This document shows positions 1-64,000 of a stretch of DNA of 64,000 bases, one piece after another. Under the pieces are notes generated by a model. The model worked only from the letters and a program-made list of their open reading frames with translations. It made no database searches and was not told the DNA's origin. The DNA is from Candidatus Hydrogenedentota bacterium (GTDB lineage Bacteria; Hydrogenedentota; Hydrogenedentia; Hydrogenedentales; CAITNO01): assembly GCA_012730045.1 (NCBI GenBank), contig JAAYBR010000100.1, positions 34,100 through 98,099 on the forward strand. The letters run 5' to 3'. Positions within the stretch are counted from its first letter, which is position 1. The number at the start of each line of letters is the position of its first letter. The translations under genes were made by a program, and so were the position numbers.

Positions 1-1038
1 CCGCGCAACCTCTCCCGCCTGTCCCTGCGCGTGTCCGCCGAGCAGCTGGACGGGACGCCGCTGCCGGCGCCGGCCTACGCCGTGGTGCCCAAGGAGGGCG
101 GCGGCCTGGTGTCGGACTGGACGCTCCAGGTGGTAAACAACGACTACACATTTGAGGCGCCCGCGGGCCGGGCCTTCCGCTACGGAGACTACGGCGAGCT
201 GATGGACATCACGGTGGACTCGGCGGTTCCCTTCAAGGTGCGGCTGGAGGTGCTGGACCCGCTCATCGGCGGGTCGCAGGACGGCAAGTATTTCACCAGT
301 CCGGACACCATCACAGTCGGGGACACCTTCTTCCAGGCCACGTCTTTCCCGAGGCCCAGGCTCGGTTACGACCCCGCGCCCGTCTTCACCAAGCCGGACG
401 TGGTGGACCTTGGGGCCGCGGGGCTTCAGGCCGACGTGGACGTCTTCAACATCGGCGGCTCGCACCCGCCCACGGACGTGGCCCTGCACTGGGTGATCCG
501 TCAGGGCGCGCTTTCCTGGCCCGGCAGGCAGACCGGCAGCTTCACCATTGACCCGATAGACGCCGAACTGATTCCGCCGGTGACGTCCACGGAGATTCCG
601 GGGCTGTGCGTCATTGCCCCCGACCGCGAGGCGGCGGAGCCGGGCCTCTACAGCGGCTCCTTCTACATGGACTTCACCTACGGCAGCCTGCCCTATTTCG
701 GCACCCTCGGCCCCTTCTATGTGCTGTACGCGGTCGAGCCGCCGAAGATGGAGATCGAGAACGCCGACCTCGACTTCGGGGATGCGGCCACCGAGCTGCC
801 CGCCAAGGTGACCAACACCGGCCAGGGCCTGCTGGAGTGGTCCATTGACACGGCGGACCTTCCTGAGTGGGTGTCCGTGACCAGCGCCGGTTCCGTGCTG
901 GGGCCGGGCCAGGAGGCCCCCTTCAATGTGCGCGTGGACAGGAGTGTCGTGGGGCCGGGAACCTATGTGAAGAACATCCAGGTCCGGGGCAACACCGGAC
1001 TGACGGACATGATCCATGTGCGGATGGTGAAGAACTGA
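1..1038 (+). CDS. 5'-truncated surface/secreted protein with C-terminal BACON/Ig-like beta-sandwich domain
   Basis: Frame is open from base 1 to TGA at 1036-1038. The C-terminal ~85 aa (LDFG...VTNTGQGLLEWSI...PEWVSV...GPGTY...IQV) has the BACON-like pattern. Codon usage is typical. Confidence 0.6.
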   Translation, partial: PRNLSRLSLRVSAEQLDGTPLPAPAYAVVPKEGGGLVSDWTLQVVNNDYTFEAPAGRAFRYGDYGELMDITVDSAVPFKVRLEVLDPLIGGSQDGKYFTSPDTITVGDTFFQATSFPRPRLGYDPAPVFTKPDVVDLGAAGLQADVDVFNIGGSHPPTDVALHWVIRQGALSWPGRQTGSFTIDPIDAELIPPVTSTEIPGLCVIAPDREAAEPGLYSGSFYMDFTYGSLPYFGTLGPFYVLYAVEPPKMEIENADLDFGDAATELPAKVTNTGQGLLEWSIDTADLPEWVSVTSAGSVLGPGQEAPFNVRVDRSVVGPGTYVKNIQVRGNTGLTDMIHVRMVKN

Positions 1039-1067
1039 CGGGCCCGCGGGCCCTTCCGCGAAACACA

Positions 1068-1101
1068 AAGCGGGCGTCCAACACCGGTTGGGCGCCCGCT
1101 T
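1068..1101. terminator. probable bidirectional intrinsic terminator hairpin
   Basis: aagcgggcgtccaac-accg-gttgggcgcccgctt is a 15-bp stem (one G-U pair) lying between convergent genes. Confidence 0.65.
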
Positions 1102-1114
1102 CCGTTGTTTCCGG

Positions 1115-2455
1115 CTATTCCTTCCAGGCCCTTCCGCAGCCGCAGTCGCCCGCTGCGGCCGACCTGGCCACGTTCTTGAGATGCTCCCACGAGAAGATGC
1201 CCGAGCTGTGCCCGTCGCTCCAGGAGAGGGCCACGGCGTAGTTCCCGAGGTACTGGAGCTCCTCCGCGTGGATGTCCTCCGGCACAGAGGCGGGGTCCAG
1301 TTTCTGCTCCCGCGTGTACTCGTCCACGCAGACGGCGCACTGGCAGGAGGCCCGCAGCGCCCGGTTGGGAATCCGGTCCTCCGTGCCGTCGGGCCAGAGC
1401 ACGGACACAAAGGCGAGGTCCGTGCGCACCTGCGGCTGCGGCCCCCGGCCCGCCCGGCGCATGCCGACGGCCCGGTGGAGGTTCGCGGCCAGCTGGGCGA
1501 AGGCGGGGATGTCCGCCCCGGCGTCGCGGGTGGCGGCGGTGTGCAGCCCCGGCAGGATGGGCAGGCGCGCCAGCGTGTCCAGGCCGAAGCGGTCCTTGAG
1601 CGCGCGGGTGCCGTCGCCGAAGGGGTGGTGTTCCCTGCCGCACCCGTCGCAGGTGAAGGAGGCCATGTTCTCCACGATCCCCAGCACCGGCACGTCCACC
1701 CGCTCAAACATGAGGATGCCCCGCGCGACGTCCACGAGGGACAGCGCCTGGGGCGTGGTCACGATGAGGGCGCCGTCCAGGGCCACCCGCTGTGTCAGGG
1801 TCAGCTGGATGTCACCGGTGCCCGGCGGCAGGTCAATGAGGAGGTAGTCGAGGGGGCCCCACTCCGTCTGGCCGAGCAGCTGCATGACATAGCCCGAGAC
1901 CATGGGCCCGCGCATGACGGCGGGCCGGTCGCCCAGCATGTAGCCCAGGCTCATGGTCTTCAGCCCGTCCACCTCCACCGGAAGAAACTGCTCGCCGAAG
2001 GAGACCACCTCCGGGTGGTGCGTGTTCAGCAGCGTCGGCAGCGACGGCCCGTGGACATCCGCGTCCAGCAGGCCCACCGCCAGCCCTTCGCGCTGAAGGG
2101 CGCGCGCCAGCAGGGCGGCCACGGTGGATTTTCCCACCCCGCCCTTGCACGAGGACACGGCCACGATCGCGCCGATCTGGCCCAGGTCCAGGTCCGGCTG
2201 GGCCTTTGACCGGTGCTGCGCCGTCATGGCCACCTCCACCCGGTCCACCCCGGGCAGCGCGCCCACGGCGGCCTCGGCCTGCCGCTTGAAGGCGTCCTTC
2301 ACCGGGCAGGAGGGGGTCGTCAGCTCGATGTCGAAGCTGACCGCGCCGCCCTCGATCTTTAGGTTTTTGACGAATCCGAGGGACACGATGTCCCGGTTCA
2401 GGTCGGGGTCCACGATGGCCCCGAGGGCCTCCAGGATCTGTGCTTCGGTGGCCAT
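1115..2455 (-). CDS. mrp: Mrp/NBP35 (ApbC) Fe-S cluster carrier ATPase with N-terminal DUF59 and C-terminal DUF971 domains
   Basis: DUF59 (DPDLNRDIVSLGFV...LTTPSCP), deviant Walker A CKGGVGKST, LLDADVHGPS, DLPPGTGD, VENMASFTCDGC, and DUF971 (CQCAVC...GNYAVALSWSDGHSSGIFSW). Confidence 0.92.
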   Translation of the reverse strand: MATEAQILEALGAIVDPDLNRDIVSLGFVKNLKIEGGAVSFDIELTTPSCPVKDAFKRQAEAAVGALPGVDRVEVAMTAQHRSKAQPDLDLGQIGAIVAVSSCKGGVGKSTVAALLARALQREGLAVGLLDADVHGPSLPTLLNTHHPEVVSFGEQFLPVEVDGLKTMSLGYMLGDRPAVMRGPMVSGYVMQLLGQTEWGPLDYLLIDLPPGTGDIQLTLTQRVALDGALIVTTPQALSLVDVARGILMFERVDVPVLGIVENMASFTCDGCGREHHPFGDGTRALKDRFGLDTLARLPILPGLHTAATRDAGADIPAFAQLAANLHRAVGMRRAGRGPQPQVRTDLAFVSVLWPDGTEDRIPNRALRASCQCAVCVDEYTREQKLDPASVPEDIHAEELQYLGNYAVALSWSDGHSSGIFSWEHLKNVARSAAAGDCGCGRAWKE

Positions 2456-2489
2456 GGTCCGGGGTCTCCTTTGGCGGGCCGCCGCGCGC

Positions 2490-2855
2490 TCAGGCGAACG
2501 CGTCGCCCTCGAACAGCAGTCCGCAGTAGAGGCACTTCTTGTGCCTGGAATTGCTCACACGCCCGCAGTTGGGGCACTTGACGGGGTGGCTGGTCAGTCT
2601 GCCGTCCGCCATTCCGTCGCGCAGGTCAATCTCCTGCGCCAGCTTCTCCAGTTCCGCGTCGGACAGGCTCGCCCGCGCCCTCACGAGCTCCCACATGGCC
2701 TGGCACATGAGGGCCAGCCGCTCCACCTGGTCACGGAGCTCCCGGATCTCCGACGCCTGCACGGGCGACTGCCGCGCGTCGGTGGCCCGGGGGCCCGCCT
2801 GGGGCAGGTCGGCCGTCGGGCCGGCGTCAAAGGGGTCGAAGAAGATGTTCGCCAT
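2490..2855 (-). CDS. small hypothetical protein with coiled segment and C-terminal zinc ribbon
   Basis: 121 aa with CPNC...CLYC. It has a GGAG RBS and lies in the same direction between glyA and mrp. Confidence 0.75.
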   Translation of the reverse strand: MANIFFDPFDAGPTADLPQAGPRATDARQSPVQASEIRELRDQVERLALMCQAMWELVRARASLSDAELEKLAQEIDLRDGMADGRLTSHPVKCPNCGRVSNSRHKKCLYCGLLFEGDAFA

Positions 2856-2879
2856 GGGACGGTCTCCTCGGGAGCCCGG

Positions 2880-4397
<1,518 letters not shown>

Positions 4398-4742
4398 GGC
4401 AGGCTCCTCAGGAATTAGGGTTGCGCGGTCCCGCGATCCTCCGGGAACCTCGGCGTCCGAGTATCGTACCCCGCAGGTGGCGGAAAAGGCAAACGCGCGC
4501 GCAGGGGAGTGTCCCGGCCCCGGCGCGGCTTCGATTTTCCCGGCATCCCTTCCTGCGGACGGGCGGCCTGCGGGGAACCGATGACTTTTAAAGTGATTGG
4601 ACCAGTTGAAAAAAAAGGTGTGTTTTGTTCGGTTTTTTGCTAATCATACTGAGGAAACCACGCAAACTGCGGTTGTGTGCTATTTTTTTCCGCTTGCTTT
4701 TTTCCCGGTTGTCTGGTACATTGTCCCTTGGAGGACTGAGCC

Positions 4743-5195
4743 ATGGATGTGCGAGAAGAACGCAAGGCCAAGTCCGGCGGCACAAGTGACGGGGGTTTCA
4801 CGCTTGTTGAGGTGATGTTCGCCGCAGGCACCCTCGCCTTGGCGCTCACCCTGCTGTTCGGATCCCTGATTTCCATCAACCTTATGGGGGAAGTCAATGA
4901 GGGGCGTGCCAAGGCCTCGAACCATCTGGCGAGTGTGATGGAGAGTCTTCGTTCGCGCTCCCTCAACGACGTTATCACGCAGGAAATCCCCCTTTACACA
5001 GAGGACCATGTGGAGATCGCCGTGGCGCTGGAGGCGGTGAACACGTCTGGCGAGCGGGTGAGTCTCCCCGTCACCGATGTGGTCCAGGCCATGGCGGCGC
5101 TTCCCGATCCCGTGGAGGTGGTGGCCACGGCCGTGTGGACAGACACGCGGGGCCGCATGTATACAAGCACGGCGTCCACGATGGTGGGGAGATGA
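4743..5195 (+). CDS. type IV minor pilin/pseudopilin (PilV-like)
   Basis: Prepilin cleavage motif GG|FTLVEVM followed by a hydrophobic helix; GGAGG RBS. Confidence 0.85.
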   Translation: MDVREERKAKSGGTSDGGFTLVEVMFAAGTLALALTLLFGSLISINLMGEVNEGRAKASNHLASVMESLRSRSLNDVITQEIPLYTEDHVEIAVALEAVNTSGERVSLPVTDVVQAMAALPDPVEVVATAVWTDTRGRMYTSTASTMVGR

Positions 5196-5199
5196 GTTC

Positions 5200-5784
5200 A
5201 TGGGCATGAACAACCGCGGCTTCACGCTTCTGGAGGTGATGACGGCCTCCGCCATTCTTTCGGTGCTCCTGCTGACGCTGTACGGCCTTTCAGAGGCGTT
5301 TGCCGGCACCGCGCAGGTGCAGCGGGCGAAAATTCAGGGAAACGAGGAGGCGCGCCGCGGGGTGCAGGTGGTGCTGCCCCTGGTGCGCATGGCCTCCCGC
5401 AGCACCGTGAACTGGAACCAGCTTCCCGGCCCCGTGCTCACGTTCCGCGCCGCGGAAGATGTGGACGGGAACGGCACGGCGGTCAATGTGGGCGCGCGGC
5501 TGGAGCTCGGCGCGGCCATCACCGTCGGTCCGGACCTGCAGGATGCAAACGAGGACGGGGTGACGGCCACGCAGCTGGTGATGGTCCAGGGCGACGTGGT
5601 CACCGTGCTGGCAAACCATTTGGTTGCGCCGCCCGGCGGGGCGCAGCCGACGGCGGACAACAGCGGTTTTTGGGTGACCCCGCGCGATGCGGGGGTTGAG
5701 TTGATGATCCGCGCCCAGGGCCGCACCGCCCGGGGGCGTGTCATGACAACCAGCATGTCGCAGTTTGCGGCGATGAGGAACTAG
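5200..5784 (+). CDS. type IV minor pilin/pseudopilin (PilW-like)
   Basis: NNRG|FTLLEVM prepilin motif. Start reassigned to ATG 5200, 4 nt after the upstream stop, with a GGAG RBS. Confidence 0.85.
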   Translation: MGMNNRGFTLLEVMTASAILSVLLLTLYGLSEAFAGTAQVQRAKIQGNEEARRGVQVVLPLVRMASRSTVNWNQLPGPVLTFRAAEDVDGNGTAVNVGARLELGAAITVGPDLQDANEDGVTATQLVMVQGDVVTVLANHLVAPPGGAQPTADNSGFWVTPRDAGVELMIRAQGRTARGRVMTTSMSQFAAMRN

Positions 5785-5786
5785 CC

Positions 5787-7625
5787 ATGAAGAGGAACAC
5801 CATTCGGCGTGGGGGCACCTCGGGCATGGCGCAGTTGACGGCGGTGATTTTCATCGCCGTCGCGGCGCTCATCATCGTGGCCGTTGCCACACGGCAGCTG
5901 GACCAGTTCAGGCTGGTGGAGCGCCACGAGGATTTCCAGATATGTTTCGACGGCGTGGAGTCCGCGCGGCTGCACAGCGTGGCCATTCTGGAGGGCGCCT
6001 CGACCGGCACCCCGGCGGCCGCGCCGCCGGAGGGGGTCAACCTCAATCCGGTTTCCACCTCGGGCATCGGCGCCTCGACCGCGAAAAGCGCGGCGGGCGG
6101 CGGCGCCAGCGGCGCCAGTGTCGGCCTGGAAACATGGGATCCTGTCTACGACTCGGACAACCGGATTGTGCTGCCCGAGTTTGACTCCACCGAGGCCAAT
6201 CCGGTGGAGCTTCCGGGCATGCCCGGGCTCGTCTACATGAGCTATGTGGCCGACTGGGCCAACGACAGCCGGGACAACAACGGCAACGGTGCGGTGGACG
6301 ACTTCGGCGAGCAGCTCGTGTTCAGCATCCACAGCGAGGCGCAGTACGAGGGGGTGCAGCGCGAGGTGGAGTCCGTGTACGTCGCGAAGGACATCAACGT
6401 GTGGAACAACGCCATCTTTGCGGGCACGGGGGCCGCCGGGCAGCTGATCAACGGCAATGTGAGCATCTACGGCTCCGTGCACCTGCTGGGCGATGATCTG
6501 GACCCGAGCAACCTGGCCGTGAACGCGATGGACCTCAGCGGCACGTCTATGATTCACAACAACTACGTCGGCATGCCCGGCACCCTGCGGTCGCGGGTGC
6601 CCGCCCTGCCCACCACCTTCGTGAACGGCAAGGAGGTGGAGACGCTGGACGCCGCGCTGCGGGTGCGCCGCGGCCTCGTCAGCCTGTCGGGCAACTCCGA
6701 AATCGGCGAGAGGAACAACGACGGCAACAGCGTGAAGGAGCTGATGGACGGCACCTTCAACACGGACGGGTGGGCGGGCAACGCCGTGATTCCCGACGGC
6801 GGGCGGGGCATCCCCCAGTCGGTGTGGAGCGACAACGGGTTCAACAACACCTACGACCTGGGCACCCGCATGTCGCTGCCCCTGCTCGACGACGACTGGC
6901 GCGAGACCGACGGCTCGCGCGTCATGAACCCCTACACGGGCACCTGGTACACCCACTCCGAGTACTTCAGCGAGGTGCTGCTGGCCGACCCGACCGCGCG
7001 GACCGACGGCATGTACAACAAGAACATGCTCATTGACACCGGGGCCAACGCCGCCTTCTACTGGAACGCGACGACGGGCCAGGAGCTCACCGGCGCCGCC
7101 GCGGTCGCCGCGGTGCCCGGCGCCAACGACGACTATATCAGCTTCAACCCGGTGACGAATGTGCTGAAGATCAACGGCCAGATCCGGATCAACGGGGACC
7201 TCGAATTCACGGGGAAGGGCAACGACACAACCATCAATTATTCCGGACGGGGCGCCATCCTGACCTATGGCGACGTCACCATTGACACGAACCTCCTGAC
7301 CTGCAACAACGGAAATCCGGCGGACACGGCCCTCAGCTATCCGGTGCGCAACGTGCTCGGCGTCATGTGTTCCCAGGACATGATGGTGGGAAGCAAGGCC
7401 CAGCTCGACATCATGGGCGCCTTCTATGCCGAGGGCCAAATTAAGACCATGAAGCAGACCAACGTGATAGGAACCTTCGTGTCCAACTACTTTGACATGG
7501 GTTCCCAAGTGCCGAACATCTACCAGGTGCCCGAGCTTTCGCGCAACCTGCCCTATGGCATGATCGGCAACTACCCGATCATGGACCTCTCCATGGTTTC
7601 CTGGCGCGAACTCCCGCAGAACTGA
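5787..7625 (+). CDS. large PilX/GspK-like pilin-associated protein
   Basis: Basic leader then G|MAQLTAVIFIAVAALIIVAV (no Glu5, as in the PilX class). Third gene of the pilin run, with a long Asn/Gly/Asp-rich extracellular body. Confidence 0.7.
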   Translation: MKRNTIRRGGTSGMAQLTAVIFIAVAALIIVAVATRQLDQFRLVERHEDFQICFDGVESARLHSVAILEGASTGTPAAAPPEGVNLNPVSTSGIGASTAKSAAGGGASGASVGLETWDPVYDSDNRIVLPEFDSTEANPVELPGMPGLVYMSYVADWANDSRDNNGNGAVDDFGEQLVFSIHSEAQYEGVQREVESVYVAKDINVWNNAIFAGTGAAGQLINGNVSIYGSVHLLGDDLDPSNLAVNAMDLSGTSMIHNNYVGMPGTLRSRVPALPTTFVNGKEVETLDAALRVRRGLVSLSGNSEIGERNNDGNSVKELMDGTFNTDGWAGNAVIPDGGRGIPQSVWSDNGFNNTYDLGTRMSLPLLDDDWRETDGSRVMNPYTGTWYTHSEYFSEVLLADPTARTDGMYNKNMLIDTGANAAFYWNATTGQELTGAAAVAAVPGANDDYISFNPVTNVLKINGQIRINGDLEFTGKGNDTTINYSGRGAILTYGDVTIDTNLLTCNNGNPADTALSYPVRNVLGVMCSQDMMVGSKAQLDIMGAFYAEGQIKTMKQTNVIGTFVSNYFDMGSQVPNIYQVPELSRNLPYGMIGNYPIMDLSMVSWRELPQN

Positions 7626-7633
7626 GGGTTTTC

Positions 7634-8485
7634 ATGAACGCGGAGTTTCTGCGGAAGAACGGGTGGATGGTGGGGATGTGCGCCGTGTGCCTTGTCGCAC
7701 TCGGCGCGGGGGTGGTTTCCCTCTTCACCGGGGGGGCGGAAAAGGAGGCCCCCGCCCGGAAAGTGCGCCGTCCGCACCCCGTGGCCGCCGACCAGCAGGA
7801 CCGGGCCCGGGAGATTTTTTACGCCGCCAAGGAGGCGGTTCCCGCCCCCACCAAGCGGGAGGAGCGCCTGGGCTATGTGGAGAAGTACCGGCGGCTGCTC
7901 GAGGAGGACCAGGACGCCCCGGAGACGCCCGTCACCCTGATGGCCCTGGGCCTCACCTACCGGCAGCTTCAGGATTTTGAGAACGCCGCATGGGCCTTCC
8001 ACGAGGTTATAGACCGTTATCCCCAGTCCAACCAGTGTATCCAGGCGTGGCTGGAACTCGGAACCTGCTATGAATTCACGGGCAACCAGGAGAAGATGAT
8101 CAGCACCTACATGGAGATGGCAAAAGCCTTTCCGCCCGACACGGACGCCCACAAGTTCGCGCAGAGCAAACTGAAGCTGCTGGACCTTCCCATGTCCGGC
8201 CCCGTGGCCGAGCCCGCCCCCGCGTCCGAGCCCGGTTTTGTACCCGATGTGGAGTTCGAGAGCACGTCCGCAGTGGCGGCGGAGGCCGCGCCCGCAGCGG
8301 AGGAGCCGGCGGTGGAGGAGGCCCCGTCCGCAGGGGAGGTTCCTGCCGCGGAGGAGGCTGCCGCGGCGGAGGAGGCACCCGCCGAAGCCGTTCCCGTCCC
8401 TGCGGCGGAACCCGTCCCCGCGGAGGCCCCCGTCGCTCCGGAGGAAGAGGCGCCGGCGGCGGAAACCGCCGCGCCCGCGCAGTAA
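7634..8485 (+). CDS. membrane-anchored TPR protein with Ala/Glu/Pro-rich C-terminal tail
   Basis: N-terminal TM segment, TPR-like helices (ALGLTYRQLQDFENAAWAFHEVIDRYP; AWLELGTCY), and a low-complexity PAAEE-type tail. Confidence 0.75.
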   Translation: MNAEFLRKNGWMVGMCAVCLVALGAGVVSLFTGGAEKEAPARKVRRPHPVAADQQDRAREIFYAAKEAVPAPTKREERLGYVEKYRRLLEEDQDAPETPVTLMALGLTYRQLQDFENAAWAFHEVIDRYPQSNQCIQAWLELGTCYEFTGNQEKMISTYMEMAKAFPPDTDAHKFAQSKLKLLDLPMSGPVAEPAPASEPGFVPDVEFESTSAVAAEAAPAAEEPAVEEAPSAGEVPAAEEAAAAEEAPAEAVPVPAAEPVPAEAPVAPEEEAPAAETAAPAQ

Positions 8486-8548
8486 GGGGCCGTTTTTTCC
8501 CGAAAGACCTGACAGGGGTGAGGTGTGTCCAAGACACGCGCGCGGAGC

Positions 8549-8701
8549 GCGCCTTGGAGTGCGCAAGCTCGCTTGCGCCTTCCAGACCGGGTTGCCACGG
8601 AATCTGCCAAGGGGCGGCGGAGCCCGGCGTGTCGTGTAAGCGTGCGCGCGGGCAAGCCCGCGCGAAGAAAGGCGGCAGCAAGCTGCCGCAGTCCAAGGCG
8701 C
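8549..8701. repeat. REP-like inverted-repeat doublet (GGAGTGCG family)
   Basis: gcgccttggagtgc at 8549 pairs with gcagtccaaggcgc at 8688 (1 mismatch), with internal hairpins. The segment cgcgggcaagcccgc.cgaagaaaggcggc.gcaagc recurs at about 22101-22138. Confidence 0.75.
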
Positions 8702-8848
8702 TTCGCGCCGCGCGAAGCTACGGTCAGCTCGGTGCCCAGCGGTCTGTTGGCGCGCGGGGTTGTGGGGACGGGAAGCGGGCGGCCCGGTCGAGACGCAGGC
8801 CGTGGTAGACTGTCCGCGTGCCGGGTGTTCTGGCGGGAGGTCATTGGC

Positions 8849-10306
8849 ATGGATGGTATGGGTGTGGACCGGGGCCGGCGGCGGTTTTTGGGGGCGCTGG
8901 GGGCGGGGGCGGTGTCGGCGGCGTGGCCGCGCGGGGCGGCGCGGGCGTCCGCGCCGGACCCCCGGCCCAACGTGCTCTTCATCGCGGTGGACGATCTGAA
9001 TGACTGGGTGGGCTGCCTGGGCGGCCACCCGCAGGCGCGTACGCCGAACCTGGACCGGCTGGCGGGGGAGGGGGTGCTCTTTGAAAACGCGCACTGCCAG
9101 GCGCCCATCTGCACGCCGTCGCGCGCGTCCCTCCTCTCCGGGATGCTTCCGTCCACCACGGGCCTCTACTTTCTCACCCCGCAGTACCGGGAGGCGGAGA
9201 CGCTCCGCGACACGGTGTCCCTCCAGCAGCACTTCATGGCCCACGGCTACCGGTCCCTGGGGGCGGGCAAGGTGTTCCACACGAACACGGACCCCGAATC
9301 TTTCCACGAATACGGCGGGGCCATGGGCGGTTTCGGCCCGCTTCCGGAGAAGAAACTCAGCTTGCCCAAGGGGCACCCCCTGTGGGACTGGGGGGCCTTT
9401 CCCGGGCGGGATGAGGACATGCCGGACCACAAGATTGCGTCCTGGGCGGCGGACCGGCTCTCGGAGGACCACGGGGGGCCCTTCATGCTGTCTGTGGGCT
9501 TCTTCCGGCCCCACGTCCCCATGTATGCGCCGCAGAAATGGTTTGACCTGCATCCGCGCGGCAAGATCATCCTCCCCGAAGCCCGGGCGGACGAGTACGA
9601 CGACATTCCCCGCTACGCGCGGCAGCTTTCGTATGCCGCCGCCGCGCCGCGCCACGACTATGTGGTGTCCCTGGGCGAATGGGAGCACGGCGTGCAGGCC
9701 TATCTTGCCTGTGTCAGCTTTGTGGACGCCTGCGTGGGCCGCGTGCTGGACGCGCTGCGCGCGGGGCCGCATGCGGACAACACGGTGGTGGCGCTGTGGG
9801 GCGACCATGGGTTCCACCTGGGCGACAGACTGCGCTGGGGCAAGCGGTCGCTGTGGGAGGAGGCGACGCGGGCGCCCCTGATGATCGCGGGGCCCGGCGT
9901 GGCGCGGGGCGGCCGCTGCCGCCGTCCGGCGGGCATGATTGACCTGTATCCCACGCTGTCGGACCTGTGCGGACTGCCGCCGCGGCCCGGTCTGGAGGGG
10001 CGCAGCCTGCGCCCCCTGCTGGAGGACCCCGCGGCCCCGTGGGACCGCCCCGCGCTCACGACCTTCGGCCCGAACAACCACTCCCTGCGTTCCGAGCGCC
10101 ACCGCTACATCCGCTACGCGGACGGTTCCGAGGAGCTGTACGACCACGAGACGGACCCCGGTGAGCATGTGAACCTGGCGGGCACGCCGGGGGCCGACGC
10201 TGTGGTGCGGGAGATGCGCCGGTGGCTGCCGGCGGTGAACCGCCCCGCGCTCCCCGGAAGCGGCGGCTCCGACTCGCCCCTCTACGGCCCCATAGACGCG
10301 TGGTGA
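8849..10306 (+). CDS. Tat-exported Cys-type sulfatase (iduronate-2-sulfatase/choline-sulfatase-like)
   Basis: Twin-arginine signal RRRFLGAL, PNVLFIAVDDL, CTPSRASLLSG, GKVFH, RPHVP, GDHGFHLG, ELYDHETDPGE. Start at ATG 8849 after GGGAGG. Confidence 0.93.
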   Translation: MDGMGVDRGRRRFLGALGAGAVSAAWPRGAARASAPDPRPNVLFIAVDDLNDWVGCLGGHPQARTPNLDRLAGEGVLFENAHCQAPICTPSRASLLSGMLPSTTGLYFLTPQYREAETLRDTVSLQQHFMAHGYRSLGAGKVFHTNTDPESFHEYGGAMGGFGPLPEKKLSLPKGHPLWDWGAFPGRDEDMPDHKIASWAADRLSEDHGGPFMLSVGFFRPHVPMYAPQKWFDLHPRGKIILPEARADEYDDIPRYARQLSYAAAAPRHDYVVSLGEWEHGVQAYLACVSFVDACVGRVLDALRAGPHADNTVVALWGDHGFHLGDRLRWGKRSLWEEATRAPLMIAGPGVARGGRCRRPAGMIDLYPTLSDLCGLPPRPGLEGRSLRPLLEDPAAPWDRPALTTFGPNNHSLRSERHRYIRYADGSEELYDHETDPGEHVNLAGTPGADAVVREMRRWLPAVNRPALPGSGGSDSPLYGPIDAW

Positions 10307-10314
10307 GGAGGGCG

Positions 10315-11532
10315 CTAGTTTCCGAAGCGGTCGGAGGATTCGACGATGACGACGCCGCTGGGGGTGACGCGGAAACGGGCGGCGTCGCGGGCGAGGTCGT
10401 AGCCGATGAGGGTGTTCTCGGGAATGTGGACCTCCTTCTCCACAATGACGCGGCGGAGGCGGCAGTGCCTGCCGACGACGCACCGGTCCATGAGGATGGA
10501 CTCCTGCACGTGGGCGTAGGAGTTGACGCGGACGCCAGACGAGAGCACGCAGCGGTCCACCAGCCCGCCGCTGATGATGCAGCCCGGGCTGACGATGGAG
10601 TCCACGGCCACGCCGAAGCGGTTGCCCATCTCGGCGAAGACGAACTTGGCGGGCGGCAGCATGGGCATGTCGGTGCGCATGGGCCAGTCGCGGTCGTAGA
10701 GGTTGAACAGGGGGTCCACGGCGACCAGGTCCATGTTGGCCTCCCAGTAACTGTCCAGGGTGCCGACATCGCGCCAGTACTTGGCGTGCTTCCGGTTCTC
10801 GTCCTCGAACCGGAACGTGAAGACCTTGTGCGTTTTCAGCATCCGGGGGATGATGTCGCGGCCGAAGTCGTGGTGCGAGTCCGTCCGCTCCGCGTCCTCG
10901 CTGACGACACGCTGGAGCGCCCCGGCGTCGAAGAGATAGACCCCCATCGAGGCGAGGGCGGTTCCCGGGGATTCCGGCAGCGGCTTTGGCCGGTCCGGCT
11001 TCTCCTCGAAGCCAGTGGCCTGGCCGGCCGCGTTCACCTCAAACACCCCGAAGCGCCGCGCCTCCTCCAGGGGCACCTCGATGGCGGCGACCGTGAGGTC
11101 CGCCCCGGCCTCCCGGTGCCGCTGGGCCATCTTCTGGTAGTTCATCTTGTAGATGTGGTCTCCCGACAGGAGGAGCACCTCGCCCGGGTCGTGCTGGTTG
11201 ATGGAGTAGAAGTTCTGGTAGATCGCGTCCGCCGTGCCGAGGTACCAGTTGCTGTTGATGCGCATCTGCGGCGGGATGATCTCGATGAACTCCCCCAGCT
11301 CCGGGTGCAGGAAGTTCCAGCCCCGGTTAATGTGGCGGGCCAGTGAGTTCGACTTGTACTGCGTCAGCACGAGAATCTTCCGGCAGCCCGAGTTGACGCA
11401 GTTGGACAGCGTGAAGTCTATGATGCGGTAAATGCCCCCGAAGGGCACGGCGGGCTTTGCGCGGTCGCGCGTGAGCGGGTAGAGCCGTTCCCCGGCCCCC
11501 CCGGCCAGCAGGATCGTCAGCGTTTGCTGCAT
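10315..11532 (-). CDS. glgC: glucose-1-phosphate adenylyltransferase
   Basis: ILLAGGAGERLYPLTRDRAKPAVPFGG.YRIIDF, WYLGTADAI, LSGDHIYKMNY, HDFGRDIIP, YWRDVGT. Start at 11532 after GAGGAG. Confidence 0.96.
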   Translation of the reverse strand: MQQTLTILLAGGAGERLYPLTRDRAKPAVPFGGIYRIIDFTLSNCVNSGCRKILVLTQYKSNSLARHINRGWNFLHPELGEFIEIIPPQMRINSNWYLGTADAIYQNFYSINQHDPGEVLLLSGDHIYKMNYQKMAQRHREAGADLTVAAIEVPLEEARRFGVFEVNAAGQATGFEEKPDRPKPLPESPGTALASMGVYLFDAGALQRVVSEDAERTDSHHDFGRDIIPRMLKTHKVFTFRFEDENRKHAKYWRDVGTLDSYWEANMDLVAVDPLFNLYDRDWPMRTDMPMLPPAKFVFAEMGNRFGVAVDSIVSPGCIISGGLVDRCVLSSGVRVNSYAHVQESILMDRCVVGRHCRLRRVIVEKEVHIPENTLIGYDLARDAARFRVTPSGVVIVESSDRFGN

Positions 11533-11758
11533 GGGGCGTCCTCCTCGGTCCGCACGGGCGGACGGTTTCGCGGCACATGCGAAAGCGCCACCCCTAATCA
11601 TGCCACATTCGCGCGGGAAAGGAAAGCGCGTTCACGGTCCAGGGGTCCGGGGGCGGGCCGTCGTTGTCCCTGCTTTGGACCCGGGCGGTTGCATTGGGGG
11701 CGTTGCGCGGGTATTCTTTTGGCGGTTCGGAAACATTCCCCCCTTTTTGGAGTCCGTT

Positions 11759-13150
11759 GTGAAAGAAACACGCCTTCCGCGCTTCGCGGACAAGACTGTG
11801 GCCGCGGAACTGGTTTCCGCGCTGGCCGGTGAGTATGCCGTGGTGGAAAACCCACCGTACATCCACCCCCCCTACGAGCTGTACCCGTTGTCGCGGGGTG
11901 TTTCCCGTCTGGAGCGGGGGCTGGCGGCGGCCGTGATGGACATGGACGGCACCACGACGACCACGGAGCCGGTGTGCATCCACGCGCTGGACACGATGAC
12001 GCGCCGGGCCTCGGGGCGCGCCGACGACCCGTCCTGGCCGGGTCTTGACCATGCGCGGGACTATCCGCACATCATCGGCAACAGCACGACGAAGCATGTC
12101 GAGTATCTCGTGCGGGCCTATGGGGACGGATTTCAGGCGGACGCCCTGCGCCGGCATTACATCGCCGGGGCGGCGTGGACCCTGGGACATGGGAAGGACG
12201 AGCTGCGCCGTCGCGAGGTGCGGTCCACCCTGGCCTCGACGGGGCTGGCGGGGCTGCTCTCCGACGCCCGGTTTCAGGCGCTCTGCGGTGCGGAGTCCCT
12301 TGAGGCTCCGGAGACGGCGGCCCTGCTGGACACGCTGGCGGCGGAGACGGCGGGGGCCTTCTCCTGCGCCGGTGTCCCGGCGCGCACCCGCGCGTGCATT
12401 GACATTTATTACCACCGGTACCACGAGGTGCTGGAGGCTGTGGGGCGCGGCGAGGGGGATGCGGCGGCCCGGGAGATTCTGGGGGCGGGCTCCTCGCGCC
12501 TGGTGGGGCCCATGCCCGGTGTGGGCGTGTTTCTGGCGCTGCTCCGGGGCCTGCTCGGGGACCATGCGGGGGCGTTTGCAGGCATGCTCTGTGCCCAGAT
12601 TGAGCGGGCCGGCATGGCCCCGCCCTCCACTGCGGCGGCGGAGGCTCTGCTGGCGGGGCTGGGCCGGCGCTTCGCGGCGCAGCCCGCGAAGCTGGCCCTG
12701 GTGACCTCCTCCATCGCCTACGAGGCGCACCTGGTGCTGGGCGAAATCTTTCGCGTCCTGCGCTCGGAGATCCCGGCGTGGCCCGTGCCGCAGGGACTCC
12801 GGGAGACCCTCCTGGGCGCCTTCGCCGACCCGCTGGTGTTCTATGACGCGGTCATCACGGCCACCGATTCCAGCGAAATCCGGCTGAAACCCCACCGTGA
12901 CCTCTACTCCATCGCCCTGCACGAGCTGGGCGTTTACCCGGAGGACTTCGACCGCGTGGCGGGGTTTGAGGACAGCGAGTCCGGCACCATCGCCATCCGC
13001 GCGGCGGGCATCGGGCTCTCCTGCGCGCTGCCCTTCGCGATGACGAGGGGCCACCATTTCCAGGCGGCCACCCAGGTGTGCCCCGGCGGCCTGCCCCAGG
13101 TGATGCTGGAAAAAGGGCTGTTTCTCAACGGGGAAGGAACCGGACCATGA
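11759..13150 (+). CDS. oversized HAD-superfamily phosphatase/phosphomutase
   Basis: Motif I DMDGT, motif II TSS, motif III KPHRDLY, motif IV GFEDSESG. GTG start inferred after GGAG. Confidence 0.78.
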   Translation: MKETRLPRFADKTVAAELVSALAGEYAVVENPPYIHPPYELYPLSRGVSRLERGLAAAVMDMDGTTTTTEPVCIHALDTMTRRASGRADDPSWPGLDHARDYPHIIGNSTTKHVEYLVRAYGDGFQADALRRHYIAGAAWTLGHGKDELRRREVRSTLASTGLAGLLSDARFQALCGAESLEAPETAALLDTLAAETAGAFSCAGVPARTRACIDIYYHRYHEVLEAVGRGEGDAAAREILGAGSSRLVGPMPGVGVFLALLRGLLGDHAGAFAGMLCAQIERAGMAPPSTAAAEALLAGLGRRFAAQPAKLALVTSSIAYEAHLVLGEIFRVLRSEIPAWPVPQGLRETLLGAFADPLVFYDAVITATDSSEIRLKPHRDLYSIALHELGVYPEDFDRVAGFEDSESGTIAIRAAGIGLSCALPFAMTRGHHFQAATQVCPGGLPQVMLEKGLFLNGEGTGP

Positions 13151-14340
13151 CAGACAACGCCGCAGTGTTTCAGACCATGGCGGCGGGGATGGCCGCGCGC
13201 ATCCGGAAAATCTGCGAGGAGTTCGGGCCGAGGCCTCCGGGAAGCCCCGGCGAGGCCCGGTGCCAGGAGTACCTGGCCGGGGAGCTGCGCGCCGCGGGGC
13301 TTGACCCGGTGCTGGAGACCTTTCCCGTGGCGCAGAAGGCCTTCATGGCCGTTCCCATGCTGTCCAGCCTCCTCACGGTGGCCTCCCTGCCGTTCTACTG
13401 GCTCGCGCCGTGGGCGGGGGTTCTCCTCAGCGCCGCCGCCCTGGCGTTGTTCGTGCTGGAGGTCGGCCTGTACCGCCATGTGCTTACGCCGTTTTTCCCG
13501 AAATCCGTGTCCACCAACGTGCACGCCCTGGTGTCGCCGTCCGGGCCGGTGCGCCGGCGCATCATTCTCTGCGGCCACGCCGACGCCGCCTACGAGTGGC
13601 GGTTCCAGCACGACAGCAACCGCCTGTTTCCCCTGATCGTCCCCATGATCATCATTGGCGTGCTGGCGGTCGCGGCGCTGCACCTGCTCAACGCGCTGTT
13701 CCTTGGCGGCGCGGCCTGGGCGGGCATGGCCCAGCTGGCCGCCGGATTGCTGGCGTTGCCGGGGGTGTTCTTCACGCGGTTCAGCGTGGTGGCGCCCGGG
13801 GCGGCGGACAACCTCAGCGGCGCCCTGCTCACTGTGGCGCTGGCCGAACACTATTCCCGTCCGGAGAACCGTCTGGCGGACACGGAAATCGTGGCGCTGG
13901 TCACGGGGTCGGAGGAGGCGGGGCTGTGCGGCGCGGCGGCCTTCGCGGCGCGCCACAAGGCGGAGTGGGGGGATGTGGAGACAGTGGCGCTGGCCTTGGA
14001 CACCTTCAACGACAAGGACTGGTTTCGGGTCTATCACCGCGACATGAACGGCGTTGTGCGCAACGACCCGGCATTCTGCCGGTTCCTCCAGGAGACCGGC
14101 CAGACCCTCGGGCTGAGCCTGCCCCTGGCCGTGGTGACTGTGGGGTCGAGCGACGCCGCCGCTTTCAGCCGGGCGGGCATTCCCGCCGCCCTGCTGGCGG
14201 CCATGGACCCCCGCCCGGCCCACTACTACCACAATCGGCGGGACACCTGGGAGAACCTGGATGCGTCCTGTCTGGAGCTGGGCTGCCGGATGGCGGCGGC
14301 CTCCGTGGACCGGTTTGGGGCGGGACACCTGGCCCGCTGA
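13147..14340 (+). CDS. membrane-embedded M28 family metallopeptidase
   Basis: GHADAA, GAADNLSG, GSEEAG and YYHNRRD zinc-ligand motifs, plus internal TM helices. ATGA overlap with the HAD gene. Confidence 0.88.
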   Translation: MTDNAAVFQTMAAGMAARIRKICEEFGPRPPGSPGEARCQEYLAGELRAAGLDPVLETFPVAQKAFMAVPMLSSLLTVASLPFYWLAPWAGVLLSAAALALFVLEVGLYRHVLTPFFPKSVSTNVHALVSPSGPVRRRIILCGHADAAYEWRFQHDSNRLFPLIVPMIIIGVLAVAALHLLNALFLGGAAWAGMAQLAAGLLALPGVFFTRFSVVAPGAADNLSGALLTVALAEHYSRPENRLADTEIVALVTGSEEAGLCGAAAFAARHKAEWGDVETVALALDTFNDKDWFRVYHRDMNGVVRNDPAFCRFLQETGQTLGLSLPLAVVTVGSSDAAAFSRAGIPAALLAAMDPRPAHYYHNRRDTWENLDASCLELGCRMAAASVDRFGAGHLAR

Positions 14341-14602
14341 GGGCGGTTTATCGGGAGGGGGCCGGAATGAACCCGTTCGGGGGGAGTGTTCCCCCAGAGA
14401 CTGGGGCAGGCGCCGGGTTCAAATTTGTCATTATTATTGAATTGCGTGAAGCGGGCCCGATTTTGTACACTAAGAACGGTCTTCGGGCTGAAGGCCGTGA
14501 CAGGGGCTGACGGCACGCGCATGGTGCGCCGGACATCGGTGTTTCCGCCGGGGCCGGTCTTGGGCTGACAGGAAGCAGGCACTGCAACGAAAGGAGCGAG
14601 AC

Positions 14603-15868
14603 ATGGACAACGCGAAACTGATTCTCGGCGGCAAGGAATACGAGTTTCCAACCTTTGTGGGCACCGAGAACGAGTTGGCGGTGGACATCAAGAAGCTCCG
14701 CGATATGACAGGGGCGATCACCTACGACCCCGGTTACGGGAACACGGGCGCCTGCAAGAGCGCGATCACCTACATTGACGGGGAGGCGGGCATCCTGCGC
14801 TACCGGGGGTACCCCATCGAGCAGCTTGCCGGGAGCATCCGCTATTCGGCGGCGGCGTATCTGATGGTTTTCGGCCGGATTCCCACGGACGAGGAGTTTC
14901 TGGAGTGGCGGCGCGCGCTGACCATGAACAGTTTCGTCCATTCGAGCCAGGTGAGCTTTCTGGACCACTATCCGACCTCGGCCCACCCGATGAACATCCT
15001 GGGATCCATGGTGTCGTCCATGTCCTCCTTCTACCCCTACGACGCGGAGGACGACGCCCACCTCCAGTTGAACATTCAGCGGCTGATCGGCCAGGTGAAG
15101 ACGATCGCGGCCTACTCGTACCGGAAGTCGGTGGGGCTGCCCTACACTTACCCGAAGGCGGACCACAGCTACGCGGCGAACTTTCTGCGGATGATGTTCT
15201 CGTCCCCCGCGGAGGAGTACGTGGTGCCGAAGGTGATGGAGGACGCGCTGGACATGCTGCTGATCCTCCACATGGACCACGAGCAGAACTGCAGCACGTC
15301 CACGGTGCGCATGGTGTGCAGCTCGGGCGCGAACATCTACGCGGCGGTGTCGGCGGGCATCAACGCGCTGTGGGGCAAGCTGCACGGCGGGGCGAACGAG
15401 GCCGTGCTGAACATGCTCATGCGGATCCACCAGGACGGCGGCAATGTGGACAAATACGTCGCGATGGCCAAGGACAAATCGAGCGATTTCCGGCTGATGG
15501 GCTTCGGCCACCGGGTGTACAAGAACTTCGACCCGCGCGCCACGCTGCTCAAGGGGGCGGTGGACCGCATTTTGGAGGAGATGGGCATCCACGACCCGCT
15601 GCTGGACATCGCGAAGCAGCTGGAGGAGGTCGCCCTCAAGGATGACTTCTTCATCGCGCGCAAGCTGTACCCGAACATTGACTTCTACAGCGGGATCATC
15701 TACCGGGCCATGGGCATCCCCACGGAGATGTTCACGGTGCTGTTCGCCATCGGCCGCATGCCCGGCTGGATCGCCCACTTCCTTGAGATGCGGCAGGATC
15801 CGGACCTGCGCATCCAGCGGCCCCGCCAGATATACACCGGCGAGACCCTGAGGGAATACAACGGCTGA
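14603..15868 (+). CDS. gltA: citrate synthase
   Basis: TYDPGYGNTGAC, GILRYRGYPIEQL, DHEQNCST, LHGGANEAV, GFGHRVYKNFDPRA, YPNIDFYSG. Confidence 0.97.
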   Translation: MDNAKLILGGKEYEFPTFVGTENELAVDIKKLRDMTGAITYDPGYGNTGACKSAITYIDGEAGILRYRGYPIEQLAGSIRYSAAAYLMVFGRIPTDEEFLEWRRALTMNSFVHSSQVSFLDHYPTSAHPMNILGSMVSSMSSFYPYDAEDDAHLQLNIQRLIGQVKTIAAYSYRKSVGLPYTYPKADHSYAANFLRMMFSSPAEEYVVPKVMEDALDMLLILHMDHEQNCSTSTVRMVCSSGANIYAAVSAGINALWGKLHGGANEAVLNMLMRIHQDGGNVDKYVAMAKDKSSDFRLMGFGHRVYKNFDPRATLLKGAVDRILEEMGIHDPLLDIAKQLEEVALKDDFFIARKLYPNIDFYSGIIYRAMGIPTEMFTVLFAIGRMPGWIAHFLEMRQDPDLRIQRPRQIYTGETLREYNG

Positions 15869-15888
15869 ACGCCCCCCGATGAAGAACG

Positions 15889-15924
15889 CGGCCGCCCGGG
15901 TGATTGCCCGGGCGGCCGTTTTTC
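15889..15924 (+). terminator. intrinsic terminator after gltA
   Basis: cggccgcccggg-tgattg-cccgggcggccg is a perfect 12-bp stem followed by TTTTTC. Confidence 0.85.
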
Positions 15925-15941
15925 GTCCGTCTGCAACGGGG

Positions 15942-17747
15942 TCAGAGTCCCGTATCTCCCTCCACGAGCGCCTGCGTGGCAATGGCGGCCGCGGCCTCCG
16001 GGGAGGCGTCGGCAAAGCTGGCGTCCATCATCGAGACGAGCTCGAGGAAGGAGGTGAGGCTCTGGGCGAGGGCGCTGTAGGCGACCTCCAGCATCTGCAT
16101 GCCGTCGGGGGTGGCAAGCACCTCCGTCACCCGCACCAGCGCGTCCAAAGCGGTCATCTGGAGGTCCATGCCCGCGAGCTGCTCGTTGGCGAACTCCGCC
16201 CCCTCCGCCACCTGCTCGCCCAGACGCTGCACCCCCCGGTAGAGACCGGCGGCGGTTTCAAAGTCCTTCGCCTCTTCATGGGCGGCGCCCTGGGCCATCA
16301 GGTCGTCGCCGAGGGTGGTCAGCTCCGCGTACTGGCTGCGCCCCGCCTGCGCGTAGGCGAGGAAGCGGGCCAGGTCCTCCTCCGCGCCCGCGGCGGCGAG
16401 GGCTGCGCCCCGGTTCTGGGCGTCGGCGAGGCCGAATGCGTCGGCGGACTCCATGGACATGCCCTGCGCCAGCGAGGCGAGGGCGCCGTCCACGTCCCCG
16501 GACTCCAGGCGCATCTGCGCCTCCATGTAGCGGCCCAGGCCGTTCTCCGGGGAAAGGGAGTTCAGCGCGGCGATTTGCTCCAGAGCCTCGCCCCGCGTCT
16601 CCGGATTGGCGGCAAGGGTGCGGGCGAGCAGATACCGGACCTGGGGGTCTTCGGGGTTTGCGGCCGCCGCCTCGCGGAGCCGGGAAGCAGCCTCGTCGGA
16701 TGGCAGAAACTGCAGCGCGCCGAGATAGGCGGACAGGGAGAGGTCTTCGCGCTCCAGCAGGCGGCGGGCCTCGTCCCCCGTCAGGCTTCCCATGGCGTTC
16801 AGCCGGGCGCGGGCCTCGGGATCCCGGGCGCGGTCCTGCTGGAAGGCCGCCAGGGCGTCCTCCATGTTGAGCGCGGCGAGGCGGTCCGTGCCCGTCTCCA
16901 GGACGATGGGCGCCGGGGCGGCGATGGGCCGCGCCAGGCCGGAATACTCCCCGAAGCGGGGGTCCTTTTTGACCCGTTCGCCGCGGACGGGGACGGGGGC
17001 GGCGGGCACTGCGGGGTCGGGCCGGGCGGCTACCTGCGTGGTCTGCGGCGCAGCGGCATCACGCATGAACCAAAAGGCGGACACGGTCAGGCCGAACATG
17101 ACCAGCAGCATGGCCGCGAGCCGGGTGACTACCTGCCACGCGGCGGGTCCCTGCCGGCGGGGGAGGGGGGCGGCGGGGCGGTGTTCGCCGGGGAAGGGGA
17201 CAACCCGGTCCCGGGCCGGGGGGGCGGCCTCGGCGGGGCTGTCTTTGCGCATCCGCCGGACGGCATCCAGCACGCCCGGCTGAACATCCACAGACGGCGC
17301 ATGGGACCGCAGCGCGGCTCCCAGGCCGGCAATTTCCTCCTCCAGGAGGGCGTCGGGTGCGGGGGCGGTGTCTCCGGCGCGCAAGGCCGCCACGGCAGCC
17401 ATCACGCCGGGCAGCACGTCCACTATGGGCAGTCTTTCGGCCGTTTCCGCGCCGAGGGCCTCCAGTTCCGTCTCCAGGGGGGATCCGGTGCCCGTCAGAA
17501 GCCCGGACAGGGGCGTGCGCACGGCTTCCAGCACCGACGGCGTCAGGTCTGCGGGGGAGGCCAGGGTCCGCCAGTCCCGCCCGGCGTCCTCCAGACGGGC
17601 CGCCAGACGGCCCAGGGCGTCCCGCTCCGCAGCGAGCCCGGCGTCCGCCGCGAGGGCGTTGTCCACGCGCCGCAGCGTTTCCGGGGCGGCGTCGCCGTCC
17701 AGGTGGGCCATCAGGTCGGCCGGGGTGATTTCAGGGTCATAAGGCAT
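15942..17747 (-). CDS. putative anti-sigma factor (cytoplasmic anti-sigma-like domain, one TM, TPR-like extracytoplasmic domain)
   Basis: Abuts the ECF sigma stop with no gap. N-terminal LMAHLDG...L helix pattern, TM LAAMLLVMFGLTVSAFWFM, and C-terminal helical repeats. Confidence 0.65.
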   Translation of the reverse strand: MPYDPEITPADLMAHLDGDAAPETLRRVDNALAADAGLAAERDALGRLAARLEDAGRDWRTLASPADLTPSVLEAVRTPLSGLLTGTGSPLETELEALGAETAERLPIVDVLPGVMAAVAALRAGDTAPAPDALLEEEIAGLGAALRSHAPSVDVQPGVLDAVRRMRKDSPAEAAPPARDRVVPFPGEHRPAAPLPRRQGPAAWQVVTRLAAMLLVMFGLTVSAFWFMRDAAAPQTTQVAARPDPAVPAAPVPVRGERVKKDPRFGEYSGLARPIAAPAPIVLETGTDRLAALNMEDALAAFQQDRARDPEARARLNAMGSLTGDEARRLLEREDLSLSAYLGALQFLPSDEAASRLREAAAANPEDPQVRYLLARTLAANPETRGEALEQIAALNSLSPENGLGRYMEAQMRLESGDVDGALASLAQGMSMESADAFGLADAQNRGAALAAAGAEEDLARFLAYAQAGRSQYAELTTLGDDLMAQGAAHEEAKDFETAAGLYRGVQRLGEQVAEGAEFANEQLAGMDLQMTALDALVRVTEVLATPDGMQMLEVAYSALAQSLTSFLELVSMMDASFADASPEAAAAIATQALVEGDTGL

Positions 17748-18338
17748 CTAAAAGGACTCTTTCCTCGTCTCGCACACGGCGCGGAGCTGGTTCATGGCCC
17801 GGTGCAGCCTAGTCCGCACCGCGCCCTCCGTGCTGTCCACCACCTCGGCGATGTCCCGTGCGGACATCTGCTCGAAATAGCGCATCATGAGCAGTTCGCG
17901 CGCGTCTTCATTCAACTCGTTGAGCGCGGCCATCAGGGCGGCGTGGCGCTCATTGGTCTCCAGCACGCCCGAGGGACCGTCCACGGCGAAGCGGTCCAGG
18001 CCGCCCGCCTCGTCCCGCGATGAGCTGGCATAGGATTCCAGGCTTTCCATGCGCACCGTCTTGCGCCGCTGCAGCTCATTGAGGCAGAGGTTGCGGGCGA
18101 TGCACATGGCCCAGGGCTTAAACTTTCGCTCGCTGTCGAAGCGTTCCCGCGCCACGTAGAGGCGGATGAACGTTTCCTGCGTCTTGTCCAGTGCGGCATC
18201 CGCGTTGCGCAGGTAAAACGCGCAAAAGCGGAAGATGTCGTTCTGGTGGCGGCGCACCAGCTCGCCCAGGGCGGGGTCATGGTCCCCCCGCACCAGGGTC
18301 ATGAGCTCTTCATCTGTCTTTGCGGCCAGTTCCGACAT
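17748..18338 (-). CDS. ECF RNA polymerase sigma-70 factor
   Basis: Region 2 (LVRRHQNDIF...DKTQETF...FKPWAMCIARNLC) and region 4 (MSARDIAEVVDSTEGAVRTRLHRA). Start at ATG 18338 after GGAG. Confidence 0.92.
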   Translation of the reverse strand: MSELAAKTDEELMTLVRGDHDPALGELVRRHQNDIFRFCAFYLRNADAALDKTQETFIRLYVARERFDSERKFKPWAMCIARNLCLNELQRRKTVRMESLESYASSSRDEAGGLDRFAVDGPSGVLETNERHAALMAALNELNEDARELLMMRYFEQMSARDIAEVVDSTEGAVRTRLHRAMNQLRAVCETRKESF

Positions 18339-18516
18339 GCGTTTCTCCGCGCAGGGCGACGGCGCGCTCTTCGCCCGGGACGCTTCTTTGCGCCCCGACT
18401 GACGAACACAATACCGCCGACCCCGCAAGATGTTACAGGCGCGCCGTTTGCGCGCCCGTATTCCCGCATTCTATGCAAAACCGTGGGGCCGGGGACAGTT
18501 TTCCCCGGCGGGGCGC

Positions 18517-19347
18517 CTACCGGCGGGTCCGGTCCGCCAGGAGCCGCTTCAGGTTTTTCGGCTCTTCCAGCCAGGCGGCCGCCCGCGTGTAGTCCGGGTG
18601 CGCCCGCTCCAGGCGGCGAAACTCCGGGGGATGCACCCGGCGGCGTCCTGTGGGGCCCTCCCCAATGCCGAGGAAGGCGTGCAGCATCTCATGGTGGACC
18701 ACTGACCGCACCACCCACTCGGGGACATAGGCGTTGTCGAGCACGGCATGGATGCGGATGAGGTTCCGCGCGCCGTCGTGGGATCCGAAACGGATGGTGC
18801 GGCTGCGCACGCGCCGCCGCACCGCCACCGCGGACATCCCCCAGCCGATGCGCGCGGTGATCCTGCCGTCAAACCACCGGGCGTTCTCCTCGTCGAAGAG
18901 CCGCCGGAGGTCGTGGTGCAGCCCCAGGGCTTCCAGTGTCAGGGGCGTTTTTCGGGGGGGCCGGATCAGCGCCCCTTTTTCCGCGAAGAAGGCCCTGAAC
19001 AGGGGGTCATTTCTGCCGGAACGGGGATGCTTGATCCAGTGGGCGACGGCCTTGAGCAGGTCTTCCGGGGCGTCCAGAAACATGTGGTGCAGCCGGACCT
19101 TGGCTTCGCCCGGCTGCGGCGTGTGCCGCACGACCATCAGGCTGCGGCGGTTGTCCGTGACAGTGAGGTCGAGGACCATGCCCGTGAGCGCCTTGAGACG
19201 GGCATGGAGACGCAGGAGTTTCTCGCGGCGCCCATCCGGCGGCGGCGGGGCGTCGGGGGGCTGCGTTCGGGGGGCAGGGCAGGGCGGAGGGGGGGGCGGT
19301 TTCGGGTCCCGGGGAAAGAGTTCCAGTTGTTCGGGGTGTTCATTCAC
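18517..19347 (-). CDS. SprT-like/M48-like zinc metalloprotease
   Basis: HEMLH zincin motif, LFDEENARWF..., H..EFRRLE. Confidence 0.75.
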   Translation of the reverse strand: MNEHPEQLELFPRDPKPPPPPPCPAPRTQPPDAPPPPDGRREKLLRLHARLKALTGMVLDLTVTDNRRSLMVVRHTPQPGEAKVRLHHMFLDAPEDLLKAVAHWIKHPRSGRNDPLFRAFFAEKGALIRPPRKTPLTLEALGLHHDLRRLFDEENARWFDGRITARIGWGMSAVAVRRRVRSRTIRFGSHDGARNLIRIHAVLDNAYVPEWVVRSVVHHEMLHAFLGIGEGPTGRRRVHPPEFRRLERAHPDYTRAAAWLEEPKNLKRLLADRTRR

Positions 19348-19422
19348 GGCGGCACACTTCTTCTGGTTGCCCGGACAGCACGCTCCTGACCATCCTGCAT
19401 GGGACAGAAAGCGGAGACGCGG

Positions 19423-20460
19423 TCACGGGCGGAGCGTGAACACCACCTCCGCGAACACCGCCGGGTGGTCGGACGCCCGCAGCTGCTCCGGTCCGTAGCC
19501 GCGGCGGTCCACAATCCACCGGGTCACCTTCTTGTCCCAGTCTCCGCCGAGGAGGATGTGGTCAATGATGTGGTCCAGGTTCTCCAGCGGGGTGCCCGTC
19601 TGGGCGGGGGTCATGCCCTCGGCCGGCGGGAGTTCCTCCCTCACCGGGGCGAGGTCGGCGGCGTTCACGAACTCGGCCGTCGTGTCGCCGCCCGTCAGCA
19701 GGTTGCGGTAGCGGTCCGTCTCGTGGGAGGTGTTGAAATCCCCCGTGAAAATGACCGGAAGGCGCGCGGCGTGGAGACCGAAGGTCTTGTTGGCCAGCAG
19801 CGCGGCCGCCTCCTTGTTGGGCGGGTTGTTGTCAAAATGCGTGTTGAGAAACAGGAACTCGAAGCCGTCGGCCTTCTGGCGCAGGTGGGCCCAGCTGACA
19901 TACCGGGGCATGGCGAGGGTCTGCCACCCAAACGCGAAGGGCAGGGAGGGGTCCGGGGCGAGCCAGAACTGCCCCGAGTCCACGAGATCGAAGCGCTCGC
20001 GGTTGTAGAGCAGTACCGCGTCCGCGTAAGCCCAGGGACCGAAACTGTGGGTGACGGGGGCGTATTTCTCCGGTGCGATGTTCAGCTCGAGGATGTCCTT
20101 CCAGCCGCCGACCTCCTGGTGGCCGATGAGGTCGGGGGCGTAGTCCACGATCAGGGCGCGCAGGTGGGGCAGCCGCCCGTACCAGTCCTCGTGCCCGGGC
20201 TTGTTGTCGCCGCTCGTGCAGACGCGGCACAGGATGTTGTAGGTGAGGACCCTGATGGGGCCGCTGCCGCAGGGGGAGGCGCCGCCGCAGTTTTGCTCGG
20301 GCAGGATGCGGGAGGAGTCGAAGTGGGGGTTGCTCCAGGACCAGGTGGCGAAGGCCAGGGTGTATTGGATCCCCTGAACCCACACGAACCCGGTGAAGGC
20401 CGCCAGAACGACCAGCACCAGCCCGAGCGTCTTCAGGAAGACCATGAGGTACCTTTTCAT
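19423..20460 (-). CDS. membrane-anchored endonuclease/exonuclease/phosphatase family protein
   Basis: TYNIL, GHQEV, NTHFD, GDFN, IDHI and SDH catalytic motifs; N-terminal TM segment. Confidence 0.9.
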   Translation of the reverse strand: MKRYLMVFLKTLGLVLVVLAAFTGFVWVQGIQYTLAFATWSWSNPHFDSSRILPEQNCGGASPCGSGPIRVLTYNILCRVCTSGDNKPGHEDWYGRLPHLRALIVDYAPDLIGHQEVGGWKDILELNIAPEKYAPVTHSFGPWAYADAVLLYNRERFDLVDSGQFWLAPDPSLPFAFGWQTLAMPRYVSWAHLRQKADGFEFLFLNTHFDNNPPNKEAAALLANKTFGLHAARLPVIFTGDFNTSHETDRYRNLLTGGDTTAEFVNAADLAPVREELPPAEGMTPAQTGTPLENLDHIIDHILLGGDWDKKVTRWIVDRRGYGPEQLRASDHPAVFAEVVFTLRP

Positions 20461-20507
20461 TGTCGGAACTCCGGAATCCGAACCGCACGGCGCCGGAAGG
20501 CGGAGCC

Positions 20508-21620
20508 TCAGGCCCCTGTCTCCCCGGCAATCCGGCGGAGCACCTCGATGCCCCGCTTGAGCGTCTCGTCCTTGTTGGCGAAGGAGATGCGGAAATGGGT
20601 CTTCTTCTCGGAGAACACGCTCCCCGGAATGATCAGCACGTTGTTCTCAATGGCCTTCCGCACAAAGGCGTCGCCGTCGCCGTCCGGCGCCTGCGGGAAG
20701 ATGTAGAACGCGCCGCCGGGCCGGGTGACCGGGAAGAGGTCCTTCAGCCCCTCAAAGATGATGTCGCGCTTGGTGCGGTAGGCATCCACCTTCGCCGTCA
20801 TGTCCGCCTCCAGCGCGAGCACCGCCGCCTTCTGGGCGAAGGACGGCGCGCACACGAAGGTGTACTGCTGGAGCGTGTTCATTGCCTGGATGATCTCGTC
20901 CGGCCCCGCCGCGAAGCCCACGCGCCACCCCGTCATGGCGGCGTTTTTCGAGAAACCGTTCAGGCAGACAACGTTGTCGTACATTCCCGCGATGGACGCC
21001 GGAGTCCCGTCATAGGACAGGGACTCGTAGATCTCGTCGCTGATGACCAGCAGGTTGTGCCTGCGCGCCAGGGCGGCCACGGCCTGCAGCTCTTCGCCGT
21101 TCATCATGACCCCCGTGGGGTTCGCCGGGCTGCTGATGATGAGGGCCTTGGTCCGCGGCGTGATCGCCCCGGCGATCCGGTCCGCCGTCAGTTTGAAGTC
21201 CGGGTAGGTGTCCACGGGCACCGACGTGCCGCCCAGCAGGTTCACCAGGTGCTTGTACATCACGAAATACGGGTCCGCGCAGATCACCTCGTCCCCCGGG
21301 CCAACGGTCGCCATCAGCGCCAGAAACAAGCCGCCGGACACGCCCGACGTGATCATGACGTTCTTCAGCGGGAACCCGAAGCGCCGCTCGTAGTACGCCG
21401 AGCACGCCTCGCGGAGTTCCTGGATGCCCCAGGTCTGCGTGTACGAGTTGAACCCGGCGCGGATCTGGCGCACCGCCTCGTCCTTGCACAGCTCATCCAC
21501 GTCATAGTCCGGCTGGCCGATGCTCAGGTTGATCGGGTCCTTCATCTGCGCGGCCAGCGCGAAAATCTTGCGGATGCCGCTGGCGTCAATCTGGTTCATC
21601 CGTTCCGCGATGAAACTCAT
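20508..21620 (-). CDS. class I/II PLP-dependent aminotransferase
   Basis: LSIGQPD, SSPANPTG, ISDEIY, GFSKNAAMTGWRVG. Start at ATG 21620 after GGAG. Confidence 0.93.
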   Translation of the reverse strand: MSFIAERMNQIDASGIRKIFALAAQMKDPINLSIGQPDYDVDELCKDEAVRQIRAGFNSYTQTWGIQELREACSAYYERRFGFPLKNVMITSGVSGGLFLALMATVGPGDEVICADPYFVMYKHLVNLLGGTSVPVDTYPDFKLTADRIAGAITPRTKALIISSPANPTGVMMNGEELQAVAALARRHNLLVISDEIYESLSYDGTPASIAGMYDNVVCLNGFSKNAAMTGWRVGFAAGPDEIIQAMNTLQQYTFVCAPSFAQKAAVLALEADMTAKVDAYRTKRDIIFEGLKDLFPVTRPGGAFYIFPQAPDGDGDAFVRKAIENNVLIIPGSVFSEKKTHFRISFANKDETLKRGIEVLRRIAGETGA

Positions 21621-21714
21621 GGAAAAAGTCTCCTGTGTCAAGGCTGCCAAGGTTCCGCCGATTGTACACGCGCCGCCGCAAAGGGGGCAAATGGCGGCAG
21701 GCAACGGCCATTTT

Positions 21715-22215
21715 CACCGCGACGCCGCAAAGGACACAGGGAAGACCGGAAAGGGAAGGGAAAGAGAAGATGAGCGGCGAGGTCGGGAAGAAAAACCCTG
21801 AGGTCCCGCCCCCCTGGGACTGCCAGGCTTCCCCCCGGCTCTCGGGGGAATCTGCGAAAGACAGTTCCGCGCGCGCGGAAGGACCGCCGGCTTTCTCCAT
21901 GGCCCAAGAGCCGCACCGTGCTGCGCCCCTTGGAGTGCGGTGGCTTGCTGCCGCCGTCATTCCCGCAGGCTTGCCTGCGGGAGGCCACAGCGCAGGACGA
22001 CAGACGGCCCCCGCCTGCTGTCACCACTCCGCTTTCCCTCCTCCGCGCCTCTGCGTTGAGTCGCCTCCATCCCTAAGCCGCGCCCCCCCCTGCCGCGACG
22101 CGCGGGCAAGCCCGCACGAAGAAAGGCGGCGGCAAGCCACCACGGCGACCGGACGCGCCCCGCACAAGCGTCGTCCGCAGCCGCCTGTTGCGGCAATCTG
22201 CGCGATCTGCGGACT
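21715..22215. repeat. intergenic mosaic of short REP-like repeat units
   Basis: Includes caccgcgacgccgcaaaggacac, ctccgcgcctctgcgttga, ttggagtgcggtggcttgctgccgcc, cgcgggcaagcccgcacgaagaaaggcggcggcaagccacc and aatctgcgcgatctgcgg. Confidence 0.6.
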
Positions 22216-22350
22216 GTCCCCGAATCGCCGGATAAGGAATGACCGATAATTCACGTGAGAGAAAACGTGCCTTGTGAATTCGCGCCGAATGCCTCTGGGG
22301 CGGCGCGCATGCCCGTTCACCCACGGGATGCGACAGACTTGGGGTGTTCC

Positions 22351-22428
22351 GGCACGAGATTGCTTCACTTCGTTCGCAATGACGTGTGTTTCCGCGTCAT
22401 TGCGAACGAAGTGAAGCAATCTCGTGCC
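22351..22428. repeat. CGTC-type palindromic repeat doublet with perfect 34-bp arms and 10-nt loop
   Basis: ggcacgagattgcttcacttcgttcgcaatgacg (22351-22384) is the exact reverse complement of 22395-22428. Confidence 0.92.
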
Positions 22429-22484
22429 CGCCACCGCTCCGGCTCGCGTCCATCTTATCCGTCTATCAGGACTGTCCCCCTGAT

Positions 22485-22513
22485 TTGACCCCGGCGCGTT
22501 TCTGTGGTAGACT
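22485..22513 (+). promoter_or_regulatory. sigma70-type promoter of the hrcA operon
   Basis: TTGACC, a 17-nt spacer ending in TGG (extended -10), then TAGACT, immediately upstream of CIRCE. Confidence 0.8.
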
Positions 22514-22524
22514 CTTGGAGACTG

Positions 22525-22551
22525 TTAGCACTCTCGCGCACTGAGTGCCAA
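22525..22551 (+). promoter_or_regulatory. CIRCE operator (HrcA binding site)
   Basis: TTAGCACTC-tcgcgcact-GAGTGCCAA versus the consensus TTAGCACTC-N9-GAGTGCTAA (1 mismatch), directly upstream of hrcA. Confidence 0.95.
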
Positions 22552-22616
22552 ACCGTGCCGCCGGCGACGGTTGCCGCGCGGGCGGAGTGCGTGCGCAACA
22601 GGATGCGGGCCGCGCC

Positions 22617-23657
22617 ATGCAAAAACACCCGGAACTGACGGATCGGGAGCGGGAAATCCTGCATGCCGTGGTGAACAGCTACATCATCTCGGCGGAGGCG
22701 GTGGGTTCCCGGACCGTGGTGAAGCGCTTCGGCATGGAGCTCAGCCCGGCCACGGTGCGCAACGTGATGTCCGACCTGGAGGAGATGGGGCTGCTGGAGC
22801 AGCTCCATACCAGCTCGGGCCGCGTGCCGACGGGCGCGGGCTACCAGTACTACATTGACCATCTGATGCGCGTGCAGGAGCTTACGCTGCGCGAGCGGCG
22901 GCGGATTGAGGAGGAGTTGTCGGAGCGCCTGGACGACGCGGACGGCGTGCTCCGTCGGGCGAGCCACCTGCTGGCGCTGGTGTCGCACCATGCGGGCCTC
23001 GCGGAGACCCCCGCGGACAAGGCCGCGGTGGCGATGCGCGTGGACCTCGTGCGCGTGGGGCCGGCGAAGCTGGCCATGCTGGTGGTGGACAATTTCGGGC
23101 GCGTGCGCTCGGTGATGGCCCAGGTGGCCAGCCCGATGGAGGACACGGAGCTCGAACAGTTGAACCGGTTCATGAACGAGCACCTGCACGGCGCCCCGGT
23201 GGACCAGCTTTCGGTCCGCGTGGAGGAGCGCCTGCGGCTGTACCTCGACGAGCAGCGGCGGCTGGCCCAGCGCGCGCTGGAGGTGCTGGAGCTGCTGCCC
23301 CGGCGCCCCCAGGGCATGCTCATCGTGGAGGGCACCTCGCAGCTTTTGGAGCAGCCCGAGTTCCAGGACATGCGCCAGGCCCGCGACGTGTTCAACCTCC
23401 TGGAGGAGCGCGAGGAGCTGCTGGGGCTGCTGCGGTCCGCCTCCGACGAGGGCGGGCGCAGCGCGGTGTTCCTAGGCGGCGGCGCGCGCAAGCTGGAGGG
23501 CCTGGGCCTCGTGGCCGCGCCCTACGAGGTGGACGGCCGGAAGGCGGGCATGATCGGCGTGCTCGGGCCGCGCCGGATGCACTACTCGAAACTGACCGCC
23601 GTGGTCGAGTACACGGCCGGACTGGTCGGCCGGATCCTCACCCGGCTTTCGGGCTGA
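22617..23657 (+). CDS. hrcA: heat-inducible transcription repressor HrcA
   Basis: LTDREREIL..VVNSYI..AEAVGSR, SPATVRNVMSDLEEMGLLEQLHTSSGRVPT, IGVLGPRRMHY. Confidence 0.96.
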   Translation: MQKHPELTDREREILHAVVNSYIISAEAVGSRTVVKRFGMELSPATVRNVMSDLEEMGLLEQLHTSSGRVPTGAGYQYYIDHLMRVQELTLRERRRIEEELSERLDDADGVLRRASHLLALVSHHAGLAETPADKAAVAMRVDLVRVGPAKLAMLVVDNFGRVRSVMAQVASPMEDTELEQLNRFMNEHLHGAPVDQLSVRVEERLRLYLDEQRRLAQRALEVLELLPRRPQGMLIVEGTSQLLEQPEFQDMRQARDVFNLLEEREELLGLLRSASDEGGRSAVFLGGGARKLEGLGLVAAPYEVDGRKAGMIGVLGPRRMHYSKLTAVVEYTAGLVGRILTRLSG

Positions 23658-23688
23658 AACGGCCCGCGGAAAGACCGCGAAAAGGAAT

Positions 23689-24366
23689 GTGATGGCGGAC
23701 GAAAAGGACGAAAGAGAGCTTGCGGACAACGCCCCCGTAGAGGACGCGCCCGAGGCGTTTCCCGGCAGCTGCGGCTGCGACTGCGACTGTTCCGGGGCCT
23801 GCGCGGACTGCGCCGCCCCCCCGGAGGAGCCGGACCCCCTGGATGTGCTCGCGGGCGCCCTGGCGGCCTCGGAAAAGGAGCGCGTCCTGTACAAGGACCA
23901 GCTCCTGCGCGCGCGCGCCGAGTTCGACAACTACCGCAAGCGCGTGGCGCGCGACGCGGAGCAGCTGCGCCGCACGGCGGCCCAGGACCTGCTGCGCGAC
24001 CTGCTCGCCGTGGCGGACAATCTGGAGCGCGCCCTGGAGCACGCCGGCGTCTCCGACGACGGCGGGGTGGCCGAGGGCGTGCGGATGGTTCTGCGCCAGA
24101 TGCAGGACCTGATGGCGTCGCGCGGCGTCGCCGGCATTCCGGCGGCGGGCGAGGCTTTCGACCCGAACCTGCACGAGGCGCTGGCCATGCAGCCCTCGGA
24201 CGACTGCCCCGCCGGCATGGTGCTGGTGGAGTTTCAAAAGGGATACACCCTGGACGGCGCGGTGCTCCGCCCGGCCAAGGTCGTGGTCAGCAGCGGACCC
24301 GCGGAGGCGGCGGACACGCCGCCCGCCGGAGACGCGTCCGCTGAGACTCAAGAGACAAACAACTAG
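23689..24366 (+). CDS. grpE: nucleotide exchange factor GrpE with Cys-rich N-terminal extension
   Basis: LRARAEFDNYRKR, DNLERAL, FDPNLHEAL, FQKGYTL...VLRPAKVVV. Confidence 0.95.
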   Translation: MMADEKDERELADNAPVEDAPEAFPGSCGCDCDCSGACADCAAPPEEPDPLDVLAGALAASEKERVLYKDQLLRARAEFDNYRKRVARDAEQLRRTAAQDLLRDLLAVADNLERALEHAGVSDDGGVAEGVRMVLRQMQDLMASRGVAGIPAAGEAFDPNLHEALAMQPSDDCPAGMVLVEFQKGYTLDGAVLRPAKVVVSSGPAEAADTPPAGDASAETQETNN

Positions 24367-24381
24367 AGGAGCAAGATAAGC

Positions 24382-26277
24382 ATGAGCAAGGTAATCGGCA
24401 TTGACCTGGGAACCACCAACTCCTGCGTGGCCGTGATGGAGGGCGGCGAGCCCGTCGTCATCGCGAACGCCGAGGGCAACCGCACCACCCCGTCCGTCGT
24501 GGCCTTCGCCAAGGACGGCGAGCGCCTCGTGGGCGCGGTGGCGAAGCGCCAGGCGGTGACCAACCCGCAGAACACCGTTTTCTCCATCAAGCGCTTCATG
24601 GGCCGCCAGCACGGCGAGGTCGGCTCCGAGGAGAAGCTGGTGCCCTACCGGGTCACCTCGAGCCCGTCGGGCGACGTGCAGGTGGAGGTCGGCGGCCGCA
24701 CCCACCGTCCTCCGGAAATCTCCGCCATGATCCTCCAGAAGATGAAGGAGACGGCGGAGTCCTATCTGGGCCACCCGGTGACCCAGGCCGTGGTCACCGT
24801 GCCCGCCTACTTCAACGACTCGCAGCGCCAGGCCACCAAGGATGCCGGCCGCATCGCCGGGCTGGAGGTCCTGCGCATCATCAACGAGCCCACGGCGGCG
24901 GCGCTGGCCTACGGCCTGGAGAAGAAGCGCGACGAGAAAGTCGCCGTCTACGACCTGGGCGGCGGCACCTTCGACGTGTCCATCCTCGCCATCGGCGACG
25001 ACAGTTTCGAGGTGCTCAGCACGAACGGCGACACCCACCTGGGCGGCGACGACTTCGACCAGCGGATCATTGACTGGCTGGCGGAGGAGTTCATGAAGGA
25101 CCAGGGCATTGACCTTCGGAAGGACCCCATGGCCCTCCAGCGCCTGAAAGAGGGGGCGGAAAAGGCGAAGTGCGAGCTGTCCTCCGCCATGACCACGGAC
25201 ATCAACCTGCCCTTCATCACGGCGGACCAGAGCGGCCCGAAGCACATGAACTACACCCTCACCCGCGCCAAACTGGAGCAGCTCTGCGACGACCTGCTCC
25301 AGCGCACGAAGAAGCCCTGCTTCCGCGCCCTGGAGGACGCCGGCCTCACGGCGGCCCAGGTGGACGAGGTCATCCTCGTTGGCGGCATGACCCGCATGCC
25401 CGCCGTCGGCCGCATCGTGAAGGACACCTTCGGGAAGGAGCCCCACCGCGGCGTGAACCCCGACGAGGTCGTCGCCATCGGCGCGGCCATCCAGGGCGGC
25501 GTGCTTTCCGGCGAGGTGAAGGACGTGCTCCTGCTCGACGTGACGCCGCTCTCCCTGGGCATCGAGACCCTCGGCGGCGTCTGCACCAAGCTCATCGAGC
25601 GCAACACGACGATCCCGGTGACCAAGCGCCAGGTCTTCTCCACCGCCGCCGACGGCCAGACCGCCGTGACCATCCACGTGCTCCAGGGCGAGCGCGAGAT
25701 GGCCTCCGACAACCGCACCCTCGGCAAGTTCGACCTCCTCGGCATCCCCCCCGCGCCGCGCGGCGTGCCCCAGGTGGAGGTCTCCTTCGACATTGACGCG
25801 AACGGCATCGTCCACGTCTCCGCCAAGGACCTAGGCACGGGCAAGGAGCAGGCCATCCGCATCGAGTCCTCCAGCGGCCTGTCGGAGGAGGAGATCAAGC
25901 GCATGGTCGGCGAGGCCGAGCGCCACGCCGGCGAGGACAAGCAGCGCCGCAGGCTGGTCGAGGCGAAGAACAACGCCGACGCCATGGTGTACCAGACCGA
26001 GAAGGGCCTGAAGGAGTACGGCGACAAGGTGGCCGACACGGACCGGAAAGCCGTCGAGGACGCCCTGGAGACGCTGCGCCAGGCCGCCAAGGGCGACGAC
26101 GCCGACGCCATTGAGTCCGCCCTCAGCGGGCTGACCTCGGTGTCCCACAAGATGGCCGAGGCCATGTACGCCCAGGCCGCCCCGCAGGGCGCGCCCCAGC
26201 CCGAGCCGGGGCAGGGCGCCGGGGACGCCATGGACGCGGACTTCACGGTGAAGGACGGGGACGACAAGAACAACTGA
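24382..26277 (+). CDS. dnaK: molecular chaperone DnaK
   Basis: [51 protein letters not shown]. Confidence 0.99.
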
Positions 26278-26304
26278 GGCCCCGCCGGCCCACGGTGACG
26301 CAGC

Positions 26305-27450
26305 ATGGCGAAGACGAGGGACCTGTACGAGATACTGGGCGTGGCCAAGGGTGCCAGCCAGGACGAGATACGCAAGGCGTATCTCAAGCTGGCGCACAAG
26401 TACCACCCGGACAAGACCGGCGGCGACAAGGCCGCCGAGGAGAAGCTCAAGGAGATCAACGGGGCCTACGATGTCCTGAAGAACCCCGAGAAGCGGGCCC
26501 AGTACGACCAGTTTGGCTCCGCCGACGGCCAGCCCTTCGGCGGCGGCGGATTCGGCGGGGCGGGCGGATTCGGCGGATTCGGCGGCGGCGAGGGCGGCGG
26601 GTTCGAGGACCTTTTCGACATGCTCTTCGGCCAGGGCGGCGGCCGCCGCGGCGCGGCAGACCGCACCCGGCGCGGGGCGGACCTCGAGGGCGCGGTGCGC
26701 GTCTCCCTCATGGAGGCGGCCCACGGCACGAAGAAGATTTTCTCCTTCAACCGGGCGGAGCCCTGCGCGGACTGCGGGGGCGCCGGCGCGGCCAAGGGTT
26801 CCAAGCCTGAAACCTGCCGCCAGTGCGGCGGCTCCGGGCAGATACGCGCGTCCCAGGGCATCTTCAGCGTCAGCCGCACCTGCCCGGTCTGCAACGGCCG
26901 CGGCCAGGTCATCGCGTCCCCCTGCCATGCCTGCGGCGGCGCGGGGGTCCGGCGCGCCCGGCGCGAGCTGAACGTGGACATTCCCCCCGGCGTGGACGAC
27001 GGGCAGCGCCTGCGCGTGCAGGGCGAGGGCGAGGCCGGCCGGAACGGCGGCGGGCGCGGCGACCTCTACATCTCGATCCAGGTCGAATCCCACCCGCTTT
27101 TCACGCGCAAGGGCACCACGGTCTACTGCGAGGTGCCCGTCACCTTCGGCCAGGCCGCCCTTGGCGGGTCGGTGGACGTGCCCACCCTCCACGGCATGGT
27201 CTCCGTGAAAATCCCCGCCGGGGCCAAGACCGGCACCCAGCTCCGCATCCGCGGCAAGGGCATGCCCGACCTGCGCGGCTATAGCCACGGCGACCAGGTG
27301 GTCCTTGTCCGCGTAGAGGTCCCCGTCAAGCTCTCGCGGAAGCAGACCTCCCTCCTGGAGCAGTTCGAGGCCGAGGGCGACGCCAAGACCTACCCCGATG
27401 TGGATGCCTTCCACCGCGCCGCGCGCGACGCCATGAAGCCGGGGAAGTAG
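26305..27450 (+). CDS. dnaJ: molecular chaperone DnaJ
   Basis: J-domain with HPD, G/F-rich linker, four CxxCxGxG zinc motifs. Confidence 0.98.
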
Positions 27451-27548
27451 GACGCCCGGTTCAGTCCCTTCGTGACTTGAGGCGCGGAAGCCCGGTGGCG
27501 TACCATGTCCGCGTCCCCGTTTCCCGGGGACAAAACAAGGGCTGAGGC

Positions 27549-28913
27549 ATGGTTCCGGATTCACGCATGACCCCCGCGGCGGTGGCGCCGTTTGTGGACC
27601 GCTTTCTCTCCGTCGCGGAGGGGAAATGCGCCCGCCTTGCGCGCAAATGGATGGACGGCCGCGGCGGCATGGGCGCGCCCGTGTTCACCCGCGCGGGCAA
27701 ATACACCGCCCGCGGCTGGACCGAATGGACCCAGGGTTTCCTCTTCGGCGGCCCCCTGCTTGTCTTCGACGCCACGGGCGACCGCGCCTCCCTTGACGCC
27801 GGCATCCGGGGCACCCTGGACCGCATGGCCCCCCACGTCAGCCACACCGGCGTCCACGACCACGGCTTCAACAACGTCTCGACCTACGGCACCCTGCGGC
27901 GGCTGATCCTGGAGGGGAGGGTCCCGGACCACGGCGGCATGCTGGCGCAGTGCGAACTGGCCCTGAAGGTTTCGGGCGCGGTGCAGGCCGCCCGGTGGAC
28001 CGCCACCACCGAGACCGGCGGCGGCTACGTCTACTCCTTCAACGGCCCCCACTCGCTTTTCTGCGACACCATCCGCTCGTGCCGGAGCCTTGTGCTCGCG
28101 CACCAGCTCGGCCACGCGCTCATGGGCGAGAACGACCGGCCCGTTTCCCTCCTTGACCGCGCCGCGGCGCACATCCGCAGCACCCTCGCGTGGAACGTCT
28201 TCCACGGCGAAGGGCGCGACCTCTACGACGTGCCGGGCCGGGTCGCCCACGAGAGCCTCTTCAACGTGAACGACGGGAAGTACCGCTGCCCCTCCACCCA
28301 GCAGGGCTATTCCCCCTTCTCCACCTGGACCCGGGGGCTGGCGTGGGTGCTCCTCGGCTGCGCCGAGCAGTTGGAGTGGTTCTCCCGGCCCTGCGTGCAG
28401 TTCGAGGGCAAGGCCGCCTTCCTCCGGGAAATGGAGCGCGCCGCCCGCGCCACGGCGGACTTCTACCTGTGCCACAGCTCCGCCGACGGCATCCCCTTCT
28501 GGGACACCGGCGCGCCGGGTCTGGCGGCGGGCGTCGCTGACTACGCGGGGCCTTCGGACCCGTGGGACGGGCCGGAGCCCGTGGACAGCTCCGCCGCCGC
28601 GATCTCGGCCCAGGGCCTGATCCGGCTCGGCCTGCGCCTGGGCAGCAGGGGAAGCGGCTATCTTCGGGCCGGTCTCGGCGTGTCCCGCACGCTGTTTTCG
28701 CCGCCCTACCTCTCCGAAGCCCCGAAACACGAGGGGCTCCTCCTCCACTCCGTCTATCACCGCCCGCGCGGCTGGGATTATGTTCCCAAAGGCCGGAGAA
28801 TCCCCTGCGGCGAGTCCTCCCTGTGGGGGGATTATCACGCCCTCGAGCTGGCGGTTCTGGTCAAGCGGCTCGCCCGCCGGGAGCCCCCGGCCACGTTCTT
28901 CGCCGGAGGGTGA
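27549..28913 (+). CDS. GH88-like (unsaturated glucuronyl hydrolase-like) alpha/alpha-barrel protein
   Basis: WTEWTQGF, HDHGFNNVSTYG, STWTRGLAW, DSSAAAI, WGDYHALE pattern of GH88-type proteins. Confidence 0.75.
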   Translation: MVPDSRMTPAAVAPFVDRFLSVAEGKCARLARKWMDGRGGMGAPVFTRAGKYTARGWTEWTQGFLFGGPLLVFDATGDRASLDAGIRGTLDRMAPHVSHTGVHDHGFNNVSTYGTLRRLILEGRVPDHGGMLAQCELALKVSGAVQAARWTATTETGGGYVYSFNGPHSLFCDTIRSCRSLVLAHQLGHALMGENDRPVSLLDRAAAHIRSTLAWNVFHGEGRDLYDVPGRVAHESLFNVNDGKYRCPSTQQGYSPFSTWTRGLAWVLLGCAEQLEWFSRPCVQFEGKAAFLREMERAARATADFYLCHSSADGIPFWDTGAPGLAAGVADYAGPSDPWDGPEPVDSSAAAISAQGLIRLGLRLGSRGSGYLRAGLGVSRTLFSPPYLSEAPKHEGLLLHSVYHRPRGWDYVPKGRRIPCGESSLWGDYHALELAVLVKRLARREPPATFFAGG

Positions 28914-28947
28914 GCACCGGACGGGTGGGCATTAAGGAGTGCGGGAG

Positions 28948-30630
28948 ATGAAGAGGTTCTTTGGGTGTCCCCTGCGCGCGGCGGCAGTCTCGGCCGCCGC
29001 CGTCCTGTTCGCCGCGGGGGCCGTGGCCGGCCCCATGTTCTCCAGGGACCTGCGGACCACCGCCGGCGTGTCGGAGTACCACGACGTGCCGATGACCGAC
29101 GGCACGCCGCTGGCCACGGACGTCTATCTCCCGGACGCGGGCGGCGGCCCCTGGCCCGTCATTCTCCTCCGCAACACCTACACCCGCAACATGAACCTCA
29201 ACCGCTATGTGAACGACGGCTATGCCGCCGTGGTCCAGGCCCCGCGCGGCCTCCACGGCAGCGGCGGCGAGGCCCACGCCTTCTATTACGACGGCTGGCG
29301 CGAGGGGCTCACGGACGGGGCGGACACCGTCGCCTGGGTGAAGAAGCAGCCCTGGTGCAACGGAAAGATCGCCACCACCGGGGAGTCCGCCCTGGCCATG
29401 GTCCAGATGCTCATGGCCCCCGTCACGCGCGATGTCGCCGCCCAGTACATCTACCTGACCCCGGCCAATTTCTACTTCGAGGTCGTCTATCCCGGCGGTG
29501 CCTTCCGCAAGAACCTGGTCGAGGGGTGGCTCACGCTTCTCGGGCAGTATGACGTCGCCGCCGTCTACCGGGGCCACCCGGTCTATGACGACTTCTGGTC
29601 CTACTACAACGTCGTCGCCCGCGCGAAGGACATCACCGCCCCCGCCGTCTTCATGGGCGGATGGTACGACATCTTCCAGCCGGGCACGGTGGACGCCTTC
29701 ATCTCCCGCGAGACCGAAGGCGGCGAGGGCGCGCGCGGGAAGAACTACCTCGTCATGGGCTGGCGCACGCACAACAACGACTCCTCGCCGGACTACCAGT
29801 TGCCCTCTAGGGACCCCGCCGTCAGTTCAGGGGACATCGCCAACCGCCTGTTCTCGCATTATCTCAAAGGCGATGAGAAAGCCCTCGACGGCATCCCCAA
29901 GGTGCAGTACTACGTCATGGGCGACGACCGCGACCCCAATGCCCCGGGCAACGAGTGGCGCACCGCCGAAACCTGGCCCCCCTTCCCGACAGAGGAGGCC
30001 GCCTTCCACCTCGCCCCGGACGGACTGCTCTCCCGCGACGCCGTGCCCCCGGCCGGGTCGCTGGAGTTCACCTTCGACCCCAAGAACCCCGTGCCCACCC
30101 TGGGCGGTGCCAACCTCCTGCCCAACCTCAAGGCGGGGCCCTATGACCAGCGCAAGGTTTCCAGCCGCCCGGACATCCTGAAGTTCGCCACCCCCGTGCT
30201 GGAGGCACCCGTCGAGACCGTCGGACGCCTCCGCGTCACCCTCTACGTCTCCTCCGACGCCCCTGACACGGACTTCACGGCGAAACTGGTGGACGTCTTT
30301 CCCGACGGCGACGGCCGCGAGATCAACGTCCTCGACGGCATCCGCCGCGTCAAGACCCGCGACGGCTACGACAAGGTGACCCCGCCCCTCACCGGCCCCG
30401 GCCAGGTGGTCCGCCTCGACATTGACCTCTGGAACACCGCCTGGGTCTTCAACAAGGGCCACCGCATCGCCGTGCATATCTCCAGCAGCAACTACCCCAA
30501 GTTCGACGTCAACCCCAACACGGGCGCAGATCACCCCGAACCCGGCGCCGAACTCCGCAAGGCCCAAAACCGCGTCCACTTCGGCGGCGACACCCCCAGC
30601 GCGCTGTGGCTGCCGGTGAAGAAATCGTAA
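28948..30630 (+). CDS. secreted CocE/NonD (S15) family serine hydrolase
   Basis: Signal peptide, DGTPLATDVYLP, WCNGKI..GES nucleophile, GGWYD, and a C-terminal domain with SSDAPDTDF and SSSNYPKF..NPNTG. An alternative GTG start lies at 28939. Confidence 0.92.
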   Translation: MKRFFGCPLRAAAVSAAAVLFAAGAVAGPMFSRDLRTTAGVSEYHDVPMTDGTPLATDVYLPDAGGGPWPVILLRNTYTRNMNLNRYVNDGYAAVVQAPRGLHGSGGEAHAFYYDGWREGLTDGADTVAWVKKQPWCNGKIATTGESALAMVQMLMAPVTRDVAAQYIYLTPANFYFEVVYPGGAFRKNLVEGWLTLLGQYDVAAVYRGHPVYDDFWSYYNVVARAKDITAPAVFMGGWYDIFQPGTVDAFISRETEGGEGARGKNYLVMGWRTHNNDSSPDYQLPSRDPAVSSGDIANRLFSHYLKGDEKALDGIPKVQYYVMGDDRDPNAPGNEWRTAETWPPFPTEEAAFHLAPDGLLSRDAVPPAGSLEFTFDPKNPVPTLGGANLLPNLKAGPYDQRKVSSRPDILKFATPVLEAPVETVGRLRVTLYVSSDAPDTDFTAKLVDVFPDGDGREINVLDGIRRVKTRDGYDKVTPPLTGPGQVVRLDIDLWNTAWVFNKGHRIAVHISSSNYPKFDVNPNTGADHPEPGAELRKAQNRVHFGGDTPSALWLPVKKS

Positions 30631-30684
30631 GTCGCTGGGTGAGGAAAGGGAAGCAGGGTGTCCGGAGAGAAGGCATCCCGACAA

Positions 30685-30860
30685 GAGATTGCCACGTCGG
30701 CCGGGGCGGCCGACTCGCAATGACGGGCCAAACGGCGGCCTTCCGCTGAACCGGCCCTCAACGCGTCATTGCGATGGAGCGAAGCGACTGAAGCAACCTC
30801 GTTCTCGGCACGGCCCCCGGTCTCACAGCGGCCTATCCGGCGATTCGGGGAAATAGACAC
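30685..30860. repeat. CGTC-type repeat pair plus flanking ATCGCCGGATARG motif
   Basis: gagattgccacgtcggccggggcggccgactcgcaatgacg (30685-30725), cgtcattgcgatggagcgaagcgactgaagcaacctc (30764-30800), and minus-strand ccccgaatcgccggatagg (30832-30850). Confidence 0.85.
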
Positions 30861-30932
30861 GCTTGACTGCCGTGGGATGCCCGCCGCAGAATGGCGGCAC
30901 AAGGGCGCGGACACCACGACAGGAGCAAGCCC

Positions 30933-32138
30933 ATGAGCGGACCATCCATCACCAGACGGGGATTCATGGGCGGCGTGGCCGGGGCGGCGGCGGCGCAGAT
31001 GGTGCGTGCGGCGGCGGCGCAATCCGCCGACACCGGCGCGAAGGTAAAGGCGGGACTCATCGGCGTGGGCGGGCGCGGCAACATGATCGCGCAGCTGGTC
31101 GAGGCCCACGGGGGCTACGAGCTCACAGCAGTGGCGGACTATTTTCCCAAGGTGGCGGAGGAGGCGGGCCGGCAGTTCAACGTGCCGGAGAAGAACCGGT
31201 TCAGCGGGCTGACGGGGTATCAGCGGCTGCTGGAGAGCGGCGTGGAGGCGGTCTTTCTGGAGACGCCGCCCTACTGTTTCCCGGACCATGTCGAGGCGGC
31301 GGTGGCGGCGGGCATCCATGTGTACATGGCGAAGCCCGTGGCGTGCGACGTGCCGGGGTGCCTGCGCGTGGCGGAGGCGGCCAAGCGCGCGAAGGACGCC
31401 GGGCGGTGTTTCCTGATTGACTTCCAGACGCGGACGGACCCCTTCTTCATGGAGGGCGTGGACCGCGTTCACCGGGGGGAGATCGGCCCCCTCGGCCTGG
31501 TCAGCTCCCTCTACACCGACGAGTCGTTCTCCGACCCGCCCCTCACGGACACCGTGGAGAGCCGTCTCCAGCACCTGATCTGGGTGAATGACGACGGTCT
31601 GGGCGGCGGCTATCTCGTGAACGCGGGCATCCACGCCGTGGACGTGGCGCTGTGGCTCGCGGGGGGTGTGCCCGTCAGCGCCGTGGGCGCGTCGCGCATC
31701 GCCCGGAGCGACCCGCACGGCGACTCCCATGACGTCTACTCCGTGACCTATGAATTTGCCGACGGCCTGATCGTGAACCACCGGGGCGAGCACCTGCGAA
31801 ACAAGTTCGACTTCCACTGCGACTGCGTCGCCCACGGGCGCGACGGCTACCTGGAATGCGGCTACTCCAACAGCGTGGCGCTGCATGGAAAACAGGACTG
31901 GCCGGGCGGCAAGGTGGAGGACCTCTACCTCGTCGGCGCGCGCCGCAACATCGCGTCGTTCCACACGGCCATCGTCAGCAAAGACGCGTCCAACCCCACC
32001 GTGGAGCCCAGCATCCACGCGAACCTCGCGGTCATGCTCGGGCGCGAGGCCTGCCTGCGCGGGTCCCGTGTCACCTGGGACGAAATGATCAAGGAGAGCC
32101 GCCGGATCGAGCCCGACCTGCGCGGCCTCAAGGCATAG
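30933..32138 (+). CDS. Tat-exported Gfo/Idh/MocA oxidoreductase
   Basis: TRRGFM Tat motif, GLIGVGGRG, ETPPYCFPDH, HVYMAKPVA. Confidence 0.9.
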   Translation: MSGPSITRRGFMGGVAGAAAAQMVRAAAAQSADTGAKVKAGLIGVGGRGNMIAQLVEAHGGYELTAVADYFPKVAEEAGRQFNVPEKNRFSGLTGYQRLLESGVEAVFLETPPYCFPDHVEAAVAAGIHVYMAKPVACDVPGCLRVAEAAKRAKDAGRCFLIDFQTRTDPFFMEGVDRVHRGEIGPLGLVSSLYTDESFSDPPLTDTVESRLQHLIWVNDDGLGGGYLVNAGIHAVDVALWLAGGVPVSAVGASRIARSDPHGDSHDVYSVTYEFADGLIVNHRGEHLRNKFDFHCDCVAHGRDGYLECGYSNSVALHGKQDWPGGKVEDLYLVGARRNIASFHTAIVSKDASNPTVEPSIHANLAVMLGREACLRGSRVTWDEMIKESRRIEPDLRGLKA

Positions 32139-32149
32139 GGAGAGTTGAC

Positions 32150-33274
32150 ATGAGTCTTGTCCCTGAAAACGCCGGACATTGTTGTGTGTTTGGGATGTCC
32201 CTGGAGCGTTGCGAAGACGGGGTAGCCGCGTTCGCCGGGATGTTGGCGGGCAAGAGATTGCTTCGCTTCGCTCGCAATGACACGAAAACAAGCGTCATTG
32301 CGAGGGAGCGAAGCGACCGCGGCAATCTCGTTCCCGCGAGCCCCACACGCTTCCCGCGCGCGGGCTTTTTGTTCAGTCCCCTTCTTGTGCTCTTGGCGAT
32401 GACTGCGGCATTCGCGGATCCTGCGGCCCTGGTCTTCACGCAGGCGGGCCCGGAGACCTATGCCTTTGACACCGGGGTTCTGCGGGGCGGCCTGCGCGCC
32501 GAAGGCAAGTCTGTCGGCCTGCTGGCCTTTGAGCACACCGCCACAAAAACCCGGCTGGACGGCAACGACTACGGCCTCATGAGCCATTACCGCGTGTTCA
32601 CGGCGAACAGGCGCTACGGCGGCGGCGCGTGGTACTGGCCCAGCACGTCACGCCTGCTGCCCGGCGGCGCGGTTGAAGTGCGCTGGGCTCCCGAAGAGGG
32701 CCGTCCCTTTGAGATGACCGCCGTCTACCGCTGGGCCGCCCCGGACACCCTGGACCTCACGACCTCCGTCACGGCAAAGGAGGACCTGAAGGGCTTCGAG
32801 TCCTTCCTGGCGTCCTATTTCACCAAGGACTTCCCCTCGGCCACCGTGTGCGTGAAGGACGGCCCGGAGGGCAAACCCGCCTTCCGCAGCACGCCGGAAA
32901 GTGCGGGGCCGTGGCAGGTTTTCCCGCGCGACGCGGCCGCCGTCGCCCTCATCCAGGACGGACGCTGGAAGATTGAGCCGAACCCCGTGGACTGGGCAGT
33001 CCGGGACGAGCTGTACGCCCCGCTCATCATCCGCCGCAATCAGGACACGGGCGTGTGCGCCGTCTTCATGGCCCCGCGCGAGGACAGTTTCGGCGTCATG
33101 TCCCCCTGCGAGGGTGAGGCCCACTACTCCTGCTACCTGAACCAGATCGGCCGCGACGTCAAGGCCGGAGAGACGGTCTCCGCGCGGGCCAGGCTCGTGG
33201 TGCGCCCCCTGGCCAAAGACGAGGAGGCTCTGGCGCTCTACGACGCCTATCTCCGGGAACTCGCGGCGCCGTGA
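32150..33274 (+). CDS. hypothetical, probably secreted beta-sandwich protein; N-terminus overlaps a palindromic repeat
   Basis: ATG 32150 after AGGGAG, 11 nt past the upstream stop. A hydrophobic signal-like stretch (FLFSPLLVLLAMTAAFA) follows the repeat. Typical codon usage from about 32400. True start uncertain. Confidence 0.6.
   Translation: MSLVPENAGHCCVFGMSLERCEDGVAAFAGMLAGKRLLRFARNDTKTSVIARERSDRGNLVPASPTRFPRAGFLFSPLLVLLAMTAAFADPAALVFTQAGPETYAFDTGVLRGGLRAEGKSVGLLAFEHTATKTRLDGNDYGLMSHYRVFTANRRYGGGAWYWPSTSRLLPGGAVEVRWAPEEGRPFEMTAVYRWAAPDTLDLTTSVTAKEDLKGFESFLASYFTKDFPSATVCVKDGPEGKPAFRSTPESAGPWQVFPRDAAAVALIQDGRWKIEPNPVDWAVRDELYAPLIIRRNQDTGVCAVFMAPREDSFGVMSPCEGEAHYSCYLNQIGRDVKAGETVSARARLVVRPLAKDEEALALYDAYLRELAAP
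32254..32329. repeat. CGTC-type repeat doublet
   Basis: gagattgcttcgcttcgctcgcaatgac - acgaaaacaagc - gtcattgcgagggagcgaagcgaccgcggcaatctc. Confidence 0.88.
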
Positions 33275-33282
33275 AGAGGGCT

Positions 33283-33375
33283 GTCGGACAAGTCAGACCG
33301 GTCCGACTTGTCCGACCTGTCTGACGTTTCCCGCTCATCCGACCGATCGGACCGATCCGACCGATCGGTCTGATT
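33283..33375. repeat. loopless palindrome plus 9-mer tandem repeats between convergent genes
   Basis: gtcggacaagtcagacc/ggtccgacttgtccgac (1 mismatch), then atccgaccg-atcggaccg-atccgaccg-atcggtctg. Confidence 0.8.
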
Positions 33376-33393
33376 TCTTCCTCCGGACTCCCC

Positions 33394-34905
33394 TCACCCC
33401 AGCCCGTAGAGCGCCGCGTATTTCTCCTCGAGGTACCGCAGGAAAGGCTCCGGCGTGGGGGGCTGGCCGGTGACCTCGGTGAGAAGCTGGTCCGCCGCGA
33501 CCGCGCGGCCGCGGGAATGCACATGCTTCCGGAGCCAGCCGAGGACGTCCCAGAACTTCCCCTGCGCCACGCCGTCCCAGAGGTTCGACAGGTCCTGCTC
33601 CATCTTCTCCATGAGCTGGGCCGCGTAGAGGTTGCCGAGGGCGTAGGTGGGGAAATAGCCGAAGGAGCCGTGGGACCAGTGGATGTCCTGGAGGCAGCCG
33701 CGGGCGTCGTCGGGCACCTCGCAGCCGAGGTAGAGCCGCATGCGCTCGTTCCACAGCTCGGGCACATGCTCCGCCTCAATGCTTCCCTCGATCAACGCCG
33801 TCTCGATCTCGAAGCGCAGGATGATGTGCAGGTTGTAGGTGCACTCGTCCGCCTCGACGCGGATAAGCGACGGCTCGACGCGGTTCGACGCGCGCCACAC
33901 CTGCTCGGGGGACAGGTCCTCCGGAGCGCCGGGGAACACGGAGCGGACCCGGGGCGTGTAGTGCCGCCAGAAGGGCAGGCTGCGCCCGACGATGTTCTCC
34001 CACAGGCGCGACTGCGACTCGTGCATGCCCAGAGACGGCGCGTCGGCCAGAAAGGTGCGCCGGTAGCGCGCGGGGAAGCCCTGCTCGTAGAGGGCGTGCC
34101 CGCCCTCGTGGACCGAACTGGACAGCGCGGAGAGAAAGTCGCGCCGGCTCACCCGCGTGGTGACACGCACGTCCTCCGTGTCAAAGGAGGTGGTGAAGGG
34201 GTGGACCGACTTGTCCTGCCGCCCGGCCTCGAAGTCGAAGCCCATGTCCCGCAGCACCTCCTCGGTGAGCCGGAGCTGCGCCTCCTCCTCCCAGTCGCGG
34301 TTCATCCAGGCCGTGTCCGGCTGGAGGGGGGACTCCACGATCCGGGCGACCAGCGCGCCCTGGCGCTCCGCGAGGGTGTCAAAGATGGGTCGCAGCCGCG
34401 AAGCGGTCATGCCGCGCTCATAGTCCTCCAGGAGGGCGTCGTAGGGCGACTCGGCGTATCCCAGGCATTCCGCCTTCTCCCGCGCGAGGGAGACCAGGCC
34501 CGCGAGGTGGGGCAGGAACTCGCCGAAGGCGGACTCCGACCGCGCCCGCACCCATGCGTGGTAGGCGCGGCTCTGGGCCTGCGCCATGCGGTGCACCAGC
34601 GACTCCGGCAGGCGCGCCGCCCGCTCCAGGTCGCGCGCCGTCTCGCGGACAAAGTCGTTCTCGCCCAGCGACAGCTCGGACGCCTCGGCGGTCAGCTCGG
34701 CCACCAGGTCGCGCATTTCGGAACTGGTGAACAGGCGGTGCTCCAGCGCCGCGAGCGTGGCGATCTGGTGGCCGCGGGCCTCGGCCCCCTTCGGAGGCAT
34801 GCACACCTCCTCGTCCCACTGGAGCAGCGCCAGCGTGCGCCGCAGATCCACCACCTCCCCCGTCTTCCGGAAGAACAGCTCCATCTTGTCGGTCAATGAG
34901 GACAT
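33394..34905 (-). CDS. carboxypeptidase M32 (Taq-type)
   Basis: LLEDYERG, HPF, HEGGHALYEQG, HESQSRLWEN, IRVEADE, QDIHW, GYFPTYALGN. Start at ATG 34905 after GGAG. Confidence 0.96.
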   Translation of the reverse strand: MSSLTDKMELFFRKTGEVVDLRRTLALLQWDEEVCMPPKGAEARGHQIATLAALEHRLFTSSEMRDLVAELTAEASELSLGENDFVRETARDLERAARLPESLVHRMAQAQSRAYHAWVRARSESAFGEFLPHLAGLVSLAREKAECLGYAESPYDALLEDYERGMTASRLRPIFDTLAERQGALVARIVESPLQPDTAWMNRDWEEEAQLRLTEEVLRDMGFDFEAGRQDKSVHPFTTSFDTEDVRVTTRVSRRDFLSALSSSVHEGGHALYEQGFPARYRRTFLADAPSLGMHESQSRLWENIVGRSLPFWRHYTPRVRSVFPGAPEDLSPEQVWRASNRVEPSLIRVEADECTYNLHIILRFEIETALIEGSIEAEHVPELWNERMRLYLGCEVPDDARGCLQDIHWSHGSFGYFPTYALGNLYAAQLMEKMEQDLSNLWDGVAQGKFWDVLGWLRKHVHSRGRAVAADQLLTEVTGQPPTPEPFLRYLEEKYAALYGLG

Positions 34906-34961
34906 GTCTTGCTCCACAGCCTTTGGGGACACCGCTTAAACGATAGCACAGTGTGCGGGGC

Positions 34962-36299
34962 TCATTGGCGCCCGCCGCAGCATTTCTTGTACTTCCGCCC
35001 GCTCCCGCAGGGGCACGGATCATTCGGGCCGCCCGCCGGGGGCGCCTCCCGCTCCTGGCGGCGCACCCATTCCATGACATTCGCCGGGGGGCACTGCGCG
35101 CGCAGCTCCGACGCCATGAACCGCATGGTCGGCGCGGCATGGGTGAAGAAGCGCCGGTACCCCGCGCACAGGTAGTTTAACCCCGGCTCGCCGGTGGGCG
35201 CCGTCGTGAAGCGGTGCTTGGGGCATTCGCCCCGGCACACGAAATGGACCGGACATGCGCGGCAGTAGCCGGGCAGGGTGTCCGCCTTGTCGCGGCCGAA
35301 TCGGGTCTGGGCCTCCGAGGCTGCCAGTTCGCGGACGTTCGTCTCCAGGATGTTTCCCAGCCGGTACTCCGGGTAGACGTAGTGGTCGCAGGCGTAGAGG
35401 TCGCCGTTGCGCTCAAGGGCCATGGCGAAGCCGCAGTGCTCGCGGAACAGGCACAGGCTCGGTTGCATGCCCATCCACGCCTCCAGCGTCACCTCGAAGA
35501 GCTGCACATAGACCCGTCCCACGTCCTCGCGCACCCATTCATCGTAGATCGTCGTCAGGAACTGGCCGTACTCCTCCGGCGTGGGGCACCACGGCGCGAC
35601 CTGCCCGGTGGAAGCAGCCCCCGGCCGCGACAGGGTCAGGCCGTCGGGGTCGGGCGCGTCGGGAATGCGCTCCACAATGGGGATGAACTGCATGTGCCCG
35701 CTGCCGTGGCGGCGCAGGAAGCGGTACACCTCCAGGGGCCGCGCCGCGCTTTCGTGGTGGACGCAGGTCAGGGTGTTGAACTCGACTTTGTGCCGCTTGA
35801 GGCACTCCAGCGCCCGCATGACCCGGTCGTGGGTGCCCTTGCCCCGGGCGTCCAGCCGGTAGGCGTCATGCACCTCCTTCGGCCCGTCCAGCGACAGCCC
35901 CACAAGAAAGTCATGCTTTTTGAAGAAGGCGGCCCAGGCGTCGTCCACCAGGATGCCGTTCGTCTGGAAGGTGTTGTGGAGGGTGCGGCCGCCGGCGTGC
36001 TCCCGCTGGAGCGCCACAGCCCGCCGGAAGAAGTCCAGCCCCGCCGCCGTCGGCTCGCCGCCCTGCCAGGCAAAGGTGACCTCCGGCGTGTCATGGGCCG
36101 CGATGTAGTCGCGGACATAGGCCTCCAGGACGGCGTCGGACATGACCGGCGCGCCCTTGCCGGGGTACAGCCCCTCCTTCTCCAGGTAGAAGCAGTACGC
36201 GCACCGGAGGTTGCACAGCGCCCCGGTGGGTTTCGCCATGACATGAAAGGCGAACGGCGTCTGTCGGTTGGAGGGGAAATCCGGCACGTCTTGCTCCAT
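34962..36299 (-). CDS. anaerobic sulfatase-maturating radical SAM/SPASM enzyme with C-terminal SEC-C motif
   Basis: MAKPTGALCNLRCAYCFY, FAWQGGEPT, QTNG, SPASM cysteines (CGFA...YACDHYV...CRAC...CRGECPKHR...YLC), and PCPCGSGRKYKKCC. Confidence 0.95.
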   Translation of the reverse strand: MEQDVPDFPSNRQTPFAFHVMAKPTGALCNLRCAYCFYLEKEGLYPGKGAPVMSDAVLEAYVRDYIAAHDTPEVTFAWQGGEPTAAGLDFFRRAVALQREHAGGRTLHNTFQTNGILVDDAWAAFFKKHDFLVGLSLDGPKEVHDAYRLDARGKGTHDRVMRALECLKRHKVEFNTLTCVHHESAARPLEVYRFLRRHGSGHMQFIPIVERIPDAPDPDGLTLSRPGAASTGQVAPWCPTPEEYGQFLTTIYDEWVREDVGRVYVQLFEVTLEAWMGMQPSLCLFREHCGFAMALERNGDLYACDHYVYPEYRLGNILETNVRELAASEAQTRFGRDKADTLPGYCRACPVHFVCRGECPKHRFTTAPTGEPGLNYLCAGYRRFFTHAAPTMRFMASELRAQCPPANVMEWVRRQEREAPPAGGPNDPCPCGSGRKYKKCCGGRQ

Positions 36300-36408
36300 C
36301 TTGGGATTGCGCTGCCATTGTACCGCGCCCGGCGGCGGCAACGGAAACGCCGGGAACCCCTCTTCCGGGCGTTTTCGGCCGCCTTTTCGCTCCCCGGCCA
36401 GAAATCTG

Positions 36409-36437
36409 TTGACAAAAATGAAGGAAAGCGTTATCTT
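36409..36437 (+). promoter_or_regulatory. sigma70-type promoter of the coiled-coil/MshEN gene
   Basis: TTGACA, a 17-nt spacer, then TATCTT in an AT-rich patch upstream of ATG 36530. Confidence 0.75.
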
Positions 36438-36529
36438 ATAAGAGGTTGTCACACTGGAGAACGAATGCTCGGCGTTCGCCGCAGGAGACTCTGGAAAACG
36501 AGAATGTCCGTCATGCAGAGGGTGGATCA

Positions 36530-38824
36530 ATGAACACAGCGGAAGTGAAAGAAGCCATCGGCAAACTGGGAACGATGGTTCAGGCGACAACGGCCGGTCC
36601 GGACGGGCAGGGACCGTCCGGGGCGCTGGACATTTTGCGGGGGGCGGTGGACGCCCTGGCGCGGGAATGTGAAATGCGGCGCGCGGCCCGGGCCACCGCC
36701 GCCGAGGAGATGGCTGCGCTGGTCGTTTCCCTGAGGGACTATCTGGAGACCGCCGACACGGGGGTTTCCGAGGCGGCCGAGGCGAAGGCGGCGGCGCTGG
36801 CATCCGAGGTGGAGACCCTGAAGGCCGCCCTGGAGGAGGCCGAGTCCCGCGCCAAACAGGCCGAGCGGCAGGGGCAGGAGGGGGCGCAGGCGCTGGCCCA
36901 GCTCCGCACACTGGAGGAGCACCTCCAGAAGCGGGGGGAGACCATTAACGAGGCGCGCCGGCGCATTCTGCGCCTGCAGGAAAAGCTTGAGGCGCTGGTG
37001 GCGGAGAGCGCGGCGGACAAGGAGAAGCTGAAGGAGCAGGAGGCCACCCTGGTCCGGCGCAACGCGGCGCTCAAGGCGGCGGAGGACCGTTTCAGCGACC
37101 TGCGCCGGCGCATGGACGCGGCGGGCGGCAGTGCGGCCCCGGGAATGCAGGCCCAGGTCAAGGTTCTGGAGAACCAGGTGGAGGAGGCGCAGAAGGCGGC
37201 GGCGGCGCTGGAGGAGCGCCATGGGAAACTCCAGCAGGAGTTGAACCAGCGGGTGGCCGCCGAGGCGGCGGCGCGCCAGCGCATTGAGGAAATGAAGCAC
37301 CAGGTGGACGATGCGGAGCACGAGCGCGGCGAGATGGCGAAGCGCATGGGCCGTCTGGAGGACGAACTCCGCAAAGCGTCGGACGCGCGGGATGAGGCGT
37401 CCGCCCAGGCGAAGAAGGCGGCCGAGGCCCTGCAGCGCGCCGAGGCGGCGGCGGAGGCGGCGAAGAAGGACCTGGCGGCGGCGCGCGGCCAGAACGGGGC
37501 GCTGGCTGCCGAAAAGGCCGCGCTGGAGGCAAGGGTGGCGGAACTGGCCCCCAAGGCCGCCGAACTCGAGAAGGAGCGCGCGGCGGCGGCGGAAAAACTG
37601 GCCGCCCTCGGCAGGGAGAAGGACGAGGCGCTGGCTTCGGCCGAGGCTTCCGGCAGGCGTGCCGGTGAACTGGAGAAGGCCCTTTCCGAGATCGAGGCCC
37701 GTGTGGCCGCGGCGCAGGGGGAGGCCGGGTCCGCCCGGGAGGAGGCCGCGCGGCTTTCCTCCGAGATCGGCGCGCTCCAGCAGCGTGCGGAGACTGCGGA
37801 GAAGGAGGCCGCCGCGGCCTGCGGCACCCTGGAAGCCGCCCAGACAGAGGCTGAGGCCGCCCGTGCCCGCGCCGATGCCGCCCATGAGCGGGTCGCCGCG
37901 CTGGAGGCCGAGCTTTCGGAGCGGGACGGCGCGCTGGAGGCCGCGGAAAAGCGGGCCGACGAGGCGTCGGAGCGGGCGGTGGCGGCGGAGGGGGCCGTGT
38001 CGGACGCCCAGGGGCGTCTTGGGGCGCTGGAGGCGGTGGCCGAGACCCTGCGCGCCGACATTGCCGCGTTCCAGGAGAAGGCCGCCGAGGCCGACCAGTT
38101 CCGCGCCGAGGCGGACGCGGCGCGGGAGCGCGCGATGAGCCTCCAGGAGCAGCTGGACAAGGAACAGGCCAAGGGGCTCAAGTCCGCGCTCGCCCTGCAG
38201 CTCGCCGAGGCCATCCGCGAGAGTGAGGCCGCCCAGGAAGAACTGAGCAGCCTGCGCCGCGAGGTGGAGCGCCTGCGCAAGAGTGAGGCCGCGCCGGTCC
38301 CGGCAGCTCCGGCAGCCCACGCAGCCCCCGCCGAGGAGGCCGACGAGGAGACCGCGCTCCGGAAGGCCTATGAGGCCATGCCCGCGGACAAGCGGAACAA
38401 TCTGGGAGAACTGCTCGTCGCGGCGCGCGTCATCACCAAGAAGCAACTGGCGGACGTCAACAGCGCCGTGAAGAAGTCCCCGGACCTGGGCATGGTCGCG
38501 GTCATCTGTGAGAAGGGGCTCACGGACGAGGACACGGTGGTCCGGGCGCTTTCCCTTCAGTCCGGCGCGCCGGTTGCGGAGGTTGGCGAGGACGGGCTGG
38601 ACGCCGAGGCGGCGACCCTGATCTCCGACAAGATCGCGCGCAAGCACCGGGTGATCCCCCTCCGCGAGGAGGAGGGAGCCCTGATTCTGGCCATGTCCAA
38701 CCCCATGGACCTGCTGGCGCTGGAGGACGTGGGCCGGGCGGCCGGCAAGCCCGTGAAGCCCATGGTCGCGCGGCACTCCGCCGTCATGAACGCCATCAAC
38801 CGGTACTACTGGGAGCCGGAGTGA
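36530..38824 (+). CDS. long coiled-coil protein with C-terminal MshEN/T2SSE_N-like domain
   Basis: About 570 aa of Ala/Glu/Lys/Arg-rich helical sequence, then NLGELLVAARVITKKQL...KGLTDEDTVVRALSLQSG...IARKHRVIPL...LILAMSNPMDLLALEDV...VKPMVA...AINRYY. Confidence 0.8.
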   Translation: MNTAEVKEAIGKLGTMVQATTAGPDGQGPSGALDILRGAVDALARECEMRRAARATAAEEMAALVVSLRDYLETADTGVSEAAEAKAAALASEVETLKAALEEAESRAKQAERQGQEGAQALAQLRTLEEHLQKRGETINEARRRILRLQEKLEALVAESAADKEKLKEQEATLVRRNAALKAAEDRFSDLRRRMDAAGGSAAPGMQAQVKVLENQVEEAQKAAAALEERHGKLQQELNQRVAAEAAARQRIEEMKHQVDDAEHERGEMAKRMGRLEDELRKASDARDEASAQAKKAAEALQRAEAAAEAAKKDLAAARGQNGALAAEKAALEARVAELAPKAAELEKERAAAAEKLAALGREKDEALASAEASGRRAGELEKALSEIEARVAAAQGEAGSAREEAARLSSEIGALQQRAETAEKEAAAACGTLEAAQTEAEAARARADAAHERVAALEAELSERDGALEAAEKRADEASERAVAAEGAVSDAQGRLGALEAVAETLRADIAAFQEKAAEADQFRAEADAARERAMSLQEQLDKEQAKGLKSALALQLAEAIRESEAAQEELSSLRREVERLRKSEAAPVPAAPAAHAAPAEEADEETALRKAYEAMPADKRNNLGELLVAARVITKKQLADVNSAVKKSPDLGMVAVICEKGLTDEDTVVRALSLQSGAPVAEVGEDGLDAEAATLISDKIARKHRVIPLREEEGALILAMSNPMDLLALEDVGRAAGKPVKPMVARHSAVMNAINRYYWEPE

Positions 38825-38855
38825 GCCGTCCCACGATGAGGCCGTGGAACCCGCC

Positions 38856-38926
38856 GGGGAGGGGTTAGGGTCTGGGGTTTAGGGTTGGGGGCGGAGTTTT
38901 TTCCCATACCTCCCATACTTTCCATT
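38856..38926. repeat. G-tract array (G-quadruplex-competent) followed by CCCATAC 9-mer repeats
   Basis: ggggaggggttagggtctggggtttagggttggggg, then cccatacct-cccatactt-tccatt, between convergent genes. Confidence 0.6.
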
Positions 38927-38948
38927 TGCCTGTCTGCTGTTGCGTCCG

Positions 38949-39773
38949 CTACGCGTGCTGTTTCCAGGCGCGCTTGATCCGCTCCACGAGCTTCTCCTGG
39001 TCCCATCCCCAGTACTGGTCGGAGAAGACCTCCACCTCGACAAAGCCGCGGAAGCCCGCCTGCTCCACCCACCCGCGTATCTCGCGGATGTTGATGCAGC
39101 CGTCGCCGGGCATGCCGCGGTCGTTAAGCAGGTCGCGGGTGGGGGTGCGCCAGTCGCAGACGTGGAAGGCGAAGATGCTTTTGCCCGCCCGGGAGATTTC
39201 CGAGCGCAGGAAGGGGTCCCACCAGCAGTGGTAAACGTCCACCGCCACGCCCACCATGGGGCTGTTCAGGGCGAAGACGATGTTGTTCGCCTGCTCCAGC
39301 GTGTTGATGGCGGACCGGGAGTCGGCGTACATGGGATGGAGGGGCTCGATGGCCAGGCGCACCCCGGCGGCTTTGGCGTCGGGCTCAATCGCGTGGATGG
39401 CGTCGAAAATCTGCTGGCGGGCGCGGGGGAGGTCCACCTCGGGGGCCGCGCCGCACACCAGCACGAGCACCGGCGCGCCCAGTTCGGCGGCCTCCTCAAT
39501 GGCGCGGCGGTTCTCGCCCTTGGCCTGTTCGCGCGCCTGGGCGCCCGAGGCCACGAAGAACCCGCCCCGGCACAGGCTGACCACGTTCATTTCGGCGTCG
39601 CGCAGGAGTTTTGCCGCCTTCTTCGCGCCCAGGGGGGCGAGATGCTCCCGCCAGACGGTGATGCCGGGGATGCCGGCGCGGGTGTACCCGTCCACCGCCT
39701 GCTCCAGGGTCCAGGGCTTGGTGGTCATGGTGTGCACACAGAGGCGCGAGAAATCGTTGAACGGTTCGGTCAT
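38949..39773 (-). CDS. sugar phosphate isomerase/epimerase (AP_endonuc_2, IolE-like TIM barrel)
   Basis: SLCRGGFF, LAIEPLHPM, VDVYHCWWD, FHVCDW, GMPGDG.I, VEVEVF. Confidence 0.9.
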   Translation of the reverse strand: MTEPFNDFSRLCVHTMTTKPWTLEQAVDGYTRAGIPGITVWREHLAPLGAKKAAKLLRDAEMNVVSLCRGGFFVASGAQAREQAKGENRRAIEEAAELGAPVLVLVCGAAPEVDLPRARQQIFDAIHAIEPDAKAAGVRLAIEPLHPMYADSRSAINTLEQANNIVFALNSPMVGVAVDVYHCWWDPFLRSEISRAGKSIFAFHVCDWRTPTRDLLNDRGMPGDGCINIREIRGWVEQAGFRGFVEVEVFSDQYWGWDQEKLVERIKRAWKQHA

Positions 39774-39795
39774 AATTCCTCTCTTCCCGGCGGGG

Positions 39796-40944
39796 CTACA
39801 GGGCGGGCACGTCCACCCAGGCCCGGCGCCGCCAGCTTTCATATCCCAGTTCGGCGAACTGCACGCCCTTGGCCCCTTCCAGGAGGTTCCAGGGGAAGGG
39901 TTCATCGGTGTGCAGATGGCGCAGGAAAAGCTCCCACTGCGCCTTGAACGCGTTGTCACAGGGTTCCGTCTCGGGAACGGTCTCCCATCCGTCGAAGAAG
40001 TTGATCGGGCTCGGGATGTCGGGGTTCCAGACGGGCCGCGGGGTGTCGGCGCCCTTCTGGACCCGGCATTCGCGCAGTCCCGCCACTGCCGACCCCTTGT
40101 CGCCGTCCACCTGCACGGTGAGCAGGTCGTCGCGCCGGACCCGCGTGGTCCAGGAGGAGTTGAACTGGCAGACGATCCCGGGTTTCGTGACGGCGGTCAT
40201 GTAGGCGGCGTCCTCGGCGTCGGCTTCATAGGGATGGCCGGCCTCGTCCAGGCGGCGCGGGACGTGGGTGGCCCCGAGACAGCAGACCGAGGCCACGGGG
40301 CCGAAGAGGTTGTCAATCAGGTAGCGCCAGTGGCAGAGCATGTCGGAGATGATGCCGCCGCCCTCGGCCTTTTTGTAGTTCCACGAGGGGCGCTGGGGCT
40401 GGCCGTCCCCGCCGGTGAAGACCCAGTAGCCGAAGTCGGCCTTGACACTGTGCACCTTTCCCAGCGCGCCAGAAGCCATGACCCGGCGGAGTTTGACCAG
40501 GCCGGGGAGCCACAGCTTGTCCTGGACCACGCCGTGGCGCACGCCCCCGGCCTCGGCGGCGTGAAACAGCGCCAAGGCCCCGGTGGCGGTGTCCGCGGAG
40601 GGTTTCTCGCAATAAATGTGCTTTCCCGCGGCGATGGCGGCGGACACCGCCTCCACACGGCGAAGGGTGGTTTGCGCGTCGAAATAGACAGGGTAGTCCG
40701 GGTCGGACAGGCAGGCGTCGAGATCGGTGGACCACGGCAGCCCGCCGTGTTTCTCCGCCAGCGCGCGCAGTTTTTCCTCGTTCCTTCCCACCAGAAGGGG
40801 GGCCGGCAGAATCCTGCGCCCGTCGGGCAGTTCCACCCCCCCGGCGGCGCGGATGGCCATGAGGGAGCGTTCGAGATGCTGGTTCATCCCCATGCGCCCG
40901 GTGACGCCGTTCATGATCACGCCCGTGCGGACAGTCTCAGACAT
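39796..40944 (-). CDS. cytoplasmic Gfo/Idh/MocA oxidoreductase
   Basis: GVIMNGVTGRMG, KHIYCEKP, VVQDKLWLPG, WNYKKAEGGGIISDMLCHW. Confidence 0.92.
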   Translation of the reverse strand: MSETVRTGVIMNGVTGRMGMNQHLERSLMAIRAAGGVELPDGRRILPAPLLVGRNEEKLRALAEKHGGLPWSTDLDACLSDPDYPVYFDAQTTLRRVEAVSAAIAAGKHIYCEKPSADTATGALALFHAAEAGGVRHGVVQDKLWLPGLVKLRRVMASGALGKVHSVKADFGYWVFTGGDGQPQRPSWNYKKAEGGGIISDMLCHWRYLIDNLFGPVASVCCLGATHVPRRLDEAGHPYEADAEDAAYMTAVTKPGIVCQFNSSWTTRVRRDDLLTVQVDGDKGSAVAGLRECRVQKGADTPRPVWNPDIPSPINFFDGWETVPETEPCDNAFKAQWELFLRHLHTDEPFPWNLLEGAKGVQFAELGYESWRRRAWVDVPAL

Positions 40945-40977
40945 TGCAGCCTCCTTTGCGGGATGGGTTCGCAGCCC

Positions 40978-41613
40978 TCAGGCCCCGCCGTTTTCCCGTT
41001 CTCGCTTGCGGTTCATGTGCGCCTCGCGCAGGATCCGCCACAGGTGCATCGTCAGAGCGCGGCGGGACTCCCCGGGCACATGGGTGAACTCCAGCCCCGC
41101 GCGGAACGAGGGGCCCTGGGCGGACTGGAGGGCCTCCAGCCGGCAGACGCGGGCGTTCACCAGAACGGGACGGCCCTCTTTCAAGTCAATCTTGAGGTCA
41201 ACCGTGTCGTTGACCGACAGGCGCGCCTGGGTCTGAACCAGGGCGCCCTCCATGCTCAGGTTGTGGACGACCCCGTCAATGAAATGGGGGGAGCCGTTCC
41301 GCCGGATCGCGGCGTTCAGGCCCACCGCCACACGCCATCCCCGCCGGTTGAAGTTTCCCCCCGCCCGCGGGTTTCGCCGGAGAACCACCTCGCGGCCCGT
41401 GTCCTCCGGAGTGCGCAGCACCTGCATGAAATACAGCAGCGAGCAGCCCGGCGTGGTGCACGCCACCTCGCACACGGTTCCGCGCTCCAGGGCGACGCTG
41501 CTGGCCAGATTGACGGAAATCCAATCCGACTGGTAACTGGACACACGCGAGGTGATTTTGCGGCTGCCCAGCCGGAGAATAATGCGCTGTCCCACCCGAA
41601 AAATGGATATCAC
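40978..41613 (-). CDS. YcgR-like PilZ-domain c-di-GMP receptor
   Basis: RRGWR (RxxxR) and NLSMEG (D/NxSxxG) PilZ motifs after an N-terminal beta domain. Start uncertain; GTG 41613 chosen. Confidence 0.8.
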   Translation of the reverse strand: MISIFRVGQRIILRLGSRKITSRVSSYQSDWISVNLASSVALERGTVCEVACTTPGCSLLYFMQVLRTPEDTGREVVLRRNPRAGGNFNRRGWRVAVGLNAAIRRNGSPHFIDGVVHNLSMEGALVQTQARLSVNDTVDLKIDLKEGRPVLVNARVCRLEALQSAQGPSFRAGLEFTHVPGESRRALTMHLWRILREAHMNRKRERENGGA

Positions 41614-41921
41614 CTGAGGAGTCTTCCCTGCTTGCCGGATGAAAGATGAAAGATATGATTCCCAAATGATAGTACCGCGTGCGGGGCCGGGATGCAAACC
41701 GCCGGAGCGCTTCCGGTATAGTAGTCCCCGTGGACGCGGCGTTTCCCCGGCGGAGCGGGCGTCCCGGTGGACGGGCAACCCGGGGACGGAGGCATGGATC
41801 CGGTTTCGAGAAGACGCCTTGAGCGCAGGACCGCGATGGCGGTGTTCTGCGCTCTTGCCCTGCTTTCCCTGCTGCTGAATTTGGCGCCCTGGATTGTGCC
41901 GGGCGGCGCGGTGGGCGTGCC

Positions 41922-43739
41922 ATGAGGGAAAGCGCGGGGAGGTTGGTCTTGAGACGGGACGGGTTTCGTCTCATGGTGGCGGCCGGGGCCGCGCTCTCCT
42001 GGCCGCTGGGGGAGTTTGAGCGGCTGGCGGGACCGGTGCATCTGTCCCATCTGTGGGTCTTTCTGGCCTTCGCCGTGGTGGTGCATGAACAAGTGCGGAC
42101 ACGGCGGATCACGCTGCCGTTTGACCTGGCCGCCTCGGCGGTGGGAGCGCTGGTGGTTGCCCTGTTGCTTGGCACAGGCAGCGTGTGCGGCGGTATTGCG
42201 CTGTTTGCGGCGTTTTACGCCGCCGCGTCCTTGGGGCTGTCCTCCGGGCAATCCCGGACCGTGTTGGGGGTTGCGGCGTGGTGTGCCCTGGCGGTCGCGG
42301 TTGCCTCCCTGGGGGCACTTTTTCTTCCCGTATTGCCCACAGCCACCTCCCTCGGCGGCGGAGCACGCATGCTGGGACCGGTTTCTCTGTCCGCAGGAGG
42401 GCTGGTCCTTTTCGTTGGGCTGGTCATCTTTCTGATTCGACTCCCCGGCGGCGGGGTCTTTAATGGGGTCGTTTCCTGTGCTGCCGCAGCGTTGTTTGTG
42501 GTGGTTGGCGCTGTTATTGCGCGGTTATTGTTTTCTGAGGCGGCGCTGTGGCTGCCGCCTTCGGGGTATTTCATGCCCCGGGCCTTGCCGGTGACGGCGG
42601 CGGTGTTGTGGGTGGTCTCGCTGTGTGTGGGAAAACTCGTTACCTCGGCACGTCTGGGGGACGACCGCACGCCGGCCCTGCTGGCTGCGGGGGTGTTCCT
42701 GGTCGCCGTCGCGGTGCTTGTCCTTCGCGCACCGGTGCCGCCGGGCGCGGCCTTTCTGGGGGGGCTGGCGGTCTCGGCCGGGTATCCCCAGACCGCCGCA
42801 ACGCGGGCGGACCGGCGTTTTCTGCTGTTTCCGGCGGTTCTGGCAGTGCTGCTGGCGCTGGCGCATGTTTTCTGGCTGGAGCATTTTCCCGGGGACATGC
42901 GGCACTACGCGGCGCGCGCCCGCGCATCCATTGAGGCGGGCCATCCCGGGGAGGCGGACCAGGCACTCCTTCTTGTCCTGAGCCGGAAACCCCGGGAGGC
43001 GTGCGCCGTGTTCTGGCGGGGGAATGCGGCCCTGGCGGCGGGGCGTCCCGGCGAAGCGGTGGATTTTTGGCAGCAGGCGGCGGCGATGGCGGGGGAACCG
43101 GGGGCGCTTCCGGCCCCGACGGCCGCCGAGTGGGAGGAGGCGCAGGCCCGGCTGCGGGACCATGTGGGCACGCTGCCCGAGGCGTCGCGGGGGTGGACGC
43201 TGGAGCGGTTTCTGCTGGTCCGGGGGGAGCGGGAGGCGGCGTTGGGCCTCCTGCGGGCGCGTGTGGAGGACGCGCCGGACCAAAGTGGACCGCCTGAACT
43301 GTATGCGCGGGTACTGGCATCATTGCTCGGGTTTCCCGGACTGGAGGACGACCTGTCGGAGTGGCGGACGGGGGAGCTCGTTCAGGCGCTTTCCCTGGGG
43401 CACCCGTTCGGGGCCGTGGTGACCGCCCCGGCGGGGTTCCCGGCGGCGTGGACTCCCCTGGTGGCGGCGGTGCGGACGACCCGGCGCGGCGCGGCAGTGC
43501 AGGTGTGGACGCAAAGCGCCGCCTTCGGGGGGGACCGGCGGGGTGGATGCGGGGCCGACACGGACGCGGCGCTGTGGATGAGCCCGAAGGCGGACGAGGA
43601 AGGGGGCTGGTATCTGTCCGCGCCGCCGGTGGGCCGCGTGCTGCTGGAGGGGGAGGGCCGCGTCTTTTTCGAGGATTACAACGCGGGCTGGGGCTGCGAC
43701 GAGCATGACAGCTGGCAGGTCATCTGCGTCGTGCCTTGA
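41922..43739 (+). CDS. multi-pass membrane protein with C-terminal TPR-like region
   Basis: About 11-12 hydrophobic segments followed by helical repeats (ACAVFWRGNAALAAGRPGEAVDFWQQAAA). Family not identified. Confidence 0.55.
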   Translation: MRESAGRLVLRRDGFRLMVAAGAALSWPLGEFERLAGPVHLSHLWVFLAFAVVVHEQVRTRRITLPFDLAASAVGALVVALLLGTGSVCGGIALFAAFYAAASLGLSSGQSRTVLGVAAWCALAVAVASLGALFLPVLPTATSLGGGARMLGPVSLSAGGLVLFVGLVIFLIRLPGGGVFNGVVSCAAAALFVVVGAVIARLLFSEAALWLPPSGYFMPRALPVTAAVLWVVSLCVGKLVTSARLGDDRTPALLAAGVFLVAVAVLVLRAPVPPGAAFLGGLAVSAGYPQTAATRADRRFLLFPAVLAVLLALAHVFWLEHFPGDMRHYAARARASIEAGHPGEADQALLLVLSRKPREACAVFWRGNAALAAGRPGEAVDFWQQAAAMAGEPGALPAPTAAEWEEAQARLRDHVGTLPEASRGWTLERFLLVRGEREAALGLLRARVEDAPDQSGPPELYARVLASLLGFPGLEDDLSEWRTGELVQALSLGHPFGAVVTAPAGFPAAWTPLVAAVRTTRRGAAVQVWTQSAAFGGDRRGGCGADTDAALWMSPKADEEGGWYLSAPPVGRVLLEGEGRVFFEDYNAGWGCDEHDSWQVICVVP

Positions 43740-43795
43740 CCCTTCCCGGGCGCGGATGGCAGAATAGGCGGACAACCTGAACGGAGAACACCCTG

Positions 43796-44401
43796 ATGAC
43801 GCCCCATACCCCCTTCCGCCACGACGGCGAATGCTGCGGAGACGCCGAGAAACCCCGGGACAACGGCATCGCCGCCCGGCTGCTGCAATCCCGCATCGTC
43901 ATGGTGGCGGGGGAGATTGAGCCGGAGACGGCGGAAGGCATTCTCGCGCAGCTGCTGCTGCTGGACACCCTCTCCAACGACCCGATCAAGGTGGTGGTGT
44001 CCTCGCCGGGCGGGCATGTGGACTCCGGGTACGCCATCCACGACATGATGCGCTTTGTGAAGTCCCCCGTGCTGGCGCTCGGGGCGGGCTGGGTGGCGAG
44101 CATCGCCGTGCCGATCCTGCTGGGCGCGGACAAGGGCAAGCGGTTCAGCCTGCCCAACACGCGCTTCCTGCTTCACCAGCCGAGCGGCGGCGCGGGCGGC
44201 CAGGCGGCGGACATCCGGATCGAGGCGCAGGAAATCCTGAAGATCCGCCAGAAGATCAACACGCTGATCGCCGCGGAGACCGGACAGCAGGAGGAGAAGG
44301 TCGCCAAGGACAGCGACCGGAACTTCTGGATGAGCGCCGAGGAAGCCCTGGAATACGGGCTGATTTCGGGCATCGTCTCCACCATGGCCGATTTTCAGTG
44401 A
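43796..44401 (+). CDS. clpP: ATP-dependent Clp protease proteolytic subunit (Asn in place of catalytic Asp)
   Basis: SSPGGHV, AIHDMM, VASIA (Ser), RFLLHQPSGG (His), DSDRNFWMSAEEALEYGLI. Confidence 0.93.
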   Translation: MTPHTPFRHDGECCGDAEKPRDNGIAARLLQSRIVMVAGEIEPETAEGILAQLLLLDTLSNDPIKVVVSSPGGHVDSGYAIHDMMRFVKSPVLALGAGWVASIAVPILLGADKGKRFSLPNTRFLLHQPSGGAGGQAADIRIEAQEILKIRQKINTLIAAETGQQEEKVAKDSDRNFWMSAEEALEYGLISGIVSTMADFQ

Positions 44402-47400
44402 TCCCCGCGCGCGCGGCGCGTTTCGGCGTCGTGCACGGCCCGGTACAGCGCGGCGACCCGCTTCCGGTGCTCTGAAACCGGATCGAGCAGTTCCCCCGCC
44501 AGCCCCAGCCGCCGCGCGAGGTTGCCCCGCGCCGCCCCGTCCTCGGGCAGGGCGCTGGCCGCGTCCCCCCGCATCATGCGCACCCGGTTCATGACGCGGC
44601 GCAGGAAGTTGTAGGCGTCCGCCAGGGCGTCGCAGGTCTCCGCCTCCTCCAACCCCTTCTCTTTCATCACGCCCAGCGCCCGGAACACGCCCCAGCACCG
44701 GACCTCCGGGCAGGCCGCCGCGTGCCGGAGCTGAAGCAGGCGCGTGGTGAACTCCACATCGGACAGGCCGCCCTCATGGCGCTTGAGGTCCAGCGGGGAT
44801 GCCGCGGCGGCCGCCTTGGCCCGCAGGCTGTCCATCTGTTCCAGTGCGTCGAGCGCGGGCCTTCGCGAGAAAGCGGCGTTCCGGGCTGCATCCTCCAGGC
44901 CTTCGCGGAGAGCGGGGTCCCCGGCGACGGCGCGGGCCTTCATGAGGGCGAAGCGCTCCCAGGGGTGGGCCTCCTCGGCGTAATACTGGATGAAGCGGCT
45001 GAGGGGGATGGCAATGTTGCCCTTGCCGCCGTCCGGGCGGAGCCGCGCGTCCACGTCATAGAGCACGCCGTGGCGGGTGGGCTCCTTGAGGCGTTTCACC
45101 GTGAGCGAGGCGACCTGGGCGAAATACTCCGTTTCCGACATGGAACCCGGCGCGGGGGCGGTCTCCGGGTCGCCATACACGAAGACCAGGTCCAGGTCGC
45201 TGCCGTAGCTCATCTCGCGCCCGCCGAACTTGCCCAGGGCGAGGACGGCGAAGGGCGCGGGCGCGGGGCCGCACCGCTCCCCGGTCCTGGTCTCCGCCCC
45301 GGAGAGGGCATGGCCGAGGATGACCTCGGCCAGCAGGGTCAGCTCGTCGCCCACCTCCGCCACGGAGACGTCCAACACCAGCTCCCGCAGGGCGGTCTTG
45401 AGCATTTCCGCATCGCGCAGCCGGCAGGGCGCCGCCTCGGGGACGGCGGCGGCGAGGAGGGCGCCGAAATCCTCCTCCAGCGATGCGCGGGTGGAGGGCG
45501 CGGCGATGGTGCGGGGGCTTCCGACGATCTCCAGGAGTCCGACATCGCGCACGAGGAGGGTGGAGAGGTATTCGCTGTTTGCGGTGAGCACGGCGAGGTA
45601 GCGGCAGAGGTCGGGATTGTAGTGGAGCAGCTCATAGAGGGTGCGCGGGGAGCGCATGCGCTCCACGATCTGGGCCAGGCGCATGAGGCCCCGTCCGGGG
45701 TCCGGGGTGTGCGCGAAAGCCTCCAGCAGGGCGGGGGCCGCCGCGGCGAAGGCCGCGGCCACGTCCCGGGTGTGGGGCGCGTCCTTCGGGCCGTTTGCCA
45801 GCGTCAGCAGTTCCCGTCGCACCTGCTCCGGCTCCGAAAAGCCCATTTCCCGGAGCCGGTCGAGACCGGCGGCGGAATCCGCCCCCCGGTCCAGCAGCTC
45901 GGTGATCCAGAGGGTGCCGTCGCCCTTGACGGTGAGGAACTTCTGGAGGACGCGCCGGCTGTCCTCCGTGTGTTCGCGGTAGACCCGCATGAACGCGGCA
46001 CCGTCCGTGTAGCCGAGCTTGCGGGCGAATTCGTCGAGGTCGTCCGCGCGTTCGGGCAGGGCGTGCACCTGCTGCCCGGCCTCGATCTGGAGGCGGTGCT
46101 CCACCCCGCGCAGGAAGGTGTAGTTCCGCGCCATGGCGGCCGCCTCGAGGGGGCTGAAACTCTGGCGCTCGCCGAGGAGGCGGATGGCCTCCAGGGTGTT
46201 CCGTGTGCGCAGTTCGGGGAAGCGGCCGCCGTTGAGGAGCTGGAGCATCTGCACGGTGAACTCGATGTCGCGGATGCCGCCGCGGCCCAGTTTCACCTCG
46301 CGCTCCGTCTCGCCGCGCCCCGCGGTGCGGGCTTCGGCCTGCTCCTTGACCCGGCGGATGTCCTCGAGCGTGGCGTCGTCGAAATAGCGGGGAAACACGA
46401 AGGGGCGCAGTTTGCCCAGCAGGGCCTCGCCCAGCCCCACATCGCCCGCGCAGGGGCGGGCCTTGATGAGGGCCTGCCGTTCCCAGGCGCGCCCGTAGTG
46501 CATGTAGTATTCCAGGGCGGGGTCGAAGGGGATGGCCAGGGGGCCGCTCGCGCCGAAGGGGCGCAGGCGCGCGTCCACGCGGAAGACGAAGCCGTCGGCG
46601 GTCGTCTCGGAAAGCGCCCTGATGATCAGCTCCGCCAACTTTTTATAATACTCCTCGTTGGTGACGGTGCCCGACGCGCCGCCGGAGGTCACCCCCGGGT
46701 CGCTGTAGAGGAAGACAAGGTCTATGTCGGAGCTGAAATTCAGCTCGCGCCCGCCGAGCTTGCCCATGCCCAGCACGGTGAACTCCGCGCGCCGGTCCGT
46801 GGGCCCCTCCGCCGTGGTGCGCAGGGGCGCGCCGTGGCGCGGCGCGAGCTGCTCCGAGGCCATGCGAAGCGCCGCCTCCAGCGCGGCGTCGGCGAGGTTC
46901 GAGATGTCCTCGCCGATGCTGGAGAAGTGGGGATGGATGAAGACCTCGCGGGCGGCGATGCGGAGCACCTCGCGGCGGGCGGCGCGGCGCAGGGCGGTCA
47001 TGCGGCGCTCGAAGCTGTCGCAGGGGCCGACGGCGGCCCAGAGGTCCGCAAGAATGGCGTCCGCCGGGCGGGCATTGTCCAGCTCCGCCTCCTGCCAGAG
47101 CCACCCGGCATATTCGGGGTTGCGGCAGAGGATGTCCGTGAGCAGGCGGCTTTGGGAAAACAGCGTGACGAGCAGGGCCGCGTAGCGCGGGCTGGAGGCA
47201 AGCAGCTCCGCCTGGGTGCGCGGACTGAGGGAGCGCTCCAGAAAGCGGCACAGGCCCAGCGCCGCCTTGAGCGGGTTCGACGCATCGGCCAGCGCGCGGC
47301 GGACCGTGTCCAGGGACAGGTTGCCAAAGACCCCGGCAAGGGTGTCCAGCAGCTGCGCGCCCTGCCCCGGGTCGGAAAAGGGGATGGGGGGGGCGGACAT

Positions 47401-47406
47401 GCTCAT
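44395..47406 (-). CDS. glnE: bifunctional glutamine synthetase adenylyltransferase/adenylyl-removing enzyme
   Basis: Two nucleotidyltransferase halves: GMGKLGGRELNFSSDIDLVF...RVDARLRPFG...WERQALIKAR and ALGKFGGREMSYGSDLDLVF...DARLRPDG...WERFALMKAR. Confidence 0.95.
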   Translation of the reverse strand: MSMSAPPIPFSDPGQGAQLLDTLAGVFGNLSLDTVRRALADASNPLKAALGLCRFLERSLSPRTQAELLASSPRYAALLVTLFSQSRLLTDILCRNPEYAGWLWQEAELDNARPADAILADLWAAVGPCDSFERRMTALRRAARREVLRIAAREVFIHPHFSSIGEDISNLADAALEAALRMASEQLAPRHGAPLRTTAEGPTDRRAEFTVLGMGKLGGRELNFSSDIDLVFLYSDPGVTSGGASGTVTNEEYYKKLAELIIRALSETTADGFVFRVDARLRPFGASGPLAIPFDPALEYYMHYGRAWERQALIKARPCAGDVGLGEALLGKLRPFVFPRYFDDATLEDIRRVKEQAEARTAGRGETEREVKLGRGGIRDIEFTVQMLQLLNGGRFPELRTRNTLEAIRLLGERQSFSPLEAAAMARNYTFLRGVEHRLQIEAGQQVHALPERADDLDEFARKLGYTDGAAFMRVYREHTEDSRRVLQKFLTVKGDGTLWITELLDRGADSAAGLDRLREMGFSEPEQVRRELLTLANGPKDAPHTRDVAAAFAAAAPALLEAFAHTPDPGRGLMRLAQIVERMRSPRTLYELLHYNPDLCRYLAVLTANSEYLSTLLVRDVGLLEIVGSPRTIAAPSTRASLEEDFGALLAAAVPEAAPCRLRDAEMLKTALRELVLDVSVAEVGDELTLLAEVILGHALSGAETRTGERCGPAPAPFAVLALGKFGGREMSYGSDLDLVFVYGDPETAPAPGSMSETEYFAQVASLTVKRLKEPTRHGVLYDVDARLRPDGGKGNIAIPLSRFIQYYAEEAHPWERFALMKARAVAGDPALREGLEDAARNAAFSRRPALDALEQMDSLRAKAAAAASPLDLKRHEGGLSDVEFTTRLLQLRHAAACPEVRCWGVFRALGVMKEKGLEEAETCDALADAYNFLRRVMNRVRMMRGDAASALPEDGAARGNLARRLGLAGELLDPVSEHRKRVAALYRAVHDAETRRARGDH

Positions 47407-49286
47407 GCGCCTTTGCTTTCAGCGTGGCGCCAGTGCTGGCAGACCAGCAGCGCCCAGAGGGCGAGGGTGTGGTCGCGTCGGCCGGCGGCGTGGTCGTCGA
47501 GCATGCGGCGGACGGCGGCGGGGTTGAAGAGCCCGTCCCGCGCGAGGGCGGCGTCGGAGAAGAGGCGGTCCCGCTCGGTTTGCAGGCGTCCCGTGAGCCA
47601 TGCGCCGCGCGGGGGCTCGAAGCCGCGCTTGGGGCGGCGCAGCACCGCCGGGGGCAGCTCGGGGGCCAGGGCGCGGCGCAGCAGCACCTTGGTCTCGCGG
47701 CCCAGCACCTTCAGTTCCGGCGGCGCGGCGGTCATGAACGCGAGGAGGGAGCGGTCGGCGAAGGGCACGCGCATCTCCAGTCCGTGGGCCATGCTCATGC
47801 GGTCGCCGCAGGTCAGCACGTTGTGCGGCAGGAAGAGATGGGCGTCCACATACATGGCCTGCGACAGCGGGTTATCGCGGCCCGACTCGCGGGCGAGGCC
47901 GCGCACGGTGTCCCAGGCGTCGCGCCCCGCGAGGGTTCGCTTGAGGTCCTCGGTGTAGAGCGCTTCCTTCATCTCCGGGGTGAAGCGGCTGAGCCAGCGG
48001 GCGTAGGCGGCCAGGGGGTCGCGCGGGTCGGCGGAGAGGAACCCGCGCACGCGGCGGGGCCAGGGGCCGCGCGCGGCGTCCTCCGGAATCAGGGCGGCCA
48101 ACGGCCGCGCGGCGCGCCAGAATCCCGCCGGAACGCCCGCAAGTTTCTGCGCGAGGACCATGCCCCGGTAGCGGGGGTAGCCGCCGAAGCACTCGTCTCC
48201 GCCGTCGCCGGAGAGGACCACGGTGACATGCCGCCGCACCAGCCCGCAGACGGCGTGGGTGAGCAGGGCCATGGGGTTGCCGTAGGGCTCGTCGAAATGG
48301 CGGAGCAGCGTGCCGAGGAAATCGCCCTCCGCCGGGCCGAGGCGCAACTCGTGGTGGTCGCTGCCGAGGAACGCGGCGGTCTCGCGGGCCTCGGCGGTCT
48401 CATCCGCCGGGAGGGACGGATCCTCGTAGCCCACGGTGAAGGTGGCCGGCCGGACGCCGCCTCCGCGCATGAGGGCGACCAGGGCCGCCGAGTCCACGCC
48501 GCCGCTGAGGAGCGCGCCCACGGGCACATCGGCGATGAGGTGGCGGTCCACCACTTCCCGCAGCCGCGCGCGCAGCGCCTCCTCCCATTCTCCGGGGGTC
48601 TTTGGGGGCGTGTCCGCCGTGTCCGCCAGCCGCCAGTAGCGCCGCATGGAGACCGCGCCGGTTTCCGCGGACCAGACGGCCAGATGGGCCGGCGGGAGCT
48701 GGCGGATGCCCCGGTAGAAGGTGCGCGGGGGCACGGTGTGCAGCCAGGTGAGGTAGTCGTCGAGGGATTCGGGGTCCATCTCCAGGTCCACGCCGGGACA
48801 CAGGAAGAGGGACTTCATCTCGGAGGCGAAGAAGAGTGCGCCTCCAGTCTCGGCGTAGTAGAGCGGCTTGATGCCGACGGCGTCCCGCGCGAGAAACAGG
48901 CGGCGCGCCGTCCGGTCCCACAGGGCGAAGGCGAACATGCCCTCCAGCCGGTCCAGGGCCCCCTCGCCCCACTCGGACCAGGCCGCGAGGATGACCTCCG
49001 TGTCGCTGCGCGTGTCAAAGACCCGGCCCGCCGCCTCCAGTTCCCGGCGCAGCTCGTGGAAGTTGTAGATTTCGCCGTTGAACACGATGGTCAGCGCGCC
49101 GTCGCGGGTGGACATGGGCTGGCGGCCCGCGGCGAGGTCAATGATGCTGAGGCGCCGGTGGCCGAGGGACACGCCGTCGGCGATGTGGGCGCCCTGGTCG
49201 TCGGGGCCGCGGTGCGCGAGGGCGTCCGTCATGGCGCGCAGGAGCGCGGCGTCCTCCCGTCCGGCGATGCCCGCGATGCCGCACAT
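47403..49286 (-). CDS. asnB: asparagine synthase (glutamine-hydrolysing)-type amidotransferase
   Basis: N-terminal MCGIAG, HRGPD, HRRLSIIDL, FNGEIYNF, LLSGGVDS, LSGDGGDE, DRMSMAHGLEMRVPF. Confidence 0.93.
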   Translation of the reverse strand: MCGIAGIAGREDAALLRAMTDALAHRGPDDQGAHIADGVSLGHRRLSIIDLAAGRQPMSTRDGALTIVFNGEIYNFHELRRELEAAGRVFDTRSDTEVILAAWSEWGEGALDRLEGMFAFALWDRTARRLFLARDAVGIKPLYYAETGGALFFASEMKSLFLCPGVDLEMDPESLDDYLTWLHTVPPRTFYRGIRQLPPAHLAVWSAETGAVSMRRYWRLADTADTPPKTPGEWEEALRARLREVVDRHLIADVPVGALLSGGVDSAALVALMRGGGVRPATFTVGYEDPSLPADETAEARETAAFLGSDHHELRLGPAEGDFLGTLLRHFDEPYGNPMALLTHAVCGLVRRHVTVVLSGDGGDECFGGYPRYRGMVLAQKLAGVPAGFWRAARPLAALIPEDAARGPWPRRVRGFLSADPRDPLAAYARWLSRFTPEMKEALYTEDLKRTLAGRDAWDTVRGLARESGRDNPLSQAMYVDAHLFLPHNVLTCGDRMSMAHGLEMRVPFADRSLLAFMTAAPPELKVLGRETKVLLRRALAPELPPAVLRRPKRGFEPPRGAWLTGRLQTERDRLFSDAALARDGLFNPAAVRRMLDDHAAGRRDHTLALWALLVCQHWRHAESKGA

Positions 49287-49287
49287 G

Positions 49288-50499
49288 CTAGCGGCCCTCC
49301 AGTCGGCGGAAGGCGTCCAGCAGAACCTCTTCTTCCCGCGCCCAGTTGTACTTCTGCTCGACGATGCGGCGTCCGTTCCCGCCGAGGCGGGCCGCCTCCG
49401 CCTTGTCCGTGAGCAGGCGGTGGGCGGCGTCCGCGATGGCCGCCGGGTCCGTCACGTCCACGAGGAGGCCGCAGTCCGCCTCCTCCACGATGCGGCGGAC
49501 CTCCACGGCGAAGGCCGGCGCGATGACGGGCTTTCCCTCGCGCATGTAGTCGAAGAGCTTGTGCGGCATGGCCAGCGTGTGGTTCACCGGCCCCGGCTGG
49601 AAGAGGACCAGCCCCGCCGCCGCCGCGGCGATGTGGGCGGGCACGGCCTCATAGGGCACCGTGGGGAGCAGGAGCAGGTTCTCCGCGAGCCCCGACTCCT
49701 CCACGGCCCGGCGGTAGGCGGCCTCGTCGCCGTAGACGTACTGCCCCAGCACGACGCACCGGACCTCCGGGATCCGCCGGACCAGCAGCTTCATCGCCTC
49801 CAGCAGCTTCCACGACCCGCGCACGTCGCCGAAGACCCCCTGGTGGATCAGGACGGGGCGGCCCGCGAAGCGCTCCGAGAGGGCCGCCGGGATGTCGGCG
49901 CACGGGGGCTGGAGATGGTTGGTGTTGATAATCGTGACCCGCGGGGTGGGGAGCCCCTTCCAGGGCGTCTCAAAACTCTCCCGCGTGAGGATAATGAGGT
50001 CCGTGTACCGCGCGAAGAGGCGCATGAAGCGGACCGTCAGCCGGGTCATGAACCCCTGCAGGGGCGCGGGGAAGAATTTGGCGAACTCCGTGGGGATGTG
50101 CTCGTGCATGTCCAGCACGACCCGGCCTCCGCGCAGGGCCTTCAGCGCCAGCGCGGCCACCCACGACTCCGGCTCCGGGGCGCACCAGGCGTCCGCGCCG
50201 AGGCGCATGCCCTCGCGGACCAGGCGGAACACCGCCAGGAATCGCCTTTTTTTCGAGGCTGCGGGGGGCACGAGAACAAAGCGGATCCCGTTAACGTCGG
50301 GTTCGCCGGGTTCCGGCAGGGGGGCATGGGTGCCCGGGGCGGGCACGGGCGCGACGGACCAGACCTCGTGGCCCGCGCGGGCGAGGCTGACGCCGATTTT
50401 CTGGTAGACCCGCTTGTCGTGGGGCTCGTGCAGCGTGTTTAGGACGACGATCTTCAAGGTGCGTGGTTCCGGGGGATCCGCCTGTCGCGGCACCATCAT
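49288..50499 (-). CDS. GT-B glycosyltransferase (GT4 family)
   Basis: HEPHDKRV, DMHE, PHKLFDYMREGKPVI, DVTDPAAIADA, KYNWAREE. Start approximate. Confidence 0.9.
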   Translation of the reverse strand: MMVPRQADPPEPRTLKIVVLNTLHEPHDKRVYQKIGVSLARAGHEVWSVAPVPAPGTHAPLPEPGEPDVNGIRFVLVPPAASKKRRFLAVFRLVREGMRLGADAWCAPEPESWVAALALKALRGGRVVLDMHEHIPTEFAKFFPAPLQGFMTRLTVRFMRLFARYTDLIILTRESFETPWKGLPTPRVTIINTNHLQPPCADIPAALSERFAGRPVLIHQGVFGDVRGSWKLLEAMKLLVRRIPEVRCVVLGQYVYGDEAAYRRAVEESGLAENLLLLPTVPYEAVPAHIAAAAAGLVLFQPGPVNHTLAMPHKLFDYMREGKPVIAPAFAVEVRRIVEEADCGLLVDVTDPAAIADAAHRLLTDKAEAARLGGNGRRIVEQKYNWAREEEVLLDAFRRLEGR

Positions 50500-50608
50500 A
50501 CCCGGCGCGCCCCCCGCAGACAAACCGGACGGGCCGAAGGGGGAGTCTCCACACAGGGGCAGAGGGGCAGGGCGGAGGGAAGGGAAGAGGGCGCGGCAAG
50601 CGGCGTCC

Positions 50609-53600
50609 CTACTCCAGTCCGGAAATCCGCGCGATATGGTCCTTGCTGCCGTCGTTGGCCCAGGCGTCGAGCTGGTCGGGGGCCTTGAGCTGCTGGCCGC
50701 GCATGCGGGGCACGGCGATGTAGCCGCAGCCCTTTCCGGCGGGCACGAGGGCGGTCATGTCGCTCCAGAGCTTCTCGCACTGGGCGACGGGGTACACGTC
50801 CTCCTGCCCGTGGCCCCAGCGGCGTTTGACCTCCTTGATGGTGACATAGGTGGGCATGAGGCGTGCCACATCGCGCACGGCGCCGGCGATGCGCTCCTCC
50901 GGGCCGTCCAGGTCGGCTCGCGTCAGGCCGAAGAGCGCCAGCAGCGGGTCAATCTGGATCCAGGTGGTCATGCTGTTGTAGAAGCTCAGGCGGAGTTCGT
51001 CCTCCTCGCGGGGCTGGGCGAGGCCCTCCAGCAGGCGGACCCTGCCGTTGACCCGGGCGAGGCCGCCGCCCCGGTCGTCCATGCGGCGCGGCACCACCTC
51101 GAAGCTGAGGGTGTTGCCGCTTTCGAGGTGGGCGCCGAGGGCCCCGGGGTCGAGGTCCGCGCCGAGGGTGTCAATGTTGTGCAGCATGATCGTCTCAAGC
51201 TGCGGACGCTCGCGGAGCAGTCCGGCGAGCACGCCGTTGCGCAGGAGGTTTGCCGCCTCGTACCAGTGGCCCGGCGGGTTGAAGCGCTGGACGGGCACGT
51301 TGTCCGTGTAGTCCGTGCCCTCGCCCTTTTCGCGGGCCCAGCCCATGAGCGTGCTCCGAACCGCGTCGCGCACCTTCTGCTTCTGCTCGTCGAGGGTCTC
51401 CTGCGGCATGGTCTCCCACAGGAAGACCAGGTCGCGGACCATGGGCACAAAGCGCTGGCCGATGGACCGGCCCGGGGAGAGCACGACGGGGCCGCCGTAG
51501 CCGTAGTGGCCGTTCAGCCTCAGGTGCTTTTCAATGGCCCCATGGGTGAGGTAGCTCGTGGAGACGATGTGCGGCGGCGGGGCGCCGAAGAGTTCCGCCG
51601 TCCGCCTTGTTTTGGCAACATGGATTTCCAGGAAGCTTCGGTGGCGGCTGCCGAGCTGCACAAAGGGGTTGACCGCCTTGATGACCCCCGCGCCGGTGGT
51701 CCACCGGCTGCCCACGCCCGCCGCGAGGCTCATCACGGCGACGCGCCCCTCCCGCAGGGCGGCCTCGCCGGTTTTCCGGCGTCCGGCGTCGCCCGTGAGG
51801 CGGAGGACGTCCCCCTCCTCCACATTCTCGATCCGCGTGTCCACGGGCAGGCGGTTGTGCGCCAGGCCGATGCGGCCGTGCTGGAGGTCGGCGCGCATCT
51901 GCCCGTGCTGGATCTCGTCGAAGCCGTTCTCCGCCTTGACGCGCGCGGCCTCGGCGTCCCATTCGGCGCGCTCGCTCCCCGCCGCCGCGCCGGAGACGTT
52001 GAACAGTCCGGCAACCATGCGGCGCAGGAGGCGCTGCGACTCGCCGGGGACGTCGCCCCGCGCGGTGAAGCGGTCCAGCTCCACGCGGCGCAGGCGGGAG
52101 GACTCCTCGGCGCTGCGCCGGATCAGCTCGGGGATCTGGAGTCCGTAGTAGCGCCCGGGAAGGAGGGCCGCGTCGCCCGTCAGAAGCCGCGCGGTCGTGC
52201 CGTCGCGGTTGATGTCGAAGGTGTAGACCACGGGGTCCATGGCGAAGGCGAGGGCGTCCTCCAGCTCGGCCTTGGTCTCGCGCATGATCCGCAGGATCCC
52301 GTCGCGGAAGGCGGCGCAGCGCTCCGGCGCGACGAACATGGCCATGCCGCCGCCGGACATGCCGCCGAGCATGAGGAAGCCCCAGAAGTCGTCCCCCAGC
52401 GCCTCGCCCGCGCGGCGGATGATCGTCTCCGTGAACCGGTTGGTCACCCAGGGGATGATCGTCTTGAGCGGGCCGTTCCAGTTCCGCGTGGTGCATTGCG
52501 CGAGCCCGCGGATGTCGCCGCCGCGCAGGGCCGCGCGGATGCCGTCGAAGATCTCCGCCGTGTCCCCGCGCGCGCGCCACTCCGCCTCGCCGCGCAGGAG
52601 GTATTTCTCCGTCACCATCTCCAGGATGGGGCCGACGTTCTGCGCCATGCCGCCGTGGATCAGGACCAGCGACGCCGCCATCCGCTCCGCAATCTCCGGG
52701 TGCAGGTCGCCCGCGCCGAGGATGCGGTGGCGCGGCAGGAGCCGCCCGCGGCTCACGCCGTATTCGGGGTCGCCCTCCACCGCCTCGGCCCCCTCGATCA
52801 CCTTGAAGCCCGGCCAGGTGCCGCCGGAGTCCTGCCAGCCGCCGCCGGAGCCGCCCAGCCACTCGCCGAGGATGGCCCGCGACGCCACGAGGCGCCGCTC
52901 CTCCTCCGGCAGGCTGCCCTCCAGGCTTCCGGTCTGGCCCGTGGCCCGCATGAGCGCGCTGATGATGGACACCAGCATGTTCGTGGACACGGCCAGCCGC
53001 GAGCCCTTGGGGATGTCGTTGACCCGGGTGACCAGCTCGACGCCCATGCCCGGCCCCACCACCCGCTCCATCACCCGCGCCAGGGGCTGGTGCGTGCCCT
53101 CCAGTGACGGCGGCACGAGGCCCGACGCGATCACGCCCGCCTTCAGCAGGCTCAGGTAGTCGTTTCCGAAGTTGAACAGGTCGCGCAGCTCCGTGACGTC
53201 CTTCGTCGCCTCCAGGTCCACGCTGGTCAGCCGCAGCAGCGGCTCGGGGATCACGCGGACATACGCCGCGATGGGCGGGCGCACGGCGTCGTCGCGCCCG
53301 TGGACCCCGAGGTCCACGGAGATGTTCAGCACCCGCGCGCCCTCGGGATAGTCCATCCCCAGGAAGAAGATGTCCGACCACCCGCTGTGGCTCAGGTCCA
53401 GCCGCACCGGCGTCGTCTCCATGAGCACGGGGAAAAGTCCCCCGTCGCCGCGCCGCATCAGTTCCGGCCGGATGCGGACCGGGTGGTCGTCGGCGTGGCC
53501 CACGCGGAACATCCACTGGTTGCCCCGGCTGGCGCGGACGCTCCGCCGGACCTGGTCGCTCAGGGTCTGGAACGCGAGCTGGTGGTAGGCCTGCGCCAGC

Positions 53601-53953
53601 GCGCTGGACAGCGCCCCGTTCGGCCCGTCCCGGCGCATCGCCGCCGTGAAGGCGCTCACCGCCTCCTCAAAGCGCCGCGAGAGCAGGGCGTCGAAGCCCT
53701 CCGGCGGAATCGCGCCCAACGACGGGAAGGCCGGGGATTCCTGGAGGAAGAAGCGGTGCGCCGCGTGGAGGAAGAGCGCCGCGCGCACGCGCTCGTACAG
53801 GTTGTCCGACGCGCGGCGGAAGCGGTCCAGCTCGTCGCACGCCGCCAGCAGGGCCTCCGGGGACAGACCCGCGCACAGCGAGCGGAAAGACCGGTCGCGC
53901 AGGGCCGGATCCCGGCTCGTGATCGTCTCGATGAAGGGGTTCGTGCCGCTCAT
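50609..53953 (-). CDS. bifunctional GHMP-family sugar kinase / UDP-sugar pyrophosphorylase (UDPGP-family) fusion
   Basis: Kinase motifs PVRLDLSHSGWSD, IPKGSRLAVST, GGSGGGWQD, LGGMSGGG. C-terminal motifs LAAGVGSRW, NPPGHW, HNIDTLGA, EVVPR. Confidence 0.8.
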   Translation of the reverse strand: MSGTNPFIETITSRDPALRDRSFRSLCAGLSPEALLAACDELDRFRRASDNLYERVRAALFLHAAHRFFLQESPAFPSLGAIPPEGFDALLSRRFEEAVSAFTAAMRRDGPNGALSSALAQAYHQLAFQTLSDQVRRSVRASRGNQWMFRVGHADDHPVRIRPELMRRGDGGLFPVLMETTPVRLDLSHSGWSDIFFLGMDYPEGARVLNISVDLGVHGRDDAVRPPIAAYVRVIPEPLLRLTSVDLEATKDVTELRDLFNFGNDYLSLLKAGVIASGLVPPSLEGTHQPLARVMERVVGPGMGVELVTRVNDIPKGSRLAVSTNMLVSIISALMRATGQTGSLEGSLPEEERRLVASRAILGEWLGGSGGGWQDSGGTWPGFKVIEGAEAVEGDPEYGVSRGRLLPRHRILGAGDLHPEIAERMAASLVLIHGGMAQNVGPILEMVTEKYLLRGEAEWRARGDTAEIFDGIRAALRGGDIRGLAQCTTRNWNGPLKTIIPWVTNRFTETIIRRAGEALGDDFWGFLMLGGMSGGGMAMFVAPERCAAFRDGILRIMRETKAELEDALAFAMDPVVYTFDINRDGTTARLLTGDAALLPGRYYGLQIPELIRRSAEESSRLRRVELDRFTARGDVPGESQRLLRRMVAGLFNVSGAAAGSERAEWDAEAARVKAENGFDEIQHGQMRADLQHGRIGLAHNRLPVDTRIENVEEGDVLRLTGDAGRRKTGEAALREGRVAVMSLAAGVGSRWTTGAGVIKAVNPFVQLGSRHRSFLEIHVAKTRRTAELFGAPPPHIVSTSYLTHGAIEKHLRLNGHYGYGGPVVLSPGRSIGQRFVPMVRDLVFLWETMPQETLDEQKQKVRDAVRSTLMGWAREKGEGTDYTDNVPVQRFNPPGHWYEAANLLRNGVLAGLLRERPQLETIMLHNIDTLGADLDPGALGAHLESGNTLSFEVVPRRMDDRGGGLARVNGRVRLLEGLAQPREEDELRLSFYNSMTTWIQIDPLLALFGLTRADLDGPEERIAGAVRDVARLMPTYVTIKEVKRRWGHGQEDVYPVAQCEKLWSDMTALVPAGKGCGYIAVPRMRGQQLKAPDQLDAWANDGSKDHIARISGLE

Positions 53954-54912
53954 GCCGACGCCGGCCCCCCGGGCCGGTCCGTCTCGGCCAGCAGCTCGAT
54001 GATCGCGCGGAGCACGCCGTCGCGGTCCGTGCCCGCCGCGCCCAGGGCGATCTGCGCCTGCATCAGCCCGAACTTCGCGCTGATGTCGTATCGGATGCCC
54101 GACACCTCCAGCGCCAGGCAGCGCTCGCGGTTGGCGAGCTCCTGGAGCGCCGGGGTCAATTGCAGCTCCGCGTCGCCGCGCGCCGCCAGCCCCTCGCCCA
54201 GAATGTCAAAGATGCGGTGCGGCAGCGCGTGCATCCCGAAGAAGCAGAGGTAGTGGGCCGTGCGCAGCCCCGGCGTCTGGAGCTGCAGCTCCGCCTGGCT
54301 CACCGACGGCTTCTCCAGGATCCGCTCGACCTGGTAGACCCCGTCCAGGTCCGGCATCCGCCGTCCGCTCACCGTGCCGTAGCGCCCCACATGCCGCTCG
54401 TGGGTGGACTGCACCGCCGACACCGCCGCGTCCTCCTGCTCCGCCAGCCGGATCACCTGCTCCGCGCAGCGCCGGTCCCGCAGCGCCGAGATGTAGAGAT
54501 GGTCGTCCAGCAGCAGCAGGAACGACTCCCTGCCCACAAAATCCCGGGCGCACCACACCGCGTGGCCGTAGCCCAGCGGCTCCTCCTGCACGGCGAAGGA
54601 CAGCCGGGGGATCAGGTCCTCCAGCCGCGCCGCCTGTTCGCAGGCCCAGCCCGCGCCCCCGCACGCGCCCCGCAGGTTCTCCCGCAGCAGCCGGAGCTGG
54701 CGCAGGTACTGCTCCTCGTCCCCCGGCGCGCAGACAATGCACACCTCCTCGATGCCGCTGCGGATCGCCTCCTCCGCGATGATCTGGACCAGCGGCTTCG
54801 CCAGCCCGTCGCGGTCCACCAGCGGAAGCATCGCCTTCTGCACCGTGTCCGCCACCGGATACAGCCGCGCCCCGCGCCCCGCCGCCGTGATCACTGCCTT
54901 GCGTATCTTCAA
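53950..54912 (-). CDS. GalU-like sugar-phosphate nucleotidyltransferase
   Basis: KAVITAAGRGARLYP...QKAMLPL, QEEPLGYGHAV, LEKPS, LQLTPAL. TTG start; ATGA overlap with the fusion gene. Confidence 0.88.
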   Translation of the reverse strand: MKIRKAVITAAGRGARLYPVADTVQKAMLPLVDRDGLAKPLVQIIAEEAIRSGIEEVCIVCAPGDEEQYLRQLRLLRENLRGACGGAGWACEQAARLEDLIPRLSFAVQEEPLGYGHAVWCARDFVGRESFLLLLDDHLYISALRDRRCAEQVIRLAEQEDAAVSAVQSTHERHVGRYGTVSGRRMPDLDGVYQVERILEKPSVSQAELQLQTPGLRTAHYLCFFGMHALPHRIFDILGEGLAARGDAELQLTPALQELANRERCLALEVSGIRYDISAKFGLMQAQIALGAAGTDRDGVLRAIIELLAETDRPGGPASA

Positions 54913-55017
54913 AGGCCGACCCTTTCATGATCCGGCCCGGAATCAGGCATTGCCCGGGCCCGGACCAGCCTACCAGCGCCCCCCCGGCCAGTCAATTTTA
55001 CGCCCGGCCCGGGCCTC

Positions 55018-56541
55018 TCAAGGAGCGGCCGCCCCGCAGCGCACCTCGAAAACGTGCTCCGTGCCCACATCACTCCGGATGCGCAGGGTGTCGCCCTCCC
55101 GCGTGACCTCCGTCCACTCCTGTCCGTCCCGCAGGACCGTTGCCGGACCGGTGATCTTCTCGCACCGCAGTTCCGTCTTCCCCGAAAAGGACGGGTTCCC
55201 TTTCAGGACCACGAAACGGAGCACCGGCGCCCGGTATTCGGCGGCGCGCACGTAGATGTTTGGATAGTCCACCCCGGCAAGGGTCGGCGCGGCCAGAATC
55301 TCCGTGCGCGGTGTCCGGTAGAGGGTGCGCATGGAGTCGCCGTCGGTGGCCAGGGCCGCCGCGATGAGCCCCGTGGCCGATATGTAGTGTTTCGGGCACA
55401 CGTTGTAGTAATACGACTCGTTGCGGCCGTCGCCGTCCGTGTCCAGCGGCTTGCCGTAGGTTGCCTCCAGCCAGTTCAGCACCTCCCGCGCCCGGGGCGA
55501 GTCCTTCCCCTCCGCCTGCACGCCCGCCAGGGGGAGGAAGCTGTTGGCCACGCTCAGCGACCCGCCGCCGCAGCAGCCGATCACCTTGTTGTTCACGGCG
55601 TAGGCCCGGCCCTTTTCCGGGGTGACCCACTTGGCCTTCTTGCAGATGTGTTTCCAGCCCTCCTTGAGAAACCCGGGGTCCGGGAACCAGGGATAGCCCC
55701 AGCCGAGGGCCCAGCAGTCCGCGCCGACATCCCCCACCGGATAGAAGACCTCCTTCTTTTGGTCGTAGATGACGTAGAGGAACTCGCGGGTCAGGGGAAC
55801 CTTGTTGCGGAAATGGACCCGCATCCAGTCAAACCACCGGGGGTTAGCGTCGGCATACCGCGTGCCGTGGAGCAGGTCGAACAGCAGGAAAGAGTTTGCG
55901 CTGTGGGAGTTGCAGTCGGCGAAGACCAGCCCCGGCTCGCAGCAGATGCCGCCCGAGGGGCTGGCGAGGCTCTGGTCACGCAGCCCGCGCACGGCCTTTT
56001 CCAGGGTGTAGTGCGTCTTCCGGCCGTCCTCGGCAACGAAATCCCACCCCTCTTCGGAGTAGCGCATGTCGCCCGTCATCAGCTCATAGAGGCACATCAG
56101 CTGCGTGAGGTGCCCCGTGTACATGACGTTCTCGTAGCGGCAGGGGTCGGGCGGGTCGTCCCCGTAGTCCCAGTAGTGGGTGACATAGCACCAGGTCCGG
56201 CGGTCCACCATCCGCTCGCAGAGATCGCCGAGCTGGCGGGCTATCAGGTCGCGGTAGGCGGGCGTCCGCGCCGCCATGGCAACGCACCCGTACCCGCCAA
56301 AGGCAAACTGGTACCGGAACGCCGTGACATCCAGCTGCTTGCCGTCGTCATACCAGCCGATCCACGGATCCGCTTTATGGCCCTGCATGTGCGTGAGATG
56401 GGAGAACCACCGCTGGATGGCCAGCTCCCGGTCCGAAAGGCCCTCCCCCCATGCGGGCTCGTCGGCGGACGCTGGTCCGGACAGCAGGGAAAGGCCGCAC
56501 GCCAGACAGAACCACGCAAGACACCGCATACGCATGCCCAA
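55018..56541 (-). CDS. secreted linalool dehydratase/isomerase (LinD/Ldi)-family protein
   Basis: Signal peptide; RYQFAF..Y, DPCRYENVMYTGHL..LM.LYELMTGD.RY, GICCEPGLVFADCNS, DLLHGTRY align with recalled LinD motifs. Confidence 0.78.
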   Translation of the reverse strand: MGMRMRCLAWFCLACGLSLLSGPASADEPAWGEGLSDRELAIQRWFSHLTHMQGHKADPWIGWYDDGKQLDVTAFRYQFAFGGYGCVAMAARTPAYRDLIARQLGDLCERMVDRRTWCYVTHYWDYGDDPPDPCRYENVMYTGHLTQLMCLYELMTGDMRYSEEGWDFVAEDGRKTHYTLEKAVRGLRDQSLASPSGGICCEPGLVFADCNSHSANSFLLFDLLHGTRYADANPRWFDWMRVHFRNKVPLTREFLYVIYDQKKEVFYPVGDVGADCWALGWGYPWFPDPGFLKEGWKHICKKAKWVTPEKGRAYAVNNKVIGCCGGGSLSVANSFLPLAGVQAEGKDSPRAREVLNWLEATYGKPLDTDGDGRNESYYYNVCPKHYISATGLIAAALATDGDSMRTLYRTPRTEILAAPTLAGVDYPNIYVRAAEYRAPVLRFVVLKGNPSFSGKTELRCEKITGPATVLRDGQEWTEVTREGDTLRIRSDVGTEHVFEVRCGAAAP

Positions 56542-56790
56542 GCCTCCTTGCAGGGCGCCCGCGCACGGGCGTCCCGTCTCTAGAAAACCGCCGAGGCGGG
56601 GATAAGGGCGCTTTTCGACGCCCTCCCGCCACCCCCCCCCACTTTAGCAGGTCGCGCGCGGGACATCAACGCGCCGGGGCGCGAGGTTGACGCCCCCGGG
56701 CCTGTTCTGTTTCAATGCATGGGCGGCGTGTTTCGGCGGGATGGCCGCGCCGGCGCGTGCCGGGGCTGAACAGGGCGCGGAGGGCAGCGC

Positions 56791-58397
56791 ATGGCGGCGG
56801 GCGGGTTGAATCCCTTTGACATGGCGGTTATCGCGGTGTACCTCGCGGGCATTGTGGCGCTGGGGTGCTGGGCGGGGCTGCGCAAACGCAAGGGGGCGGC
56901 GGGGGACGGCTATTTTCTGGCGGGGCGCAGCCTGGGGTGGCCGGTGATCGGCATGGCGCTCTTCGCCACCAACATCTCGACCATCCATCTGGTGAGCCTC
57001 GCGCAGGAGGGCTACACGAACGGCCTGGCCTACGGGAATTTCGAGTGGATGGCGGGGTTCACGCTGATCCTCCTCGCCCTCTTCTTCGCCCCGTTCTATG
57101 TGCGGTCGCGGGTGGCCACACTGCCCGACTTCCTGGAGCGGCGCTACAGCCGCGCCAGCCGCGGCTGGCTTTCCCTCATTTCCATCGTGGCGGCCATCTC
57201 ATCCACATCGGTTTCTCCATCTACGCGGGGGCGGTGGTGCTTGAGGGGCTGTTTGGCATCAACAAGACGGCCAGCATCATCGCCGTCGCCCTGCTCACGG
57301 GGGCGTACACCATTGTCGGCGGCCTGATGGCCGTGGTGGTCACGGAGACAGTGCAGACGGTGATCCTCCTGCTCGGCGCCGTGGCGATGACGGTCAGCGC
57401 GTGGAATGCCCTGGGCGGCTGGGGAAACCTGACCGCCGCCGTGGACCCGGTGCAGCTCACCATGCTGCGCCCGGCGGGCGACCCGTCGGGCCTGCCGTGG
57501 TATGCCGTGTTTCTGGGCTATCCGGTCATTGGTATCTGGTACTGGTGCACGGACCAGACGATCGTGCAGCGCGTGCTGGGGGCGAAGGACGAGCACAACG
57601 CGCGGATGGGCGCGCTGTTTGCCGGATTCATCAAGATTCTGCCCGTGTTCATTTTCGTGCTCCCCGGCCTGATGTGCGCGGCCCTGGTCAGGACGGGGCG
57701 GGTGGAGGGCGCGCCGGAGAACTCCGAGCAGGTCTATGCGTTCATGATCGGGGCGCTCATGCCCGCCGGGCTGCGCGGGCTGCTTGCCGCGGCGCTGCTC
57801 GCCGCGCTGATGAGCACCGTTTCGGCGGCCCTGAACTCCGCCGCCACGCTTTTCACCCACGACCTGTACCGGCGTTTTCGTCCCGACGCGGACGACCGGC
57901 GGCTCGTCCGGGTGGGGCGGATCGTCACGTTTGCGGGCATGGTGCTGGCCGTCCTGTGGTCGCCCTTTCTGGGGCGGTACCCCACGGTCTTTCAGGGGGT
58001 GAACGCCGCCATCAGCTACATCGCGCCGCCCATCACGGTCGTGTTCCTGTTCGGCGTGTTCTGGCGGCGGGCCTCGTCGCGGGCGGCCATTGCCACGCTG
58101 GTCACGGGCTCCGCCGCCGGATTCGCCGTGTTTCTGCTGGACTGGTTCAGGGAGTTCACGGGCTGGAATGTGCCCTTCATGATGGCGGGGTTCTACCTGG
58201 CCGTCCTGTGCTCCGCCGTGATGGTTCCCGTGTCCTGGCTCTTTCCCGATCCGCCCAGCGCGGAGCGGGACGCCCTGGTGTGGTCCAGCCCGCTGGCCGC
58301 GTTCCGGGGCGCGACCGGCAGGGGGCTGGCGGACTACCGGGTCGTCGCGGGGCTCCTTTTCGGCATAATGGTCGCGCTGTATGTGGTGTTTGCCTGA
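56791..58397 (+). pseudogene. sodium:solute symporter (SSS) with a single-base frameshift at about 57199
   Basis: The N-part (YFLAGRSLGW..IG..LFATNIS..FLERRY) and the C-part (WYWCTDQTIVQRVL, AALMST..AALNS) are in different frames. The junction ATC TC ATC CAC restores to IFIH with one added T. Confidence 0.8.
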
Positions 58398-58428
58398 GTC
58401 GGTTGTCCACACACCGGGAGAACAGGTC

Positions 58429-58854
58429 ATGCGAAAGGCGGCATGGGCGGCGGTGTTCGTCGCGCTGGGGATGCTCGCGGGCTGCCGGCACGCCGGGCTG
58501 GGTCCGGACGACGCCGTCCAGCGCTTCGGCAGCGTCATTGGCCTGAAGGCGGAGAAGCTGGACTACTACAAGGAACTGCATGCCAACGCCTGGCCCGGCG
58601 TGCTGGACAAGATCCGGGAGTGCAACATTCAGAACTACTCGATCTACCTCCACCGGCTGGACGACGGCAACTACTACCTTTTCAGCTACTTCGAGTACAC
58701 CGGAGAGGATTTCAAGGGGGACATGGCCCGGATGGCCGCCGATCCCCTCACGCAGAAATGGTGGAAGGAGACCGACCCCTGCCAGTTCGCCGTCAAGCAC
58801 CGCGCCGAAGGCGAGTGGTGGGCGGACATGGAGGAGGTGTTCCACACCCCGTAA
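58429..58854 (+). CDS. L-rhamnose mutarotase-family protein with lipoprotein signal
   Basis: Lipobox LAGC; YKELHANAWP, IQNYSIYL, LFSYFEY, KWWKET, EEVFH. Confidence 0.85.
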   Translation: MRKAAWAAVFVALGMLAGCRHAGLGPDDAVQRFGSVIGLKAEKLDYYKELHANAWPGVLDKIRECNIQNYSIYLHRLDDGNYYLFSYFEYTGEDFKGDMARMAADPLTQKWWKETDPCQFAVKHRAEGEWWADMEEVFHTP

Positions 58855-58891
58855 ACCCGCCGCGTTCGCGCGCGGCACAGGAGGATGATCC

Positions 58892-60187
58892 ATGGAGATG
58901 AACCGCCGCTCGTTTGTGAAGACCGCCGTGGCCGGAACCGCGGCGGGAATGTTCGCCGTGGACGCCCTCGGGGCCAATGAGCGGGTGCGCCTCGGCGTGC
59001 TCGGCACGGGCAACCGGGGCGGCCAGCTCATTGACATGATTCTGAAGCACCCGAACGCCGAGATTGTGGCGCTGTGCGATGTCTACCATCCGCATCTGGA
59101 CAAGGCCCGTGCGCGGCTGGATGGCAGGCCCGACGTGTTCACGGACTACCGGAAGCTGCTGGAGCGGAAGGATATAGACGCGGTCTTTGTGGCGACGCCC
59201 GACCATTGGCACGCCCTCCAGTGCGTGGACGCCTGCGAGGCGGGTAAGGATGTCTACGTCGAGAAGCCCCTGTCCGTCACCATCCACGAGGGGCGGCGCA
59301 TGGTCGAGGCCGCGCGCCGGACGAACCGGGTGGTCCAGGTCGGTGTGCAGCGCCGGTCCAGCCTCATGTATGCCGACCTGGCGCAGAAGGTGAAGGACGG
59401 GCTGATCGGCAAGGTGACCGTCGCCCGGACCTACCGCCTGTCCAACATGTGGCCCGCCGGCATGGGGAAGGGACAGGACGCCGACCCGCCCGCGGACCTC
59501 AACTGGGACCTGTGGCTCGGGCCCCGGCCCCTGCGCCCCTTCCGCGACACCATCGCCCCCTACAAGTTCCGTTGGTGGGGCGCCTACTCCTCCCAGATCG
59601 CCAACTGGGGCATTCACTTCATTGACTCCCTCCGCTGGATGCTCGGCGAGGAGGCCCCCGACGCCGTTGTGTCCCTTGGCGGCCGCTTCGCCGTGGACGA
59701 CGACCGCGACATCCCGGACACCATGGAGACGACCTTTCAGCTCCCCGGCGGCTGCCTGCTGATCTTCGGCCAGTACGAGGCCAACCAGAACAACCCGCTC
59801 AAGCGCGGGCATTTCGAGCTGCGCGGCACCAACGGCACCCTCTACATCGAGGACGGCGGCTACGAGATCGTGCCGGAGAAGGGCGGCCAGTTCCAGGACC
59901 CGAAGCCGCGCATGGAGGCCGTCACGCAGAAGAACCCGCTGGACCCCGCCGGGGACTTCACCATCGCCCACATCGGGAACTTCCTCGACTGCATAAAGAC
60001 CCGCGCGCTGCCCCTCGCCGATGTGGAGGTCGGCCACCGCTCCACCACCTTCTCCCACCTCGGGAACATCGCCCTCGCCACCGAGTCCCTCCTCAAGTGG
60101 GACGCGAAGGCGGAGCGGGTCACCAACAACGAGGCGGCCAACGGGCTGCTTCATTACGAATACCGCGAGCCGTGGAAACTGGGGTGA
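58892..60187 (+). CDS. Tat-exported Gfo/Idh/MocA oxidoreductase
   Basis: NRRSFVK, GVLGTGNRG, ATPDHWHA, DVYVEKP, LNWDLWLGP, NWGIHFID. Confidence 0.93.
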   Translation: MEMNRRSFVKTAVAGTAAGMFAVDALGANERVRLGVLGTGNRGGQLIDMILKHPNAEIVALCDVYHPHLDKARARLDGRPDVFTDYRKLLERKDIDAVFVATPDHWHALQCVDACEAGKDVYVEKPLSVTIHEGRRMVEAARRTNRVVQVGVQRRSSLMYADLAQKVKDGLIGKVTVARTYRLSNMWPAGMGKGQDADPPADLNWDLWLGPRPLRPFRDTIAPYKFRWWGAYSSQIANWGIHFIDSLRWMLGEEAPDAVVSLGGRFAVDDDRDIPDTMETTFQLPGGCLLIFGQYEANQNNPLKRGHFELRGTNGTLYIEDGGYEIVPEKGGQFQDPKPRMEAVTQKNPLDPAGDFTIAHIGNFLDCIKTRALPLADVEVGHRSTTFSHLGNIALATESLLKWDAKAERVTNNEAANGLLHYEYREPWKLG

Positions 60188-60228
60188 GCGCGCCGGGAGC
60201 GGTTCCCTTCACACAATGGGGACACACG

Positions 60229-62148
60229 ATGAGAAACGGCCTGGCTTCAGCGGCATGGATCCTTGCCTGCGCGTTTGCGCTGGCCGCCAACGGCGAGGGG
60301 CTGCGCGTTGAGGCGGTCCCCGCCGCCGGAGGGCATGTCTGCAAGGTCACCGACGGGCAGGGGGACGCCTTCCTGCCGGTTGCGGGGGAGGGGCTGCGGG
60401 TGCTTCAGCCGGCCGGGGAGACGCTCGTTTCCTTTTCCAGTGTGAAGGAGGACTCCGGCGGCAGTTGGCAGTTCGCAGACGGCAGGATTCCGGGGCTCGT
60501 GCTCACCGACGCCTACCGCGCCCTGGGCCCGGAGCTTCTGGAGCGGGTGGTGACCGTGACCGCTGAAAGCGACCAGCGGTATTTCCTGGACCTGGGATGG
60601 CGCTGCCCCCGGAAAGGCGTCATGCACTCCTTCACCGGCCCCGAGGAGAAGGCTGCGTCCTACACCCCCGGATGCGGCGGCCCCGAATTCGGCGGCGGGT
60701 CCCTCCAGACCTTTCCCTTCCTCGGCCTGCTGTCCGAAGGGCGGCTGTACGGCGTCATCGGCGACACGCCGGGGCTGTGGGAAAACCGGTCCTTCATGGC
60801 CTTCGACCCGGCGTCGGGCGCCCTGTCCCTGACCAACGGCGACGGCTCCCCGAAGCGGGTCATCGCCATTCCGACGAACGTGGACGCAACCACGGTCTAC
60901 CGGGCGCGGTTCGACGGGTGGCAGCACATCGAGGCGGGGGAGACGCAGACCTTCACCACCTGGATTTTCGCGTCCCCCGCGAGGACGCAGTACGACGTCC
61001 AGCTGGCGGCCCATCTGGCGCTGGCCAACGCCAGGGGGTTCAGCGGGTCCGCCGTCGAGGCCATCCTGCGCAACACCTCCTACCTGCTGCTGCGCCGCAA
61101 CCTCCTCCGCCCCGAAAGCGACTACCTGTTCATCTCAGGGGTCGGCTACGGCTGGAAGCAGTGGGTGTCCGACGGGTTCTGGATGAGCCGCGGGCTCGAC
61201 GACCCGCGCTACGACGCCGAGGCGCAGGCCGCCGTCTTCTACGAGCGCATCCACTACGAGGACAACGCCCAGTACTATCTCATCTGGTCCGCCCTCGTGA
61301 AGCGGGCGGGCGGGACGGTGGACATGCGCACCGTGGACCGGGCCTACCAGTTCATCCGCGAACACGAGGTGGACGGTCTCTACCGTCCCCCCCGGCTGAC
61401 GGCCAACTCCATCATCATGCGCACCTACCACGACCAGCTCCCCTACGAGGACGGGGATGCGCAGTCGTCGAACCAGGGGTTCCACTGCGGCGCGCTGATG
61501 GCCGCCCGCGAGCTGGGATACCCCGTGACGGAGGAGGACATCCAGAGGGCCAAGGACGGATACGCCCGGATATTTAACCGGGAGGGCGGCTACATGGCCA
61601 CCAGCCTGATGCAGCAGGACCATGTCGGGCAGGACGGGTTCTACGGCGCCATGCTCACCTACTGCGTCTTCGGCGAGAAGACGCTCCCCGACGACCTGGT
61701 GCGCACCCACCTCGAGACCACCATGCGCATCCAGTCCCCCCACGGGATGCGGGTCATCTCCAATGCCGACGGCAGCCTGCTGGAGGGGCACACGGGCGTC
61801 TACACCCACGGCGGGTCGTGGTTCCTCAACGACGCGGCGAACTACCTCGCCGGGCTGATCCACGGCATGGATCCCGCCTGGGTGGACGAAAAGCTCCTCT
61901 GGCGCCTGGAGAAGGAGCTCGCCTTCATGCCCGCCTTCCACGAGTCCATCAGCACGGTCCACGGCAAGCCCCACGGCCACCACCTCTACTCCTGGAACTC
62001 CGGATTCTGGTGGCTCCGCCGCGAAACGCGCGCACGGATGGGCATGGACGGCCCCGACCCGCTCTACGCCGCCCTCGACGCCAAACTGGGCGTCAACAGG
62101 GAAGGGGAGGCCCTGGTCTTCACTCCCGGAAACCGCACCTATCCCTGA
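60229..62148 (+). CDS. secreted hypothetical protein, probable beta-sandwich plus (alpha/alpha)6 glycosidase-like fold
   Basis: Signal peptide; C-terminal half has W..D (QWVSD), SSNQG and YTHGGSW motifs reminiscent of six-hairpin glycosidases. Confidence 0.55.
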   Translation: MRNGLASAAWILACAFALAANGEGLRVEAVPAAGGHVCKVTDGQGDAFLPVAGEGLRVLQPAGETLVSFSSVKEDSGGSWQFADGRIPGLVLTDAYRALGPELLERVVTVTAESDQRYFLDLGWRCPRKGVMHSFTGPEEKAASYTPGCGGPEFGGGSLQTFPFLGLLSEGRLYGVIGDTPGLWENRSFMAFDPASGALSLTNGDGSPKRVIAIPTNVDATTVYRARFDGWQHIEAGETQTFTTWIFASPARTQYDVQLAAHLALANARGFSGSAVEAILRNTSYLLLRRNLLRPESDYLFISGVGYGWKQWVSDGFWMSRGLDDPRYDAEAQAAVFYERIHYEDNAQYYLIWSALVKRAGGTVDMRTVDRAYQFIREHEVDGLYRPPRLTANSIIMRTYHDQLPYEDGDAQSSNQGFHCGALMAARELGYPVTEEDIQRAKDGYARIFNREGGYMATSLMQQDHVGQDGFYGAMLTYCVFGEKTLPDDLVRTHLETTMRIQSPHGMRVISNADGSLLEGHTGVYTHGGSWFLNDAANYLAGLIHGMDPAWVDEKLLWRLEKELAFMPAFHESISTVHGKPHGHHLYSWNSGFWWLRRETRARMGMDGPDPLYAALDAKLGVNREGEALVFTPGNRTYP

Positions 62149-62191
62149 CTGGCGCCCCCAGGAGGGCCGGCCAAACCGTCCCGGCGTCGGT

Positions 62192-62330
62192 CCCTGATCG
62201 CCGGATAAGATGTCGTGAGAACCGAAGCCGAAGCGAGAACGTGATTGCCGCAGTCGCTCCGCTCCTTCGCAATGACGTGTGTTTTTGCGGTCATTGCGAG
62301 GAGGCCGCCCCGGCCGACGCGGCAACCTCT
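62192..62330. repeat. ATCGCCGGATAAG motif plus CGTC-type repeat doublet
   Basis: atcgccggataagatgtcgtgaga (from 62197), gtgattgccgcagtcgctccgctccttcgcaatgac, gtcattgcgaggaggccgccccggccgacgcggcaacctc. Confidence 0.85.
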
Positions 62331-62539
62331 TGTTGGAAAGCCTCAGGTTCTCCGCATGTCACGGGGTGAATGGACACCTTTGCGCCCCGTCGGCGCTTTC
62401 ACCATGAACCCACAAGACGCACGCCCCTCCAGTGCTTTCACGGCCCGGTGCTTGTCCGGCGATCAGGCGCTTTCTTCTTGCTTTTCGGGTTTCGTTTGTT
62501 GAGAATGGTGCTTTCCCCTTTCACTGAAGGAGCCCAACC

Positions 62540-63859
62540 ATGGCAGAGAAACGTCTTCTTTCACGCAGGTCCTTTCTGAAGCGCTCGTCGCTGGCGCTGG
62601 CCCCGGCGGTTTTCCCCGCCATCATCCCCGGCTCCGCGCTGGGGCTGAACGGGGCGGTGGCGCCGAGCAACCGCATCGTCATGGCGTCCATCGGCGTGGG
62701 CGGCCAGGGGTCGTATGACACCAAGGCCCTCATGAGCATCCCGGACGTGCAGTACGCGGCGGTGTGCGACGTGGACCGCAAGCACTGCGCGGCGGCGCGG
62801 GAGATGGTGTCGTCGTTCTACGCGGACAAGAGCCCCGACGGGAAGTTCGACGGCATCCAGGAGCACCACGACTTCCGCGAGGTGATGGCGCGGGATGACA
62901 TTGACGCCGTCATGATCGCGACGCCGGACTTCTGGCACCCCATCGTCAGCGTGGCGGCGGCCGAGGCGGGCAAGGACATCTACTGCGAGAAGCCGCTGGC
63001 GAACTCGATCCCCGAGGGCCGCGCGGTGGTGGACGCGGTGCGGCGGTACCGGCGGGTGTTCCAGACGGGCAGCCACGAGCGCAGCCGCGACAACGCGCGC
63101 TACGCCTGCGAGCTGGTGCGCAACGGCCGCATCGGCAAGCTGCACACGATCTCGGTGAACCTGCCGATTGACAACCACGGCCCCATCGGCAACCAGCCGG
63201 AGATGCCGGTGCCGGAGGAGCTGGACTACAACTTCTGGCTCGGCCCGGCGCGCGAGGCGCCCTACACGGAGAAGCGCTGCCACTTTTACTTCCGCTACAT
63301 CATGGACTACAGCGGCGGCGAGATGACGGACCGGGGCGCGCACATCATTGACCTCGGCCAGCTCGGCAACGGCTCCGACGACACGACCCCCGTCACCGTC
63401 GAGGGCAAAGGCTGGTTCCCAGAGGACGGCCTGTTCAACACGGCGATGGACTACACCTTTCAGTTCGAGTACGCGAACGGCGTGGTGATGAAGGGCGCGT
63501 GCAAGGGTCCGCGCGGCGTCCGCTTCGAGGGCAGCGACGGCTGGGTGTTCATCCATGTCCACGGCGGCAACCTGGAGGCGTCGAACCCGGCGCTGCTCAA
63601 GGAGGTCATCGGGCCGGAGGAGCTCCAGCTCGGCCGCAGCAAGGGCCACCATGTGGACTTCATCGAGTGCGTGAAGACCCGCGGCGAGGCGAAGGCCCCC
63701 GTGGAGGTCGGCCACCACACGGCGACCATGTGCCACATGGCGAACATCGCCATGAAGGTGGGCCGCAAGCTGCGCTGGGACCCCGTCAAGGAGCAGTTCG
63801 ACGACGACACGGCGAACCGCATGATGCACCCCTCCATCCGCGCCCCGTGGCGCATCTGA
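62540..63859 (+). CDS. Tat-exported Gfo/Idh/MocA oxidoreductase
   Basis: SRRSFLK, SIGVGGQG, ATPDFWH, DIYCEKP, LDYNFWLGPA, DRGAHIID. Confidence 0.93.
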   Translation: MAEKRLLSRRSFLKRSSLALAPAVFPAIIPGSALGLNGAVAPSNRIVMASIGVGGQGSYDTKALMSIPDVQYAAVCDVDRKHCAAAREMVSSFYADKSPDGKFDGIQEHHDFREVMARDDIDAVMIATPDFWHPIVSVAAAEAGKDIYCEKPLANSIPEGRAVVDAVRRYRRVFQTGSHERSRDNARYACELVRNGRIGKLHTISVNLPIDNHGPIGNQPEMPVPEELDYNFWLGPAREAPYTEKRCHFYFRYIMDYSGGEMTDRGAHIIDLGQLGNGSDDTTPVTVEGKGWFPEDGLFNTAMDYTFQFEYANGVVMKGACKGPRGVRFEGSDGWVFIHVHGGNLEASNPALLKEVIGPEELQLGRSKGHHVDFIECVKTRGEAKAPVEVGHHTATMCHMANIAMKVGRKLRWDPVKEQFDDDTANRMMHPSIRAPWRI

Positions 63860-63882
63860 CCGCGAAAGCAAAGGGCACTGAC

Positions 63883-64000
63883 ATGAAGAAGACCATGAGA
63901 CTGACGGTTACCGCGGCGCTGCTGGCCGCCGCAGTGTTTGCCGGGGTTGCGTCCGCCGCCCCCTCCCTCGATGAGGCGTTTGACCTGCTGGCCGCCTACC
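63883..64000 (+). CDS. 3'-truncated secreted protein (signal peptide only visible)
   Basis: MKKTMRLTVTAALLAAAVFAGVASA-APSLDEAF; open to the window end. Confidence 0.6.
   Translation, partial: MKKTMRLTVTAALLAAAVFAGVASAAPSLDEAFDLLAAY

Follow-up and report, generated by a model that had tools for sequence, protein, structure and literature searches.

Depletion of the degenerate palindrome RTCGAY in a Candidatus Hydrogenedentota genome and its probable origin in restriction-site avoidance

RTCGAY in the window and in the genome

The window analysed here is a stretch of 64,000 nucleotides (positions 1..64000) with 39 called genes, among them dnaK, from a Candidatus Hydrogenedentota metagenome-assembled genome (MAG) of 4.46 Mb with 68% GC and 97.5% completeness, which may miss plasmids. 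By exact count, each of the four words that make up RTCGAY (GTCGAC, ATCGAC, GTCGAT and ATCGAT) was absent from the window. The same stretch contained the related words TCGA, GTCGA and TCGAC 182, 51 and 48 times, respectively, and the neighbouring words CTCGAC, GTCGAG and TTCGAC 23, 28 and 25 times. A Markov model predicted about 25 RTCGAY sites in the window, which corresponds to a Poisson probability of about 1e-11 for finding none. When synonymous codons were permuted within each of the called genes, 200 shuffles yielded 52.7 ± 4.6 sites with a minimum of 42. The original prediction had stated that RTCGAY was missing where tens of sites would be expected and had proposed a codon-preserving shuffle as a check; the counts confirmed the observation as real and as much stronger than a first reading could tell.

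In the whole genome 154 RTCGAY sites were present versus 1,837 expected under a fourth-order Markov model (Markov-4). Among all 4,096 hexamers, the four RTCGAY words had the lowest ratios of observed to expected counts (O/E 0.03–0.14), and the remaining 12 NTCGAN words ranged from 0.29 to 1.9. The core TCGA was not depleted in the Markov measure (O/E 1.12), and CTCGAC, GTCGAG and TTCGAC were over-represented genome-wide (Markov-4), in agreement with the earlier claim that TCGA alone is not avoided. Called coding sequences of the genome contained 94 RTCGAY sites versus 3,827 ± 51 after codon shuffling, a ratio of 0.025. For the other TCGA classes this ratio was 0.63–0.88, and for TCGA taken together 0.63. 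The asymmetric words ATCGAC and GTCGAT were depleted as strongly as ATCGAT. The under-representation is thus specific to the RTCGAY word and not a property of the TCGA core or of base composition.

Codon choice, reading frames and intergenic DNA

The avoidance was visible in the codons chosen for isoleucine and valine before aspartate (Table 1). ATC and GTC are strongly preferred codons in this genome. The pair ATC-GAC, however, occurred only 48 times versus 1,268 expected (0.04-fold), and GTC-GAC 16 times versus 1,609. The pairs ATC-GAG and GTC-GAG were ordinary (1.06 and 0.85). Among the alternatives, ATT-GAC was enriched 4.3-fold, ATA-GAC 6.65-fold and GTG-GAC 1.7-fold, and GTT-GAC stood at 0.6-fold. 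The words ATTGAT and ATCAAT were themselves scarce (O/E 0.44 and 0.41). Replacement codons hence followed availability and not a C-to-T change. Site avoidance accounted for 489 of the 1,866 ATA codons in the genome, about 26%. These data bear out the original prediction that Ile-Asp is written as ATT-GAC or ATA-GAC and Val-Asp as GTG-GAC: every example that it had cited shows one of the expected spellings, ATTGAC or ATAGAC for plus-strand genes and GTCAAT for minus-strand ones, and both habits extend to the genome.

Table 1. Features discussed in the text. Positions without a contig label refer to the window.
Feature	Position	Strand	Remark
TTC ACC ATT GAC CCG ATA GAC	541..561	+	two Ile-Asp pairs with rare ATT and ATA in place of ATC
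Ile-Asp as ATT-GAC (plus strand reads GTCAAT)	1832..1837	-	sequence inspection
Further GTCAAT, minus-strand Ile-Asp	2625, 19561, 21585, 40312, 49137, 51170	-	sequence inspection
dnaK	24382..26277	+	0 RTCGAY; codon-aligned orthologue comparison
m5C methyltransferase and DUF4928 protein pair	C11:12062-14081		candidate, rejected
m5C methyltransferase of this pair (PF00145)	C11:12864-14081
Type IIG enzyme, Eco57I and TaqI_C domains	C22:49744-52920		candidate, rejected
Beta-class methyltransferase beside a 197-aa nuclease	C143:323-1204		candidate pair, rejected
Orphan permuted N6_N4 methyltransferase	C147:1558-2412		candidate, rejected

The dnaK gene illustrates the recoding. Its orthologues from non-depleted Hydrogenedentota hold 2–8 RTCGAY sites, and conserved Ile-Asp pairs encoded by ATC-GAC in these relatives have become ATT-GAC in the window, with examples at 24400 and 25108.

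RTCGAY was depleted in all three codon frames (0.025, 0.13 and 0.016 of the shuffle expectation). Short intergenic segments were depleted as well, with 10 sites versus 35.5 and GTCGAC at 0 versus 28.5 for GTCGAA. Since the depletion covers three frames as well as intergenic DNA, it acts on DNA and not on translation. Selection, its specificity and its action at the DNA level are established. The earlier claim of a long-standing selection against exactly this word was sustained by its specificity, by a depletion that extends to every frame and to intergenic segments, by the recoding of conserved Ile-Asp pairs, by a relaxation confined to acquired islands of low GC and by its occurrence in congeners and several related genera.

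Surviving sites, relatives and restriction-modification loci

The residual sites were distributed unevenly. In 2-kb windows with less than 60% GC, 47–56 RTCGAY sites were found per 100 kb, versus 0.7–1.5 in those with at least 68% GC, a 30–70 times higher density in the low-GC windows. The survivors cluster in low-GC, recently acquired islands and reach a near-neutral density there, so that the purge has gone less far in recent acquisitions than in the core genome.

Co-depletion of GTCGAC and of ATCGAC/GTCGAT was shared by the congeners and by several related genera, but not by most of the order. Across the order the depletion is patchy and not uniformly inherited. The congener G001 contained 3–5 times more RTCGAY sites than G000 (this MAG) or G002, several related genera showed intermediate O/E values of 0.2–0.6, and G017 was the only depleted member of its own genus. 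In unrelated phyla RTCGAY depletion appeared sporadically.

The genome contains at least 12 loci of the restriction-modification (R-M) type, a richness that was counted in favour of restriction-site avoidance. A search among them for the lineage-persistent RTCGAY system of the original prediction linked none to the word. The three likeliest candidates received no support, either from their distribution among genomes or from RTCGAY counts in the neighbourhood of their homologues. Three m5C methyltransferases of family PF00145 are present. Two of them adjoin NgoMIV-like and Eco29kI-like nucleases, and the third adjoins a DUF4928 protein. The presumed sites of the two complete systems were barely avoided (GCCGGC 0.65 for the NgoMIV-like and CCGCGG 0.61 for the Eco29kI-like system), which indicates that the presence of an R-M system alone does not explain so extreme a depletion. 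No PF00145 m5C methyltransferase was matched in G003, G005, G032 and G034, which are strongly or moderately depleted, and among the relatives the presence of m5C enzymes did not track the depletion.

The m5C methyltransferase and DUF4928 pair was confined to G000, G002 and G018. Homologues of this methyltransferase with 36–42% identity occurred in depleted and non-depleted genomes alike, and four loci from other phyla with 65–70% homologues of the DUF4928 protein were not depleted in RTCGAY. The beta-class methyltransferase and its neighbouring nuclease were found at high identity in this genus only. The nuclease gene is truncated by a contig end in the MAG and was recovered whole from other assemblies; its product has 197 aa with a PD-(D/E)xK motif and belongs to no Pfam family. 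The surroundings of 80 methyltransferase and 45 nuclease loci from other phyla showed neither RTCGAY depletion nor a common depleted word, and the module itself carries two RTCGAY sites. The orphan permuted N6_N4 methyltransferase is a core gene, present in 27 of the 41 genomes irrespective of depletion. The RE_XamI family (PF09572), which includes a SalI isoschizomer, gave no match in the 41 genomes, where the positive controls were equally silent. Homologues of the type IIG enzyme had a suggestive distribution, being present in the depleted G003, in G017 and in G008, but no match was obtained in G002, G005, G011, G019, G032 and G040, which are depleted too. The specificity domains of the homologues were only 36–64% identical, and at 80 metagenome loci specificity-domain identity was unrelated to depletion.

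Origin of the depletion

Avoidance of restriction sites, or palindromes, in prokaryotic genomes was described by Gelfand & Koonin (1997), Rocha et al. (2001) and Rusinov et al. (2015). The present case resembles this behaviour in that a short palindrome is scarce genome-wide while its one-base neighbours are spared, close relatives share the pattern, and recently acquired DNA is relaxed. It differs from the usual palindrome avoidance in its unusual magnitude, with a 40-fold deficit relative to the codon shuffle and a quarter of the ATA codons taken up by site avoidance, and in that no cognate R-M system was identified in this genome.

RTCGAY is a documented R-M specificity in Bifidobacterium breve, where it is a listed restriction site of strain UCC2003 and where the methyltransferase M.Bbr28III yields RT-m5C-GAY. 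Enzymes that recognize exactly this degenerate sequence thus exist, which makes the R-M part of the original prediction reasonable even though no R-M locus of this genome could be tied to it. In B. breve, no other m5C motif is reported to be as abundant as RT-m5C-GAY, and the motif is not avoided. The Hydrogenedentota genome differs in avoiding the motif; moreover, no homologue was assignable and several depleted relatives have no m5C methyltransferase. The sites of SalI and HgiDII (GTCGAC, for which M.HgiDII is an m5C enzyme) and of ClaI and BseCI (ATCGAT) are subsets of RTCGAY. Two separate six-base cutters of the SalI and ClaI type would leave ATCGAC and GTCGAT, but both are depleted here.

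We consider it probable that the depletion results from classical long-term avoidance of a restriction site, directed against a type II endonuclease that cuts RTCGAY. The lineage would have been exposed for long to an enzyme recognizing this symmetric degenerate sequence, encoded in its own genome or on repeatedly invading elements. An unmethylated chromosomal site would then risk a double-strand break, for instance upon loss or invasion of the system or with incomplete methylation. The data show that purifying selection has removed sites through the cheapest point change. In coding DNA this is synonymous recoding of ATC to ATT or ATA and of GTC to GTG before Asp, in the other two frames the use of alternative Ser and Arg codons, and in intergenic DNA any substitution. 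The palindromic R...Y symmetry and the documented RTCGAY systems suggest a type IIP-like R-M enzyme as the agent. The responsible gene may be one of the unassigned R-M loci present here, may already be lost, or may lie on a plasmid or island that escaped binning. As a probable and strong instance of restriction-site avoidance, the case adds nothing conceptually to that known phenomenon.

Two explanations that dispense with a nuclease were weighed against the evidence on replacement codons and frames. A translation-level bias, such as codon-pair bias or general avoidance of TCGA or CpG, could draw on the overall TCGA ratio of 0.63, which points to some codon-pair bias around TCGA. RTCGAY, however, stands at 0.025 versus 0.63–0.88 in the other TCGA classes, the pairs ATC-GAG and GTC-GAG are normal, and related genomes with the same biology retain the sites. 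The translation-level reading is refuted by a depletion that spans the three frames as well as intergenic segments and has practically no probability left, so that the general TCGA or codon-pair bias named as an alternative in the original prediction is ruled out. Deamination of m5C at RT-m5C-GAY would erode sites without selection by a nuclease, and it would agree with the m5C activity of the known RTCGAY methyltransferase, with the three m5C methyltransferases of this genome and with the enrichment of ATT-GAC, the C-to-T product of ATC-GAC. The spectrum of replacements, however, largely refutes it. ATA-GAC, a C-to-A product, is enriched above ATT-GAC; GTT-GAC, the C-to-T product of GTC-GAC, is below expectation while the excess goes to the C-to-G product GTG-GAC; and the expected excess of RTTGAY and RTCAAY is not seen, with ATTGAT and ATCAAT under-represented instead. 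Together with the four depleted genomes that have no m5C methyltransferase and with the abundance of the methylated motif in B. breve, this renders deamination highly improbable.

The other alternatives concern the nature and the present state of the agent. A sequence-specific agent other than an orthodox type IIP pair, be it a solitary nuclease from which the host is shielded by carrying no sites, a type IIG fusion enzyme whose specificity domain is TaqI-like, or some defence or DNA-modification system yet to be described, would be in line with the lack of a conserved type IIP pair that follows the depletion across genera, with a depletion far beyond that at the sites of resident R-M pairs, and with the type IIG homologues in G003, G017 and G008. 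We regard such an agent as unlikely, given the divergence of the type IIG specificity domains, their lack of relation to depletion at the metagenome loci and the lack of a match to the enzyme in six depleted genomes. Moreover, type IIG recognition sites are normally asymmetric, and a nuclease without protecting methylase would cut the 154 remaining sites. That the purge is kept up by a nuclease or defence system with no or incomplete self-protection by methylation appears quite unlikely. Such a system would explain why the depletion is far deeper than for resident R-M pairs, why no conserved cognate pair follows it across Hydrogenedentota genera and why depletion occurs sporadically in unrelated phyla; the host would survive mainly by the near-absence of sites, and foreign DNA with the common pairs ATC-GAC and GTC-GAC would be excluded. 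It seems quite unlikely that the depletion is the decaying footprint of an RTCGAY enzyme that was ancestral to several Hydrogenedentota genera and is gone here. The failure to tie any R-M locus to the word, the higher site number in G001, the intermediate values in related genera and the near-neutral density in acquired islands would fit a lost system. MAGs routinely miss plasmids and islands, however, so that little weight attaches to a gene missing from the bin, and with ATC and GTC so strongly preferred, sites should regrow fast once selection ends. The O/E of 0.01–0.04 at Ile-Asp and Val-Asp pairs speaks for ongoing or very recent selection.

RTCGAY avoidance in this genome offers a very clean and quantifiable case in which a defence-related constraint on DNA overrides codon preference. 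The organism occurs in metagenomes from bioreactors, wastewater and sediment. For such uncultured bacteria of wastewater and sediment, the avoidance predicts that gene flow from outside meets a strong barrier, and it yields a rule for their transformation, namely that RTCGAY should be avoided or pre-methylated. The division into depleted and non-depleted genera is a phyletic signal that could be used to find the enzyme by association as soon as complete genomes or methylomes are at hand. The Ile-Asp dipeptide itself was about 20% rarer than expected.

RTCGAY in the window and the genome

The original prediction held that the degenerate palindrome RTCGAY (GTCGAC, ATCGAC, GTCGAT and ATCGAT) is avoided across the window, which spans positions 34100–98099 of contig C86. 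Exact counts bore this out, as none of the four words occurred, with TCGA present in 182 copies, GTCGA in 51, TCGAC in 48 and CTCGAC, GTCGAG, TTCGAC and GTCGAA in 23–28 copies each; the example positions put forward were all correct against the sequence. A conditional Markov estimate based on these counts gave approximately 25 expected sites. Genes were called as long open reading frames with a GC3 above 0.75 (2,759 genes, 83% of the genome), and synonymous codons were permuted inside each gene, which preserved every protein and the codon usage of each gene. The 39 genes of the window contained 52.7 ± 4.6 sites after shuffling (minimum 42 in 200 shuffles) versus none observed.

The depletion was found throughout the assembly (4.46 Mb, 155 contigs, 68.3% GC), which contained 154 RTCGAY sites versus 1,837 predicted by a Markov model of order four. 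Ranked by observed-to-expected ratio (O/E), they occupied the four bottom places among all 4,096 hexamers: GTCGAC was observed 30 times with 917 expected, GTCGAT 47 with 370, ATCGAT 22 with 158 and ATCGAC 55 with 392. TCGA had an O/E of 1.12 in the Markov analysis, and mixed words including CTCGAC, GTCGAG and ATCGAG reached or exceeded their expected counts. In coding sequences, 94 sites were present versus 3,827 ± 51 after codon shuffling, a ratio of 0.025 compared to 0.63 for YTCGAR, 0.88 for the mixed classes and 0.63 for TCGA overall. This difference indicates that a general bias against TCGA or in codon pairs is not the explanation. The signal is real, very strong and specific to RTCGAY. 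TTCGAA (O/E 0.29) and CTCGAG (0.39) were only moderately low, as were many other palindromes, among them AGATCT (0.34), CGTACG (0.37) and CGATCG (0.37). The tetramer CTAG was strongly depleted in the genome (664 versus 3,659, O/E 0.18).

The avoidance had been proposed from codon choice, and this pattern proved to hold genome-wide. Ile-Asp was encoded by ATC-GAC 48 times versus 1,268 expected and was represented instead by ATT-GAC (1,219, 4.3-fold) and ATA-GAC (476, 6.65-fold); 489 of the 1,866 ATA codons in the genome (about 26%) preceded Asp, with examples at 553–561 of the window. Val-Asp appeared as GTC-GAC 16 times versus 1,609 expected, with GTG-GAC taking over (1.7-fold) and GTT-GAC reaching only 0.6-fold. 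The control pairs ATC-GAG, GTC-GAG, CTC-GAC and TTC-GAC occurred at normal frequency. GTCGAC is more strongly depleted than the A-containing words, for which a simple reading is that the change from GTC to GTG is free, GTG being the commonest Val codon, whereas ATC has rare alternatives only. The dnaK gene lacked RTCGAY, versus two to eight sites in orthologues of non-depleted Hydrogenedentota, and conserved Ile-Asp columns written ATC-GAC in non-depleted relatives were ATT-GAC here. The Ile-Asp dipeptide occurred at 0.79 of expectation versus 0.98–1.18 for Val-, Leu-, Phe- and Met-Asp, values calculated from this genome alone, which suggests that some of the avoidance may reach the protein level.

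Distribution of the depletion

In 40 relatives of the order Hydrogenedentales, GTCGAC and ATCGAC/GTCGAT were counted and divided by a mononucleotide expectation, for which the GC content of each dnaK locus served as proxy. The O/E fell below 0.1 in the present genome (0.045), its congener G002 (0.040), G003 of genus g2 (0.032), four of the five members of genus g4 (0.019–0.089) and both members of g18, a genus of another family (0.055 and 0.058). G017 was the sole depleted member of its genus (0.12). Values of 0.2–0.6 were obtained for the congener G001, G008, G021, G034, G015 (genus g3) and genus g6 (G007, G013), values of 0.6–0.8 for G004 and G010 (g3), G006 (g5) and G025, and values of about 1–2 for all other relatives counted. 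Palindromic and asymmetric words dropped together, so RTCGAY is the avoided unit in the depleted relatives too. The lineage persistence initially postulated was thus retained within some genera, but the pattern across the order was patchy. Among named records, the dnaK regions closest to this one come from Candidatus Hydrogenedentota metagenome-assembled genomes. The sequence was met again in metagenomes of bioreactor, wastewater and sediment origin dated 2016–2025, so it does not stem from an artefact in one assembly.

Sporadic, independent RTCGAY depletion was also seen in Chloroflexota, Verrucomicrobiota and sediment contigs retrieved for other purposes. Stretches of 10–23 kb from other phyla or metagenomes (L221, L227, L062, L336, L328, L313, L316 and L326) were nearly devoid of the motif, with counts such as 1 versus 16–29, 3 versus 23 and 0 versus 12, so this site is avoided time and again among environmental bacteria. 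Control counts taken alongside the pattern searches put CAGCTG, the PvuII site, at 27–150 copies per genome in many relatives versus 500–2,400 in others (the comparison lists G003, G026, G029–G032, G034–G038 and G040), and CAGCTA/TAGCTG at only 5–13 copies in genus g18. Different lineages of the order seem to have purged several palindromes independently of one another.

Within the genome, 2-kb windows below 60% GC contained 47–56 RTCGAY sites per 100 kb and an RTCGAY/TCGA ratio of 0.14, near the 0.2–0.25 of non-depleted genomes, versus 0.7–1.5 sites per 100 kb and ratios of 0.003–0.005 in windows of at least 68% GC. Many residual sites lay inside restriction-modification (R-M) genes and other atypical islands. 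Such a low-GC residue is the pattern expected from purged long-resident DNA plus unpurged recent arrivals.

Interpretation and candidate systems

Restriction-site avoidance is a textbook phenomenon, reportedly treated by Gelfand & Koonin (1997), Rocha et al. (2001) and Rusinov et al. (2015). Enzymes of exactly RTCGAY specificity exist: the motif is listed for Bifidobacterium breve UCC2003 as one of its restriction sites, RT-m5C-GAY was the most abundant m5C motif in bisulfite sequencing of B. breve, and M.Bbr28III is cited as an m5C methyltransferase for RTCGAY. For GTCGAC, M.HgiDII is an m5C enzyme. The present case adds an example in a candidate phylum to a well-known phenomenon of already catalogued specificity.

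RTCGAY was low in all three reading frames (RTC-GAY 0.025, xxR-TCG-AYx 0.13 and xRT-CGA-Yxx 0.016 of the shuffle), and uncalled segments of up to 400 bp (238 kb) contained 10 sites versus 35.5 expected, with GTCGAC at 0 versus 28.5 for GTCGAA and 27.5 for GTCGAG. Translational bias is excluded as the cause and decay by deamination essentially so. Probably a type II enzyme recognising RTCGAY, possibly one encoded on unbinned DNA, has driven the depletion as a case of restriction-site avoidance. This reading is supported by the symmetry of the site, the exact documented specificity, the frame-independent purge at the DNA level, the replacement spectrum driven by codon availability, the gradient between islands and the rest of the genome, and the patchy occurrence among relatives. 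Selection by a non-orthodox agent is unlikely, though mildly encouraged by a depletion far deeper than that for the R-M pairs present; GCCGGC and CCGCGG, the sites presumed for the NgoMIV-like and Eco29kI-like systems, were hardly avoided (0.65 and 0.61). Recent loss of the RTCGAY system is likewise unlikely. For the R-M or DNA-modification system that the original prediction placed elsewhere in the genome, four candidates were tested, and none could be tied to RTCGAY. For its 4.5 Mb, the genome carries an unusually large set of R-M and defence genes, among them three m5C type II pairs and a type III-like Mod.

Restriction and modification genes of the genome (C, contigs of this genome; L, loci from other assemblies or metagenomes)
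Feature	Contig or locus	Positions
m5C methyltransferase and NgoMIV-like nuclease	C124	
m5C methyltransferase and Eco29kI-like nuclease	C8	
m5C methyltransferase and DUF4928 protein	C11	
MmeI-family enzymes (two)	C10, C77	
Type IIG enzyme (HSDR_N, Eco57I, TaqI_C)	C22	
PglX-like enzyme	C72	
HsdM (type I)	C27	
Type ISP enzyme	C95	
N6_N4 methylase, 631 aa	C24	
Beta-class N6_N4 methylase, 294 aa (outside window)	C143	323–1204
Module of this methylase and 197-aa ORF	C143	1–1213
Same module	L202	2810–4290
Same module	L204	214–1688
Orphan, circularly permuted N6_N4 methylase (outside window)	C147	1558–2412

The DUF4928 protein of the C11 pair was confined to this genome, G002 and G018, homologues of its methylase (36–42% identity) occurred in depleted and non-depleted genomes alike, and the flanks of four DUF4928 homologues (65–70%) in other phyla retained ATCGAC, GTCGAT and ATCGAT; distribution and flanks argue against this pair. 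PF00145 was not found in the depleted G003, G005, G032 and G034, and an m5C enzyme common to all depleted genomes therefore fails to account for the full distribution. A search for RE_XamI gave no match, its controls being equally silent. Homologues of the type IIG enzyme were present in the depleted G003, G017 and G008, with specificity domains of 64, 43 and 44% identity, and in the non-depleted G020 (36–38%). The divergent specificity domains, whose identity was unrelated to RTCGAY depletion over 80 metagenome loci, speak against this enzyme.

The end of contig C143 falls inside the gene downstream of the methylase. In both congeners, too, the methylase is found at the edge of its contig, and hence in all three metagenome-assembled genomes of the genus. 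The complete neighbour of 197 aa was obtained from three other assemblies encoding an identical methylase. It overlaps the methylase gene by 4 bp and carries a D...ExK, PD-(D/E)xK-like motif (SDADRVIEGRRIEIK). It matched no Pfam family and no solved relative by sequence, and has more than 1,100 homologues in many phyla, Meiothermus included. The pair looks like a putative, uncharacterised type II R-M family. The module itself contains two RTCGAY sites. RTCGAY was at expectation, without a shared depleted word, in 80 loci with methylase homologues (62–76%) and in 45 loci with homologues of the 197-aa nuclease, which disfavours the pair as the RTCGAY system.

The C147 methylase is a core gene in 27 of the 41 genomes of the order (60–95% identity) irrespective of depletion, a spread that rules against it as the RTCGAY agent. 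Its codon usage is native (GC3 0.89), and it is a candidate for a DNA methylase with a housekeeping role throughout the lineage. About 1.5 kb away, beyond a thioredoxin-like gene, lies the gene for a protein of 905 aa that carries MshEN and DnaA-ATPase domains.

What the first reader, a model, noticed from the sequence alone, without database searches (positions are those of the whole stretch)
55018..56541. Secreted linalool dehydratase/isomerase homologue with both catalytic cysteines, outside any terpene-degradation context
Seen: ENVMYTGHL..LM.LYELMTGD.RY and CEPGLVFADCNS (the ICCEPGLVFADC cysteines span 55912-55944), a Sec signal, a DTDGDG Ca-loop and a C-terminal beta extension (YPNIYVRAAEY). 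Known (recalled): Castellaniella LinD has ENIMYKGHL...LYQLVTG.RRY and CEPDNYFVQCN, with Cys171 and Cys180 catalytic and Met125 in the active site. Inference: this is a cofactor-free alkene hydratase/dehydratase of a poorly sampled family. Its neighbours are nucleotide-sugar genes and a sugar symporter rather than geraniol-pathway genes, so the natural substrate may not be a monoterpene. It is also of biocatalytic interest.
Basis: partly seen in the sequence, partly recalled or inferred. Interest (0 to 1): 0.72.

Follow-up and report, generated by a model that had tools for sequence, protein, structure and literature searches.

The report
Exported LinD-like barrel enzyme, substrate unknown
This gene encodes an exported relative of the bacterial enzyme linalool dehydratase/isomerase that keeps the residues that enzyme uses to add or remove water at a carbon-carbon double bond, but it belongs to an uncharacterised branch found in wastewater and sediment bacteria with no sign of terpene metabolism, so what it acts on is unknown.

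Summary
Window 55018-56541 (-) is an intact ORF. The likely start is ATG 56535, giving 505 aa. It has a Sec-type leader and matches Pfam PF18566 (Ldi) at 110 bits against a cutoff of 26. Its AlphaFold model (pLDDT 92) matches only LinD crystal structures strongly (TM 0.80). LinD C171, C180, H129, M125 and E172 all align to invariant residues. No terpene-catabolism gene lies in the 64-kb window or beside nine homologues.

New points:
- The protein belongs to a tight ~500-aa clade in Hydrogenedentota and Planctomycetota. All members are named "hypothetical".
- The clade sits in a small superfamily of 828 clusters at 50% identity.
- The Cys/Cys/His core marks the whole superfamily, not this gene alone.
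- LinD is the atypical member. Its N-terminal arm (Asp39', Tyr45, Cys49) cannot be aligned, and its lid Cys102 is Asp113 here. His213 and Asp275 are near-universal in the superfamily but are Val and Thr in LinD.
- The nucleotide-sugar and symporter neighbours are conserved only within the genus, so they say nothing about the substrate.

Most likely it is a cofactor-free acid/base hydratase, dehydratase or isomerase acting on an unknown alkene or allylic alcohol. I rate it a new variant of a known kind, of moderate interest.

The parts
55018..56535 (-). Coding sequence of the LinD-superfamily protein: 505 aa from ATG 56535. The mechanical ORF starts at TTG 56541 and gives 507 aa. Residue numbers in this report use the 507-aa numbering.
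   Evidence: ORF. Pfam PF18566 at 110 bits. Start codon argument from the Shine-Dalgarno spacing and the MRMR start of homologue P0001.
56543..56549 (-). Shine-Dalgarno sequence AAGGAGG, 7 nt upstream of ATG 56535.
   Evidence: Read directly from the sequence.
56464..56535 (-). Sec-type signal peptide MRMRCLAWFCLACGLSLLSGPASA, with a predicted A-S-A|D cleavage site.
   Evidence: Translation. Hydrophobic 10-mer score 2.36. 68 of 70 close homologues have such a leader. Modelled as a low-confidence N-terminal helix. Cleavage is an inference.
55291..56433 (-). (alpha/alpha)6-barrel catalytic domain, residues about 37-417.
   Evidence: AF2 model with pLDDT 92 and pTM 0.90. Foldseek ranks 1-27 are all LinD, with TM 0.80 normalised to LinD and rmsd about 3.7 A.
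56395..56439 (-). Conserved N-terminal helix LSDRELAIQRWFSHL (residues 35-49). It takes the place of LinD's unalignable N-terminal arm.
   Evidence: R44, F46 and S47 are invariant. The helix is matched in nearly all distant representatives but at 0 of 35 positions in LinD. hhalign starts only at residue 73.
56107..56130 (-). NVMYTGHL motif. Met140 corresponds to LinD M125 and His144 to LinD H129.
   Evidence: N138 is kept in 134/134, M140 in 121/136 and H144 in 121/136 superfamily representatives.
55909..55947 (-). ICCEPGLVFADCN motif. Cys201 corresponds to LinD C171, Glu202 to E172, Phe207 to F177 and Cys210 to C180. His213 follows three residues after Cys210.
   Evidence: C201 is kept in 128/134 and C210 in 120/128 representatives. 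H213 is kept in 82/128 representatives, where LinD has Val.
55711..55734 (-). GDVGADCW motif. Asp275 is invariant here and present in 90/105 representatives, where LinD has Thr. Trp277 corresponds to LinD W243 (5hlr numbering).
   Evidence: The motif lies in the first turn of helix 272-282 of the model.
55426..55443 (-). DTDGDG, a DxDxDG loop in a beta-hairpin. It is a candidate Ca2+ site and is absent from LinD.
   Evidence: Translation. In the close subfamily D367 is kept in 73/74, D369 in 68/74, D371 in 73/74 and G372 in 71/74. LinD has a gap there. Metal binding is an inference from the motif.
55036..55284 (-). C-terminal nine-stranded beta-sandwich domain, residues about 420-502, absent from LinD.
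   Evidence: AF2 of the domain alone gives pLDDT 92.5. It has only weak structural matches, including the accessory beta-domains of GH51, GH30, GH5 and GH13 enzymes. It is present in 29 of about 122 non-fragment representatives.

Best explanation
The gene encodes an exported, cofactor-independent (alpha/alpha)6-barrel enzyme of the LinD/Lis superfamily (PF18566).

Shown here:
- Membership by HMM and by predicted fold.
- A Sec-type leader.
- Strict conservation of the residues that do acid/base catalysis in LinD: Cys201 and Cys210 (LinD C171, C180), His144 (H129), Met140 (M125), Glu202 and Asn138. The aromatic pocket residues Tyr77, Phe81, Tyr84, Trp117, Phe207 and Trp277 are also kept.

Inferred:
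- It performs the same type of chemistry as LinD. That means proton-driven addition or elimination of water, or a 1,3-hydroxyl shift, at a C=C bond or allylic alcohol, with the reduced thiols and the histidine acting as acid/base.
- It works in the periplasm or outside the cell of an anaerobe.
- It is built differently from LinD. LinD's N-terminal arm, which supplies Asp39' in trans and Tyr45, and its Cys49-Cys102 lid are replaced by another conserved helix and by Asp113.
- Two polar residues that are near-universal in the superfamily but missing in LinD, His213 and Asp275, sit in the first turns of barrel helices next to the catalytic residues. They probably supply the general acid in cis.
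- A DxDxDG loop and a C-terminal beta-sandwich are added.

The physiological substrate is unknown and is probably not linalool or myrcene. The conserved hydrophobic pocket favours an alkenyl or isoprenoid-like moiety.
For: - Family and fold: Pfam Ldi at 110 bits. PDB LinD E=1e-20 to 1e-28. hhalign probability 99.65 over 260 columns. AF2 pLDDT 92. Foldseek gives LinD only at E about 1e-14 and TM 0.80, with the next fold family at E about 1e-5 and TM 0.2-0.5.
- Catalytic and pocket residues are invariant in 74 close homologues and kept in about 90% of 149 distant cluster representatives.
- Published LinD active-site set: H128, Y44, D38, C170, C179, and cysteine mutants are inactive (PMC12455561, PMC6600392).
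- Leader peptides in 68 of 70 close homologues.
- The gene is intact and identical in independent runs.
- No terpene genes in the window or in nine other neighbourhoods.
Against: - No activity data exist for any member of this clade.
- Only two superfamily members, LinD and Thauera Lis, are characterised, and both are distant. LinD is about 23% identical and scores 102 bits against the clade profile.
- Asp39' and Tyr45, two of the five published LinD active-site residues, and the lid disulfide are not recognisably conserved.
- The oligomeric state could not be examined, and LinD's active site lies at a subunit interface.
- I had no model coordinates. The placement of His213 and Asp275 on the catalytic face rests only on sequence position and the secondary-structure string.
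- The taxa are glycan degraders, and carbohydrate-active genes are often nearby.
Confidence: 0.55

Rival explanations
1. It is a carbohydrate-active enzyme. One option is a hydratase for unsaturated (enol-ether) sugars made by polysaccharide lyases, as in GH88 and GH105. Another is a cysteine-dependent glycosidase, as in GH127. Either would use the LinD-like barrel on a glycan-derived substrate.
For: - The clade lives in Planctomycetota and Hydrogenedentota. Distant relatives live in Kiritimatiellia, Lentisphaeria and Verrucomicrobia, many from rumen and other gut samples, which I know as glycan degraders.
- GH127, GH2, GH116, GH106, GH172, GH123, BNR, CE15, CE7 or sulfatase genes lie within 8 kb in 7 of 9 surveyed neighbourhoods.
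- Second-tier fold matches are GH127, GH76, GH88 and GH105.
- The C-terminal beta-sandwich resembles the accessory domains of glycoside hydrolases.
- Extra polar residues Asp113, His213 and Asp275 replace apolar ones in LinD.
Against: - No HMM match to any GH or PL family, even at E<=1.
- Fold similarity to GHs is only at the generic barrel level: TM 0.2-0.55, E of 1e-4 to 1e-5, against 1e-14 for LinD.
- No neighbour is conserved, and these genomes are dense in carbohydrate-active genes anyway, so proximity is weak evidence.
- The hydrophobic and aromatic LinD pocket residues are conserved.
- The only GH fusion, P0081, lacks the catalytic core and its GH43 match is below the Pfam threshold.
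Confidence: 0.2
2. It is a true functional equivalent of LinD or Lis, acting on environmental monoterpenes (myrcene, linalool, geraniol) as a stand-alone periplasmic enzyme.
For: - Same superfamily, same catalytic Cys/Cys/His/Met, and exported like LinD.
- The Thauera lis gene is also isolated from its neighbours (PMC4791888).
- LinD itself accepts a range of alpha-methyl allyl alcohols up to C13 (PMC12455561).
Against: - Only about 23% identity to LinD.
- More than 150 other cluster representatives are closer to this clade than LinD is.
- The N-terminal arm and the lid disulfide differ.
- No geraniol or geranial dehydrogenase and no acyclic-terpene-utilisation genes in 64 kb or in nine other loci.
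- To my knowledge the host phyla are not known monoterpene degraders.
Confidence: 0.1
3. It is a non-catalytic binding or structural protein that merely retains the fold.
For: No activity has been shown. A beta-sandwich domain could mediate binding.
Against: The catalytic residues are invariant across 74 close homologues and kept in about 90% of distant clusters, which indicates purifying selection on chemistry.
Confidence: 0.03

Closest known systems
Linalool dehydratase/isomerase LinD (Ldi) of Castellaniella defragrans 65Phen (PDB 5g1u, 5hlr, 5i3t; Pfam PF18566)
   Same: - (alpha/alpha)6 barrel, TM 0.80.
- Catalytic Cys171, Cys180, His129, Met125, Glu172 and Asn123, and most aromatic pocket residues.
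- Sec leader and export.
- No cofactor-binding motif.
   Different: - About 23% identity.
- LinD's first 60 residues (Asp39', Tyr45, Cys49) cannot be aligned.
- Lid Cys102 is Asp113 here.
- Val182 is His213, Thr241 is Asp275 and Met251 is Trp285 (LinD positions in 5hlr numbering).
- A DxDxDG loop and a roughly 85-residue C-terminal beta-sandwich are added.
- No geoA/geoB-type context.
- Host phylum is Hydrogenedentota, not Betaproteobacteria.
Linalool isomerase Lis of Thauera linaloolentis 47Lol (PMC4791888)
   Same: - A distant Ldi-like domain.
- The gene stands alone, apart from pathway genes.
- The enzyme needs a reductant.
   Different: - Lis is 644 aa with four N-terminal transmembrane helices, no signal peptide and a predicted cytosolic domain.
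- The window protein is a soluble exported form.
- The Lis-like membrane-anchored architecture appears in the distant Kiritimatiellia and Lentisphaeria relatives, not in this clade.
Unsaturated glucuronyl/galacturonyl hydrolases GH88 and GH105 (e.g. PDB 3wiw, 4wu0)
   Same: (alpha/alpha)6 barrel. From my own knowledge, their chemistry is also acid-catalysed hydration of a C=C bond. They fit the ecology of glycan-degrading hosts.
   Different: Only generic fold similarity (E about 2e-4, TM 0.41-0.55). No HMM match. No Cys/Cys/His apparatus.
GH127/GH146 beta-L-arabinofuranosidases (HypBA1, PDB 3wre)
   Same: A barrel followed by beta-sandwich domain(s). From my own knowledge they use a cysteine in catalysis.
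   Different: Poor superposition (TM 0.2-0.3, rmsd above 17 A). No HMM match. The Cys motifs are unrelated.

Membership tests
LinD/Ldi superfamily (Pfam PF18566) | Match to the Ldi profile HMM above the gathering threshold | tested here: met
   110.4 bits against a cutoff of 26.1, E=1.6e-31, residues 76-320 on profile positions 1-256 of 318.
LinD/Ldi superfamily (Pfam PF18566) | (alpha/alpha)6-barrel fold superposable on LinD | tested here: met
   AF2 pLDDT 92. Foldseek ranks 1-27 are all LinD chains, E about 6e-15, TM 0.80 normalised to LinD, rmsd 3.3-4.2 A.
LinD/Ldi superfamily (Pfam PF18566) | Catalytic cysteine pair (LinD C171/C180) in the G-I-x-C-E-P-x3-F-x2-C-N motif | tested here: met
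   Cys201 and Cys210 align without gaps. They are invariant in 74 close homologues and kept in 128/134 and 120/128 distant representatives.
LinD/Ldi superfamily (Pfam PF18566) | His129 and Met125 in the E-N-[IV]-M-Y-x-G-H-L motif | tested here: met
   ENVMYTGHL at residues 137-145. His144 and Met140 are invariant in the clade.
LinD-type enzyme (functional equivalent of Castellaniella LinD) | N-terminal arm supplying Asp39' (in trans) and Tyr45 to the active site | tested here: inconclusive
   phmmer, hmmsearch and hhalign all start at LinD residue about 61. LinD matches 0 of 35 positions of the clade's N-terminal helix. An ungapped extension would put Thr50 and Lys56 at those positions, but that is a weak inference.
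LinD-type enzyme (functional equivalent of Castellaniella LinD) | Cys49-Cys102 disulfide capping the substrate channel (essential in LinD, PMC6600392) | tested here: not met
   LinD Cys102 (C101 in 5hlr numbering) aligns with Asp113, which is invariant in 74 close homologues. The Cys49 region cannot be aligned.
LinD-type enzyme (functional equivalent of Castellaniella LinD) | Sec-dependent export to the periplasm | tested here: met
   The leader is MRMRCLAWFCLACGLSLLSGPASA|DE, and 68 of 70 close homologues have a hydrophobic leader. This is a prediction only.
LinD-type enzyme (functional equivalent of Castellaniella LinD) | Homopentamer with the active site at a subunit interface | not testable with these tools
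   Only monomer prediction was available, and no coordinates were returned.
LinD-type enzyme (functional equivalent of Castellaniella LinD) | Genomic or physiological link to monoterpene catabolism (geraniol and geranial dehydrogenases, acyclic terpene utilisation) | tested here: not met
   No such Pfam families among the 35 larger ORFs scanned across the 64-kb window or in nine homologue neighbourhoods.
LinD-type enzyme (functional equivalent of Castellaniella LinD) | Turnover of myrcene, (S)-linalool or geraniol | not testable with these tools
   This needs an enzyme assay.
Lis-type membrane-anchored linalool isomerase | N-terminal multi-pass membrane anchor, no signal peptide (PMC4791888) | tested here: not met
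   Only a single cleavable-type leader is present, and there is no further hydrophobic segment before the barrel.
GH88/GH105/GH127 glycoside hydrolases | Profile-HMM match and family catalytic motifs | tested here: not met
   Ldi is the only Pfam hit at E<=1. Structural similarity is at the generic barrel level only.

The most novel reading that the evidence does not exclude
PF18566 may not be a 'terpene enzyme family' at all. It may be mainly a family of exported or membrane-anchored Cys/His/Asp hydratases in PVC-group and Hydrogenedentota bacteria. These would act on a common non-monoterpene substrate, such as a glycan-derived enol ether (unsaturated sugar) or a lipid vinyl ether or polyprenyl head group. 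The lipid option is hinted at by fusions of the Ldi domain to YhhN domains, which from my own knowledge form the lysoplasmalogenase family. On this reading LinD is a late, atypical offshoot that lost His213 and Asp275 and recruited an Asp in trans from a neighbouring subunit. The window protein would then represent the ancestral, cis-complete active site and a new enzyme activity.
Probability: 0.2. Interest if true: 0.7.

Novelty: new variant of a known kind. Interest (0 to 1): 0.45.

Why it matters
LinD is one of very few enzymes that hydrate unactivated alkenes without a cofactor. It has been described as nearly alone in sequence space (PMC6600392).

This work shows a coherent, uncharacterised clade with more than 70 clusters at 90% identity. 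It keeps the full Cys/Cys/His/Met/Glu core but has a different lid, extra conserved acid/base residues, a putative Ca2+ loop and an added beta-sandwich. That gives biocatalysis a set of natural variants with probably different substrate scope.

It also reframes LinD as the outlier of its own superfamily, so the ancestral function of PF18566 becomes a directly testable question.

For genome annotation, "linalool dehydratase" should not be transferred to these proteins. "Ldi-family protein, substrate unknown" is what the evidence supports.

Tried and rejected
- Neighbour conservation. tblastn of 15 window proteins against 58 homologue loci found the NTP-transferase, the UDPGP-like giant protein and GT4 only in two near-identical Hydrogenedentota contigs. 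The symporter and RhaM were found next to no orthologue. I rejected the sugar-neighbour argument.
- De novo clustering of all six-frame ORFs across loci. Apart from alternate frames of the Ldi gene itself, no partner recurs. GFO/IDH/MocA, GH2 and aconitase appear sporadically.
- NCBIfam gave no meaningful hit.
- Promoter and terminator scans gave nothing above the shuffled background.
- Profile and hhalign alignment of LinD's N-terminal arm failed. Alignments start at LinD residue about 61.
- P0081 as a Rosetta-stone GH43 fusion was rejected. It lacks about 105 residues of the catalytic core, the GH43 score of 31.9 is below the 32.2 cutoff, and it is a single 2.4-kb contig.
- The C-terminal domain fold search gave no match at E<=0.001, so it cannot be assigned to a carbohydrate-binding module family.
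- The weak phmmer hits of the C-terminal domain to hapalindole cyclases (E=0.17) were not followed up, as they are not significant.
- Literature searches found no paper on PF18566 outside LinD and Lis, and none linking it to PVC or Hydrogenedentota bacteria.
Full report
**1. The observation**

Window 55018-56541 (minus strand) is a 507-codon ORF. The mechanical start is a TTG. However, a perfect AAGGAGG lies at 56543-56549, 7 nt before ATG 56535, and the 89%-identical homologue P0001 begins MRMR. The real product is therefore most likely 505 aa starting at 56535. I keep the 507-aa numbering throughout.

- CCEPGLVFADC translates from 55912-55944.
- NVMYTGHL translates from 56107-56130.
- DTDGDG translates from 55426-55443.
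- The leader is MRMRCLAWFCLACGLSLLSGPASA, followed by DE.

The gene is identical, or differs by one upstream base, in contigs from independent bioreactor and wastewater runs. It is therefore neither an assembly artefact nor a pseudogene.

**2. Family and fold**

Pfam gives one hit, PF18566 (Ldi), at E=1.6e-31 and 110 bits against a cutoff of 26. Nothing else appears at E<=1. NCBIfam has no model for it.

Against PDB sequences, only LinD chains match. The E-value is about 1e-20 with the single sequence and 1e-28 with the family profile. hhalign gives probability 99.65 over 260 columns.

An AlphaFold2 model built on 33 homologues is confident, with pLDDT 92 and pTM 0.90. It shows a helical barrel at residues about 37-417 and an all-beta domain at about 420-502. 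In the Foldseek search against the PDB, ranks 1-27 are all LinD chains, with E about 6e-15, TM 0.80 normalised to LinD, and rmsd 3.3-4.2 A for most of these chains. The next fold families are far weaker, at E>=1e-5 and TM 0.2-0.55. They are GH127/GH146, GH76, GH88 and GH105.

**3. Active-site comparison**

I verified the LinD sequence I used against PDB chain 5hlr_A, and it matches at every one of its 371 residues. The published active-site set is H128, Y44, D38, C170 and C179 in 5hlr numbering, which is +1 in 5g1u numbering (PMC12455561). The C48-C101 disulfide caps the cavity, and all four cysteines are essential (PMC6600392).

The profile alignment maps LinD residues (5hlr numbering) to the window protein as follows:

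| LinD | Window protein |
|---|---|
| C170 | C201 |
| E171 | E202 |
| F176 | F207 |
| C179 | C210 |
| N180 | N211 |
| N122 | N138 |
| M124 | M140 |
| Y125 | Y141 |
| H128 | H144 |
| Y65 | Y77 |
| F69 | F81 |
| Y72 | Y84 |
| W105 | W117 |
| W243 | W277 |

All of these are invariant in 74 close homologues.

Three things differ.
- LinD's first ~60 residues, which carry D38, Y44 and C48, cannot be aligned by any method. In their place the clade has its own conserved helix, LSDRELAIQRWFS. Nearly all distant relatives share this helix, but LinD matches it at 0 of 35 positions.
- LinD C101 aligns with the invariant Asp113, so the lid disulfide is not conserved.
- Several positions that are apolar in LinD are conserved polar residues here: V182 becomes His213, T241 becomes Asp275 and A183 becomes Ser214.

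His213 lies in the first turn of helix 211-225, three residues after Cys210. Asp275 lies in the first turn of helix 272-282, two residues before Trp277. Both are therefore predicted to lie on the catalytic face. I could not check this in 3D because no coordinates are returned.

**4. The wider family**

A word-indexed search found 95 relatives. About 74 of them are full-length proteins of roughly 500 aa at 51-89% identity. Every one that carries a name is called "hypothetical protein", and all but one carry a precomputed PF18566 hit.

In one-genome-per-species contigs, the closest are Candidatus Hydrogenedentota (76-89% identity). Next come Planctomycetota at 55-69%, including Pirellulaceae, Planctomycetaceae, Phycisphaerae and Anammoximicrobium. 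Relatives at 30-40% occur in Kiritimatiellia, Lentisphaeria, Victivallales and Verrucomicrobia, many of them from rumen and other gut samples.

An exhaustive HMMER scan of 1.84 billion cluster representatives finds only 828 clusters at E<=1e-3, and 131 at E<=1e-30. The superfamily is therefore small.

Across 149 distant representatives the core is retained:

| Residue | Kept in |
|---|---|
| C201 | 128/134 |
| C210 | 120/128 |
| H144 | 121/136 |
| M140 | 121/136 |
| E202 | 126/133 |
| N138 | 134/134 |
| D275 | 90/105 |
| H213 | 82/128 |

The two cysteines are thus the signature of the superfamily, not a special feature of this gene. LinD, with Val and Thr at the last two positions, is the atypical member. 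LinD scores 102 bits against the clade profile, below the 150th-best representative at 117 bits.

Architectures fall into three groups:
- exported forms with the C-terminal beta-sandwich, like this one (29 representatives);
- exported or soluble forms without it;
- forms with 5-8 N-terminal transmembrane segments (23 representatives), some recognisable as YhhN or DUF998.

The last group recalls the four-helix membrane anchor of Thauera linalool isomerase (PMC4791888). All fused forms keep the Cys/Cys/His/Met/Glu core plus His213 and Asp275.

**5. Added parts**

The DxDxDG loop is almost invariant in the clade. D367 is kept in 73/74, D369 in 68/74, D371 in 73/74 and G372 in 71/74. LinD has a gap there. 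It sits in a beta-hairpin of the model. Ca2+ binding is an inference from the motif.

The C-terminal domain, modelled alone, is a confident nine-stranded beta-sandwich with pLDDT 92.5. It has no PDB match at E<=0.001. The best is a phage tail domain (E=1.6e-3, TMq 0.72). After that come the accessory beta-domains of GH51, GH30, GH5 and GH13 enzymes at E of 0.03-0.1. It is a generic appendage, and I cannot assign it to a carbohydrate-binding family.

Six cysteines are conserved only in this clade: Cys86, 108, 134, 323, 324 and 460. As this is an exported protein, they probably form structural disulfides. I could not pair them.

**6. Genomic context**

On the same strand, downstream, lie:
- an NTP-transferase (53950-54912);
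- a 1198-aa protein with a UDPGP segment;
- a GT4 glycosyltransferase;
- asparagine synthase and GlnE.

Divergently upstream lie an SSS symporter, a RhaM-like mutarotase and TAT-signal GFO/IDH/MocA oxidoreductases.

The rest of the window holds housekeeping genes: SHMT, citrate synthase, the hrcA-grpE-dnaK-dnaJ cluster and ClpP. It also holds a sulfatase, peptidases, more GFO/IDH/MocA genes and a xylose-isomerase-like TIM barrel. There is no terpene-catabolic gene.

The nucleotide-sugar genes recur only in two near-identical Hydrogenedentota contigs. The symporter and mutarotase recur next to no other homologue. Six-frame clustering of 58 loci finds no conserved partner.

Nine annotated neighbourhoods are all different. 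Seven have at least one carbohydrate-active gene within 8 kb (GH127, GH2, GH116, GH106, GH172 with GH123 and BNR, BNR with CE15, CE7 with sulfatase). These genomes are rich in such genes, so I treat this as weak evidence. The gene behaves as a stand-alone unit.

**7. Mechanism, committed**

Most likely (0.55) this is an exported, cofactor-free acid/base enzyme that adds or removes water, or shifts a hydroxyl, at a C=C bond or allylic alcohol. It would use reduced Cys201 and Cys210 with His144, as in LinD. The general acid would be supplied in cis by Asp275 and His213, rather than in trans from a neighbouring subunit. Asp113 and the N-terminal helix would replace the disulfide lid.

The fold, the residue conservation and the leader peptide are shown. 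The chemistry, the cis-acid idea, Ca2+ binding and export are inferred.

The conserved aromatic and hydrophobic pocket argues for an alkenyl or isoprenoid-like moiety. The extra polar residues and the ecology leave room for a carbohydrate-derived substrate (rival, 0.2). A genuine monoterpene enzyme (0.1) and a non-catalytic protein (0.03) are less likely.

**8. Comparison and novelty**

The protein is a member of the PF18566 superfamily, and all superfamily-defining features tested are met. It should not be filed as a LinD-type enzyme. The lid disulfide was tested and not met. The N-terminal arm was inconclusive. The terpene context was not met. Oligomeric state and activity could not be tested.

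No paper in the searchable library mentions PF18566 members beyond LinD and Lis.

I rate it a new variant of a known kind, with interest 0.45. It is useful for biocatalysis and for asking what the LinD superfamily originally did. It is not surprising in kind, and the Pfam assignment already exists for every homologue.

Noticed in passing
window 56791-58397 (+), break at about 57198-57207: The divergently transcribed Na+/solute symporter (Pfam SSF) is split into two frames by a 1-nt deletion (GCCATC-TCATC). A related strain in run X4 has an extra T after 57198 that restores ...AAIFIHIG.... Two same-strain runs from different studies (X1, X2) share the deletion. It is therefore probably a genuine strain-level frameshift and pseudogene, not an assembly error.
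   Followed up: partly
proteins P0082, P0095 (YhhN), P0087, P0088 (DUF998), and P0083, P0084, P0086, P0093, P0115, P0120, P0127, P0128; e.g. locus L066 1411-3735: Distant PF18566 members, found in ENA, JGI and Logan metagenome assemblies, fuse the Ldi domain to 5-8 N-terminal transmembrane segments. Two of them match YhhN above the Pfam threshold; from my own knowledge that is the lysoplasmalogenase family, which cleaves vinyl ethers. All keep the Cys/Cys/His/Met/Glu core plus His213 and Asp275. This is a possible hint that lipids are the substrates of that branch.
   Followed up: partly
superfamily-wide; LinD positions C101, V182, T241 (5hlr numbering): LinD, the founding member of PF18566, is atypical for its own family. 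It lacks the His and Asp that about 65-85% of cluster representatives carry next to the catalytic cysteines, and its N-terminal arm matches none of the family's conserved N-terminal helix.
   Followed up: yes
window 50609-54205 (-): A protein of about 1198 aa whose only Pfam hit is a short UDPGP (UTP-glucose-1-phosphate uridylyltransferase) segment near its C-terminus. Its stop-to-stop frame overlaps the upstream NTP-transferase ORF by about 250 nt. It is conserved at 94-96% identity in the two sister contigs L001 and L020. Its function is unknown.
   Followed up: no
window 30867-32138, 39796-40977, 58889-60187, 62528-63859 (plus 38949-40196 and 8522-10306): Four GFO/IDH/MocA oxidoreductase genes in 64 kb, at least one with a TAT signal, together with a xylose-isomerase-like TIM-barrel protein and a sulfatase. 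From my own knowledge this is typical of sugar-oxidising glycan catabolism in PVC-like genomes.
   Followed up: no
window 56630-56660 (intergenic, upstream of the Ldi gene): A G-rich run (GTGGGGGGGGGTGGCGGGAGGG on the minus strand) lies in the 250-bp divergent intergenic region between the Ldi gene and the symporter. No sigma-70-like promoter was found there.
   Followed up: no
protein P0081 / locus L068 11-1861: An aberrant homologue that lacks about 105 residues of the catalytic core (it jumps from ...VWDYVT to RYADANAKWF...). It reads through its stop into a 300-aa extension with a sub-threshold GH43 match. It is a single 2.4-kb metagenome contig, so it is probably a degraded or chimeric copy.
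   Followed up: yes
loci L061 7045-7800 and L063 7137-7721: In two Planctomycetota-type contigs a class-3 O-methyltransferase (Pfam Methyltransf_3) is divergently transcribed directly upstream of the Ldi homologue. A PNP_UDP_1 phosphorylase-family gene sits directly upstream in L060 and about 5.7 kb upstream in L065. These are too few cases to call a conserved association.
   Followed up: no
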